From the NCBI RefSeq assembly GCF_003991155.1, contig NZ_CP031297.1: 64,000 nt of DNA; one strand, 5' to 3'. The stretch is from Escherichia coli. GTDB taxonomy: Bacteria; Pseudomonadota; Gammaproteobacteria; Enterobacterales; Enterobacteriaceae. The translations under genes were made by a program, and so were the position numbers. This document shows, piece by piece, positions 1 through 64,000 of the stretch (position 1 is the first letter of the stretch; each line of letters opens with the position of its first letter). The notes beneath the pieces are model-generated. The model was not told where the DNA came from, did no database searches, and saw only the letters and a program-made list of their open reading frames with translations.

Positions 1-400
1 TTTCCATCCAGTGAATGGCGTTGATGCCAGAACCACAGCAGGGCTCATAAAAGTCTGCCGAAGACTGTGAGCCAACAATGAGTGACATCAAGCGGCCAAT
101 CTCTGGAGGAGTGGGGAAGTAATTGGTGCCCTTCTTGTGGAAGCCAGACATGCTTAGGACGTAACCCAAAACATCGCTGGTGGGGTCGCGCTTAATGGCG
201 GCAGACAGGACGTGAGAGAGCTCGAAGGCGACCGGCTGAAGTTCTTCCGGGATCTCCTCCTTGGCTGGGTATAGGCCAGTCTGCAAGTATGCCCACTGGT
301 CAATAAAGGCCTCAACAAACCGAGATGTGCCCATTCTGTATCGGGACTGCTCGATGAGAGATAAAGCCTTGGATGTAAGTTGCTGTGTTTCTGGTGACAT
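1..400 (-). CDS. N6-adenine DNA methyltransferase, N-terminal part (gene runs off the left edge)
   Basis: Open-ended, so absent from the ORF track. Own translation from ATG at 400 leftwards: MSPETQQLTSKAL...GTNYFPTPPEIGRLMSLIVGSQSSADFYEPCCGSGINAIHWME. The FxTP and (D/E)PxCGSG pattern is typical of N6_Mtase enzymes. GGAG lies 6 nt upstream of the ATG. Confidence 0.6.
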   Translation of the reverse strand, partial: MSPETQQLTSKALSLIEQSRYRMGTSRFVEAFIDQWAYLQTGLYPAKEEIPEELQPVAFELSHVLSAAIKRDPTSDVLGYVLSMSGFHKKGTNYFPTPPEIGRLMSLIVGSQSSADFYEPCCGSGINAIHWME

Positions 401-491
401 AAGCGCTCCAGTTTGTTCTGACGAAACATTCAAGAGGTAGAAACGAAGAACCCCGCCGAAGCGAGGTTCTTTGCTTTCCTGCCTGATCGCC

Positions 492-635
492 TTAATGCCG
501 AAGCAAAGACGTCTTGATAAAGTCGGGGCAACCGGACATTTCCCGGTCGATGAAGTCCTGACGTTTCGCCAGCGGCCATTTCATGAACGCCGCGAGCGGG
601 ATGCGCTTATTCGTGTTAGTATTGCCTTGCAGCAT
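492..635 (-). CDS. small hypothetical protein (47 aa)
   Basis: Own translation MLQGNTNTNKRIPLAAFMKWPLAKRQDFIDREMSGCPDFIKTSLLRH; strong AAGGAG 7 nt upstream; too short for the track. Confidence 0.35.
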   Translation of the reverse strand: MLQGNTNTNKRIPLAAFMKWPLAKRQDFIDREMSGCPDFIKTSLLRH

Positions 636-770
636 AACAAAGCTCCTTAATTGCTTGATTGTGTTGTAAGGGCTGCAACGAAGGTCGAAGAGCGATGCGG
701 CCCTTATTTATGATTATTACAGCATCATAAAATAATATCAAGAGACAATAAAACGATACCAAGAAACAAA

Positions 771-788
771 ACTTTCACATGTGAAAGT
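771..788. promoter_or_regulatory. perfect 18-bp palindrome ACTTTCACATGTGAAAGT, copy 1 of 4 (candidate operator)
   Basis: Exact palindrome in a divergent intergenic region, about 60 bp upstream of the activator box at 847. Confidence 0.5.
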
Positions 789-846
789 CTCCCCGCTGTC
801 CACCTCGCACACTCCAAACGCCCAAACGCCCAAATAACTTGTCTAT

Positions 847-870
847 CTGCCCAAAATGGGCGCGTAAGCG
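847..870 (+). promoter_or_regulatory. AcaCD/SetCD-type activator box-like promoter element
   Basis: ctgcccaaaatgggcgcgtaagcg; shares G(C/T)CCnAAAnnGGGCnnnTAnnGCG with 10 other sites, all upstream of operon starts. Confidence 0.55.
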
Positions 871-952
871 TCCGATAGAAAGTAATTGTTAGTGAGATAT
901 TGACTACACGGAATATGGCTATATCATAGAATCATAAAATGATGCTGTAAAA

Positions 953-1339
953 GTGATATGTATGCCAAAGCAAGCAAATCATCTCCGTTTGAAGAAACCT
1001 TGCGCCAACTGTCCATTCCGGAAGGAGGGCGCTATCGAGCTGGCCCCTGGGCGATTAGAAGGCATCATCAACGACATCGTTGAAAACGACATGACGACGT
1101 TTCATTGCCACAAGACCGTGCACTCAAAGTCAGGTGGTGAATGGGATGAAGAGGGTAACTATGCACCTTCGGGACAAGAGTCGATGTGTGCCGGTGCTGC
1201 GGCTTACTTGATGAAAATAGGCAGGCCGACAGTGGCTATGCGAATTGCCTTTGCGTTTGGTGATGCAAAGGTGTCCGACTGGGACGAAGCTCAAGAGCTG
1301 GTTGTCGAGCCTTTGGTACAAGGGGACCGAAATGAGTAA
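953..1339 (+). CDS. hypothetical Cys/His-rich protein
   Basis: 128-aa ORF (alternative ATG at 962); CANCPFRK...FHCHK motifs; first ORF after the box at 847. Confidence 0.5.
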   Translation: MICMPKQANHLRLKKPCANCPFRKEGAIELAPGRLEGIINDIVENDMTTFHCHKTVHSKSGGEWDEEGNYAPSGQESMCAGAAAYLMKIGRPTVAMRIAFAFGDAKVSDWDEAQELVVEPLVQGDRNE

Positions 1340-1613
1340 GCGATATGCGGTAGTGCCGCATCCGAAACTGAAACGAGAGTACAAAGGTCGGCTGGTCAGA
1401 ACTACTCGGGTACTAAAAAACGGCTGGGGGTTGATCCCTCTAGGGGCTGTGGCAACGGTCACGCATCAGTCTCCCAAGGGATCAGAACTGACCTTTGAAC
1501 CATGCGACTGCTGCGGCCTGAAAGCCATTATCAGTCATGTAAGCATGGACTCCATTGAATTTATCGAACCGATTACTGAGGAAGAAGATGGACGAGAACA
1601 AGCTCAACATTGA
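1332..1613 (+). CDS. hypothetical protein (93 aa)
   Basis: Track ORF 1245 trimmed to an ATG that overlaps the upstream stop (ATGA coupling). Confidence 0.45.
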   Translation: MSKRYAVVPHPKLKREYKGRLVRTTRVLKNGWGLIPLGAVATVTHQSPKGSELTFEPCDCCGLKAIISHVSMDSIEFIEPITEEEDGREQAQH

Positions 1614-2262
1614 AACGGTCGATGGGCACAACGAGCTGGTAGTCAGCTTTTTGTCCAGAATGGTAAGCCTGAGTGACGAGGAAAAGCAGACAGTATTGTC
1701 CTGCCTTCCGGACACCGGCAAACAAACAATCACCCAGCTCTATGAGGCGCTGCGTTCTCAAGGGCACCAGGATCTTGCAGAGAAAGTCGAACCATACCTC
1801 CAGCAGGGGGTGTTTGGGCCGATCTTCGATAACGCCAAGTCCAAGGTGTTCGTTCGGGACGAAGCGCCTTTTTTCCTCATGGATGAAAATCCTTTGAACT
1901 GGGATGACGCTAAAGCATTCAATCGCCTACGTATGAGTACGACCTGTGTTCTTGGCCGTGGCGGCTGGACTATCGGTGAGCGCTTTGATGACCGCTTTGA
2001 TACCGAGGTGGGCGGAACACAGCTTATCGTCACTCAGTCACTCAACGAAAAAGGTGAGATTGAAGGAGGACTTCCTACCTCGATGTCGCTGAATGACTTT
2101 GCTGAGTTCCCTAAACAGCCAAGGCCTCCTCAAATAGTCGATTACCAGGAAGACAAGCGATACACGCTTGAGGAAGCGGAAGCTATCCCTGAGCTCGCAC
2201 CAGTGGTTCAGCGTCTGAAAGAGCGCATCGAAGAGTATGAGGAGAGAAGAGCCCATGATTGA
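1588..2262 (+). CDS. hypothetical protein (224 aa)
   Basis: ATG preceded by GAGGAAG; the track start at 1555 is TTG. Confidence 0.5.
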   Translation: MDENKLNIETVDGHNELVVSFLSRMVSLSDEEKQTVLSCLPDTGKQTITQLYEALRSQGHQDLAEKVEPYLQQGVFGPIFDNAKSKVFVRDEAPFFLMDENPLNWDDAKAFNRLRMSTTCVLGRGGWTIGERFDDRFDTEVGGTQLIVTQSLNEKGEIEGGLPTSMSLNDFAEFPKQPRPPQIVDYQEDKRYTLEEAEAIPELAPVVQRLKERIEEYEERRAHD

Positions 2263-2761
2263 CCTGACATGCCGCCTTTGTGCTGGTTCCGGTGTTTATG
2301 ACTTTTCCCCTTCCAAAGAAACCTGCGGTATGTGCCAAGGGCATGGGAAATTTGTTGACGCCAAAGCAATGCTGGTGGCTGCCATCGAGCTGGCAAAGAA
2401 GCAACGCGAGCCTGTCATTGAAGTGGTAATGGGGTTGGTGCTCCAGGGTGTGGATGTTAGAGGGAAGGAGCCTGGAGAGCGGTTCAAGGCTGCTCAGGCC
2501 TTTAACGCCCCAGGGCACAACCTATTACGATACGGGTGGGATGCTTGGGAGCTCTATGCCCTCCATGAGGGTGTAAGTCCAGAACTTGCATCGCTTGGCC
2601 GAAGTGTGATGCGCGAGTGGCATAGCCATTCATGGGGCCGGTTCAGTGGAGAGGTAGGCTTTAACGCCGCCGAGATCATGATCAAACAGGCCAAAGACAA
2701 CCCAGAAAAAGCAGAAGAGCGCTGGGCGTTCCTGCTTAGTGAAGAATGGATGGTGGAGTAA
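2255..2761 (+). CDS. protein with DnaJ-type zinc-finger repeats
   Basis: N-terminus MIDLTCRLCAGSGVYDFSPSKETCGMCQGHG carries two CxxCxGxG repeats; ATGA overlap with the upstream stop. Confidence 0.5.
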   Translation: MIDLTCRLCAGSGVYDFSPSKETCGMCQGHGKFVDAKAMLVAAIELAKKQREPVIEVVMGLVLQGVDVRGKEPGERFKAAQAFNAPGHNLLRYGWDAWELYALHEGVSPELASLGRSVMREWHSHSWGRFSGEVGFNAAEIMIKQAKDNPEKAEERWAFLLSEEWMVE

Positions 2762-3078
2762 TTGTCGTGACAGAACAAACCAATAAGAAATTGATGCTGG
2801 ATGAGTCTCCAGATATGCCCCTGCAATTCAAGTGGAGAAAGTTTGGTGGTGCGATTTTTACTGCCACGCAAACAATGGAGCACGTCAAGGAAGGACGTAA
2901 GCTCGGGCCGACTCCAGCAGGGATGCTACCTCAAGAAGTGTGGCTGAACCGCCTGATCGCTATGGAAGAAACCCTGCCACGAGGGAAGTTTTTTGACAGA
3001 TTCCGCCGCCGCGACAAAAACGAGCAGTATGACTTGGCCGCCGATCATCTCCGTCTTGTCGGACAGAAAAAGCGATAG
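2746..3078 (+). CDS. hypothetical protein (110 aa)
   Basis: ORF in operon context, overlapping the upstream gene end. Confidence 0.4.
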   Translation: MDGGVIVVTEQTNKKLMLDESPDMPLQFKWRKFGGAIFTATQTMEHVKEGRKLGPTPAGMLPQEVWLNRLIAMEETLPRGKFFDRFRRRDKNEQYDLAADHLRLVGQKKR

Positions 3079-3086
3079 GGGGATAG

Positions 3087-3587
3087 ATGAAAGCCCAGGC
3101 ATACCCACCATCAGTCATTCGTAAAGGCGCTGTGTTGTACGCAGCCCTTTATTACATCTCTGATGATGATAAAGCAAAGGTCGAGGTTACAGAGTGGATA
3201 GTTCGCTCTATTCAGAAACGACGCAACTCAACCAGCGATCAACGCTATGTCAATCTTGCCCAAAAGTTAGATGGGATTACGTGGGGGAAAAGGTCACGGA
3301 AGAATGGGGACTTTGGTTGGTTGCCATCTATACCGAGCTGGTGCTTGAAGCAGTTCCGGGAAGGTGGCGAATTGCCTTTTGGCGTTTATACGACGCGACT
3401 GGCCGCTCTCAAGTTTGCGAAAGTCAGCTTGCAGGAAGAGGTCCAATATTGCGAGGCCGAGCTGAAAAAGGCTCAGACAGAAGAGGATACTCAGGAACTC
3501 CAAGAGGAGCTGGCGGAGAACCAGAGACTTCTGAAAGCTGCTGGAGCAATGGTGAAGCGCGAGCAAAACAAGAAGAAAAGAGGTTGA
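3087..3587 (+). CDS. hypothetical protein with charged coiled-coil-like C-terminus
   Basis: 166-aa ORF; GGGGGA upstream; C-terminal EELAENQRLLKAAGAMVKREQNKKKRG. Confidence 0.45.
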   Translation: MKAQAYPPSVIRKGAVLYAALYYISDDDKAKVEVTEWIVRSIQKRRNSTSDQRYVNLAQKLDGITWGKRSRKNGDFGWLPSIPSWCLKQFREGGELPFGVYTTRLAALKFAKVSLQEEVQYCEAELKKAQTEEDTQELQEELAENQRLLKAAGAMVKREQNKKKRG

Positions 3588-3590
3588 CCA

Positions 3591-5018
3591 ATGTTACCGA
3601 TCGTCTCCCCCTCCGTAGTAACCAAACAACTTGCGTTCAATCGAGTAGGCGATAAACGCAAGGTTAGGGTTTCGTCCAACTTTTTGGATGTTATGGGGTT
3701 CAAGCCAGGTATGGGCATCGCCGTTGAGCCAGGGGAGGGGATGGGCGGTTTTTCGGTGATCCCAGCGACCGATGAACTACAGACACACCAGGTTTATCAG
3801 CGCCGGTATCAACCAAAGAGTCGCTCCAACAACCCGCTGGAAACCGTTATTGAGTTTTCTGGACAAGGGCTCATAGATAAGTGCTTCCCTCGCTATACAG
3901 AGCGTTTCCACGTCGAAATGCGAAAAGGTCGAGTAGTCTTCACTCCCGTCGCAAACAGAGCCTTTGCCATTGCTGATCGGTTCAGAAAAACCAGCCCTTT
4001 CCGTGCCTTTGTGGCATTGACTGGCGGGGTAGACATTCATGTTATGGAATCGCTTGGCTGGAAGGCTGAGATTGTTTTGGAACATCGTCCAGTTGAAGCC
4101 AGAGACAGAGCATCCGGGCGGAACCTGAGTGAAGTACATGCGCTCAATACGCTGGTGAACAGCTCCCCGCGTATCCTGCTGAATGAAGACATTCATCACC
4201 TGGAGCTGGATCGCCTTGGAGCCTTGCTGGCGGAGTGCCCACCAATTGGTTTGGCCCATTACTCGTTGGGGTGTGATGACCACTCAAACGCCAAAAGTCC
4301 AAGGGACAAAGAGCGTTCTCTTGAAGATCTCTCCACCATGCTCGACATGGTTTACCCGGCACTAAAACAGATCGAGGTCGTGAACCCTGCCGTCGTGCTG
4401 GTGGAAAACGTCCCGAACTTCAAAGCATCCGGAGCCGGGGCGATGATGGGAACGACACTGCGGCGGATGGGGTACTTCCTCACTGAGATGGTCTTGAACG
4501 GTCTGGATTTCGGCGCGTACCAGGGGCGAGAACGCTATTACATGGTGGCGTCGGTCTTCCCTGGGTTCGTTCCACCGAAACCTGAGCAGAGAGCTGGTGG
4601 ACGATTGTGGCCGGTGATCGAGAAGCACCTCGGGGATTGTGCAGACGTCACAGCGTTGAAGTCAATTCAGGCCAGAGAGTCAACTTCTCGCAGGATGCCT
4701 GCGTTCTTGACGAGAGAAAGCACCAGTTGCCCGACCATCCTCAAGTCTCAGGATCGTGGGGTAAAGGATGCAGTGTACATCCAAGACGGTGGCCGCATTT
4801 ACAAGCCATCGGTCGATCTGGTTCAGGAGTTGATGTCGATACCTGATAGCTTTGATATTTCGTGGATGGCAAAAGAACAAGCGACAGAAACACTTGGGCA
4901 GAGTGTGGATTACAGATTGCATTCAGCGGTCATGGCCGCAGTTCGGGATCACCTGAATGTGAATTGCGGTCGCCATACCGTGGTGCAGCACGGTATCAGA
5001 AGTAAGGAAGGTAAATAA
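3591..5018 (+). CDS. C5-cytosine DNA methyltransferase paralogue with AbrB/SpoVT-like N-terminal segment and atypical catalytic motif
   Basis: ENVPNF (motif VI), QGRERYYMVAS (VIII), TLGQSV (X). Aligns with 55614-57239. The motif IV position reads LGCDDHS instead of PCxxxS. N-terminal RKVRVSSNFLDVMGFKPGMGIAVEP resembles an AbrB-type swapped hairpin. Confidence 0.65.
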   Translation: MLPIVSPSVVTKQLAFNRVGDKRKVRVSSNFLDVMGFKPGMGIAVEPGEGMGGFSVIPATDELQTHQVYQRRYQPKSRSNNPLETVIEFSGQGLIDKCFPRYTERFHVEMRKGRVVFTPVANRAFAIADRFRKTSPFRAFVALTGGVDIHVMESLGWKAEIVLEHRPVEARDRASGRNLSEVHALNTLVNSSPRILLNEDIHHLELDRLGALLAECPPIGLAHYSLGCDDHSNAKSPRDKERSLEDLSTMLDMVYPALKQIEVVNPAVVLVENVPNFKASGAGAMMGTTLRRMGYFLTEMVLNGLDFGAYQGRERYYMVASVFPGFVPPKPEQRAGGRLWPVIEKHLGDCADVTALKSIQARESTSRRMPAFLTRESTSCPTILKSQDRGVKDAVYIQDGGRIYKPSVDLVQELMSIPDSFDISWMAKEQATETLGQSVDYRLHSAVMAAVRDHLNVNCGRHTVVQHGIRSKEGK

Positions 5019-5674
5019 TGGCAGTCATTTACTACGGCGAGGGAACCCATGACGCCGGTTTCGTCGGGTTCCGTGTCGCACGAACAGTTGGGGTGGCGGA
5101 TGATTACCGGCAGGAATACTTCTCCTTGAGAGAGTATTCCTACGCAACAGCTCACCGGCTGGCCTACAGCTTGGACCGAAAGTGGGAAGCTGAGGCAGAA
5201 GAGGTGAAGCGTCAGAATAAGACTTGTAAGCGGCGACGCAACTCCGGGCCAAATATCATTGCTGAGGGGCTGAGGGCTTATATCAGTATCGAGAACCGGA
5301 GCCGGATGGGGGTGAAGAGAACCTACTTCGCACCTTGTTTTCTCGTCACAAAGCCAGGCTACGGCAATGGGGATATTGTTTTCAGGATTTCCACTCATGG
5401 CTACGCAGAAGCCTACGAAAAGGCGGTGGAAAAATATTGTGAGATCCATGATTTGACGGATGAGCAGTATGTTGAGTTGCTTGACCGTATGCCGAGTACA
5501 GAGGTGTTCACTGGATACCTGCTGAATGCTCTTTTAATACGCGGTCATCGCGCCACAAAAGCTGAAATACTGAGTAAGCTGGGGGCTGCGAAGAATGAAG
5601 ATGACATCACCAATAGCAAAGGGAAAAGCGGCCACAACAGAGTGCGTTGCCCAGAGTATCGGTGGGCGCAATAA
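5018..5674 (+). CDS. hypothetical protein, possibly two AP2-like DNA-binding repeats
   Basis: 218 aa; ATAATG overlap with the upstream stop; GFVGFRVAR..YFSLREYSYATAHRLAYSLDRKWE and a second similar unit; weak call. Confidence 0.4.
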   Translation: MAVIYYGEGTHDAGFVGFRVARTVGVADDYRQEYFSLREYSYATAHRLAYSLDRKWEAEAEEVKRQNKTCKRRRNSGPNIIAEGLRAYISIENRSRMGVKRTYFAPCFLVTKPGYGNGDIVFRISTHGYAEAYEKAVEKYCEIHDLTDEQYVELLDRMPSTEVFTGYLLNALLIRGHRATKAEILSKLGAAKNEDDITNSKGKSGHNRVRCPEYRWAQ

Positions 5675-5729
5675 CAGCGCCAGATGTTCAAACCATGTTT
5701 TATAGCAACACCTCTTTGGGGGCGGAATT

Positions 5730-6347
5730 ATGTTTTTTGATAACAAAGTAGAATCTCACTCGCTCGTAATGGGAGCCAGCGGGAAGGGCAAATCGGTCTT
5801 GTCCGAACAAGTGCGGAAAAACGCGAGGCTGCGCGGTGATCTGCTGGTGGATACTGAGATGTACCGTGAAGGTCGAGGGTTGAAACCATACGAGCATGAG
5901 TACGCTCGTCGCTTAGTTCTGGGGCTAAGTGGACCGTTGCCGCGTGAACTGCGTGGGAAGCCGGTGACGGTTATCTCTGATGTGTCCAGACCAAAAAAGG
6001 TAAAGCGTCAGCCAAAGCAATTTGTTAAGACCGTAAATGGCGTCACCCTTGAACGCCAATTGGTGGCAGATGCAAGAGACCAGTTGGAAATGCAAACAGG
6101 CGTCTGGCTCAAACAACCTCAGCTCATCGAGCTGATGGAAGAGTCGGGCATAGACGAAACTCTAGCCGATTTTGGTGAGGCTGAAACACAGATCCGAGAA
6201 ATGCTGGCGGATGCGTTGGCGATGAAACTGGTAGGGCGCTCATGGCCCAAGTGTGGAGCCCTCTATAACGCGGCAGAAAAGTCCGACGTTAACTTTTCCT
6301 CCGAGCTTGATGCTGCGGCAAAAGAAGCTGGATACATGGTTCGCTGA
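5730..6347 (+). CDS. hypothetical protein with P-loop-like GASGKGKS
   Basis: 205-aa ORF; GGGGGCGGA upstream. Confidence 0.4.
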   Translation: MFFDNKVESHSLVMGASGKGKSVLSEQVRKNARLRGDLLVDTEMYREGRGLKPYEHEYARRLVLGLSGPLPRELRGKPVTVISDVSRPKKVKRQPKQFVKTVNGVTLERQLVADARDQLEMQTGVWLKQPQLIELMEESGIDETLADFGEAETQIREMLADALAMKLVGRSWPKCGALYNAAEKSDVNFSSELDAAAKEAGYMVR

Positions 6348-6554
6348 ATGGGATTTGGTGTGGACAAGATAGATCGGCAAAGTTGGCTCGTTAAATTCAG
6401 GCGAGCGAAGTGTCAGGACACTTTAGACACGATGCGGGATGCGGCCATTCGCAACTATGAAGGGAATATTCGTGTTATCGCGGATATTGTATTGGCCCAT
6501 GAGGCGAGAGAGACAGAAATTGAAAAAGGGATGTTTTGTCTAATAGTTAGATAG
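6348..6554 (+). CDS. hypothetical protein (68 aa)
   Basis: ATG abuts the upstream TGA (TGAATG). Confidence 0.3.
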   Translation: MGFGVDKIDRQSWLVKFRRAKCQDTLDTMRDAAIRNYEGNIRVIADIVLAHEARETEIEKGMFCLIVR

Positions 6555-6579
6555 TCTGATGAGCTATCAGGTGGTGATT

Positions 6580-6858
6580 ATGAAAAAGAGAATACTTCAT
6601 CTGCCCGTAAAAAAGATTTACTTCGATCAGATCAAATCTGGAGAAAAACCAGATGAATATCGCCTCGTCACAGACTACTGGATAAAAAGACTAGAGGGGC
6701 GCGAGTATGATGAAGTCCATGTTAAGTGTGGCTACCCAAAGGCTGGAGATATGTCCAGGATAGAGATTCGTCCTTGGCGTGGCTTCTCAAGGAACGTCAT
6801 AACGCACCCGCACTTTGGAGATTATCCGGTTGAAGTATTCGCCATCCATGTGAATTGA
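6580..6858 (+). CDS. ASCH (PUA-like) domain protein
   Basis: MKKRILHLPVKKIYFDQIKSGEKPDEYRLV... fits the ASCH N-terminal pattern; the track start at 6559 is also possible. Confidence 0.5.
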   Translation: MKKRILHLPVKKIYFDQIKSGEKPDEYRLVTDYWIKRLEGREYDEVHVKCGYPKAGDMSRIEIRPWRGFSRNVITHPHFGDYPVEVFAIHVN

Positions 6859-6922
6859 TTTTGGTATTCTGATTTAAAACTATTGTAGCTCAGGTATCAA
6901 AAGAACTTGGGTAATTAAAGAT

Positions 6923-6950
6923 AAGGGGCCGACGGCCCCTTAATTGTTTT
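6923..6950. terminator. bidirectional intrinsic terminator between convergent units
   Basis: AAGGGGCC-gac-GGCCCCTT 8-bp stem followed by a T-rich run. Confidence 0.65.
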
Positions 6951-7437
6951 AGTTTGTGAATATTGAACAATCGAGGTGGGATAGCGCTTGTTCGTAGCTA
7001 CCTTTGTTGTTCGTCTTACGCAGTGCCACCAGCTCAACAATCAATTGGCTTAAAGCCAGTGATTGAGGCTCCCAGACGCGCTTGCATTTGTCAGCCATGT
7101 TGGCATTTACGTCTGTAATGACGTAGAGGAAATCAGGGACGTCTTTCAAGGTCCCCAGGCCTTTTGCCATATCAACAGCCTCAGGGTTTTGATAGCTTCG
7201 AGTGGCGCTCAGGTCATCGTGGGAAATATAGCTGGCAGATGTCTCAGCGAAACCTAACACCATGCCTTTTCCTGCGCTTTTTGCAATGGCCGAGCCGATA
7301 GCTAGAGTTGGCATGATGGCCTGACCTATTTGGCGGGTAGATGCAGTTGCCAAGCCTGAGGCGATGTTCTTCCCGGCATCTTCGGCAGTGGCAGAGCTGG
7401 TTGTGAGCATCGCAGTTAAAATGATTTTTCCAAACAT
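6949..7437 (-). CDS. secreted hypothetical protein (162 aa)
   Basis: Trimmed to MFGKIILTAMLTTSSATAED (signal-peptide-like) with GAGGAA upstream. Confidence 0.45.
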   Translation of the reverse strand: MFGKIILTAMLTTSSATAEDAGKNIASGLATASTRQIGQAIMPTLAIGSAIAKSAGKGMVLGFAETSASYISHDDLSATRSYQNPEAVDMAKGLGTLKDVPDFLYVITDVNANMADKCKRVWEPQSLALSQLIVELVALRKTNNKGSYEQALSHLDCSIFTN

Positions 7438-7451
7438 ACTTAATTCCTCTA

Positions 7452-9644
7452 TCAATCCATAAAGTCCGACTTTTTGAAGGGCATAGTGCCTTTGCAATCG
7501 GGATACGCTGTGCAGCCCCAGAACTTAGAGGCTCGTTTCTTGCCAGGGGCTTTTCCTTTCCTGAGACGCATCGGGCTACCGCAATCTGGGCAGTCTGGAC
7601 AATCCTCCGCCGCGATACGTTTCTCGGGTTTCCCTCGGTTGTCTGGGAACGTCTTCTTGCAAGCCTCGTTCTGGCAGCCCCAGAAAAAACCGTTCTTCCC
7701 TTTGATCCGGTGCATCTCTCCACCGCAGTTGAAGCATTCGTGTGAAGGAGGCTTCGCGCCCTCGAAGGCTTTAGCCATCGCGCCACCTTCTTTGGTCAGA
7801 ACCGGTGCGGCCACTTTGAGCTGCTCAACCATTTGGCAGATCCAGGTGGAAATCTGCTTCATGAAGACAGACATGTTCCCGGAGCCGGAGGCAACTTTCT
7901 CAAGCTCCTGCTCCCAAGCCGCAGTCATGCCGGGTGATTTGATGGCTGGTGGAAGCACTGCTATAAGCGCATGAGCCTTATCAGTTGCAAGCAGTACCTT
8001 TTTCTGACGCTTGAAGTAGCCTTTATCAACAGCGCCCTGGATGATGCTTGCGCGTGTTGCTGGAGTGCCTAAACCGGCTGTGTCTTTGAGGATTTGTTTG
8101 AACTTCTCCTCAGTCACGAACCGGGCAATGTTCTCCATCGCGGCAAGCAATGTGGCTTCGGTGAAGTGCGGTGCTGGCCGCGTCATTTTGTTTGCCAGCT
8201 CGGCCCCATTCAGCAAGGCAGGTTCGCCCTGGCTAACCCTGGGGAGCTTCTCTTGTTCAACCGGCGCGTCGGTGTCTTCCCCCTCGTCCTTGGGACTGCT
8301 TTCACTATCAGAAGCAAACAAAACCTTCCAGCCTTGTTTGGTAGGTGTCTTACCAGCGGACGCAAAGAGGTGACGCCCACACTGCACCTCGATGGAGGTT
8401 TTGGTGAACTCGAACTCGCTGTAGAACTGCGCGATGTAGAAACGACGGATGGCGTCGTAAAGATTGAACTCGATCTCAGACATGGCACTGATGTCTGTTC
8501 TGGCCGGTGTTGGAATGATCGCGTGGTGCGCGGTCACTTTGGCGTCATTGAATACCCTGGCCTTGCGATGAGGATCTGCGCCAGCCACCAGCCCAGAGAC
8601 GTTCTGATCGGACAAAATGAGCGCCTGGAGAATGTCCGGAATGTCTTCCTTTTGGCTCTCGGGTAGATAACGACTGTCAGTACGAGGGTAGGTGGTCGCT
8701 TTGTGCGTCTCGTACAGAGCTTGAGCTGCATCCAGTACCTGCTGAGCTGTGTATCCCCATCGTTTGCTCGCGTATTGTTGCAGCGACGTTAGATCGAAGG
8801 GGAGGGGGGCTGACTCTTTACCTGGTTTGGTTTCTGCTTTGCTGATAACAGCATTGGCACCATTGACCTGGGAGGCTACCTGCTCGGCATAGGCCTTATT
8901 GACGCACCGGCCTTGCTCGTCACTGCACTCTTCTGGTGGTATCCATTGGGCGGCAAACTGTCCATTCTGTACGGACACGTTCACACCCAGAGTCCAGTAT
9001 GGTGAGGGGGTGAAACCGGCGATCTCTCGGTCCCGTTGACAAACAAGAGCGACGGTTGGGGTGATAACCCTGCCAACGTGAAGAGTGTGGTTGAAGCCGA
9101 CATCTCGGGCCAGCACTGTGTAGAGGCGGCTCACGTTCATGCCTACCAACCAGTCAGCGCGTTGCCGTGCCAATGCGGCGTAGTAGAGTGAGACCGTATC
9201 CTTGCCATCCTTTACGTTGTTCAGCGCTTTCTTGATGCTTGACTCATCGAGAGCCGTCAAACAAACTCGGCGAATAGGGCCAGAGTAGCGGAATCGATCC
9301 AGAAGCGAACGGGCGATAGCCTCACCTTCTCGGTCGTAGTCCGTTGAGATGTAGATGGTGCTCGCCTTTTTGACCAGTCCCTCAACAATTTTGTACTGTT
9401 TGAACGCACTCTTGCGAACGTTGTACCGCCATGACTCTGGTGCAATAGGGAGGGTCTCCAGTGACCATGACTTGTAGCGTTCGTCATAATCGTCTGGCAT
9501 ATACAATTCCAGCAGGTGGCCGAACGCCCACGTAATAACGCGGTTTCCTCCATCATGGAGAAATCCATCACCTCGTTGGGAGGCCTTCATTACGCCAGCC
9601 AAATCTTTTGCCTGAGAAGGCTTCTCGCAGATATAAAGGTCCAT
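7452..9644 (-). CDS. topB: DNA topoisomerase III with C-terminal zinc-ribbon repeats
   Basis: 730 aa; MDLYICEKPSQAKDLA Toprim start; type IA core; C-terminal CFNCGG...CQNEAC and CPDCPDCGS...CTAYPDC fingers. Confidence 0.9.
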   Translation of the reverse strand: MDLYICEKPSQAKDLAGVMKASQRGDGFLHDGGNRVITWAFGHLLELYMPDDYDERYKSWSLETLPIAPESWRYNVRKSAFKQYKIVEGLVKKASTIYISTDYDREGEAIARSLLDRFRYSGPIRRVCLTALDESSIKKALNNVKDGKDTVSLYYAALARQRADWLVGMNVSRLYTVLARDVGFNHTLHVGRVITPTVALVCQRDREIAGFTPSPYWTLGVNVSVQNGQFAAQWIPPEECSDEQGRCVNKAYAEQVASQVNGANAVISKAETKPGKESAPLPFDLTSLQQYASKRWGYTAQQVLDAAQALYETHKATTYPRTDSRYLPESQKEDIPDILQALILSDQNVSGLVAGADPHRKARVFNDAKVTAHHAIIPTPARTDISAMSEIEFNLYDAIRRFYIAQFYSEFEFTKTSIEVQCGRHLFASAGKTPTKQGWKVLFASDSESSPKDEGEDTDAPVEQEKLPRVSQGEPALLNGAELANKMTRPAPHFTEATLLAAMENIARFVTEEKFKQILKDTAGLGTPATRASIIQGAVDKGYFKRQKKVLLATDKAHALIAVLPPAIKSPGMTAAWEQELEKVASGSGNMSVFMKQISTWICQMVEQLKVAAPVLTKEGGAMAKAFEGAKPPSHECFNCGGEMHRIKGKNGFFWGCQNEACKKTFPDNRGKPEKRIAAEDCPDCPDCGSPMRLRKGKAPGKKRASKFWGCTAYPDCKGTMPFKKSDFMD

Positions 9645-9877
9645 TAAGCAGCTCCTCTCATCTTTGATTCCAGATTCGCCAGCTCAGTCCAGCTTTGAGC
9701 CAGACCTTTGACTTCGGGGTAGTCTCTGGAGAGGTTTTCGAGGACTCCAGAAATGACATAGGCCGCTTCGCTGGAATTACCCCTCGAACCGGCCTCCTGG
9801 AGCATGATTAATAAAGCGTCGAAGAGCTCAGCCTTACGGCCTAGCTCTGTCTGGTTTCTTATTTCAGAGCTTTGCAT
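9644..9877 (-). CDS. hypothetical protein (77 aa)
   Basis: Stop overlaps the topB start (TAATG), suggesting coupling. Confidence 0.4.
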   Translation of the reverse strand: MQSSEIRNQTELGRKAELFDALLIMLQEAGSRGNSSEAAYVISGVLENLSRDYPEVKGLAQSWTELANLESKMRGAA

Positions 9878-10476
9878 GGGTTCACCACTGAATAGGGACG
9901 CACGGACTCGCGCACAATGCGGCGATCTGCGTCAGTTACAGCCTGACTGGTGCAAAAGTGCGTCCAGGCATTCAGATAATCTTTATAGGTGTGGGTAGGT
10001 GGTATGCAGCCGGTTACAACGTCCTTGGGGATGTTTGTGGTTCCCTCGGCTTCCACAAAGCGCCAATCGTGCTCGTCCATACCTTTGCCACCATCGCAAT
10101 AGCGTTCCCAGCGTGACAACTCGTACAGCGAGTAGCCTTTGCCTTTATTCATGGACTTGAAGGTATTGATGGCTTCGTTGACATCCCCGTGCTGTTTGAT
10201 CCCTGCTGGAGTTTTATCTGAACCAGCGGAGTCATCTTTGACCTTGTTCATCGTTGCGCTGACATTACCGTCGCCCAGCACATGGATATAACCAGGTTGA
10301 CGTAATGCAGCACCACCGCGCCCCATGTTGTCCCATGCCATCGACAGTTCCCGGCTAACTCGGGCAGGTTTGTCATTTTCGGCAGGGGCAGTCTGGGGCT
10401 GAGGCTTTTGCTCGGGGGCGTTAGAGGCACACCCGGCCAGAATTGCCACTCCCAGAATTGCTATCAGTTGTCTCAT
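9859..10476 (-). CDS. lipoprotein (205 aa)
   Basis: Trimmed to MRQLIAILGVAILAGCASN (lipobox LAGC) with GAGGAA 8 nt upstream; the track ORF extends to 10638. Confidence 0.55.
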   Translation of the reverse strand: MRQLIAILGVAILAGCASNAPEQKPQPQTAPAENDKPARVSRELSMAWDNMGRGGAALRQPGYIHVLGDGNVSATMNKVKDDSAGSDKTPAGIKQHGDVNEAINTFKSMNKGKGYSLYELSRWERYCDGGKGMDEHDWRFVEAEGTTNIPKDVVTGCIPPTHTYKDYLNAWTHFCTSQAVTDADRRIVRESVRPYSVVNPCKALK

Positions 10477-10549
10477 CGTGTCGTTCCTCATAAAAAATTG
10501 TCGATGAGCCCATTCTAAAAGGGGGGGGATGGAAAGCTGGTTTCTCAAA

Positions 10550-10573
10550 CTGCCCAAATTGGACAGATAGGCG
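10550..10573 (+). promoter_or_regulatory. AcaCD/SetCD-type box upstream of traI
   Basis: ctgcccaaattggacagataggcg, 70 bp before the traI ATG. Confidence 0.55.
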
Positions 10574-10643
10574 TGTGTGCGATCTAAAGGTGTTTTGAGA
10601 GCATGTAGCGACGAGAAATACGATAGGAATATGGTCAACCTAC

Positions 10644-13616
10644 ATGCTGAAAGCCCTTAACAAGTTATTTGGTGGGCGAAGTGGAGTGATCGAGACCGCG
10701 CCGAGCGTCAGAGTGTTGCCGCTTAAAGACGTGGAAGATGAAGAAATCCCTCGATACCCACCTTTTGCCAAGGGCCTGCCAGTGGCCCCACTAGACAAGA
10801 TACTGGCAACCCAAGCTGAACTGATTGAGAAAGTGCGGAACTCTCTCGGTTTCACTGTGGACGACTTCAACCGGCTTGTTTTGCCGGTGATCCAGCGGTA
10901 TGCCGCGTTTGTTCACCTGTTGCCAGCTTCCGAATCACACCACCACCGTGGCGCTGGTGGTCTGTTCCGACATGGGCTTGAAGTGGCCTTCTGGGCAGCT
11001 CAGGCATCTGAGTCAGTTATCTTTTCCATCGAGGGGACGCCTCGTGAACGCCGTGACAATGAGCCGCGTTGGAGACTGGCGAGCTGTTTCTCCGGGCTGC
11101 TGCATGATGTGGGTAAACCGCTCTCGGATGTGTCCATTACGGACAAAGACGGGTCAATCACATGGAACCCGTATTCGGAGTCACTTCATGACTGGGCACA
11201 CCGTCACGAAATCGACCGTTACTTTATCCGGTGGCGCGACAAGCGACACAAAAGACATGAGCAATTCTCGCTGCTGGCGGTGGATCGAATTATTCCGGCT
11301 GAGACTCGGGAGTTTCTGTCCAAGTCTGGCCCGTCCATCATGGAAGCGATGCTGGAAGCTATCTCAGGAACCAGCGTCAATCAGCCTGTGACCAAGCTGA
11401 TGCTTCGCGCTGACCAAGAGAGCGTCTCACGGGACCTTCGCCAGAGTCGTCTCGATGTGGACGAGTTCTCCTATGGTGTGCCTGTCGAGCGGTACGTGTT
11501 CGATGCCATCCGCCGCCTGGTTAAAACCGGAAAATGGAAGGTCAATGAGCCAGGCGCGAAAGTCTGGCACCTCAACCAAGGTGTATTCATTGCCTGGAAA
11601 CAGCTTGGGGACCTTTATGACTTGATCAGCCACGACAAGATCCCCGGTATTCCACGAGACCCTGACACACTGGCCGACATTCTCATCGAACGTGGTTTTG
11701 CTGTACCAAACACGGTGCAGGAGAAGGGTGAACGTGCGTACTACCGCTACTGGGAAGTTTTGCCTGAGATGCTCCAGGAGGCGGCGGGATCGGTGAAGAT
11801 CTTGATGCTCCGACTCGAATCAAACGACCTGGTGTTTACGACTGAGCCTCCTGCGGCTGTTGCTGCGGAAGTTGTTGGTGATGTTGAGGACGCTGAGATT
11901 GAGTTCGTTGATCCTGAGGAAGTCGATGACGACCAAGAGGAAGATGTGTCAGCTCTGAACGATGACATGTTGGCCGCAGAGCAGGAAGCAGAGAAAGCTC
12001 TAGCTGGTCTTGGCTTTGGTGATGCGATGGAGATGCTGAAAAGCACCTCAGATGCTGTCGAGGAGAAACCAGAGCAAAAAGATGCTGGATCAACGGAATC
12101 ATCTAAGCCTGACGCTGGCAAGAAGGGTAAGCCGCAGAGCAAACCGGGCAAAGCAAAACCGAAGAGTGATACAGAGAAACAACCCCACAAACCAGAGGCA
12201 AAAGAGGATTTGTCCCCTCAGGACATTGCCAAAAACGCACCACCTTTGGCAAACGACAATCCGTTACAAGCACTCAAGGATGTTGGGGGTGGACTGGGGG
12301 ACATCGACTTTCCGTTTGACGCATTCAGCGCATCGGCAGAGACAGCCAGCACTGACGCAACAAACTCAGAAATCCCAGATGTGGCAATGCCCGGAAAGCA
12401 AGAGAAGCAGCCAAAACAGGACTTCGTTCCACAAGAACAAAACTCCCTGCAGGGCGATGACTTTCCAATGTTCGGTAGTTCTGATGAACCGCCATCATGG
12501 GCGATTGAGCCGCTCCCTATGCTGACTGACGCACCAGAACAAACAACACCAGCGCCAGCAATGCCACCTACGGACAAACCTAATCTGCATGAGAAAGACG
12601 CAAAGACCTTACTCGTTGAGATGTTAGCCGGGTACGGAGAAGCATCGGCGTTGCTTGAACAAGCGATCATGCCTGTTTTGGAAGGTAAAACGACGCTGGG
12701 CGAAGTCCTATGCCTGATGAAGGGTCAAGCCGTCATTTTGTACCCGGATGGCGCTCGGTCGCTGGGTGCGCCGTCAGAGGTTCTCTCGAAGCTGTCCCAC
12801 GCCAACGCGATTGTTCCAGACCCGATTATGCCAGGTCGCAAAGTTCGTGATTTCAGCGGAGTGAAGGCAATTGTACTGGCGGAGCAGCTTTCAGATGCAG
12901 TCGTAGCGGCCATTAAGGATGCCGAGGCGTCAATGGGGGGATACCAGGATGCCTTTGAGCTCGTCTCTCCCCCTGGCTTGGATGCAAGCAAGAATAAGTC
13001 TGCACCGAAACAACAAAGCCGAAAAAAGGCGCAGCAGCAGAAGCCTGAGGTTAACGCCGGTAAACCCTCGCCTGAACAAAAGGCGAAAGGTAAGGACTCC
13101 CAGCCACAGCAGAAGGAGAAGAAGGTCGATGTTACTTCTCCGGTTGAAGAGCCGCAGCGCCAGCCGGTCCAAGAAAAACAGAACGTGGCTCGCCTTCCTA
13201 AGCGGGAGGTTCAACCAGTGGCTCCTGAGCCCAAAGTTGAGCGTGAGAAGGAATTGGGACACGTCGAGGTGCGAGAAAGGGAAGAGCCAGAGGTTAGGGA
13301 GTTTGAGCCGCCTAAGGCGAAAACAAACCCGAAAGACATCAACGCGGAAGATTTCTTGCCGTCTGGTGTTACGCCTCAGAAAGCACTCCAGATGCTCAAG
13401 GACATGATCCAAAAACGCTCGGGCAGATGGCTCGTGACACCTGTCCTGGAAGAGGATGGCTGCTTAGTAACCAGTGACAAAGCCTTCGACATGATTGCCG
13501 GTGAAAACATCGGCATCAGCAAACACATCCTCTGCGGGATGCTGAGCCGGGCACAGAGACGGCCTTTGCTCAAGAAACGTCAGGGAAAACTGTATTTAGA
13601 GGTAAATGAAACATGA
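10644..13616 (+). CDS. traI: MOBH-family conjugative relaxase with HD domain
   Basis: 990 aa; SESHHHRGAGGLFRHGLEV and LLHDVGKP metal-binding motifs; long acidic/Pro/Lys-rich central linker; followed by traD. Confidence 0.85.
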   Translation: MLKALNKLFGGRSGVIETAPSVRVLPLKDVEDEEIPRYPPFAKGLPVAPLDKILATQAELIEKVRNSLGFTVDDFNRLVLPVIQRYAAFVHLLPASESHHHRGAGGLFRHGLEVAFWAAQASESVIFSIEGTPRERRDNEPRWRLASCFSGLLHDVGKPLSDVSITDKDGSITWNPYSESLHDWAHRHEIDRYFIRWRDKRHKRHEQFSLLAVDRIIPAETREFLSKSGPSIMEAMLEAISGTSVNQPVTKLMLRADQESVSRDLRQSRLDVDEFSYGVPVERYVFDAIRRLVKTGKWKVNEPGAKVWHLNQGVFIAWKQLGDLYDLISHDKIPGIPRDPDTLADILIERGFAVPNTVQEKGERAYYRYWEVLPEMLQEAAGSVKILMLRLESNDLVFTTEPPAAVAAEVVGDVEDAEIEFVDPEEVDDDQEEDVSALNDDMLAAEQEAEKALAGLGFGDAMEMLKSTSDAVEEKPEQKDAGSTESSKPDAGKKGKPQSKPGKAKPKSDTEKQPHKPEAKEDLSPQDIAKNAPPLANDNPLQALKDVGGGLGDIDFPFDAFSASAETASTDATNSEIPDVAMPGKQEKQPKQDFVPQEQNSLQGDDFPMFGSSDEPPSWAIEPLPMLTDAPEQTTPAPAMPPTDKPNLHEKDAKTLLVEMLAGYGEASALLEQAIMPVLEGKTTLGEVLCLMKGQAVILYPDGARSLGAPSEVLSKLSHANAIVPDPIMPGRKVRDFSGVKAIVLAEQLSDAVVAAIKDAEASMGGYQDAFELVSPPGLDASKNKSAPKQQSRKKAQQQKPEVNAGKPSPEQKAKGKDSQPQQKEKKVDVTSPVEEPQRQPVQEKQNVARLPKREVQPVAPEPKVEREKELGHVEVREREEPEVREFEPPKAKTNPKDINAEDFLPSGVTPQKALQMLKDMIQKRSGRWLVTPVLEEDGCLVTSDKAFDMIAGENIGISKHILCGMLSRAQRRPLLKKRQGKLYLEVNET

Positions 13617-15478
13617 CAATGAGTTATGACCCGCTCGCCTACGAGATGCCGTGGCGGCCCAACTATGAAAAAAATGCTGTAGCAGGCTGGCTTGCCGCCT
13701 CCGGCGCGGCTTTGGCCGTAGAGCAAGTCAGCACGATGCCTCCGGAGCCCTTCTATTGGATGACGGGGATCTGTGGCGTGATGGCGATGGCTCGTTTGCC
13801 AAAGGCTATCAAACTTCACCTGCTCCAAAAGCATTTGAAGGGGCGTGATCTGGAGTTTATTTCTATTGCGGAGCTCCAAAAGTACATCAAGGACACGCCG
13901 GACGATATGTGGCTTGGTAGTGGGTTCCTGTGGGAAAACCGCCATGCCCAGCGCGTGTTTGAGATCCTGAAACGCGACTGGACTTCCATCGTAGGGAGAG
14001 AGTCCACGGTCAAAAAGGTTGTCCGGAAGATACAGGGTAAGAAAAAGGAGCTGCCAATCGGCCAGCCCTGGATTCACGGGGTAGAACCCAAAGAAGAGAA
14101 GCTGATGCAGCCACTCAAGCACACTGAGGGGCATTCGCTGATCGTTGGGACCACCGGCTCGGGCAAGACCCGTATGTTCGACATCCTGATTTCACAGGCC
14201 ATTCTGCGTGGGGAAGCCGTGATCATCATAGACCCGAAAGGGGATAAGGAGATGCGGGACAATGCACGACGTGCCTGTGAAGCTATGGGGCAGCCGGAAA
14301 GATTCGTCTCATTTCATCCAGCATTCCCGGAAGAGTCGGTGCGTATCGACCCTCTGCGTAACTTCACCCGCGTGACTGAAATTGCAAGTCGTTTGGCAGC
14401 GTTGATCCCGTCCGAAGCAGGGGCCGACCCGTTCAAATCATTTGGATGGCAGGCACTGAACAACATCGCTCAGGGCTTGGTCATCACTCATGATCGTCCC
14501 AACCTGACAAAGCTCCGCCGATTCCTTGAAGGTGGCGCTGCTGGCTTGGTCATCAAGGCCGTTCAGGCTTACTCAGAGCGAGTTATGCCCGACTGGGAGG
14601 CAGAAGCAGCGGCTTATTTGGAGAAAGTCAAAAACGGTTCGCGTGAGAAGATCGCTTTCGCGTTGATGAAGTTCTACTACGACATCATCCAACCTGAGCA
14701 CCCAAACTCTGATCTGGAAGGCTTGCTGTCGATGTTCCAGCACGACCAAACCCACTTCTCCAAGATGGTGGCGAACCTCCTGCCGATCATGAATATGCTG
14801 ACGTCCGGGGAGCTAGGCCCTCTGCTGTCTCCAGACTCATCTGATCTGAGCGACGAACGCCAGATCACTGATTCCGCAAAAATCATCAACAACGCTCAAG
14901 TTGCTTATCTGGGGCTCGACTCCCTGACCGACAACATGGTTGGTAGTGCTATGGGGTCCATCTTCCTGTCAGACCTGACAGCGGTTGCCGGTGACAGATA
15001 CAACTACGGCGTCAACAACAGACCCGTAAATATCTTTGTTGATGAGGCTGCTGAGGTGATCAACGACCCGTTCATCCAGCTCCTGAACAAAGGTCGCGGT
15101 GCGAAACTTCGTCTTTTCGTTGCAACTCAGACTTTTGCTGACTTCGCAGCTCGACTGGGTAGCAAAGACAAAGCGCTCCAAGTGTTGGGGAACATCAACA
15201 ACACGTTTGCTCTGCGTATCGTCGATGGTGAAACACAGGAGTATATCGCAGATAACTTGCCGAAGACCCGGCTCAAGTACGTCATGCGGACTCAAGGCCA
15301 GAACTCGGATGGCAAGGAGCCCATTATGCACGGAGGCAACCAAGGCGAGCGTTTGATGGAGGAGGAAGCTGATCTGTTCCCAGCCCAGTTATTGGGAATG
15401 CTTCCGAACCTGGAATACATAGCCAAAATTTCAGGCGGAACAATCGTAAAAGGCCGTCTGCCCATATTGACCCAGTAA
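13613..15478 (+). CDS. traD: type IV coupling protein
   Basis: 621 aa; N-terminal TM segments; Walker A GTTGSGKT; Walker B NIFVDEAAE; ATGA overlap with traI. Confidence 0.85.
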   Translation: MTMSYDPLAYEMPWRPNYEKNAVAGWLAASGAALAVEQVSTMPPEPFYWMTGICGVMAMARLPKAIKLHLLQKHLKGRDLEFISIAELQKYIKDTPDDMWLGSGFLWENRHAQRVFEILKRDWTSIVGRESTVKKVVRKIQGKKKELPIGQPWIHGVEPKEEKLMQPLKHTEGHSLIVGTTGSGKTRMFDILISQAILRGEAVIIIDPKGDKEMRDNARRACEAMGQPERFVSFHPAFPEESVRIDPLRNFTRVTEIASRLAALIPSEAGADPFKSFGWQALNNIAQGLVITHDRPNLTKLRRFLEGGAAGLVIKAVQAYSERVMPDWEAEAAAYLEKVKNGSREKIAFALMKFYYDIIQPEHPNSDLEGLLSMFQHDQTHFSKMVANLLPIMNMLTSGELGPLLSPDSSDLSDERQITDSAKIINNAQVAYLGLDSLTDNMVGSAMGSIFLSDLTAVAGDRYNYGVNNRPVNIFVDEAAEVINDPFIQLLNKGRGAKLRLFVATQTFADFAARLGSKDKALQVLGNINNTFALRIVDGETQEYIADNLPKTRLKYVMRTQGQNSDGKEPIMHGGNQGERLMEEEADLFPAQLLGMLPNLEYIAKISGGTIVKGRLPILTQ

Positions 15479-15488
15479 GAGCAGAGCT

Positions 15489-16073
15489 ATGTGTGACAAG
15501 AAGTATAGAAATTACGAGGTAGCCATCATGGTCGATGTGAACCCTTTCGACAGGGTTATGAATGAATTGAAAAGTCGTGGCCGCAAGAACGCTCACATCC
15601 TGAGCATCCTCCAATTCGACTGGCCTGCATCGGAGGCCATCATCGAGAAGCTGAGCTGCTACATCACAGACGGGATTAAGGCTAATCAGGAGCCTGTGAT
15701 TTACCCGATCATTGAAGAAGCTCTGCATCGCTACAGCCAGCTCGTGTTTCATGAGCAGAGAGAGAAATATGAAGACCCGGCCAGAATTGGGGCATTTCTG
15801 GAAACCCTGATCACCGAAACCTGCCGGGCGTTGGAAGTGCAAATTGTCGATAGTGGCGGTGATTCATGGTCTGTCGATTCAGGAGAGTCGTTCTCACTGT
15901 GGCTTTCTTCCCATCCAGGAGAACTATCCATTAACCCGCAGCCCCATGAGGATGAGACCTCTTTGCGTGGCTTGCTGTATGAGCTCATCACCTGTGAGAG
16001 CGTGAAAACTGTTTTAAGGAGAACCGACTATGAAGAAGCCGTGGTTGCTGGTCGCATGGCTGCTGGTTATTGA
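15489..16073 (+). CDS. hypothetical protein in the traD-traL interval
   Basis: 194-aa ORF; a better start may be the ATG at 15528 after GAGGTAG. Confidence 0.45.
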   Translation: MCDKKYRNYEVAIMVDVNPFDRVMNELKSRGRKNAHILSILQFDWPASEAIIEKLSCYITDGIKANQEPVIYPIIEEALHRYSQLVFHEQREKYEDPARIGAFLETLITETCRALEVQIVDSGGDSWSVDSGESFSLWLSSHPGELSINPQPHEDETSLRGLLYELITCESVKTVLRRTDYEEAVVAGRMAAGY

Positions 16074-16659
16074 GTTGCTGGCAATATTGCTGCTGATCCC
16101 TGGCGACTGGACAGACAGAGCCATCAAAAGGGAATCCGAGCTGGTGGAACAGAGTCTTGGTGTCGAAGCAAGAGACTGGATACAGAACAAAGCATCTACC
16201 TGGTTCAGGTCGAGCGTTATTGATTCAGGATTCTATGAGGGGATGTACCAAACGCTGATCCCATCAGAAGAGGAGCGCCAGAAGTCCAAGGGGATGCAGG
16301 ACATGGGCAAGGGCTGGTTTGTGTGGGTCAAAGGCCGCATGGAAGCCTTTGTCAACGTCATTTACCAGTTCTACACAAGGTTGGCACTGTTAGCCGCGTG
16401 GGCTCCCTATATGCTGATCCTGTTCGTACCTGCGGTATATGACGGGATGATGACATGGCGAATTAAGCGGACCAACTTCGATTATGCGAGTCCGGTTCTC
16501 CATCGTTACAGCGTTCGCGGAACGATGTACCTGATGGCCGGATTGTTCATCGCGTTCTTCATCCCCATAGCGCTCGATCCGGTTGTCATCCCGATGACAA
16601 TGATGACGTGCTGTGTCCTGGTTGGCCTGACGTTCGGCAACCTCCAGAAACGGGTATAG
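16030..16659 (+). CDS. integral membrane protein (possibly DUF4400/PFL_4697-like)
   Basis: 209 aa; N-terminal and C-terminal hydrophobic helices; position next to the coupling protein; family call from memory only. Confidence 0.45.
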   Translation: MKKPWLLVAWLLVIELLAILLLIPGDWTDRAIKRESELVEQSLGVEARDWIQNKASTWFRSSVIDSGFYEGMYQTLIPSEEERQKSKGMQDMGKGWFVWVKGRMEAFVNVIYQFYTRLALLAAWAPYMLILFVPAVYDGMMTWRIKRTNFDYASPVLHRYSVRGTMYLMAGLFIAFFIPIALDPVVIPMTMMTCCVLVGLTFGNLQKRV

Positions 16660-16668
16660 GGAGGGAGG

Positions 16669-17115
16669 ATGAGCTACTCCGTTATAAATCAAGATGGGGT
16701 GCATCTGTGCGACATCCCATTGAACGTCTACCAGGTGATACGTCGCCAATCCTTGTCTGCGTTGTGGCTTTACTGGGCGCAGAGCTTGAATTTGGTGAAG
16801 GTGCTCATTGCTTGCGTCGGAAAGATGATCTTTGTGATGCCGGTAATGTGGTTCTGGGTGCTGGTGGTGTGCCGCTTGGTTGAACCAGAACGTATCTCAG
16901 ACGTGTCAGGACTTATCTCTCCGGACGTGATCGGGTGGGCCGCTGGTGCGGCCATCACCCTCATTATCTTTTCCGTATTTACACGCCCAGCGTTGTACGG
17001 ATACCACAACTTTTTCAAGCAGCATATTTGCTCAAGAGTAAAGCAAGTAACGCCGGAACTCAGAACAGTCACTGGGCCACTGTTCTTTTACCGAAACGAA
17101 ATTGGAACGATATAG
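16669..17115 (+). CDS. integral membrane protein (148 aa)
   Basis: GGGAGGAGG upstream; multiple hydrophobic helices. Confidence 0.45.
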   Translation: MSYSVINQDGVHLCDIPLNVYQVIRRQSLSALWLYWAQSLNLVKVLIACVGKMIFVMPVMWFWVLVVCRLVEPERISDVSGLISPDVIGWAAGAAITLIIFSVFTRPALYGYHNFFKQHICSRVKQVTPELRTVTGPLFFYRNEIGTI

Positions 17116-17124
17116 AGAGGAACC

Positions 17125-17502
17125 ATGAAAGTAACTAATAGACTCCAACTGCTGGCACTGGGGCTGTGTATAGCCGGTACTGCCATCGCGGCTCCTGATG
17201 TGCTCAATGACGACGCAAAGCTCAAGAACCTTGAGAAGGTGTGTCCCGACTGTCAGATGGTGGCAAAAGATGTACTCAATCTGCGGGTTGAAAACTGCCA
17301 GCTCAAAGACACTTCCAGTGCAATGATGATTGGCACCATGCAAAATGACCCTATGTTTTCGTTTATGCTGGCTGTACACACAGCGGCAGGCTCGGAGGCA
17401 TACAAAACGGTAGTTGGTGCCGCTGGCAACCATGTTGACTGTGAAAACCCGTTGAACTGGATCAAGCTGACCCAGCAAGCGATTAAAGGTGGCAAAGTCT
17501 AA
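17125..17502 (+). CDS. secreted Cys-containing protein (125 aa)
   Basis: Signal peptide MKVTNRLQLLALGLCIAGTAIAAPD; GAGAGGAA upstream. Confidence 0.45.
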   Translation: MKVTNRLQLLALGLCIAGTAIAAPDVLNDDAKLKNLEKVCPDCQMVAKDVLNLRVENCQLKDTSSAMMIGTMQNDPMFSFMLAVHTAAGSEAYKTVVGAAGNHVDCENPLNWIKLTQQAIKGGKV

Positions 17503-35881: not shown

Positions 35882-35905
35882 ATGCCCCAAAAGGGCCACT
35901 ACACG
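35882..35905 (+). promoter_or_regulatory. AcaCD/SetCD-type box upstream of traN
   Basis: atgccccaaaagggccactacacg. Confidence 0.5.
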
Positions 35906-35948
35906 TACAGGTGGCCCTTGTCTTCTCAGATAGCATGGGAAGGTTGAA

Positions 35949-38756
35949 ATGGAGAACACAATGCGAAGTCATAATTACTTTATGAAAGCTGTGGCCTCGC
36001 TGTTGACAGTAACCATGTCTGCGCTGCCGATACATTCCTACGCTAACGGTAGCCAAGACCAGGACATCACAGCGGTGGGTAAAGAGGCCCAGGCTTTCGG
36101 ACAAAACCTCTCAAACTCATTCAAGTCGAGCTCGGGGACTGTGCAAGATGGCACAATCTCTATGCCGACGTTGAAAGACGGTCAATTCCAAATGAACGGG
36201 GGGAGTCAGATTAATGTCAATGATCTATTCCCCGGAACGAGCGGGACCAACAATAAACCTGATAGTTATTACTTCCCTGATGCCAATAAACCTGATGTGG
36301 GCGGTCTGCAAGGCATTTACGACTCTGGCGATGACATGGACAGCGTGGGGAATAATGCAAAAGGGTCGCTGTGGAGTGATGCCAATAGTGCTAATCCATC
36401 AATCTCTGGTGCGGCATACAAGGTTCTTCTCGATGCCTCTAATCGATCACGCCCTGATTTCAGTAATGACCCGGTACTAAATCTAAGCAAAAAGACCTAT
36501 GAGGATATGGACCTCATCGCAGGTGGCTTTGGGGATTGTTCTGCCGAAACAACCATCAATCAGAATACTATCAACGCCCACATTCCAGAGTATGAACGGT
36601 GTCAGCGTGTTGTAGATCAAAGCGCGGACTGTGAGGTTGTCCATGACTACGACGCCTCTGTGGTGAAGCACTATGATGGTCCATATAACCTCAAATCTTG
36701 TGGAGAAGGCTGTACTGAGTTGTGGATTGGTCGAGTGGGGGACAACTACTGGAGTGGTAACTGCAAGATTTATGAGGAGTACACGCGGGTCCAAGTCAGC
36801 AATCCAGATGCCATAGTGTCTGCAACGCTTGAATACGCCAAGTGGGATGACTACATGCAAGTGTGGGTCGGTAAGTCCGGCCAAGAGACTAAAGTGTGGT
36901 CTGGCCCAGATGGCAACTTCCCTCCAGAAACAGCCGGTAGATGTGAGCTCTCCACGAGTTGGGAGCGAAACCCTAATGTTGATGTCACTCCCTATTTTAA
37001 GAACGTGAAAGATGGTGATGTTGTTACGTTTAAGATCCGCGTTTCAGTAAGTGGCGAAGGTGAGGGTTTTGGCCGCATAAAACTCCGCTATGACCCATCG
37101 AAAGCCATTACCAAGGATGAGTGGGCTCCACAGAGCTGCATGGATTCAGCCAAAGGGGTGGTAGATGGTTTTGCGGAAGGCGAGATCACATGTATAGATG
37201 ACCCGACTGATGCTACTGGCTGCACAGTCATCAATGGGATCAAAGTTTGCGAATCTCAACTCAAGCCGTCACCTTTGCCTGGTATTCCAAAACTATGCAA
37301 AAAGGTTCGAGTTAAAGCTGACTATGACTTCTATAAGGGGCAAATGGACTGCTGGACAGACCCTCAAGGTGAAACGCACTGTCCGGTAAACACGGGCGGG
37401 AATCTCGATAGCTGTCAGAAATATGAAGAAAACCCTCAGTGCGGCTTCATCAGTTCCAAATGTGTTGATGGTGCTCAGGGAAGTTCTGGTACGTGCTACG
37501 TCCACGAGGATACTTATGACTGTGGTACAGATGTTTCTGTTCCGACCTTGGAAAAGGAAACTGAGTACCAGTGCGGTGGGCCTATACGCTGCATGGGAGA
37601 TGACTGCCTTGATTTGACCAAAACACAAAGCACTGATTTTGCTCGCGCTACTGCGTTGCTCAATGCAGCCCAATTCATGACGCAGGATATGAGCTGCACA
37701 GGCCAAGATGGGGATGACAATCCTACCGGGGATGAAAACGTTATTTGCTCTGCTTTTGCAGGGGAAGCTGGCGAATGCAAGATAGCTGTTGGGGGAGTTT
37801 CTGATTGCTGTGAAAAGCCAACCAATATATCTCTTGCCGATTATCTGAACCTAATAATGGCCGTTCCAAAGCTCGATGGCGCAGTGATGGGGCTGACTGA
37901 TGGTAATGCGCTTAAAGGTGCTTATCAGGTACTTAGGGAACCTGCCCTTCAAGGGTGGACAGAAGTCACAAAACCGTTCACAAGTTATATAGAGAACGTT
38001 TCAGGTGCTGTTGATTCGTTCTTCCAGCCTGTAGAGCAGTTTGTTGATCAACTCATTGACCAGCTCAAAGAGCAAGTCAAAGAAGTGATGATGGATGTCA
38101 TGAAATCAGCAGGCCAAGATGCAGCAACAGAGCAGGCGGCTGCCGCAGCATCTGAACAAGCTGCCGAAGCAATGATGGAGACTGCGACAACATGGCTTAG
38201 CACTGCCATGACGATATATACCGTCTATGTCGTTGCGATGGTGATGATCCAGATGATTTATAAGTGCGAGGAAGAAGAGTTCACTATGAACGCAAAAAGA
38301 GCGCTCAAGAATTGCACCTATGTAGGCTCTTATTGTAAATCTAAGGTGTTGGGCGCTTGTATTGAAAAAAGAGAAGCGTATTGCTGCTTCAATTCTCCGC
38401 TCTCTCGTATTATACAAGAACAGGTTCGCCCTCAATTGGGGCAGAACTTTGGAGACCCCAAAAATCCTCAGTGTGAAGGGATTCCACTAGATAAAATTGC
38501 CGAAATTGATTGGAGCAAAATTAATTTGGATGAGTGGCTTGGGATATTACAGCAGAACGGTAAATTCCCTGATCCGGCCTCAATAAATCTCGACTCGCTG
38601 ACTGGAGCAGGGAATGACTTCAATATTGACGGGACGCGGAAGAATGCTCAGGAAAGGGCGTTGGAGCGGTTGGAAGGGATTGATATTGACGCGAAGCGAA
38701 AAGAGGCGACAAACAGCATAGACCCTCAAACAGGCGCGCCAACTGGTGGTGGATAA
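35949..38756 (+). CDS. traN: F-type mating-pair stabilisation protein TraN
   Basis: 935 aa, signal peptide, many conserved Cys, C-terminal CCFNSPLSRIIQEQ motif. Confidence 0.8.
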   Translation: MENTMRSHNYFMKAVASLLTVTMSALPIHSYANGSQDQDITAVGKEAQAFGQNLSNSFKSSSGTVQDGTISMPTLKDGQFQMNGGSQINVNDLFPGTSGTNNKPDSYYFPDANKPDVGGLQGIYDSGDDMDSVGNNAKGSLWSDANSANPSISGAAYKVLLDASNRSRPDFSNDPVLNLSKKTYEDMDLIAGGFGDCSAETTINQNTINAHIPEYERCQRVVDQSADCEVVHDYDASVVKHYDGPYNLKSCGEGCTELWIGRVGDNYWSGNCKIYEEYTRVQVSNPDAIVSATLEYAKWDDYMQVWVGKSGQETKVWSGPDGNFPPETAGRCELSTSWERNPNVDVTPYFKNVKDGDVVTFKIRVSVSGEGEGFGRIKLRYDPSKAITKDEWAPQSCMDSAKGVVDGFAEGEITCIDDPTDATGCTVINGIKVCESQLKPSPLPGIPKLCKKVRVKADYDFYKGQMDCWTDPQGETHCPVNTGGNLDSCQKYEENPQCGFISSKCVDGAQGSSGTCYVHEDTYDCGTDVSVPTLEKETEYQCGGPIRCMGDDCLDLTKTQSTDFARATALLNAAQFMTQDMSCTGQDGDDNPTGDENVICSAFAGEAGECKIAVGGVSDCCEKPTNISLADYLNLIMAVPKLDGAVMGLTDGNALKGAYQVLREPALQGWTEVTKPFTSYIENVSGAVDSFFQPVEQFVDQLIDQLKEQVKEVMMDVMKSAGQDAATEQAAAAASEQAAEAMMETATTWLSTAMTIYTVYVVAMVMIQMIYKCEEEEFTMNAKRALKNCTYVGSYCKSKVLGACIEKREAYCCFNSPLSRIIQEQVRPQLGQNFGDPKNPQCEGIPLDKIAEIDWSKINLDEWLGILQQNGKFPDPASINLDSLTGAGNDFNIDGTRKNAQERALERLEGIDIDAKRKEATNSIDPQTGAPTGGG

Positions 38757-38781
38757 AAAAAGGGGCCTTTCGGCCCCTTTC
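38754..38781. terminator. bidirectional intrinsic terminator (traN and convergent lipoprotein gene)
   Basis: aaaaaaaGGGGCC-tttc-GGCCCCttt. Confidence 0.75.
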
Positions 38782-38794
38782 TCATGTAGATTGA

Positions 38795-39655
38795 TTACGC
38801 TTCTGGGTAAACAAATAACTCTGCTTTTCCCTGATCAAGAAGGTAAGGGAAAGCAACTTTTTCGCCATTATCCAGCTCAACCGATTTTGGAGCAAGGTAG
38901 AGGTAGGCCCAAGCTGGTAGCTGTTTGCTAATAGCTGCGTAGATCGCTTGCTGAGGAGCATGGCTTGCTGCCCCATTACCGACATTCACAAAGTTGTATG
39001 CGGTCTCATGGCCTGATGTGAAGGCATACGCTGTACCTTGAACGCCAGAGACAAAATTAGGAGCTGACCCTAGGCGAGGCTCCACGATTTTCACCTTAAC
39101 GGAACACATGTCAGCTACCTTACTTTGTCCGTTCACCCACGTCGGGCAACCCCATTCATTCTTGTAGAACTGATAGGTTAGGCGACCGTCTTTGTCATAC
39201 AGAAGCGTGAAATTGGCACCCAAATCAGTCAGCGCTGACTCAATGGAAACTTTCACATGTGAAAGAAATTTGGCCTGAGCGTCTGCCGGTGAAACTGCTT
39301 CGTTAGCAGGCATCCAAGCGATCAAGCTATTGCGAGCGCCATGCTGTTTGGGGCCGATAGCCCAGTTCGCAAGGTTGACCAAGCCACCTTGCCAGTCGGT
39401 CATTCCGAGCTGAGGGGACATGTAGCCAGACAGCACGTAGGCTGCCCCAAACGTTTTGGTGTCGGTCAGACGCTCCAGCTTGTCACGCGGAACAGAAGCG
39501 TCTTGGATGCCTGTTACCAGGCCACCGGCCTCCGCGATGTTGTAAGCGCGACTGTGATTGGTTTTGTACGCTGTGGGTTCGTAACTGCTGGTGGATGCAC
39601 AGCCAGATAGAGCTGCTACAGCCAGAGCCACGGTGGTGATTAAAGCCTTTTTCAT
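38795..39655 (-). CDS. lipoprotein (286 aa)
   Basis: MKKALITTVALAVAALSGCAS lipobox. Confidence 0.55.
   Translation of the reverse strand: MKKALITTVALAVAALSGCASTSSYEPTAYKTNHSRAYNIAEAGGLVTGIQDASVPRDKLERLTDTKTFGAAYVLSGYMSPQLGMTDWQGGLVNLANWAIGPKQHGARNSLIAWMPANEAVSPADAQAKFLSHVKVSIESALTDLGANFTLLYDKDGRLTYQFYKNEWGCPTWVNGQSKVADMCSVKVKIVEPRLGSAPNFVSGVQGTAYAFTSGHETAYNFVNVGNGAASHAPQQAIYAAISKQLPAWAYLYLAPKSVELDNGEKVAFPYLLDQGKAELFVYPEA
39250..39265. promoter_or_regulatory. palindrome CTTTCACATGTGAAAG, copy 3 of 4 (inside the lipoprotein CDS)
   Basis: Exact 16-bp core within coding sequence. Confidence 0.35.
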
Positions 39656-39734
39656 GTTGTTCTCCGTTCTTACCTGAGTTGAATCTGATTTACTTCGATA
39701 ATATCACAGCATCAAAAAATGCAACCATAAAAGA

Positions 39735-39761
39735 CAAAAAAAAGCCCCTCGGGCGAGGGGC
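39735..39761 (-). terminator. intrinsic terminator after the PFL_4669/AcaB-like gene
   Basis: On the - strand: GCCCCTCG-cc-CGAGGGGC followed by T8. Confidence 0.75.
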
Positions 39762-39777
39762 AAAGGTTTGGGCTGGG

Positions 39778-40419
39778 TTATGCTGCTTTTGTTTTCTCGG
39801 CTTCGTCTGCGATTTCCTTGTCGCCGGTTGCAGATTCCGGAGCGGCTTCGGCCACTTCACCTTCTTTGCCTTTGCTGTGGGCGGAAATGCGAGCCCGTTT
39901 CTCGATGCCGATGATTCGACCGGCCAGCTTGATGAGGCGTTGCTGCCATTGGTAAGTGGCGTCGGTGCGCTGCTTGCTGGTCAGTACGGTGTTCAGCCAG
40001 AGAGTGTCAACGATCCCCATCAGGGTATCCAGTTTGCGGATCAGGTGTGCAAACTGAGCAACCTGAGGAGAGTTGATCTCGATGGTGTATTCATTCGGGT
40101 TGGTGTAGCCGGGCATCATGTCGATGCCGTTGTCTTCCATCAGCTTGTTGAGCTGGGCGGTAGCTTTGTCCAGGTCTTCGGAGACCTTGGAAATGTGTTC
40201 CAGGATGACGGTTTCAACCTGGTCGATTTCGTCCTGCTCACCGATGATGCGAAGGATCACGTCGATGGAGAACAGGGAGTTGGAAACTCGCTCAAAGCTG
40301 CGTTCCATGACGCGCTGAGCTTGGAGGCTGTTTACTTTCAGAACTTGCTTGAAAACAGGGCGAGAGTAGTGGTTGCTGCGGTCGTTGTTTGTGTCCAGTG
40401 CTACTTGTGCTTCTGCCAT
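39778..40419 (-). CDS. PFL_4669-family-like protein; size and position compatible with the IncC regulator AcaB
   Basis: Trimmed to MAEAQVALDTNND... (213 aa) with AGGAG upstream; acidic/Lys-rich tail; family and AcaB assignment from memory only. Confidence 0.4.
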   Translation of the reverse strand: MAEAQVALDTNNDRSNHYSRPVFKQVLKVNSLQAQRVMERSFERVSNSLFSIDVILRIIGEQDEIDQVETVILEHISKVSEDLDKATAQLNKLMEDNGIDMMPGYTNPNEYTIEINSPQVAQFAHLIRKLDTLMGIVDTLWLNTVLTSKQRTDATYQWQQRLIKLAGRIIGIEKRARISAHSKGKEGEVAEAAPESATGDKEIADEAEKTKAA

Positions 40420-40498
40420 TAGAGATACTCCTAAATTTGAGGTACAGATAAACGCACTGGAAAGGATAAATGCGGTCAATCTGTAACCTGACCTCTCG

Positions 40499-40527
40499 AA
40501 GTGCCCAAAATGGACAGTTACAGCGTT
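40499..40527. promoter_or_regulatory. AcaCD/SetCD-type box matching the motif in both orientations (divergent promoters)
   Basis: + strand gtgcccaaaatggacagttacagcg; - strand reads tgtccattttgggcacttcgagag, close to the dsbC box. Confidence 0.55.
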
Positions 40528-40584
40528 TTCTGTTTAGCAAAGGTGAGCTATATTTGAATCATCTTAGTCGCTCTGCGGCTATAG

Positions 40585-40616
40585 GTGAGATAGCTGGTCT
40601 CCGAAAACAAACAGCA
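40585..40616 (+). promoter_or_regulatory. conserved stem-loop module copy 1 (arms GAGA/TCTC, loop TAGCTGG, tail CGAAAACAAACAGCA)
   Basis: gtGAGAtagctggTCTCcgaaaacaaacagca, about 60 nt downstream of the box at 40499. Confidence 0.7.
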
Positions 40617-40644
40617 TCTAGTCTTATGCCGTATGGCATTACTT

Positions 40645-40713
40645 AACCCCAAGCCGGGGGCTTCTCCCGGTTTTCGGGTGTTGCCCCTGTTTTTTTTACA
40701 TAGGAGCAACACC
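40645..40713 (+). promoter_or_regulatory. structured gene leader with terminator-like fold and anti-SD
   Basis: AACCCC...CCGGGGgcttctCCCGG. GGGGC(40657)...GCCCC(40683) followed by tgtttttttt. ggtgttgc (40677) is the exact complement of gcaacacc (40706), which abuts the ATG. Confidence 0.6.
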
Positions 40714-41034
40714 ATGCACATCATCACTTTCATTGTAGTTCTGCTTGCATCTCTGGGCGCACTGTACGTAGGCGCGAAGGCATTTGCTTTTTCCTTCATC
40801 GTTCTCGCTAAAGTGTTCCAGCGTATCGGTTTGTTCCTTTGGAACAAATTCGCAGTTCCTGCAATGCGGTCTGTACAGGCCGTCATCAAAGAACGTGCTG
40901 CCAAGGCTGAACAAGCCAAAGCAGTCGTTGAACCTGAGGTAACTCAAGTTCAAGAAGTCGCTAAACAAGAACCTGACTGGGATTATCTCGAAATCCCGAC
41001 TTACCTTCGTAAGGGCAAGGAACTTGTTTGGTAA
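40714..41034 (+). CDS. small membrane protein ending in an FtsZ C-terminal-peptide mimic
   Basis: 106 aa from an ATG after AGGAG; hydrophobic N-terminal 45 aa; C-terminus KQEPDWDYLEIPTYLRKGKELVW versus E. coli FtsZ tail KEPDYLDIPAFLRKQAD (from memory). Confidence 0.55.
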   Translation: MHIITFIVVLLASLGALYVGAKAFAFSFIVLAKVFQRIGLFLWNKFAVPAMRSVQAVIKERAAKAEQAKAVVEPEVTQVQEVAKQEPDWDYLEIPTYLRKGKELVW

Positions 41035-41066
41035 TAACTGTCGCTGAGTAATCTTCGACACTTTCA

Positions 41067-41128
41067 AACCCATCGGGGCAACCATACCCCGACGGGGATG
41101 TTGCCCCTTTTTGCTTAGGAGCAACATC
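41067..41128 (+). terminator. structured spacer containing an intrinsic-terminator-like hairpin plus anti-SD
   Basis: GGGGCAAC (41075)...GTTGCCCC (41100), an 8-bp stem followed by T5. gatgttgc (41097) is the exact complement of gcaacatc (41121) next to the ATG. Confidence 0.6.
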
Positions 41129-41221
41129 ATGGAAATCGCTATCATCGCTTTGTGTATCCCTGCTGGTTGGGCAATCTCTCGTCCTTTCGTGAGAATCGCT
41201 GAATCGTTCGGTTACTGCTGA
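41129..41221 (+). CDS. tiny hydrophobic peptide (30 aa)
   Basis: Own translation MEIAIIALCIPAGWAISRPFVRIAESFGYC; AGGAGCAACATC-ATG leader, the same design as its neighbours. Confidence 0.3.
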   Translation: MEIAIIALCIPAGWAISRPFVRIAESFGYC

Positions 41222-41337
41222 TAGTCAACGCAAAGGGAGGGGGCAACCCCTCTCTTTCTGGTCAAGCCTCTGTGGCTTGTCCTCAAAGTCTTCTGGTGTC
41301 AGTTGGCTTTGACGACAAGCTACAGGGGGAATGTCGA

Positions 41338-41523
41338 ATGCAACAGAATCTTCATGTTTACGACGATCACGCAGGCATCATCTATCTGGCTGATGGACGC
41401 GAGGTGAAATTTGATCCGAAACTGTATTCCAGCTCCTACCAGGCGCACAGTGAAGCAGTGAAGTGGGCCAAAGAAACCGGGGTCATTGGTCAAAACGACG
41501 ATGTGGTGATGTTCGTCCATTGA
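41338..41523 (+). CDS. hypothetical protein (61 aa)
   Basis: Trimmed to MQQNLHVYDDH... after AGGGGGA. Confidence 0.4.
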   Translation: MQQNLHVYDDHAGIIYLADGREVKFDPKLYSSSYQAHSEAVKWAKETGVIGQNDDVVMFVH

Positions 41524-41600
41524 GGGAGTAGCCTCCAGGAGAGGCTACTCTCCTCGCTCCTTAAAAGTCTTCTTACTCATGGTGAATACCATCAGTAAGC

Positions 41601-41721
41601 AGATTTTGTTCTCTTCGGAGAGCGAAAAGTGCGATAGCTGGTCGCCAAAAACAAACAGCAAATTAACGTTAATTTACTAGCCCAACCGGGCGCATCCGCC
41701 CGGTTCGGGACGTGGTGCGCC
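41601..41721 (+). repeat. 121-bp perfect direct repeat, copy A
   Basis: agattttgttctcttcggagagcgaaaagtgcgatagctggtcgccaaaaacaaacagcaaattaacgttaatttactagcccaaccgggcgcatccgcccggttcgggacgtggtgcgcc, identical to 46436-46556. Confidence 0.9.
41629..41660 (+). promoter_or_regulatory. conserved stem-loop module copy 2 (GCGA/TCGC)
   Basis: gtGCGAtagctggTCGCcaaaaacaaacagca. Confidence 0.7.
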
Positions 41722-41742
41722 TGTCACAATAGGAGCGCACCT
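41681..41742 (+). promoter_or_regulatory. structured gene leader (two-tier hairpin, SD/start mimic, anti-SD)
   Basis: CCCaaCCGGGCgcatccGCCCGGttcGGG. ggtgcgc (41714) is complementary both to loop gcgcatc (41690) and to gcgcacc (41735) next to the ATG. Confidence 0.65.
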
Positions 41743-42711
41743 ATGTCTCAATACTCTCAATTCTCAGTAAGCAAGGTTTTCGGTATGCCCAGCATTCCGG
41801 AGAAGGTAACGGCCATCGGCTACGCTGACGGTTCAAACCCTTTCATCCCTGCCACTGATACCAACTACGTTTTCCGCAAAGAGTTTCTGCGAGAGGTCTT
41901 GGCCTATCTCAAAGAGCCTGGCGGTGACGCATTGTTCGTAACCGGCCCTACCGGGTCTGGCAAAACCTCAGGTATCACCGAGATCGCTGGTCGTCTCAAC
42001 TGGCCTGTTCAGCAAATCACTGCCCACGGGCGGATGGAGCTGACAGATCTGATTGGACATCACGCTCTGGTCGCGGAAAAGCCTGGTCAACCACCTGTCA
42101 TGAAGTTCATGTATGGACCTCTGGCAGTCGCTATGCGTGAAGGTCATCTGCTCCTCATCAACGAGGTGGATTTGGCCGACCCTGCCGAGCTGGCTGGTCT
42201 CAACGATGTCCTTGAAGGGCGTCCCCTTGTGATCGCTCAGAATGGCGGGGAAATCATCAAGCCGCACCCGATGTTTCGTGTGGTCGTTACTGGTAACTCT
42301 ACGGGGTCCGGTGATGCTTCTGGTTTGTACCAGGGGGTGATGATGCAGAACCTCGCAGCTATGGATCGCTATCGTTTCACCAAAGTAGGGTATGCGGATG
42401 AGGAAGCTGAACTCAGCATTCTTGGCCGTGCTACTCCGAAACTTCCGGAAAATGTGCGGAAGGGAATGGTTCGGATTGCTAATCAGGTCCGCAAACTGTT
42501 TCTTGGCGAAAACGGTGAAGATGGTCAGATCAGCGTCACCATGTCCACTCGGACGTTGGTGCGTTGGGCGAAACTGTCTCTAGCGTTCCGTGGTGCCCCA
42601 AATGCTCTTGAATACGCCTTGGATCAAGCTCTGCTTATCCGTGCGGCCAAAGAGGAGCGTGAAGCCATCCTGCGTGTTGCGAAGGATGTGTTCGGGGACC
42701 AATGGCGCTAA
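41743..42711 (+). CDS. AAA+ ATPase, MoxR/CobS-like
   Basis: 322 aa; Walker A GPTGSGKTS; Walker B LLLINEVDLA. Confidence 0.8.
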   Translation: MSQYSQFSVSKVFGMPSIPEKVTAIGYADGSNPFIPATDTNYVFRKEFLREVLAYLKEPGGDALFVTGPTGSGKTSGITEIAGRLNWPVQQITAHGRMELTDLIGHHALVAEKPGQPPVMKFMYGPLAVAMREGHLLLINEVDLADPAELAGLNDVLEGRPLVIAQNGGEIIKPHPMFRVVVTGNSTGSGDASGLYQGVMMQNLAAMDRYRFTKVGYADEEAELSILGRATPKLPENVRKGMVRIANQVRKLFLGENGEDGQISVTMSTRTLVRWAKLSLAFRGAPNALEYALDQALLIRAAKEEREAILRVAKDVFGDQWR

Positions 42712-42721
42712 GAGGTGACGC

Positions 42722-43630
42722 ATGAAGAAAAATGACTGTTTGTGCCGTCGTTACACTGCTAAAGAGTGGGGCAATGACGAAACCACAATAGAAGTCTTCA
42801 TTGGCTACAAGTTGCTCCGGGAGCCCAGCTCCTCGGAGCCAGGCCAATTCACGATGGTCGAGCTACGCCGAACCGTCACTGATGGGAAAGCTGAAAATTG
42901 GTCTGAGACAAAGCTCGAAGGACCTTTTGAAGCTAACGGCCCAGACACGATCCCAATGTCCTACAAGGACAAAGAAAGCCAGTATGTGTCACAGTTTCTC
43001 AGCCAGGGGTACACCTTTCTGGATGAGGTGCTGGTAAACGCAGAGACACAGACGGTGCTGGAAGGGGGGAATGTTTCAGCCGGACAAACAGCCAGCTTGG
43101 GATCTCTCAACTGGCTGTTATCTCCGCCCTCTGAGTTACCTCCAGGTGACATAAACCTCTTCAAAGGTTTTGTTGCTGGGGTTTTTGCCAAAGGAGCCGG
43201 TTTAATCGGCTTTGAGGTTGCTCGGAGCGAAGGCTCAAATGACTTGCTACCCAGTGTGCTGATGCGTACTGACAGCGGTTATGAGCTTGGGGTTAGCACT
43301 GGACTAGGCGAAAACACTATCCATCCAGCTACGCTGGAAGGCGCTGGTGAACTCCGCCCGGAACATGGTCACAAACCCCTGCTGATGTTGGTTTACCTGC
43401 AACAGCGTTTCGCGGATGACTTTTCAAACGTAGAGAAGCCGCTGGTGGCATTCTGTGATGAACAGGGTGATACCTTCGACTACGAGCGTTTTGATTCACT
43501 AAAACCCCTCATTGAACGGTTTGGTTTCAGCTACGACGAAGTAAGAGCAGATGCAGAAAGGCTTGGCCTTGTATCTGAGCTGATTCGCCTGGCAGAGATC
43601 GACGCCGAACAAGAGGATCACTTTTTTTAA
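42722..43630 (+). CDS. hypothetical protein (302 aa) with acidic-aromatic C-terminus EQEDHFF
   Basis: ORF with GAGGTGA upstream. Confidence 0.5.
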   Translation: MKKNDCLCRRYTAKEWGNDETTIEVFIGYKLLREPSSSEPGQFTMVELRRTVTDGKAENWSETKLEGPFEANGPDTIPMSYKDKESQYVSQFLSQGYTFLDEVLVNAETQTVLEGGNVSAGQTASLGSLNWLLSPPSELPPGDINLFKGFVAGVFAKGAGLIGFEVARSEGSNDLLPSVLMRTDSGYELGVSTGLGENTIHPATLEGAGELRPEHGHKPLLMLVYLQQRFADDFSNVEKPLVAFCDEQGDTFDYERFDSLKPLIERFGFSYDEVRADAERLGLVSELIRLAEIDAEQEDHFF

Positions 43631-43693
43631 CCCTTACGGGGGCTTGCTCCCCGAAAGGGGCGTTGGCCCTCTCCAAATAACTTGGAGGTCATG

Positions 43694-44221
43694 ATGTCTA
43701 AAGGCGTCAACAAAGTAATTCTGGTCGGTAATCTCGGTTCTGACCCGGAAATTCGCTACATGCCAAGCGGCACTGCCGTTGCCAACTTCAACGTTGCAAC
43801 AACGGATACGTGGCGCGATAAGCAGTCTGGCGAGCAAAGAGAGCATACTGAGTGGCACCGTATTGTGCTTAAAGGTCGTTTGGCGGAAGTCGCTGGTGAG
43901 TACCTGAAAAAGGGCTCCCAAGTCTATCTCGAAGGGAGCAACCGCACCCGGAAGTGGACTGACAGCCAACAAATCGAGCGCTACACCACCGAAGTACACT
44001 GCGTTGAAATGCAGATGCTTGGTGGTCGTGGAAATGCACCTCAGGACAACTCTCAACGTGCAGCGCCCCAAAAAGGGCAACGTACAGGAGCCGGTACGCA
44101 ATCTGCTCCTGTGCAGCAATCAGCACCGCAAGGTGGTATGGGCGGAGGCTATGGTCCCGCTCCTGATGGCTGGGATGATGACATCCCGTTCATGCGGCTG
44201 CACCACTTGGCTGGCGGGTAA
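43694..44221 (+). CDS. ssb: single-stranded DNA-binding protein with extended C-terminus
   Basis: [38 protein letters not shown] fold; Gly/Gln/Pro linker; WDDDIPF followed by MRLHHLAGG. Start chosen 5 nt after GGAGG. Confidence 0.9.
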
Positions 44222-44238
44222 CACCGCCAACTCTTACT

Positions 44239-44315
44239 AAACCCCACGGGGGCACTCATGCCCCGAGGGGGTCATGGTGTCCTCAAACCGTTCATTCGTG
44301 AATTGGAGAAACACC
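44239..44315 (+). promoter_or_regulatory. structured gene leader upstream of bet
   Basis: CCCCacGGGGGCactcatGCCCCgaGGGGG (44242-44271). catggtgt (44273) is the exact complement of acaccatg (44311), which includes the start codon. Confidence 0.65.
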
Positions 44316-45305
44316 ATGTCTGATAACAAATCTCTTGTAACCCGTATCGCAAGCCGGTTTGGCGTGGACACCCGAAAGTTCTATGAAACTTTGAAGGCGA
44401 CCGCATTCAAGCAGCGAGATGGAAGTGCCCCGACCGATGAGCAGATGATGACGCTCCTGATCGTGGCTGAACAGTACGGTTTGAACCCTTTCACTCGGGA
44501 AATCTATGCGTTTCCTGACAAGCAAAATGGGATCATTCCGGTAGTAGGTGTTGATGGTTGGAGCCGCATCATCAACGAGCATCCCCAGTATGATGGCGTC
44601 GAGTTCGTGTATTCGGACAAGATGGTCAGAATGCAGGGGGCGAAAGTTGACTGCCCTGAGTGGATTGAATGCGTGATTTACCGTAAGGACAGATCTCGCC
44701 CTATCCGCATCAAGGAGTTCATTGATGAGGTGTACCGTGAACCGTTTCAGGGTCAAGGTCGCAATGGTGCTTACACTGTTGATGGCCCCTGGCAAACGCA
44801 CACCAAGCGTCAACTCCGGCACAAGTCGCTGATCCAGTGTTCTCGTGTCGCATTTGGTTTCTCTGGTATTTATGACCAGGATGAAGCTGAACGCATCCGT
44901 GAAATGGAGCAGGCATCGGCCATTAACCCGGCTATTGCCAATCTCCCTTCACCATCTCAAGTTCAAAGCCAAGAGCCTTTGGCTATTGAGCACAAAGAGC
45001 TTGACCCGATCCTAACCAAACTCGCAAATCGCGCCATTGCTGAAAACGCATGGTCTGCGGCGCATGAGTATGTGAAGGGACGGTATGAAGGTTCGGAACT
45101 GCAATATGCGACTCAATTCCTTCGTGACAAGGAGATGGATCAAATGGAGCCTCCGAAACCTGACTACCAGGAAGCGCACGAGCAAGAGTCCGCCGCTGGT
45201 GGTTCTGCAAATGCTGAACCTGGTGCCGAAGAAATGCCGCCTTTGAGTGACGAGGACATGATCCCTGTTACAGAAGAGGAGGGCGCGGAAGGCAGTTACT
45301 ACTAA
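44316..45305 (+). CDS. bet: single-strand annealing recombinase (RecT/Redbeta-type)
   Basis: 329 aa; LIVAEQYGLNPFTREIYAFPDKQNGIIPVVGVDGW pattern; sits between ssb and exo. Confidence 0.8.
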   Translation: MSDNKSLVTRIASRFGVDTRKFYETLKATAFKQRDGSAPTDEQMMTLLIVAEQYGLNPFTREIYAFPDKQNGIIPVVGVDGWSRIINEHPQYDGVEFVYSDKMVRMQGAKVDCPEWIECVIYRKDRSRPIRIKEFIDEVYREPFQGQGRNGAYTVDGPWQTHTKRQLRHKSLIQCSRVAFGFSGIYDQDEAERIREMEQASAINPAIANLPSPSQVQSQEPLAIEHKELDPILTKLANRAIAENAWSAAHEYVKGRYEGSELQYATQFLRDKEMDQMEPPKPDYQEAHEQESAAGGSANAEPGAEEMPPLSDEDMIPVTEEEGAEGSYY

Positions 45306-45367
45306 CCCCAACGGGGGGGACTCCCCCGCTGGGGGAGATCTCCCTCCTAACCATTGGAGAGAGGTCC

Positions 45368-46378
45368 ATGAAAATAGTCAACCTATCGCAACGCGAGGAA
45401 GATTGGCTTGATTGGCGGCGTCAAGGTGTAACAGCCACTGACGCCGCTATCCTGCTCAATCGGTCTCCGTACAAAACACGATGGAGACTGTGGGCCGAGA
45501 AGACTGGGTATGCGCGTGAAGTCGATCTGAGTCTTAATCCGCTGGTTCGCCGGGGGATAGAAAACGAAGATGCTGCAAGACGCGCTTTCGAGGAGAAGTA
45601 TGATGACATGCTGCTCCCCGCCTGTGTCGAATCGGTTCAATACCCGCTCATGAGGGCCTCCCTGGATGGCCTGAGAGATAACGGGGAGCCCGTCGAGCTG
45701 AAAAGCCCGAGTGCGACTGTCTGGGAAGATGTTTGTGCTGAGAAAGCAAACAGCAAGGCATACCAGCTTTATTACCCGCAGGTGCAACACCAGCTCCTGG
45801 TAACGGGGGCCAAGCAAGGCTGGTTAGTCTTCTACTTTGAAGGTCAGATTCAGGAGTTTCCAATACTCCGAGACGAAGCCATGATTCAAGAAATCTTGGC
45901 CGAGGCTAAAAAGTTCTGGCAACAGGTAGTAGACAAGAAGGAGCCCGACAAAGATCCAGAGAGAGACCTGTACATACCGCAAGGTGAAGAGGTCAACCGT
46001 TGGATTGCTGCTGCTGAGGAATACCGCCTCTATGATGCAGAGATTCAGGAGCTGAAACAGCGACTGTCTGAGCTTCAAGAAAGGCAAAAGCCTCATCTCG
46101 ACACCATGAAGTCCCTCATGGGGGAATACTTCCATGCCGACTACTGCGGTGTGATGGTAACGAGATACAAAGCGGCTGGCCGGGTAGACTACAAAAAGCT
46201 GTTGGCTGATAAGGCGTCAGGCGTGAAGCCTGAGGATGTTGACCAGTACAGAGAGAAGTCATCAGAGCGGTGCCGTGTAACGGTTACTGGCTCTGTGAAG
46301 CCACGGTACATTGTTGATGAGGACGTGCTTGCTCCTCTTGATGATTTGCCGGAAGAAGTAGAGACGTTCTACTGGTGA
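45368..46378 (+). CDS. exo: YqaJ/lambda-Exo-like alkaline exonuclease
   Basis: 336 aa; N-terminal EEDWLDWRRQGVTATDAAILLNRSPYKT pattern; partner of bet. Confidence 0.8.
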   Translation: MKIVNLSQREEDWLDWRRQGVTATDAAILLNRSPYKTRWRLWAEKTGYAREVDLSLNPLVRRGIENEDAARRAFEEKYDDMLLPACVESVQYPLMRASLDGLRDNGEPVELKSPSATVWEDVCAEKANSKAYQLYYPQVQHQLLVTGAKQGWLVFYFEGQIQEFPILRDEAMIQEILAEAKKFWQQVVDKKEPDKDPERDLYIPQGEEVNRWIAAAEEYRLYDAEIQELKQRLSELQERQKPHLDTMKSLMGEYFHADYCGVMVTRYKAAGRVDYKKLLADKASGVKPEDVDQYREKSSERCRVTVTGSVKPRYIVDEDVLAPLDDLPEEVETFYW

Positions 46379-46435
46379 GTGGGGGATTTTCCCCCGCTTT
46401 CCCTTGGGGATTCTGGGAGTCTCCAACGGAAAGCA

Positions 46436-46556
46436 AGATTTTGTTCTCTTCGGAGAGCGAAAAGTGCGATAGCTGGTCGCCAAAAACAAACAGCAAATTA
46501 ACGTTAATTTACTAGCCCAACCGGGCGCATCCGCCCGGTTCGGGACGTGGTGCGCC
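46436..46556 (+). repeat. 121-bp perfect direct repeat, copy B
   Basis: Identical to 41601-41721. Confidence 0.9.
46464..46495 (+). promoter_or_regulatory. conserved stem-loop module copy 3 (GCGA/TCGC)
   Basis: Within repeat copy B; preceded by GGGGGattttCCCCC and the GCTTTCCC...CGGAAAGC pairing. Confidence 0.7.
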
Positions 46557-46577
46557 CCCAACTTTTTGGAGTGCATC
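46516..46577 (+). promoter_or_regulatory. structured gene leader
   Basis: Same hairpin as 41681. ggtgcgc (46549) pairs with gtgcatc (46571) via two G-U pairs, next to the ATG. Confidence 0.6.
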
Positions 46578-47855
46578 ATGACTAAAGTGAACCATCTACA
46601 AAGCCTCTGTGTTATCCACGTAGACTTTGACATCTGGAGTGGACAAACCCGTTTGTCTGCATCTGATCTCAAGCTGGGCGAGGGTGGTGAAATTCCACCT
46701 GAGAAAGTAGCTCAACTGGGAAGTAAGAAGATCTGTGATCCGGCTAAGCTGAAAGGCTTTCATCGCCTGAAAACAGAAACTCGTCGCCTCCTGCTGAAAT
46801 TCGGTATGCCGTTCATGAACGGATTTGCCGTACCCGTCAGCAAGACCGATGAAATCTGTAACAAGCTGAATGACATCAACTTTCAGTTTAACCAACTGAA
46901 ACAGGATTTCATCAAAGGTTACAACAAAGCCGTGGATGAATGGTGTCAGGAGAACCCTGAGTATGAACGAGCTATCCGTGCCGGAGCCCTTCCAAAGGAA
47001 ACGGTCGAGGAGCGGATTGGCTTTGAGTACCAGGTGTTCATGATCCAGCCTGTGAACGAAGATGAGGCCAACGCCAAACGCCTTAACCGCAAGGTTGAGC
47101 GCCTGGGTGACGATCTCATCTCCGAAGTGGTTCAGGAAGCGAATAAGTTCTATATGGAACGTTTGGCCGGTCGAGACCAATGTGCGGTCACTACTCGGCA
47201 GACACTCCGTAACATCCGCGACAAGGTGGATGGGCTTAGCTTCCTGAACAGCGCTTTTAACCCTCTGGTCAAGCTGCTCGACCAAACCCTCCGGGGATAC
47301 GAGCAACATGCCGATGGCCGAAACATCGTTGCGCCTTTCTTTTATCAGGTCGTGGCCGCAGTGCTGATCATGAGCGAGAGGGACCGCATCGAGCAGTATG
47401 CCAATGGCTCGATTACTGTAGAGGGCATGGCTAATGACATTGGCGGTTCGGGAGCCCAGATGGGGGACCGTTCTAAAGATGAAAAGGCCGAACAGAAAAG
47501 CGATAAAGCCGGTGAGCTTATCCCTGCAACAGAGGGTGGCGAAACCAAGCAGCAACAGGTAGGTGGTACTGAATCTGTTCAATCAGAACAGACTAACAGC
47601 GGTGGTAACTCTGTTGACCTGGATGAAGACATCGACAACTTCTTCAAGAGTTTTGCAGAACGAGGCGAGGGTGAATCGGAAGATGAATCCAATGCCGGTG
47701 ATGTGGTTCGAGAAGAGCGTGTTGATGTTGAGGATGAGCTGGTTTTGCCTGAGGAAACTCCGGTAGAGCAAGAGCCTGTCCAAGAGGAGACGACAGAGGA
47801 GCCTCTCAACCAGGAGCTGCCTAAAACTGACGACGATGGCGACTATTTCTTCTAA
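46578..47855 (+). CDS. hypothetical protein (possibly DUF3150-like partner of the CobS-like/vWA pair) with acidic tail ending DDDGDYFF
   Basis: 425 aa from an ATG after GGAG; C-terminal third strongly acidic. Confidence 0.5.
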   Translation: MTKVNHLQSLCVIHVDFDIWSGQTRLSASDLKLGEGGEIPPEKVAQLGSKKICDPAKLKGFHRLKTETRRLLLKFGMPFMNGFAVPVSKTDEICNKLNDINFQFNQLKQDFIKGYNKAVDEWCQENPEYERAIRAGALPKETVEERIGFEYQVFMIQPVNEDEANAKRLNRKVERLGDDLISEVVQEANKFYMERLAGRDQCAVTTRQTLRNIRDKVDGLSFLNSAFNPLVKLLDQTLRGYEQHADGRNIVAPFFYQVVAAVLIMSERDRIEQYANGSITVEGMANDIGGSGAQMGDRSKDEKAEQKSDKAGELIPATEGGETKQQQVGGTESVQSEQTNSGGNSVDLDEDIDNFFKSFAERGEGESEDESNAGDVVREERVDVEDELVLPEETPVEQEPVQEETTEEPLNQELPKTDDDGDYFF

Positions 47856-47939
47856 TAGTCACTTCAACTAAACCGACCCGGAGGGGATAGCCATTCCCTC
47901 CAGGGGTGGACTATCTCCTTCCCTACCAGGAGAAAAGAT

Positions 47940-49736
47940 ATGTCCAAAAAACGCACCATTTACAGCGCTCTACCAATCGTGGCCGCAGCCTATGGTGAAA
48001 AACTCGGTGTCAAAGTCGCCATCGGTAACGATGACGCATACACCGATGGTAAGACCATCGTGGTTCCGAATATCCCCGACGACTATCCTCACATGGATGC
48101 TGTCTGGGGGTATTTGGCCCATGAAGCAGCCCATGTCCGGTTTACGGACTTTGGTGTTGAGCGCCGCAGAGGTCTTCATGCTGAGTTGTCCAACGTTTTG
48201 GAGGACTGCCGCATAGAACGGGCCATGATGGAACTCTTCCCCGGTACGTCGCAGACCCTGAATGAGGTTGCTCGCTATATGGCTCAAGCTGGTCATTACG
48301 AGCACGTCACAGACAAAGAGGCCCCTGCCTCCATTCTGACAGGGTTTTGTTTGTACTGGTTGCAAACCAAGGCTGTAGGGCAATCCGTCCTTCAACCCTA
48401 TCTCGATTCGGCTACCCCCGTATTCGAGCGCGTGTTCCCTCAGGGTGTTGTTGTTCGGCTGAACGCTTTACTGCGTAAGGCTGTGAACACTAAGTCAACC
48501 GCAGAGGTGACATCCTTGGCCGACCAAATCATCAAGATGATCGAGGAGGAAAAGGAGAAAGAAGAGCAAAAGCCCCAGAATGGTCAGGATGGTAACAACC
48601 AGCAGAATGCTGGTGGCAACCAACCTCAGAACAGTCAGGGCGGAAGTGGTAACGATCAAAACCAAGGGCCTGATGCCAATGGTGGTGATCAGCAAGGTAA
48701 AGACCAGAAGCAAGACGATGCTAACGGGAAATCTGATCCGAAAGGACAGGGCGACCAAGGCAAGTCGGATACTGATGGTGGCAGCAAGGCAGGACAAAGC
48801 CAGGCTGGTGGCAATTCTGACGCGGCGAAACAAGACGCGGCCAAAATGCTCCAGCAGGTTCTGAATGCCGGTGCCGGTGATTTGCGTGGTGACGCGCATG
48901 ATGCACTTAAAGCCGAGCTCAACCGGGTGGCTCAAGATAAGGGGGACAGTAGCTATATGACTGTTCGCTCTGCTGTGAACACCCAGGACAACCCTGCTGT
49001 TGGCAAAAGCCTGGTAGGGGATGTGAAGAGCACCACTTCAAAGATAAGAACGCAGCTCTACGGATTGGTCCAGGCCAGCCAGCGAGTTGCTCACCGTAAC
49101 CAACGATCAGGGAAGCGTGTGGATGCTCGGAAACTACATCGTGTAGTGACGGGTGATACCCGCGTATTCCTCAAGCCAGAAGCCAAGAAACGCCCTAATA
49201 CGGCGGTTCACATCCTGGTTGATATGAGCTCCTCGATGGCCTACAAGGCCGCCAATGGAAAGGAGCGTCAAGACATTGCGCGGGAAGCGTCCTTGGCTAT
49301 TTCGATGGCTCTGGAAGCAATACCCGGCGTAAACCCGGCAGTCACCTTTTTTGGTGGCAACCGGAACCAGCCAGTGTTCAGTGTCGTGAAGCATGGAGAT
49401 ACGGTTCAGAATCGGGCCGGTCGGTTTGGGTTCAAAGCAACTGGCGGTACGCCTATGGCGGAAGCTATGTGGTATGCAGCTTTTGAACTCACCAAGACCC
49501 GTGAAGAGCGAAAAATGTTGATCGTAGTGACTGACGGGCAGCCTCAAAGAGCCCCGGCATGTCGCTCAGTGATTGACCTCTGTGAACGAAGCGATGTTGA
49601 GGTGATCGGCATAGGGGTAGAGACTACCGCAGTGTCAGGACTGTTCCAAAAGAACATTGTCATTGATGATGCGGCAGCTCTGCAACGCACACTGTTTAAG
49701 TTGATGGAGCGGTCATTGACTGCTTTTGCAGCTTAA
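47940..49736 (+). CDS. vWA-domain protein (CobT-like) with N-terminal HExxH motif
   Basis: 598 aa; LAHEAAHV; Gln/Gly/Asp-rich linker; MIDAS-like VDMSSSM and GGTPMAEA. Confidence 0.7.
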   Translation: MSKKRTIYSALPIVAAAYGEKLGVKVAIGNDDAYTDGKTIVVPNIPDDYPHMDAVWGYLAHEAAHVRFTDFGVERRRGLHAELSNVLEDCRIERAMMELFPGTSQTLNEVARYMAQAGHYEHVTDKEAPASILTGFCLYWLQTKAVGQSVLQPYLDSATPVFERVFPQGVVVRLNALLRKAVNTKSTAEVTSLADQIIKMIEEEKEKEEQKPQNGQDGNNQQNAGGNQPQNSQGGSGNDQNQGPDANGGDQQGKDQKQDDANGKSDPKGQGDQGKSDTDGGSKAGQSQAGGNSDAAKQDAAKMLQQVLNAGAGDLRGDAHDALKAELNRVAQDKGDSSYMTVRSAVNTQDNPAVGKSLVGDVKSTTSKIRTQLYGLVQASQRVAHRNQRSGKRVDARKLHRVVTGDTRVFLKPEAKKRPNTAVHILVDMSSSMAYKAANGKERQDIAREASLAISMALEAIPGVNPAVTFFGGNRNQPVFSVVKHGDTVQNRAGRFGFKATGGTPMAEAMWYAAFELTKTREERKMLIVVTDGQPQRAPACRSVIDLCERSDVEVIGIGVETTAVSGLFQKNIVIDDAAALQRTLFKLMERSLTAFAA

Positions 49737-49754
49737 CAGGAAGTGAAACGACAA

Positions 49755-49788
49755 ACGGCTATCCCTTCGGGGGTGGCCGTTTTTATTT
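49755..49788 (+). terminator. intrinsic terminator
   Basis: ACGGCTATCCC-ttcg-GGGGTGGCCGT followed by ttttattt. Confidence 0.7.
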
Positions 49789-49797
49789 GGAGAGTCT

Positions 49798-50133
49798 ATG
49801 AACCAATTCCATTCATCTTTGGATTTGTATCATCGGAACAAAGGTAGAAGGGCTACAGTGCCGGAGACGCCTTTTTTACTGCTTGCTAAGCGCATTCCTC
49901 CGATGTACTGGAGACTGTTCCAGGGTGTTACTTTGGATAGTCGTATGGGATACACAGGCAGGCGGCAGTTCCACCGTCTTGGGCAAGCAATCGACTGGGC
50001 AAAGTCATCAGTTGGCGATTCCTGGTCAAATAAGCGCTTTCACAAGCCGGTAGGCCTCGATGTATTGCTGGCCTGTACTGCGAGTAAGGTGCCTGAACAT
50101 CTGGTCGAAGAACTGAAAAGACGGGGCAGTTGA
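49798..50133 (+). CDS. hypothetical basic protein (111 aa)
   Basis: GGAGAG upstream. Confidence 0.4.
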   Translation: MNQFHSSLDLYHRNKGRRATVPETPFLLLAKRIPPMYWRLFQGVTLDSRMGYTGRRQFHRLGQAIDWAKSSVGDSWSNKRFHKPVGLDVLLACTASKVPEHLVEELKRRGS

Positions 50134-50149
50134 TGCGTCTTTGAGCTTT

Positions 50150-50174
50150 GCACCCGAAAAGGGCAGTTTGAGCG
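50150..50174 (+). promoter_or_regulatory. AcaCD/SetCD-type box
   Basis: gcacccgaaaagggcagtttgagcg. Confidence 0.5.
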
Positions 50175-50295
50175 TTCCTGTTCACACAGCTCTCGTGGAA
50201 CAATCAAAGTGAGGAGGGAATACCCTCCCACTTTCTCAGAGGCCTTCATTGAGGGTTGCTGAGAAAGTGAATTTTGTCCTCTCTGAGGGCGAAAC

Positions 50296-50327
50296 GTGCG
50301 ATAGCTGGTCGCCAAAAACAAACAGCA
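50296..50327 (+). promoter_or_regulatory. conserved stem-loop module copy 4 (GCGA/TCGC)
   Basis: gtGCGAtagctggTCGCcaaaaacaaacagca. Confidence 0.7.
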
Positions 50328-50397
50328 TTCAACCTCAGCCTAAGGGCGCACTGCGCCTGACAGGCTCTGTGTGCCCAAGTTACTTTAAGGAGCACAC

Positions 50398-50937
50398 ATG
50401 TCTCATCTGAACAATCTCAAATCCGTAATGATCTCTCTCGCCGCCGAACATAAGCTGCCTGAAATCTACCAGGATGACATCACTACCGATGTGGAGTCTC
50501 TGGATCGATTCGATGGTTTACGTCTGGTCTGGCTGTTGCGGTCTTGCGGCAGCGTATTGGTGCCAGCGGAAGTTGGCGTTAATCCGATCTATATCACCCA
50601 TTGGTTGTGGTCTAACCACGGTCAACAGGTGGTTCCATTCTCTGTGGATACCCGCACGGGGTTGATTGAAAAAATCGACTTCGAGCAAGCTGAAAAGCTG
50701 ATCATGCAGATGCCTTGCAACCTCTCTTCATTGCAGAACAAGGAATACTTGGTTGACCAGGTAAACCGAGTATTGCAACGAGGTTGTGAAATGCGTATCT
50801 GGGGTATCTTCGAGTCTCCAAGCTCGGTGGAATCCGTTGGTGGTTGGAAAGAGTGGCAGAGCTATTTCAGCTCTACTGGGAATCGACTGATGGCCGATTT
50901 CGTTGGTAAAGCCATTCGATTCACCAACCCTCGATAA
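50398..50937 (+). CDS. hypothetical protein (179 aa)
   Basis: AAGGAGCACACATG leader; gtgtgc upstream is complementary to gcacac. Confidence 0.5.
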   Translation: MSHLNNLKSVMISLAAEHKLPEIYQDDITTDVESLDRFDGLRLVWLLRSCGSVLVPAEVGVNPIYITHWLWSNHGQQVVPFSVDTRTGLIEKIDFEQAEKLIMQMPCNLSSLQNKEYLVDQVNRVLQRGCEMRIWGIFESPSSVESVGGWKEWQSYFSSTGNRLMADFVGKAIRFTNPR

Positions 50938-51027
50938 ATCGCCGTTCAACCATTAACCCTAATTAACCCTATGGGGCTCCGATAGCCCTGAGGGGACGGG
51001 GCTCCGCAATCGCAATAAGGAGTCCCT

Positions 51028-51528
51028 ATGAAAAACCTATCAGCTTTGGAAGCAGTTCTTGACTACGACAAACCTTCTCGACGTTTTCTTGATGAGCTCA
51101 ACGAAAACCAGATGAAGGATTTGTCCGGGGAAATCTTCGCCAAGCTCTACTGGAGCAAGCGTAATCCCCAGTGGTACGAGAAAGACACCAATCGGCTGTT
51201 TGCACGACTTCGTTGGGTTCAGCGCATCATCAAGAAGCGCTTGAAAACCGGCAAGGTTAAACCTGAACTGACAGAAAATGGTTCAGTGATGGAGCGCTTC
51301 AACTTCCCTTATGGTGACACTCTCGATTTCTTCCATCGGTACTTGCGACATCCCAAATGGGAGGTTGTGTATCAAGAATCGGGGTGCAGTGCCTTTTGGA
51401 AAAATGAAGCAACGCTTGAGCTATGCACCTACTGCGAAGGTGATGTGGTCATGATGAAGGCTCCTGATGAAGCAACCTTCTTTCGTGATTGCAATCGCCT
51501 TAGCTGGTGGTATGCAGATAACGCTTGA
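51028..51528 (+). CDS. hypothetical protein (166 aa)
   Basis: AAGGAG upstream; structured leader. Confidence 0.5.
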   Translation: MKNLSALEAVLDYDKPSRRFLDELNENQMKDLSGEIFAKLYWSKRNPQWYEKDTNRLFARLRWVQRIIKKRLKTGKVKPELTENGSVMERFNFPYGDTLDFFHRYLRHPKWEVVYQESGCSAFWKNEATLELCTYCEGDVVMMKAPDEATFFRDCNRLSWWYADNA

Positions 51529-51601
51529 TCTTAATCCCTAACCAGGGGCGAACCGGCCCCTGATGGGAGCATGGTGCGCCCCATCTATGATGGAGGACGC
51601 C

Positions 51602-52486
51602 ATGTTCAAATCATCAGTATGCTCCTACGAAAACAGGGGGCCTTACGGAAACAACAAGTACCGAGGCAACTGCTCGGGCTTTATCGTTAAAGACTTCATT
51701 GAGTCTTACATGAGAAAGCCGAACGGGCTGGTGGCAGACCCAAGTGTTGGGGGTGGCTCTAGCATCGACGTTGCCAATGAACTTGGTGTCCGTTTCAAAG
51801 GGACAGACTTGCATCAGGGGTTCAACCTGTTGCGGGATGACTTCCTTTCGTTCCTCGGAGAGCCTGCACACCTGATCTGGTGGCACCCTCCTTACTGGGA
51901 CATGATCCAGTATTCAGGTAAGCAGTGGGGCGAGCCCAACAAATGGGATATGAGCCGCATGAATTTGCCTGAGTTCGTTGAAGCCCTTGAGCTGGCCGTT
52001 ATGAATATTCATGACGCCTGTGAGCGAGGAGGGCATTACGGAATCCTCATGGGAAACCTGAGGCGCGATGGGGATTATTTCAACCTGTCCAGCCTTGTGG
52101 AACGTATCGCACCTGGGAAGCTGGTGGATGAGATCATCAAAACACAGCACAACTGTGTGAGTGACCGAACTCAGTATTCCGGGAAGCTGGTGCGTATCGC
52201 CCATGAAAAGCTGTTGGTGTTTCGTCGTAACGACGTTGCCTCATCGCTCTGTCTTCTTGCTGCCGTACACCGTCGAGCAACCAATATGGTTTCGACTACG
52301 TGGAAAGCTGCAATACGCCGAACCCTACAGGGGAAAACGTTGAAGCTGGAGCAGATTTACAAAGAGATTGAACCCTACGCAAAGCATCGAGAGAACAACC
52401 ACTGGCAAGCAAAGGTCAGGCAAGTTCTTCAAGATGCCAGGTTCTTTATTCGCATCGAGGTAGGTGTCTATGCACTTGCTGAGTAG
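51602..52486 (+). CDS. amino (N6-adenine or N4-cytosine) DNA methyltransferase, orphan
   Basis: Trimmed to MFKSSV... after GGAGGA; DPSVGGGSS (SAM motif) and WWHPPYW (xPPY catalytic motif). Confidence 0.55.
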   Translation: MFKSSVCSYENRGPYGNNKYRGNCSGFIVKDFIESYMRKPNGLVADPSVGGGSSIDVANELGVRFKGTDLHQGFNLLRDDFLSFLGEPAHLIWWHPPYWDMIQYSGKQWGEPNKWDMSRMNLPEFVEALELAVMNIHDACERGGHYGILMGNLRRDGDYFNLSSLVERIAPGKLVDEIIKTQHNCVSDRTQYSGKLVRIAHEKLLVFRRNDVASSLCLLAAVHRRATNMVSTTWKAAIRRTLQGKTLKLEQIYKEIEPYAKHRENNHWQAKVRQVLQDARFFIRIEVGVYALAE

Positions 52487-52551
52487 CCCAACCGGGGCGT
52501 GACATCCCGGAGGGGATTGGTCGCGCTCATCAACAACAAAGGAGCGTGACC
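52487..52551 (+). promoter_or_regulatory. structured gene leader
   Basis: CCGGGGcgtgacatCCCGG. ggtcgcgctc (52519) is complementary to gagcgtgacc (52542). Loop gcgtgacat (52497) mimics the SD-start segment. Confidence 0.65.
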
Positions 52552-52776
52552 ATGAACGTACAACTTCAAGCCAGCAACAATGTGCTGTTGGCGCAAATCG
52601 AAAGCAAAGGCCTCACTGTTGAAACGCATTGTCGCAGTGGCTTTTGTGGCATGTGCCGGGTTCGTCTACTCGAAGGTCAAGTGGCTTATGACGAGACGCC
52701 CATCGCATTTGTCAAAGAAGGGGAAGTGTTGGTTTGCTGCGCTAAAGCAAAAACCGATGTGACCTTGGAAATTTAA
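52552..52776 (+). CDS. YfaE-like 2Fe-2S ferredoxin
   Basis: 74 aa; CRSGFCGMCRVRLLEGQV...GEVLVCCAKAKTD parallels the E. coli YfaE Cys pattern (from memory). Confidence 0.6.
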   Translation: MNVQLQASNNVLLAQIESKGLTVETHCRSGFCGMCRVRLLEGQVAYDETPIAFVKEGEVLVCCAKAKTDVTLEI

Positions 52777-52837
52777 CCCATCCGGAGGAGCCTTTCCTGC
52801 GGGTGGGGCTCCTCTATCCATTACGAGGAGAAACACT
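52777..52837 (+). promoter_or_regulatory. structured gene leader
   Basis: ggaggagc (52784) in the hairpin, anti-SD gctcctc (52808), SD gaggag (52825). Confidence 0.65.
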
Positions 52838-53227
52838 ATGTCTATCAATACCAAAGTTGAACAAATCGCATACGGTCATGCTACCGCTCTAGTGCTCAGT
52901 GAACTGGGCCAACAAGAGAATTGGTGCAAGGCTTATGAGTATTTGTCTGAGTGTGTAGAACGGGGAGACGAACCTGAGGATCTGGTCGTTTGGCAACCGT
53001 TTGAGCACTGGGAATGGAAAGACATTCTGGAGCAGATCGAGAGCGAAGCCGAGTCTCTGCTTTCGACTATTAAGTCGGTTTTAGGCTTGGCCCACAAAGG
53101 CATCATTCAGTCAGCAATTGACTGCTCTCTGGATTCGGACATGACCCAGCTTGACCTGATTGGAATGGTCGAGCTCGGAAGTGAAATCGAAGATGGGGAG
53201 TGTGCTGGAGGTGGCTATGCAGCTTAA
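52838..53227 (+). CDS. strongly acidic small protein (129 aa)
   Basis: D/E residues far outnumber K/R by eye. Confidence 0.45.
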   Translation: MSINTKVEQIAYGHATALVLSELGQQENWCKAYEYLSECVERGDEPEDLVVWQPFEHWEWKDILEQIESEAESLLSTIKSVLGLAHKGIIQSAIDCSLDSDMTQLDLIGMVELGSEIEDGECAGGGYAA

Positions 53228-53669
53228 CCGATACACGGCCAGGGAGTCTGACAAAAGTCGGATACTTCGGACCATAGGCTGGTGCAAGCGCAACCACCTT
53301 ACACTTGCCGGTCTTCCATACGAGGACAATCTTGCAGGAAGTGATGGGATCAGCATAGAGATCATCACTCCTCCTGGTATGTCGCGGGAAATGTTGGAGC
53401 AAGCCGTCAGAGAGGGGTATTCAGAGCGAGATGTCGTAAGGCATCGCATTCTGGAGTGCCCTGTCGGTTGGTTCATGGAAGCTGATGGCAAGGCATTTGA
53501 TCATGAAGTGTTCCACGATTACGTGGTGGCTCATGGTTATGGCGAACCTTCCAGCGAAGCCTATGAGCTGGCGGAGCGGTGGTTCTGGCAGGGCAACGAT
53601 TATGCGTTGATAGCTGCGGAAATAGTTGCTCGTGATCTTTGTGTTCGTGATGACGAAGATGAGGACTGA
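53217..53669 (+). CDS. hypothetical protein (150 aa) ending DDEDED
   Basis: Trimmed to MQLNRYTARE... after GGAGG; overlaps the upstream gene end. Confidence 0.45.
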   Translation: MQLNRYTARESDKSRILRTIGWCKRNHLTLAGLPYEDNLAGSDGISIEIITPPGMSREMLEQAVREGYSERDVVRHRILECPVGWFMEADGKAFDHEVFHDYVVAHGYGEPSSEAYELAERWFWQGNDYALIAAEIVARDLCVRDDEDED

Positions 53670-53673
53670 TCCT

Positions 53674-53949
53674 ATGGATGCTGTAGCGCATATAGCAGCA
53701 GATAACCTTGTACCGGCATGTGGAGGTGCAGAGAAGCCGTTTACCGTTAGTGGTAGACAGTGGCTTTACTGCTATCACCCAGCCAGTGGGAGGCACTGCT
53801 ACTTAGACCTCGATAATGACCGTCCAGTCTGGCATCGAGGATTTCATCCTGCTTTTCATCCTGAGCTTGAGTTCGCTGATGAAGCTGAGTTGCTTCGACC
53901 AGTTGAGCGAAAGCCTGACCATGAAGAGCTGGAGGATTTTTACTTTTAA
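53674..53949 (+). CDS. hypothetical protein (91 aa) ending EELEDFYF
   Basis: Trimmed to MDAVAHIAAD... after GAGGA. Confidence 0.4.
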   Translation: MDAVAHIAADNLVPACGGAEKPFTVSGRQWLYCYHPASGRHCYLDLDNDRPVWHRGFHPAFHPELEFADEAELLRPVERKPDHEELEDFYF

Positions 53950-54006
53950 CCCACGGGGCCGCTCTTCCTGATGGGAGACGGTCCTCCATTCTCAAAGGAG
54001 AAGACC

Positions 54007-54198
54007 ATGAAAGATCACAGTCAAACGATTGTGTTCCCTGGGAACAATGTTGAATCACTTGCTGAGGCTAACGCCATGTTGAGCGCTGTGTCGGAAGATG
54101 CACGTAAAGCCAGCAATACGGAAGACAAACGTGACCTTGAATCGCTTCAAGGCTGGCTGGAAGAGAACATCAATTCTCAACTGGCAGGCGTGAAGTAA
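54007..54198 (+). CDS. hypothetical protein (63 aa)
   Basis: Trimmed to MKDHSQ... after AAGGAG. Confidence 0.4.
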   Translation: MKDHSQTIVFPGNNVESLAEANAMLSAVSEDARKASNTEDKRDLESLQGWLEENINSQLAGVK

Positions 54199-54208
54199 CT
54201 ATGACTGT

Positions 54209-54266
54209 AACCCCACTGGGGGCTTCATGCCCCTGTGGGGGCATGGTGCCCGTAAAAGGAGTCACC
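54209..54266 (+). promoter_or_regulatory. structured gene leader
   Basis: CCCCacTGGGGGCttcatGCCCCtgtGGGG. catggtgc (54242) is complementary to tcaccatg (54262), which includes the start codon. Confidence 0.6.
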
Positions 54267-54620
54267 ATGAATGCAGTGAAGATGATCCAGAAGGAAAACC
54301 AGCTTGAGCTGCCGCTTTTCTTCCTGGATGAAGAGCCGAAGACCGCAGAAGTCATTCCATTTGAGCCAAAGCCTGAATGGACTGATGATGAGGTAAGGCA
54401 GTTACGTGATGGGCTTTTATGGCATAGCCTTAGAGTCCTTGCTGATGGTCGAGCTGGAAGTGAAATCAAGCAGGAAACGATGGCTTGGGTGATGTCCGAT
54501 GAGGTACATCCATTCTCATTTGTGGTCTGCTGCGATGAAGCAGGTTACGATCCATCTGGAGTAAGGGAAGGCGTGAAGTCTATCCTAAACCGCTTAGCGC
54601 GGGTTAAAGCGGGGGGTTAA
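54267..54620 (+). CDS. hypothetical protein (117 aa)
   Basis: Trimmed to MNAVKMIQKE... after AAGGAG. Confidence 0.45.
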   Translation: MNAVKMIQKENQLELPLFFLDEEPKTAEVIPFEPKPEWTDDEVRQLRDGLLWHSLRVLADGRAGSEIKQETMAWVMSDEVHPFSFVVCCDEAGYDPSGVREGVKSILNRLARVKAGG

Positions 54621-54644
54621 CCCCCTGCTTTCCCAGTGGCATCG

Positions 54645-54662
54645 ACTTTCACATGTGAAAGT
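54645..54662. promoter_or_regulatory. palindrome ACTTTCACATGTGAAAGT, copy 4 of 4
   Basis: Exact copy lying inside the GCTTTCCC...CGGAAAGC scaffold upstream of stem-loop copy 5. Confidence 0.5.
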
Positions 54663-54709
54663 TTGTGCCCCTCGGAAAGCAAGATTTTGCTCTCTGTCGA
54701 GAGTGAATA

Positions 54710-54741
54710 GTGAGGTAGCTGGCCTCCCCAAACAAACAGCA
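54710..54741 (+). promoter_or_regulatory. conserved stem-loop module copy 5 (GAGG/CCTC)
   Basis: gtGAGGtagctggCCTCcccaaacaaacagca. Confidence 0.7.
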
Positions 54742-54749
54742 TTCTACAT

Positions 54750-54811
54750 AACCCTTGGGGGATCACTGCCCCTCGGGCTGGTGGTTCCCTGACAAACATG
54801 GAGCCACAACT
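54750..54811 (+). promoter_or_regulatory. structured gene leader
   Basis: gtggttcc (54781) pairs with ggagccac (54800) with one G-U pair. Confidence 0.6.
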
Positions 54812-55156
54812 ATGACTACTCTTGCCAGCTTTGCGAATCCGATTTCTGTTATTCAACGCTCACCAACCAGTGGGGTGTTTGGCACAAATCAGTTCGTAGG
54901 AGACAAAGAGGGATTTGTACAAAAGGTGCTCGGAAAGTGGTACTGCAATCCAGGGAATACCATTCCCGTTGAGAGCATGTCCCACCTTGAGCAGGCGGAG
55001 AAACTGTATGACTTCTATGTCAAGTATCTCCAAGTGAAAGAAAAGATCTCTGTGAACCTTGGCCGGGTGCTGCATAAGCTGTACAGCACTGGTTCTATCA
55101 AGGAAGCAGAGATCGTGCTTGAAGCAATAAAGGCTCAGGCTGGCGTAACAGCTTGA
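54812..55156 (+). CDS. hypothetical protein (114 aa)
   Basis: Trimmed to MTTLASFANP... after GGAG. Confidence 0.45.
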   Translation: MTTLASFANPISVIQRSPTSGVFGTNQFVGDKEGFVQKVLGKWYCNPGNTIPVESMSHLEQAEKLYDFYVKYLQVKEKISVNLGRVLHKLYSTGSIKEAEIVLEAIKAQAGVTA

Positions 55157-55166
55157 GCAATCTACT

Positions 55167-55233
55167 AACCCTAAACCGGGTGCATCCGCCCGGTTCGGGA
55201 CGTGGTGCGCCCCCAAACTATTTGGAGTGCATC
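55167..55233 (+). promoter_or_regulatory. structured gene leader, near-copy of 46516-46577
   Basis: Shares catccgcccggttcgggacgtggtgcgcccccaa and ttggagtgcatcatg with the leader of 46578. Confidence 0.65.
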
Positions 55234-55536
55234 ATGGAAAAACATAACCTCAAATCCGGATTCAGCATCTATTTCGCTGACGTCCATTTCGAGAAACAAG
55301 TCTACGCATTCGGCTCAGGACTTGGCTTCACCTCTGTGATTTACGCCTACTCGCTGGGCCGAGATCCGGAAGAAGCTGAGAAGCTGGCGCTTGAAAAGTA
55401 CGACTCTGACGAAACGAAGGTGAAGAAGGTGCATGTCAATCTGGCTCGCAGCCAGGACATCAACCGCTACACCTTCCCTGAACAAATGGCTGGCTTTGCT
55501 AATGCCATTCAGTCTCACGGCATCGCTGTGAACTGA
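55234..55536 (+). CDS. hypothetical protein (100 aa)
   Basis: Trimmed to MEKHNLKSGF... Confidence 0.45.
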   Translation: MEKHNLKSGFSIYFADVHFEKQVYAFGSGLGFTSVIYAYSLGRDPEEAEKLALEKYDSDETKVKKVHVNLARSQDINRYTFPEQMAGFANAIQSHGIAVN

Positions 55537-55547
55537 GAACCACTTTA

Positions 55548-55613
55548 AACCCATCGGGGCCATTACTTCCCGATTGGGACGGTAGTGGCCTCTCAACCGA
55601 AAGGAGAGAGCTC
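55548..55613 (+). promoter_or_regulatory. structured gene leader with loop-to-downstream (pseudoknot-type) complementarity
   Basis: ATCGGGgccattacttCCCGAT. Loop gccattac (55559) pairs with gtagtggc (55582) over 8 bp, one of them G-U. ctctc pairs with the SD gagag. Confidence 0.6.
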
Positions 55614-57239
55614 ATGGCTACTATCGTAAACACCAAGTTAGGAGAACATCGAGGCAAGAAGCGCGTCTGGCTGGAAGGCCAAAAGCTACTGCGTGAAGGT
55701 TACTATCCTGGCATGAAGTATGATCTGGAGCTGAAAGATTCCCAGGTTGTGCTTCGCGTCAAAGAGGAGGGTAAGTTCACCATCAGTAAGCGTGAGCGCA
55801 ATGGCCGGGTGTCTCCAATCATCGATCTGACCGTGCAGGAGCTTGCTACCGTTTTTGACGGTGTAGAGATGCTCCGCGTGTTCATCCGTAACGGCGCAAT
55901 TGTGATCTCTGCTCACCATCAACAAGAGCGAGTGATCGAGCGCGTCAACCGGCTTATCAGTAAGCTGGAGAATGGAGAATCGCTTTCGGTATGCAGCCTC
56001 TTTCATGGGGGTGGTGTGCTTGATAAAGCGATTCACGCCGGTTTTCACAAGGCGGGAATTGCCAGTGCCATATCTGTGGCCGTGGAGATGGAAGGGAAAT
56101 ATCTCGATTCGTCTTTGGCAAATAACCCGGAGCTTTGGAACGAAGATTCTATTGTTATCGAATCGCCAATCCAGGCTGTGAATCTCAGCAAACGCCCACC
56201 ACAGGTGGATGTTTTGATGGGGGGCATACCGTGTACCGGCGCGTCAAAGTCAGGTCGCAGTAAGAACAAGTTGGAGTTTGCCGAATCGCATGAGGCGGCA
56301 GGTGCCATGTTCTTCAACTTCCTGCAATTCGTAGAAGCGCTAAACCCAGCCGTTGTGCTGATTGAGAACGTGCCTGAGTACCAGAACACCGCTTCGATGG
56401 AAGTGATTCGTTCGGTGCTCTCTTCGTTGGGTTACTCCCTACAAGAGCGCATTCTCGACGGCAATGAGTTTGGGGTTATTGAGCGCCGCAAGCGTCTTTG
56501 TGTTGTTGCGCTTTCCCACGGGATCGACGGGTTTGAACTTGAGAAGGTTCAGCCTGTTCGCACCAAGGAAAGTCGCATACAGGACATCCTGGAGCCAGTT
56601 CCGCTCGATTCTGAACGTTGGAAGTCATTTGACTATCTGGCTGAGAAGGAGTTGAGAGACAAAGCTGCTGGCAAGGGGTTCTCTCGCCAGCTTCTGACTG
56701 GCGACGATGAGTTTTGCGGCACCATAGGTAAGGACTATGCAAAATGCAGAAGTACCGAACCTTTCATTGTTCATCCAGAACAGCCGGAGTTGTCTCGCAT
56801 CTTTACACCGACAGAACATTGTCGAGTGAAAGGGATACCAGAGGAACTCATCCAAGGTCTGTCGGACACTATTGCCCACCAGATTCTCGGGCAATCGGTA
56901 GTCTTTCCCGCGTTCGAGGCTTTAGCCCTCGCATTAGGGAACAGCCTGTGGAGCTGGGTTGGAATGATGCCAATCATGGTCGAAGTCGTGGATGAATCAC
57001 AGCCGGTGATCGGTGGTGAAGACTTCCATTGGGCAACGGCATTGGTTGACGCAAAGGGCACTCTCAAGCTGTCACCGGCAGCGAAAAAACAGGGGATGCC
57101 CTTCAACATTATGGATGGTCAATTGGCTGTCTATTCACCTAACGGAACTAAAAAGAGCTGCGGCCATGAGCCTTGCGAATATCTCCCGGTAATGATGTCC
57201 GGAGACGCAATCATGGTCACTTCATCTTTGGTTCATTAG
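55614..57239 (+). CDS. dcm: C5-cytosine DNA methyltransferase with AbrB-like N-terminal segment
   Basis: 541 aa; FHGGGVLD (I), GIPCTGASKSG (IV), ENVPEY (VI), ERRKRLCVVA (VIII), ILGQSV (X). Confidence 0.8.
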   Translation: MATIVNTKLGEHRGKKRVWLEGQKLLREGYYPGMKYDLELKDSQVVLRVKEEGKFTISKRERNGRVSPIIDLTVQELATVFDGVEMLRVFIRNGAIVISAHHQQERVIERVNRLISKLENGESLSVCSLFHGGGVLDKAIHAGFHKAGIASAISVAVEMEGKYLDSSLANNPELWNEDSIVIESPIQAVNLSKRPPQVDVLMGGIPCTGASKSGRSKNKLEFAESHEAAGAMFFNFLQFVEALNPAVVLIENVPEYQNTASMEVIRSVLSSLGYSLQERILDGNEFGVIERRKRLCVVALSHGIDGFELEKVQPVRTKESRIQDILEPVPLDSERWKSFDYLAEKELRDKAAGKGFSRQLLTGDDEFCGTIGKDYAKCRSTEPFIVHPEQPELSRIFTPTEHCRVKGIPEELIQGLSDTIAHQILGQSVVFPAFEALALALGNSLWSWVGMMPIMVEVVDESQPVIGGEDFHWATALVDAKGTLKLSPAAKKQGMPFNIMDGQLAVYSPNGTKKSCGHEPCEYLPVMMSGDAIMVTSSLVH

Positions 57240-57299
57240 TAACTCACCGGGGCAATGCCGAAAGGCCTTTGCTCCGGCCTATCCGAAAGGAGAGTAATC

Positions 57300-57731
57300 A
57301 TGAAAATCGAAACTGTTGTGCCTTTACCTCCCGAGGATTCAGGCCTTCAACACTGCATTGCCAGGTTCCATAACCGCAACATGGATTCCAAGCGAAAAGA
57401 CAAGACCCGTTTTTTCAGGAGGGAGCCGGTTATGATCGTAAACCCAGAGACCAAAGCAAAGGTTCTCCGGTATGCGATGGGCAACCCTGGGAATTTATCC
57501 ATCACAAAGCTGGCGGTCGCGCTGGATTACGATGCGGTAGATGCTCTGGGTGTTCGTTTTAAAGACACTGTAAATCTTGAGGTTCGCAGAGCCAGGCGCT
57601 GGGAAGTCTGGCAGTGGTTCTGGAACCATCCGGATCAAAGTGTCCAACTGTCAATCAAATTGGGCGTGGTTGGCGCTGTGTTGGGAGTCATGGGCTTCCT
57701 GACTGGCGTAGCTCCGTACCTCTTGGGATAA
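57300..57731 (+). CDS. hypothetical protein with C-terminal TM helix (143 aa)
   Basis: Trimmed to MKIETVVPLP... after AAGGAGAG. Confidence 0.45.
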   Translation: MKIETVVPLPPEDSGLQHCIARFHNRNMDSKRKDKTRFFRREPVMIVNPETKAKVLRYAMGNPGNLSITKLAVALDYDAVDALGVRFKDTVNLEVRRARRWEVWQWFWNHPDQSVQLSIKLGVVGAVLGVMGFLTGVAPYLLG

Positions 57732-57804
57732 ACCAATAAAGCCGTTAACGGGCAATGTAAGTCCGGAGACGGCTTGCATTGCTCTCTCGAAAGTGGAGAG
57801 TCAA

Positions 57805-58359
57805 ATGAACACATTAGAACAACTTGTAAATCAGAGAGTGCTTGAGGAAGGTCTGAAAAAGGCGAAGCCATTGGCCGCGCAAATGGGGCTTGAATCTGTA
57901 CCTGATGAGATGCTTGAAATGATCTGCCCAAACTTGAACTACTCTGGGCAGTTTACGCCAGCTCTGTACGCGAGATTTCAAAGCGTAAAGCGATTACTGA
58001 AAGAGTTGTCGGAACAAACCTCACCTAAGCACGGGCATATTGTGAAGTTTACCAACCAATATGGGAGCTACGATGAGTCAGCTTTGCTGTTCAAAGAAGG
58101 CGACGTCAGAAACCAGAACTTGGTTGCTTGTGTGGGCGGGAAGACGATAAATCTCGGAGAGCTAGAGCTTCGAGATTATGGGCTCAATATGCACATCGGT
58201 TGCGGTGGACCATTTGAGCCGATCTCAGAAGCGCAGATTCAGTCCTTGTCTGAGTTTGACTTCTATGAGACGACCTACAGATTCTGGGGCCAGAATCCAT
58301 GTGGAAACGGGATGATAGACATCACCGTCCCTATGAAACGTTGGTTCTTGACTGTGTAG
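57805..58359 (+). CDS. hypothetical protein (184 aa)
   Basis: Trimmed to MNTLEQLVNQ... after GGAGAG; ctctc upstream can pair with the SD. Confidence 0.45.
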   Translation: MNTLEQLVNQRVLEEGLKKAKPLAAQMGLESVPDEMLEMICPNLNYSGQFTPALYARFQSVKRLLKELSEQTSPKHGHIVKFTNQYGSYDESALLFKEGDVRNQNLVACVGGKTINLGELELRDYGLNMHIGCGGPFEPISEAQIQSLSEFDFYETTYRFWGQNPCGNGMIDITVPMKRWFLTV

Positions 58360-58393
58360 CTTCAACCTGAGTGCGCCGAGAAATCGGCGTACC

Positions 58394-58418
58394 GGCCCCT
58401 TAAAAAGGGTAATCAGCG
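58394..58418 (+). promoter_or_regulatory. degenerate AcaCD/SetCD-type box
   Basis: ggccccttaaaaagggtaatcagcg. Confidence 0.35.
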
Positions 58419-58491
58419 CAGGGGGAAACCCCGCGCTTTCCCAAGCATCTCGGTTTCCCAGGGTGCTTCGGAAAGTGCCTTAGGCGCTCAA

Positions 58492-58523
58492 GTGCGGTAG
58501 CTGGCTGCCAAAAACAAACAGCA
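58492..58523 (+). promoter_or_regulatory. conserved stem-loop module copy 6 (GCGG/CTGC); most ops-like copy
   Basis: gtGCGGtagctggCTGCcaaaaacaaacagca; GCGGTAGC equals 8 consecutive nt of ops GGCGGTAGnnTG. Confidence 0.7.
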
Positions 58524-58591
58524 AATTATCAACCCTGACGGGAGCACCTCCTGTTAGGGGGGCTCCGTCATAAACTGAACGGAGATATAGC

Positions 58592-58978
58592 ATGTCTAAA
58601 AACGTCAACGATGTTTTTTCAAACCGAACTTCTTTGGAATGTACTGTGAATGCAGCGCTGGATCGTCGTATCGGTCTGCGTGTCGGGTTCCCTCATTACA
58701 GAGAAGGAGCAAACGGTGTGGTTTGTGAGATCGAAGCAGAGTACCCATTGCTCAACACTCATTCGAGTGTTGCATGGCCCCTGCTCGATGAACTCAACAG
58801 TTACACCATCCAAAAAAACCAATCGCTCATTGATCACATTGATAATGCGGTCGCTGAACTGTTGAAACACAAGGCTCGTCTACAGCTTGATATTCAAAAG
58901 CTGCAAGACGGTGACATTGATCTGGTGAAACAGGCCAAGCAGCAATACGAAGACAACCAGATGTCGAGTAGCAGCTAG
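58592..58978 (+). CDS. hypothetical protein (128 aa)
   Basis: ACGGAG SD, which can pair with an upstream ctccgt. Confidence 0.45.
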   Translation: MSKNVNDVFSNRTSLECTVNAALDRRIGLRVGFPHYREGANGVVCEIEAEYPLLNTHSSVAWPLLDELNSYTIQKNQSLIDHIDNAVAELLKHKARLQLDIQKLQDGDIDLVKQAKQQYEDNQMSSSS

Positions 58979-59065
58979 TTCAGGTCTGATAGCCAGGATT
59001 CAATTTTAACCCTACCGGGGTGCTTTCCCGGAAGGGATGGGCACCCTGCTAATCCAGGAGGCCCT

Positions 59066-61519
59066 ATGCAACAAACATTAAACTTTGATCTATCAGAACA
59101 ACCCATCCCAGTGCTTTTGCGTGGGGATAAGTGGGATTCTGTTTGGTCAGAACTGACTGATAACGAGGATTTGAACTTCGTTGATGCCAGTAGAGGAACC
59201 AGTCTGTCATCGTTGATCACGTCATCGGTTGAGTCCATTCACACGGCCTTAATTGATGGGTGGACCATGATGATCGGCTATTCCAGTGGTAAAGATTCTG
59301 AAACGGTCTTGCACCTGTTCCTGATGGCCCTGATCCGGGCTGTAAGGAGTGGGGCGACCATCAGCCAGCACCACTTCATCTTGCACACTGACACACTGAT
59401 CGAAAGCCCAGAGGTAAGGTGGCTGGCGGATCAGAAACTGGCCGAGCTGGAGCGTTTCATTGCGAAGGAAAACCTTCCTCTGACCATCGTTCTAGCAAAG
59501 CCTGGGATCTCGCAGAGTTGGACGGGCCGAATCCTTACTGGGAGGGGGTTGCCTACGTTTTCCAACTCCACGGCCCGCCAGTGTAGCCAGGATTTAAAAA
59601 TCACCTCTGCCAAAAGAGCGAAGGCAGCTTATATGCGAGAGCTTCCCAAAGAGGTTCGACAGAAAGTCTGCCTTTTGCTGGGCAGTCGTGATGCTGAAAG
59701 CACTATTCGTGCGGCCAACATTGCAAAACAGCGAGGAAGCTCAGATCGCGTCATTAAGACGAAAGATGGGGGTGAGCTGTATGTGGTGAAAAACTGGTTG
59801 GCGAGTGATGTCTGGGAGTTCTTACTATCCGCTGGCATGGGCTCAGCATATCCTCTGCCAAGTTACTTGGAGAGCAATGTCACTACGGCAGAGCTTTACA
59901 AGGCGGCAACAGGGGAGTGCGTGTGGTCGGCAACAGAGAAGAAGGCCAGTGACGCCTGTGGCGCTCGCTTCGGTTGCTGGGCTTGCCAGGCTGTTGGGTT
60001 GGATAAGTCAATGGAGACGTTGCTTGCCACGGACCCTGAAAGGCATGGCTATATGTCGGGGCTGAACCGCATCCAGCGCTACTTGGCAAAACGCCGGTAC
60101 GCATGGGAAGACCGCCATCCCGTAGGTCGAACGATTTACGAGGGCGGATACATCAAAATACAGCCGGACGTTTACAGTCCTGTTTTCCTAGAACGATTGC
60201 TTCATGTCTGTTGCAGCATGGACTACATGGAGCAAAAGAGAGCTGATGAGCTGGCATACAAGCTGGCTACTGGTCAAGCAGAGGATAACGACTGGAACCG
60301 TCGAATGGCAGAGCCACAATTCCGGATCATATCGGAAGAGGCTTTAGTCCATATCGACTTCATGTGGGCCTTCCATCATTTCAATGATAAGCCTTTCCAT
60401 GCCCTGGAGATTTACCACAGGGTTTGGTCGATGGGTGATCTGGACTTGCTGGAAGACGAGCCGCAGTGTGAAACCGTTCCTCAGTCACCAATTCCGAAGC
60501 CATTGTGGTTGAAGGTTGGTCGCTGGGGCGATGGTTCGCTTTCTGATGGCTTGGCCGATCCGTTAGCGGAAATGGCTTACTTTGACGGCGGGGATGACCC
60601 GTTGGCAGCGCAAGTGATCAATACCGCAGACGGAAAGAGAAGGGTGGTTTGCTTCGCAGAAGATGATGAAGTGAAAGTCGATCCCGACTCCGCTGCGTTC
60701 ATCATCTGGAACGAATACCCGCGACTAAGGGAGTCTGTACTAAAGGGACATTATACGCCCGGTAGTGCAGCGCAGTTCTACCTTCGGTTCGGAGCAATCC
60801 AGCTTGCGAAAGGAAAAGGCGCTTTGTATCACCGTATGATGCAAAGAGGTCAAACCTACCACCAGATGGGCCTTACAGGGCTACAGACGATGGAAGGAAT
60901 CCAACAGCGCAAGGATGTCAAAGTGCTTAGCGATGCTAAGTACAAAGATCTGGTGAAGCGAAAAATCAAGGGAAGACTGGCAACGGTACGCTGGTGGGTC
61001 AACTTGCACTTAACGTTCAAGTACCATCTGCACCACCGTACTCCGACGGGGTTGTTCATCGAGAAGCAACTTGACCAGGAAGCAATGGAAGAACAGAAAC
61101 GGCATCAGGAGCGATGGTTTAACTACGTGACTGACGCGATGCTTTGTTACTCCAGCGCATTCTGTATGAGCGTCATGGAAGGGCGAGAGGGGAGCGGAAA
61201 CGCCAACATTCGTCGTTACATGGCCGCGACCAGAAGGAAGGCTTATACGGCCCTCTGCGAGCTCTTGGACAATACTGACGCCCAGTGGATGAATGATGTG
61301 GTCCAGAGTGCCGTAGGGCAGTATGAGGCGATACAGGCAGCCCTAACCGAAGGTTCCGCGCTTGCTATCTATCTCGACTGGATCAACCTACTGTCAAAAC
61401 GCCATCCAGCCTCTTTGGAGCGACATGTCAGAACGATGATCAAGGCGGTTCAACGCTTACATCGCCGCGACGACACAGAGTTGCAAAGAGGACAGCAAGG
61501 CTTGTCCTTGGCCGCATAA
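59066..61519 (+). CDS. DndC-like PP-loop ATPase / PAPS-reductase-family enzyme with long C-terminal extension
   Basis: 817 aa; MMIGYSSGKDSE (SGGKDS-type PP-loop); ACGARFGCWACQ (DndC-type Cys motif, from memory); no dndA/B/D/E nearby. Confidence 0.6.
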   Translation: MQQTLNFDLSEQPIPVLLRGDKWDSVWSELTDNEDLNFVDASRGTSLSSLITSSVESIHTALIDGWTMMIGYSSGKDSETVLHLFLMALIRAVRSGATISQHHFILHTDTLIESPEVRWLADQKLAELERFIAKENLPLTIVLAKPGISQSWTGRILTGRGLPTFSNSTARQCSQDLKITSAKRAKAAYMRELPKEVRQKVCLLLGSRDAESTIRAANIAKQRGSSDRVIKTKDGGELYVVKNWLASDVWEFLLSAGMGSAYPLPSYLESNVTTAELYKAATGECVWSATEKKASDACGARFGCWACQAVGLDKSMETLLATDPERHGYMSGLNRIQRYLAKRRYAWEDRHPVGRTIYEGGYIKIQPDVYSPVFLERLLHVCCSMDYMEQKRADELAYKLATGQAEDNDWNRRMAEPQFRIISEEALVHIDFMWAFHHFNDKPFHALEIYHRVWSMGDLDLLEDEPQCETVPQSPIPKPLWLKVGRWGDGSLSDGLADPLAEMAYFDGGDDPLAAQVINTADGKRRVVCFAEDDEVKVDPDSAAFIIWNEYPRLRESVLKGHYTPGSAAQFYLRFGAIQLAKGKGALYHRMMQRGQTYHQMGLTGLQTMEGIQQRKDVKVLSDAKYKDLVKRKIKGRLATVRWWVNLHLTFKYHLHHRTPTGLFIEKQLDQEAMEEQKRHQERWFNYVTDAMLCYSSAFCMSVMEGREGSGNANIRRYMAATRRKAYTALCELLDNTDAQWMNDVVQSAVGQYEAIQAALTEGSALAIYLDWINLLSKRHPASLERHVRTMIKAVQRLHRRDDTELQRGQQGLSLAA

Positions 61520-61550
61520 AAAGCCCTCCTTCGGGAGGGCTTTTTCTTTT
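61519..61550 (+). terminator. intrinsic terminator
   Basis: AAGCCCTCC-ttcg-GGAGGGCTT followed by tttctttt. Confidence 0.8.
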
Positions 61551-61575
61551 GCACCCCAAAAGGGCAATTACAGCG
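61551..61575 (+). promoter_or_regulatory. AcaCD/SetCD-type box
   Basis: gcaccccaaaagggcaattacagcg. Confidence 0.55.
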
Positions 61576-61634
61576 TTTTACCCTTTTAGGTGGCTGTCAT
61601 ACTCTTTGTTCATTGTCAGCGCTTGCTGGCTATA

Positions 61635-61657
61635 ACGGTAGCTGGCCCAAAACAGCA
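61635..61657 (+). promoter_or_regulatory. conserved stem-loop module copy 7 (shortened: CGG/CCC, tail AAAACAGCA)
   Basis: aCGGtagctggCCCaaaacagca, about 60 nt downstream of the box at 61551. Confidence 0.6.
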
Positions 61658-61664
61658 ATAACCT

Positions 61665-61720
61665 AACCCCTCGGGAGGAAACCCCTCCTGGGTTCTCTCC
61701 CACAAACAAAGGAGAGAAGC
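61665..61720 (+). promoter_or_regulatory. structured gene leader
   Basis: ttctctcc (61693) is the exact complement of ggagagaa (61711). Confidence 0.6.
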
Positions 61721-61924
61721 ATGAGCCTAGACAAGTTAAGTCGGCTGGTGGACCAACAACGAAAGATCCAGGATGAAATCGACAATGAAATCATTCTGGC
61801 CGTCAAAGAGGTGTTGGCTACAAACTCAGTCGGTTTAGCCCGTGAGCTTGTTGGGGGTGTCCCGCAAGATCATCCATTCCATCCGTTTTTACTCGCTATA
61901 GCTAAGCAGCTTGACCCGAGATAA
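61721..61924 (+). CDS. hypothetical protein (67 aa)
   Basis: AAGGAGAGAAGC-ATG. Confidence 0.4.
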   Translation: MSLDKLSRLVDQQRKIQDEIDNEIILAVKEVLATNSVGLARELVGGVPQDHPFHPFLLAIAKQLDPR

Positions 61925-61930
61925 CTAAGT

Positions 61931-61995
61931 AACCCAACCGGGTACACCAAGGCCCGGTCGGCTTTGGTGTACCTCCAACCAATTTTGGAGGCACT
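61931..61995 (+). promoter_or_regulatory. structured gene leader
   Basis: CCGGGtacaccaaggCCCGG. Loop tacaccaag (61943) pairs with ctttggtgta (61962). cctccaa (61972) pairs with ttggagg (61985). Confidence 0.65.

Positions 61996-64000: not shown

Follow-up and report, generated by a model that had tools for sequence, protein, structure and literature searches.

The palindrome that recurs across this 64-kb window (the whole stretch of DNA that was analyzed) is almost certainly a plasmid centromere, with its copies accounting for four of the 14 parS sites that serve the type Ia ParABS system (parA-parB-053) in IncC plasmids. The main documented role of the motif is that of a centromere (parS), together with autoregulation of the PparA promoter. 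The palindrome was thus observed correctly in the first-pass annotation but was already known, as the IncC parS was published in 2024 (PMC10954446); since the SGI1 side of the story appeared there as well, nothing here is new for IncC. IncC plasmids rank among the major vehicles of multidrug resistance, and their stable inheritance depends on ParB-parS; SGI1-type islands imitate parS, first to ride on the IncC plasmid and later to expel it.

Four copies of one palindrome

The 16-mer CTTTCACATGTGAAAG occurs exactly four times in the window, at 772-787, 18191-18206, 39250-39265 and 54646-54661, versus an expectation of 0.00 matches in the shuffled window. The 18-mer ACTTTCACATGTGAAAGT is the full extent of three of these copies (771-788, 18190-18207 and 54645-54662). 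At 39250 the flanking letters are A...A, so the palindrome there is only 16 bp long. Both these coordinates and these lengths agree with the initial description, as does its judgment that four exact copies lie far from chance. In fact, a chance repeat is ruled out by the shuffles, by conservation in IncA and by a survey of E. coli genomes. A degenerate motif family was likewise rejected: no copies of CTTTCACATGTGAAAG beyond the four were found in the window at up to three mismatches, and the whole of plasmid pR148 holds a single near-copy with one mismatch, at 146996.

Considered as 22-bp sites (no strand is assigned), all four window copies have the invariant core TTTCACATGTGAAA followed by G, with GT in three of them. 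Their equivalents in plasmid R55 were assigned from the order of the sites and from the intragenic or intergenic status of each. Copy 1 (769..790) reads AAAC TTTCACATGTGAAA GTCT, matches 21 of 22 positions of the published consensus and corresponds by order to R55_55. It is intergenic, between the divergent vcrx035-like (492-635, minus strand) and vcrx036-like (962-1339, plus strand) genes. Copy 2 (18188..18209; GAAC-core-GTTT; 21/22; R55_74) is also intergenic, directly beyond a GC hairpin that follows the CDS at 17502-18164. The placement of these two palindromes just upstream of activator boxes was confirmed, the boxes being of the AcaCD type: one (TGCCCAAAATGGGCGCGTAA, 848..867, plus strand) belongs to the vcrx036-like promoter and lies 60 bp downstream of copy 1, and the other (TGCCCAAAATGGGCCGTAAC, 18255..18274, plus strand) belongs to the vcrx068/traL operon promoter and lies 48 bp downstream of copy 2. 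Both boxes are given here as context only; box sequences were checked against Table 1 of PMC4207636.

Copy 3 (39247..39268; AAAC-core-GAAA; 19/22; R55_91, intragenic) is the sole one of the 14 copies in pR148 without a T after the G. As first annotated, it lies within a lipoprotein gene (38795-39655, minus strand), where it encodes LSHVK; the lipobox in the start of the product, MKKALITTVALAVAALSGC, confirms the lipoprotein call. Copy 4 (54643..54664; CGAC-core-GTTT; 20/22; R55_109) is intergenic, between the CDS at 54201-54620 and that at 54755/54812-55156. It had been placed inside the scaffold of stem-loop module copy 5, which is roughly right: the module is intergenic and has six copies, and the site is indeed in the fifth but occupies its variable spacer, with the conserved 3′ part (54673-54746) following 11 bp downstream.

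The IncC parS system and its distribution

The IncC parS was described on plasmid R55 (JQ010984) in Nucleic Acids Res 2024;52:2498 (PMC10954446, where KX832927 is also cited) as a 22-bp inverted repeat, AAAC-core-GTTT, built around an invariant 14-bp core, TTTCACATGTGAAA; each plasmid has 14 copies. Purified IncC ParB bound the 22-bp repeat in EMSAs that covered only the PparA, R55_174 and SGI1 DR2 copies, and the 14-bp core by itself was not bound (PMC10954446). A 4-bp insertion at the center of parS abolished both binding and parS-mediated incompatibility, and the right-hand GT of the site was emphasized (PMC10954446). The same work showed that a mini-replicon carrying the SGI1 DR2 copy was stabilized only if ParA and ParB were both supplied, with 053 dispensable in this assay, and that a parS overlapping the −10 box of PparA allows ParB to repress its own operon; a further, backbone-encoded co-repressor of PparA was inferred (PMC10954446).

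The tie between the window sites and ParB rests on the window being IncC (A/C2) plasmid backbone, from which it differs by 2 mismatches over pR148 positions 32001-96000. Plasmid pR148 holds 14 exact cores, followed by G in 14/14 and by GT in 13/14, and their order is that of the 14 R55 sites of PMC10954446, one for one. Six half-flanks deviate in pR148, five of them on the left and one on the right, which is not significant by our own binomial estimate, and no asymmetry is claimed. The par operon lies outside the window, ending about 290 bp before its start: in pR148, parA-parB-053 occupies 29421-31712, and a core at 29358 precedes the parA ATG by 63 bp. Three features that mark such a system were found, namely a cognate ParA/ParB element with a core in the parA promoter (through pR148, the operon being just outside the window), the core plus G(T) in an AAAC/GTTT inverted repeat (in the window copies), and, where 7-14 copies dispersed at fixed backbone positions are looked for, 14 in pR148. 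By their sequence, the four window copies would be bound by ParB as the tested copies are.

The proteins themselves are consistent with this assignment. IncC ParA belongs to the ParA/MinD-type ATPases. In ParB, a protein of 393 aa, Pfam recognizes KorB (1.7e-38), ParB_N (1.2e-13) and HTH_ParB, and a GERRWRA motif, the arginine patch of the ParB N-terminal domain, aligns with that of KorB, Noc and Spo0J; among solved structures the nearest is RK2 KorB (8QA8, E 9e-21), with Noc and Spo0J next. The third gene, 053, follows parB and encodes a small HTH_43-type winged-helix protein, and a second HTH_ParB protein is encoded elsewhere on pR148, at 25274-26212.

Comparison with an IncA plasmid shows that the parS sites are under purifying selection. 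The two IncA stretches examined hold eight cores, including orthologues of all four window sites, which are identical at orthologous positions (P ~2e-6 under neutrality at the flank rate). Overall, seven orthologous IncC/IncA sites are unchanged, against 81.6% identity over 1438 flank columns. For copy 3, which is intragenic, coding constraint could account for some of the conservation. The position of copy 2 is also retained in Vibrio albus and Paraglaciecola relatives, as it is in IncA. Among complete E. coli genomes, a 30-nt probe over site 2 found matches in only 144 of 5426, at 2740 plasmid places and 115 chromosomal ones, which bears out the view that the motif is specific to the plasmid. 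Plasmids of 68 kb in E. coli with about eight sites were considered as a second plasmid family and rejected, being deleted IncC derivatives.

The motif also occurs well beyond these plasmids. In species-representative genomes the 18-mer was found in at least 120 stretches, versus about nine expected from length by our own arithmetic, and 68 of these adjoin homologues of the IncC backbone, including SGI1-like islands. The 14-bp core does not vary by a single letter among all 14 plasmid copies or across some 150 distinct contexts representing many genera. Arrays of three to five exact cores lie directly upstream of parA-parB in two betaproteobacterial elements, of Cupriavidus and Limnohabitans, whose ParBs are only 26-33% identical to that of IncC. 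Many elements of marine gammaproteobacteria share the core too, and versions of 26 bp punctuate an uncharacterized family of islands whose hosts include Vibrio, Shewanella, Gynuella and Marinobacter; this family carries an FlhC-like activator, and a 703-aa protein family adjoining the marine 26-bp palindromes had no Pfam or NCBIfam match. Four matches in Heimdallarchaeota were set aside as unrelated, each being a hairpin within a tRNA-like gene. It is possible, although we hold the view only tentatively, that TTTCAC-AT-GTGAAA is a widely shared parS “dialect” recognized by very divergent ParBs beyond IncA/IncC and SGI1. If so, centromere piracy and incompatibility of the IncC-SGI1 type could link many unrelated mobile elements, and at the promoter-proximal sites 772 and 18191 IncC ParB would serve as a CTP-switch regulator of the KorB kind. 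The extent of parS sharing among unrelated mobile elements would shape which of them coexist or displace each other.

What binds the sites, and to what end

Judging from homologous systems, each parS is probably a loading site where ParB forms a CTP-dependent clamp, to spread or slide outward. The dispersed sites would together build a partition complex, which ParA would segregate. By analogy with KorB at OB sites, the promoter-upstream sites (772 and 18191) may also modulate transcription. The first-pass annotation had read the palindrome as the operator of a dimeric regulator, and a sequence-specific protein site does fit, most likely for a symmetric dimer or tetramer; the binder, however, would be the ParB of parAB053 rather than a new small regulator, going by the EMSAs on three other copies (PMC10954446). 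A different physiological ligand, such as the second ParB-like HTH protein (pR148 25274-26212), 053 or a host factor such as CRP, is highly improbable. The plasmid does encode both of those candidate DNA-binding proteins, and the extra PparA co-repressor inferred in PMC10954446 leaves room for another player, but purified ParB binds specifically unaided and 053 was not needed for stabilization (PMC10954446). Since the great majority of E. coli genomes lack the motif, a host regulon is unlikely. A CRP site is arranged as TGTGA-N6-TCACA; the half-sites here are in the wrong order and spacing, overlapping as TCACA-TG-TGA, so the motif is not a CRP/FNR-type site, as had been recognized from the start.

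A perfect palindrome could in principle work through a hairpin, either in RNA (as a terminator or a site of processing) or in single-stranded DNA during transfer, rather than as a duplex protein site, and a 7-bp hairpin had been suggested. T-rich runs do follow copies 2 and 4, both just past the ends of CDSs, and by extension copy 4 can form a stem of 13 pairs (−14.7 kcal/mol). The core hairpin by itself, however, is weak at three of the four sites (−4 to −8.6 kcal/mol), copy 2 already has another, strong GC hairpin in front of it, and one copy is intragenic. No terminator-like sites, which would show a GC-rich stem and then a U-run, were called at the three intergenic copies, and the whole window gave no RNA-family hits in Rfam at gathering thresholds. 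Moreover, the core is invariant with zero covariation, which argues for base-specific recognition rather than structure, and a symmetric 4-bp insertion at the center abolishes function (PMC10954446). The hairpin idea is accordingly disfavored, to the point of being extremely improbable.

A regulatory role at the AcaCD promoters deserves closer consideration, and it is compatible with the centromere role. Here the copies at 772 and 18191 would be mainly transcriptional, with ParB (or ParB and a partner) modulating the adjacent AcaCD-dependent promoters in the manner of RK2 KorB at its class II OB sites. A ParB with a KorB domain and 14 dispersed palindromes resembles RK2 with its 12 OB sites. 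An AcaCD-like box lies within 100 bp of five of the 14 pR148 sites and in 18% of 150 distinct parS contexts, versus 5.4% of random positions, an enrichment uncorrected for the preference of both motifs for intergenic DNA. In IncA, V. albus and Paraglaciecola elements alike, parS precedes the traL-operon box. On SGI1, each of the two parS copies precedes an AcaCD box by 10-25 bp, and knockout of the DR1 parS lowered SGI1 copy number (PMC10954446). In addition, lacZ fusions showed Pvcrx035 and Pvcrx036 to be constitutive when the plasmid was absent (PMC8373056), which would fit the absence of a plasmid-encoded repressor. On the other side, parS-to-box spacing at the traL operon varies among relatives (10, 47, 47 and about 95 bp), a variation that speaks against any fixed contact between proteins and led us to reject fixed phasing between parS and box. 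An AcaCD-like box is missing nearby in 82% of parS contexts, and no recognized AcaCD promoter adjoins copies 3 and 4. A mainly transcriptional function for the two copies appears rather unlikely. Action of the palindrome alongside the activator, as co-regulation with AcaCD, was offered purely as a hypothesis in PMC10954446, and repression by ParB of promoters beyond the par operon is likewise a hypothesis of that work, to which the evidence added here is positional. Promoter-proximal copies, two of them in the window, may let ParB tune AcaCD-driven transfer genes; were this so, the level of a partition protein would be coupled to transfer-gene expression.

Relation to other partition and operator systems

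The chromosomal parS of ParB/Spo0J systems is reported (Lin and Grossman 1998; Livny et al. 2007) to be a 16-bp palindrome with abutting half-sites, consensus TGTTTCACGTGAAACA. The two kinds of site have the half-site TTTCAC/GTGAAA in common, and their ParBs share the GERRxRA motif and an HTH homologous to that of Spo0J/Noc. The IncC site differs in having two extra central bases (TTTCAC-AT-GTGAAA) and C/G, not G/C, beside the half-site. With this 2-bp AT spacer, and with no matches to canonical TGTTTCACGTGAAACA in the window at up to three mismatches, the motif was rejected as a chromosomal-type parS. The different central spacing suggests that plasmid and chromosomal systems would stay orthogonal.

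The KorB operator of RK2/RP4 (IncP-1) is a 13-bp sequence, TTTAGC(C/G)GCTAAA. KorB-OB resembles the IncC system in protein, with a KorB DNA-binding domain and a ParB N-terminal domain both present in IncC ParB; in layout, with about a dozen dispersed palindromes that overlap promoters, lie 50-200 bp upstream of them or are intragenic; and in economy, a single protein both partitioning the plasmid and repressing its own operon. The operators themselves are unrelated, OB being TTTAGCSGCTAAA and the IncC site (A)CTTTCACATGTGAAAG(T), and no homologue of KorA was identified, as IncC 053, an HTH_43 winged helix, has no KorA/TrfB family match.

The DR1/DR2 parS mimics of SGI1 have the same 22-bp inverted repeat, bound by IncC ParB and set 10-25 bp upstream of AcaCD boxes. 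The genome scan also recovered SGI1-like loci with SgaC and TraN homologues, in which the core lies about 45 bp after traN. SGI1, however, is a parasite island without par genes of its own that hijacks partition and expels the plasmid, whereas the copies in the window are the plasmid's own. Finally, the parS sites of R55 and the IncC/IncA group have the same core TTTCACATGTGAAA, G(T), AAAC/GTTT arms, copy number of 14 and backbone order, and from these the window sites show no difference in kind.

Four identical palindromes in an IncC backbone

The window contains exactly four copies of the 16-mer CTTTCACATGTGAAAG, compared with none expected from dinucleotide-preserving shuffles of the same sequence, in agreement with the first-pass annotation, which had judged four identical palindromes too many for chance. 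The copies at 772-787, 18191-18206 and 54646-54661 are extended to the 18-bp palindrome ACTTTCACATGTGAAAGT, while the copy at 39250-39265 has an A on each side. Allowing up to three mismatches added no copy in the window, so the exact copies are not surrounded by a degenerate halo. Alignment of the four contexts revealed no likeness beyond the motif, except for activator boxes 3′ of copies 1 and 2; therefore, the repeat is the motif itself and not a piece of a longer duplicated segment.

By the annotation of the IncC plasmid pR148, copy 1 is intergenic and flanked by a divergent pair of small genes, copy 2 separates the last gene of the traI-traD operon region from the small ORFs preceding traL, and copy 4 is placed between two small hypothetical genes. 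Copy 3 falls within a minus-strand CDS of 286 aa, whose product begins MKKALITTVALAVAALSGC and is thus the lipoprotein that had been proposed to contain one copy. The boxes earlier placed just 3′ of two copies are also there: AcaCD-type sequences (TGCCCAAAATGGGC...) begin 60 bp after copy 1, at 848, and 48 bp after copy 2, at 18255, and on sequence comparison they resemble the tabulated sites (PMC4207636) of AcaCD, the activator of IncC transfer genes.

More than 900 plasmids match 80% or more of the first 20 kb of the window, and most of these are typed IncC, MOBH and MPF_F. Across its whole length, the window differs at 2 positions from 32001-96000 of pR148, an Aeromonas hydrophila plasmid (NC_019380.1). 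When pR148 was put together again from four fetched stretches, it contained exactly 14 copies of the 14-bp core, followed by G in every case and by GT in 13. The parA ATG is at 29421, and one core lies 63 bp ahead of it, at 29358. The par operon ends at pR148 31712, approximately 290 bp before the window starts, so the window does not encode the binding protein. Eight of the 14 copies lie within the roughly 28 kb from repA to the window start (pR148 4541-32773), so that their distribution is skewed to that side of the backbone which carries replication and partition. The sole one-mismatch near-copy of the core, TTTCACATGCGAAA, occurs outside the window at pR148 146996, within a tyrosine recombinase gene and 445 bp before an exact intragenic copy at 147441.

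Other repeats also occur in the window. A six-copy intergenic module (40548-40621, 41592-41665, 46427-46500, 50259-50332, 54673-54746 and 58455-58528) is built from an upstream GC hairpin and a box resembling CTTTCCCAAAGG, then a variable spacer, then a conserved ...GTGCGATAGCTGGTCGCCAAAAACAAACAGCA; its small hairpin, GYGRT/AYCRC, has two covarying pairs. The module had no match in Rfam and may serve the ssb/bet/exo-side operons as a promoter or leader element. GC-rich hairpins of a second family (AACCCCACGGGGGC...GCCCCGAGGGG; D4/D5) are found in or near intergenic regions at 41066-41096, 44240-44270, 50965-50995, 54209-54239 and 63737-63767.

The palindrome as the IncC parS

One relevant paper came up in a full-text search with the 12-mer TTCACATGTGAA (Nucleic Acids Res 2024;52:2498; PMC10954446), and the palindrome is the IncC parS, or ParB-binding centromere site, published there; it was thus already known. 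In that work, on the IncC plasmid R55, ten of the listed sites are intergenic (near R55_13, _14, _24, _29, parAB053, _55, _74, _109, _170 and _174) and four are intragenic (R55_6, _08, _91 and _130). The pR148 sites agree with this list one for one in order and in intragenic or intergenic status, and the window copies would therefore correspond to R55_55, R55_74, R55_91 and R55_109. Copy 3, with a GAAA flank, agrees with the 22-bp consensus at 19 of its 22 positions. In the published experiments, purified ParB, from the second gene of the parA-parB-053 operon (parAB053), shifted 22-bp probes of PparA, R55_174 and DR2 of Salmonella genomic island 1 (SGI1), while the 14-bp core alone was not bound. 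A central 4-bp insertion abolished both binding and parS-dependent incompatibility, a one-site mini-replicon was stabilised only when ParA and ParB were both supplied, and one repeat overlaps the −10 box of the parA promoter (PMC10954446). The original observation holds up, and the palindrome is a real and most likely functional element.

Domain searches identified ParA as a ParA/MinD-type ATPase, 053 as a winged-helix protein, and the 393-aa ParB as a carrier of Pfam KorB (E 1.7e-38), ParB_N and HTH_ParB domains. Among solved structures, RK2 KorB is the nearest relative of ParB (8QA8, E 9e-21), with Noc and Spo0J next. The arginine patch of ParB proteins binds CTP, and the GERRWRA motif of the IncC protein aligns with its position in these relatives.

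In the IncA plasmid CP119511.1, whose ParB is 88.5% identical to that of IncC, core and flank are unchanged at seven orthologous positions, those of the four window sites and three others. Across 1438 aligned columns, IncA and IncC share 81.6% identity in the 100-bp flanks; at that rate, the chance that a 16-mer remains unchanged is 0.038, and for four of them it is about 2e-6. A 30-nt probe across site 2, for which detection needs about 20 matching bases, matched just 144 of 5426 complete E. coli genomes, in 2740 plasmid and 115 chromosomal places. Because the palindrome is counted on both strands, the median of 22 places per positive genome corresponds to about 11 sites. At this sensitivity, the motif is not equally frequent in unrelated host DNA; equal frequency is what the first-pass annotation would have taken as a refutation.

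Other readings and a possible action with AcaCD

The palindrome had alternatively been read as a possible hairpin, which in RNA could work as such or as a terminator. As RNA, the core does form a stem of 6-9 pairs, and at site 4 this can extend to −14.7 kcal/mol, but at three of the four sites it is worth just −4.0 to −8.6 kcal/mol. Moreover, a terminator pattern scan made no call at the three intergenic copies, and copy 2 already sits after a separate GC-rich hairpin. Above all, the hairpin is disfavoured because the 14 letters are identical in every copy and across approximately 150 distinct contexts from many genera, where a structural element would show compensatory changes. The arrangement of the half-sites excludes a CRP site, as had been argued from the start. 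A plasmid protein other than ParB is unlikely as the ligand, since purified ParB binds alone and 053 is dispensable for mini-replicon stabilisation (PMC10954446).

A real regulatory effect at copies 1 and 2, alongside the activator, would be compatible with the centromere role and is possible, if doubtful. An AcaCD-like box lies within 100 bp of 5 of the 14 pR148 sites, and of 18% of 150 distinct sites versus 5.4% of random positions, although this comparison takes no account of an intergenic preference common to parS and box. At the traL operon, parS stands between an upstream terminator and the AcaCD box, a placement kept in IncA, Vibrio albus and Paraglaciecola elements, and the same parS-AcaCD arrangement occurs at four IncC promoters and both SGI1 copies (PMC10954446). 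Likewise, the constitutive activity of Pvcrx035 and Pvcrx036 in plasmid-free reporter fusions (PMC8373056) would fit a missing repressor. However, the spacing from parS to box in the four relatives is 10, 47, 47 and about 95 bp, and the majority of parS sites have no AcaCD-like box nearby.

Reach beyond IncC and comparison with known systems

Scanning one genome per species with the 18-mer found at least 120 stretches, against about 9 expected from length alone (596 Gb / 4^18). Among the matches listed, about eight look unrelated (four Heimdallarchaeota, the rest Firmicutes or Bacteroidota MAGs). The Heimdallarchaeota matches (L014 6634, L071 327, L081 76 and L088 4021) represent a hairpin, gcggACTTTCACATGTGAAAGTccgc, in a conserved tRNA-like gene, possibly an intron; they are coincidental and unrelated to parS.

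In 68 of 120 blocks among the matches listed, the motif is accompanied by homologues (25-100% identity) of ORFs from the IncC backbone. These blocks include IncA/C-like plasmids of Vibrio mytili, V. albus and V. sinensis, SGI1-like islands, and mobI-bearing islands in Marinobacter and Idiomarina. Two betaproteobacterial blocks among these matches have no IncC backbone genes and carry exact-core arrays directly 5′ of their own parA-parB: in Cupriavidus pampae, three exact TTTCACATGTGAAA cores within 950 bp of parA (L100 4896-5600), and in a Limnohabitans MAG, five such cores between parA and a DUF3701-type integrase (L094 1729-2495). Their ParBs are just 26-33% identical to IncC ParB and 47% to each other, which suggests that the same parS may be used by very distant ParBs. 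In Photorhabdus caribbeanensis (L020 5842-7582), homologues of ParB (65% identical) and 053 (88%) follow a parS core approximately 330 bp upstream; no ParA homologue was detected in this 8-kb block.

A further element family, in marine gammaproteobacteria and Proteus terrae, has 26-bp versions of the palindrome (AAAAACTTTCACATGTGAAAGTTTTT) at gene junctions (L123 813-5700, L064, L056, L102, L076, L089, L041, L110 and L126). Its conserved block comprises an FlhC-like gene, 28% identical to AcaC, followed by ORFs of 208, 123 and 703 aa; the 703-aa product is secreted, and one palindrome overlaps the start of its ORF (MKKKLSHVKV). Searches of Pfam and NCBIfam with these three ORFs and two neighbours gave no match. 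Taken at the level of sequence, the parS motif would seem to be common to more than IncA/IncC and SGI1. This apparently wide phylogenetic reach, together with the possible regulatory role of promoter-proximal copies, is where the residual interest lies.

Among known systems, the KorB-OB system of RK2 is similar in its KorB-domain ParB, its dozen palindromes dispersed over the backbone and its self-repression. However, IncC parS is not a member of that system, because its operator sequence is unlike OB and a KorA-type partner was not found in a domain search of the IncC par proteins. Neither CTP nor a relationship with chromosomal parS is mentioned in PMC10954446. No canonical chromosomal parS was found in the window. 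The chromosomal consensus is TGTTTCACGTGAAACA, and its TTTCAC half-site is common to the IncC site, which differs in being two bases longer at its centre and in the base adjoining the half-site.
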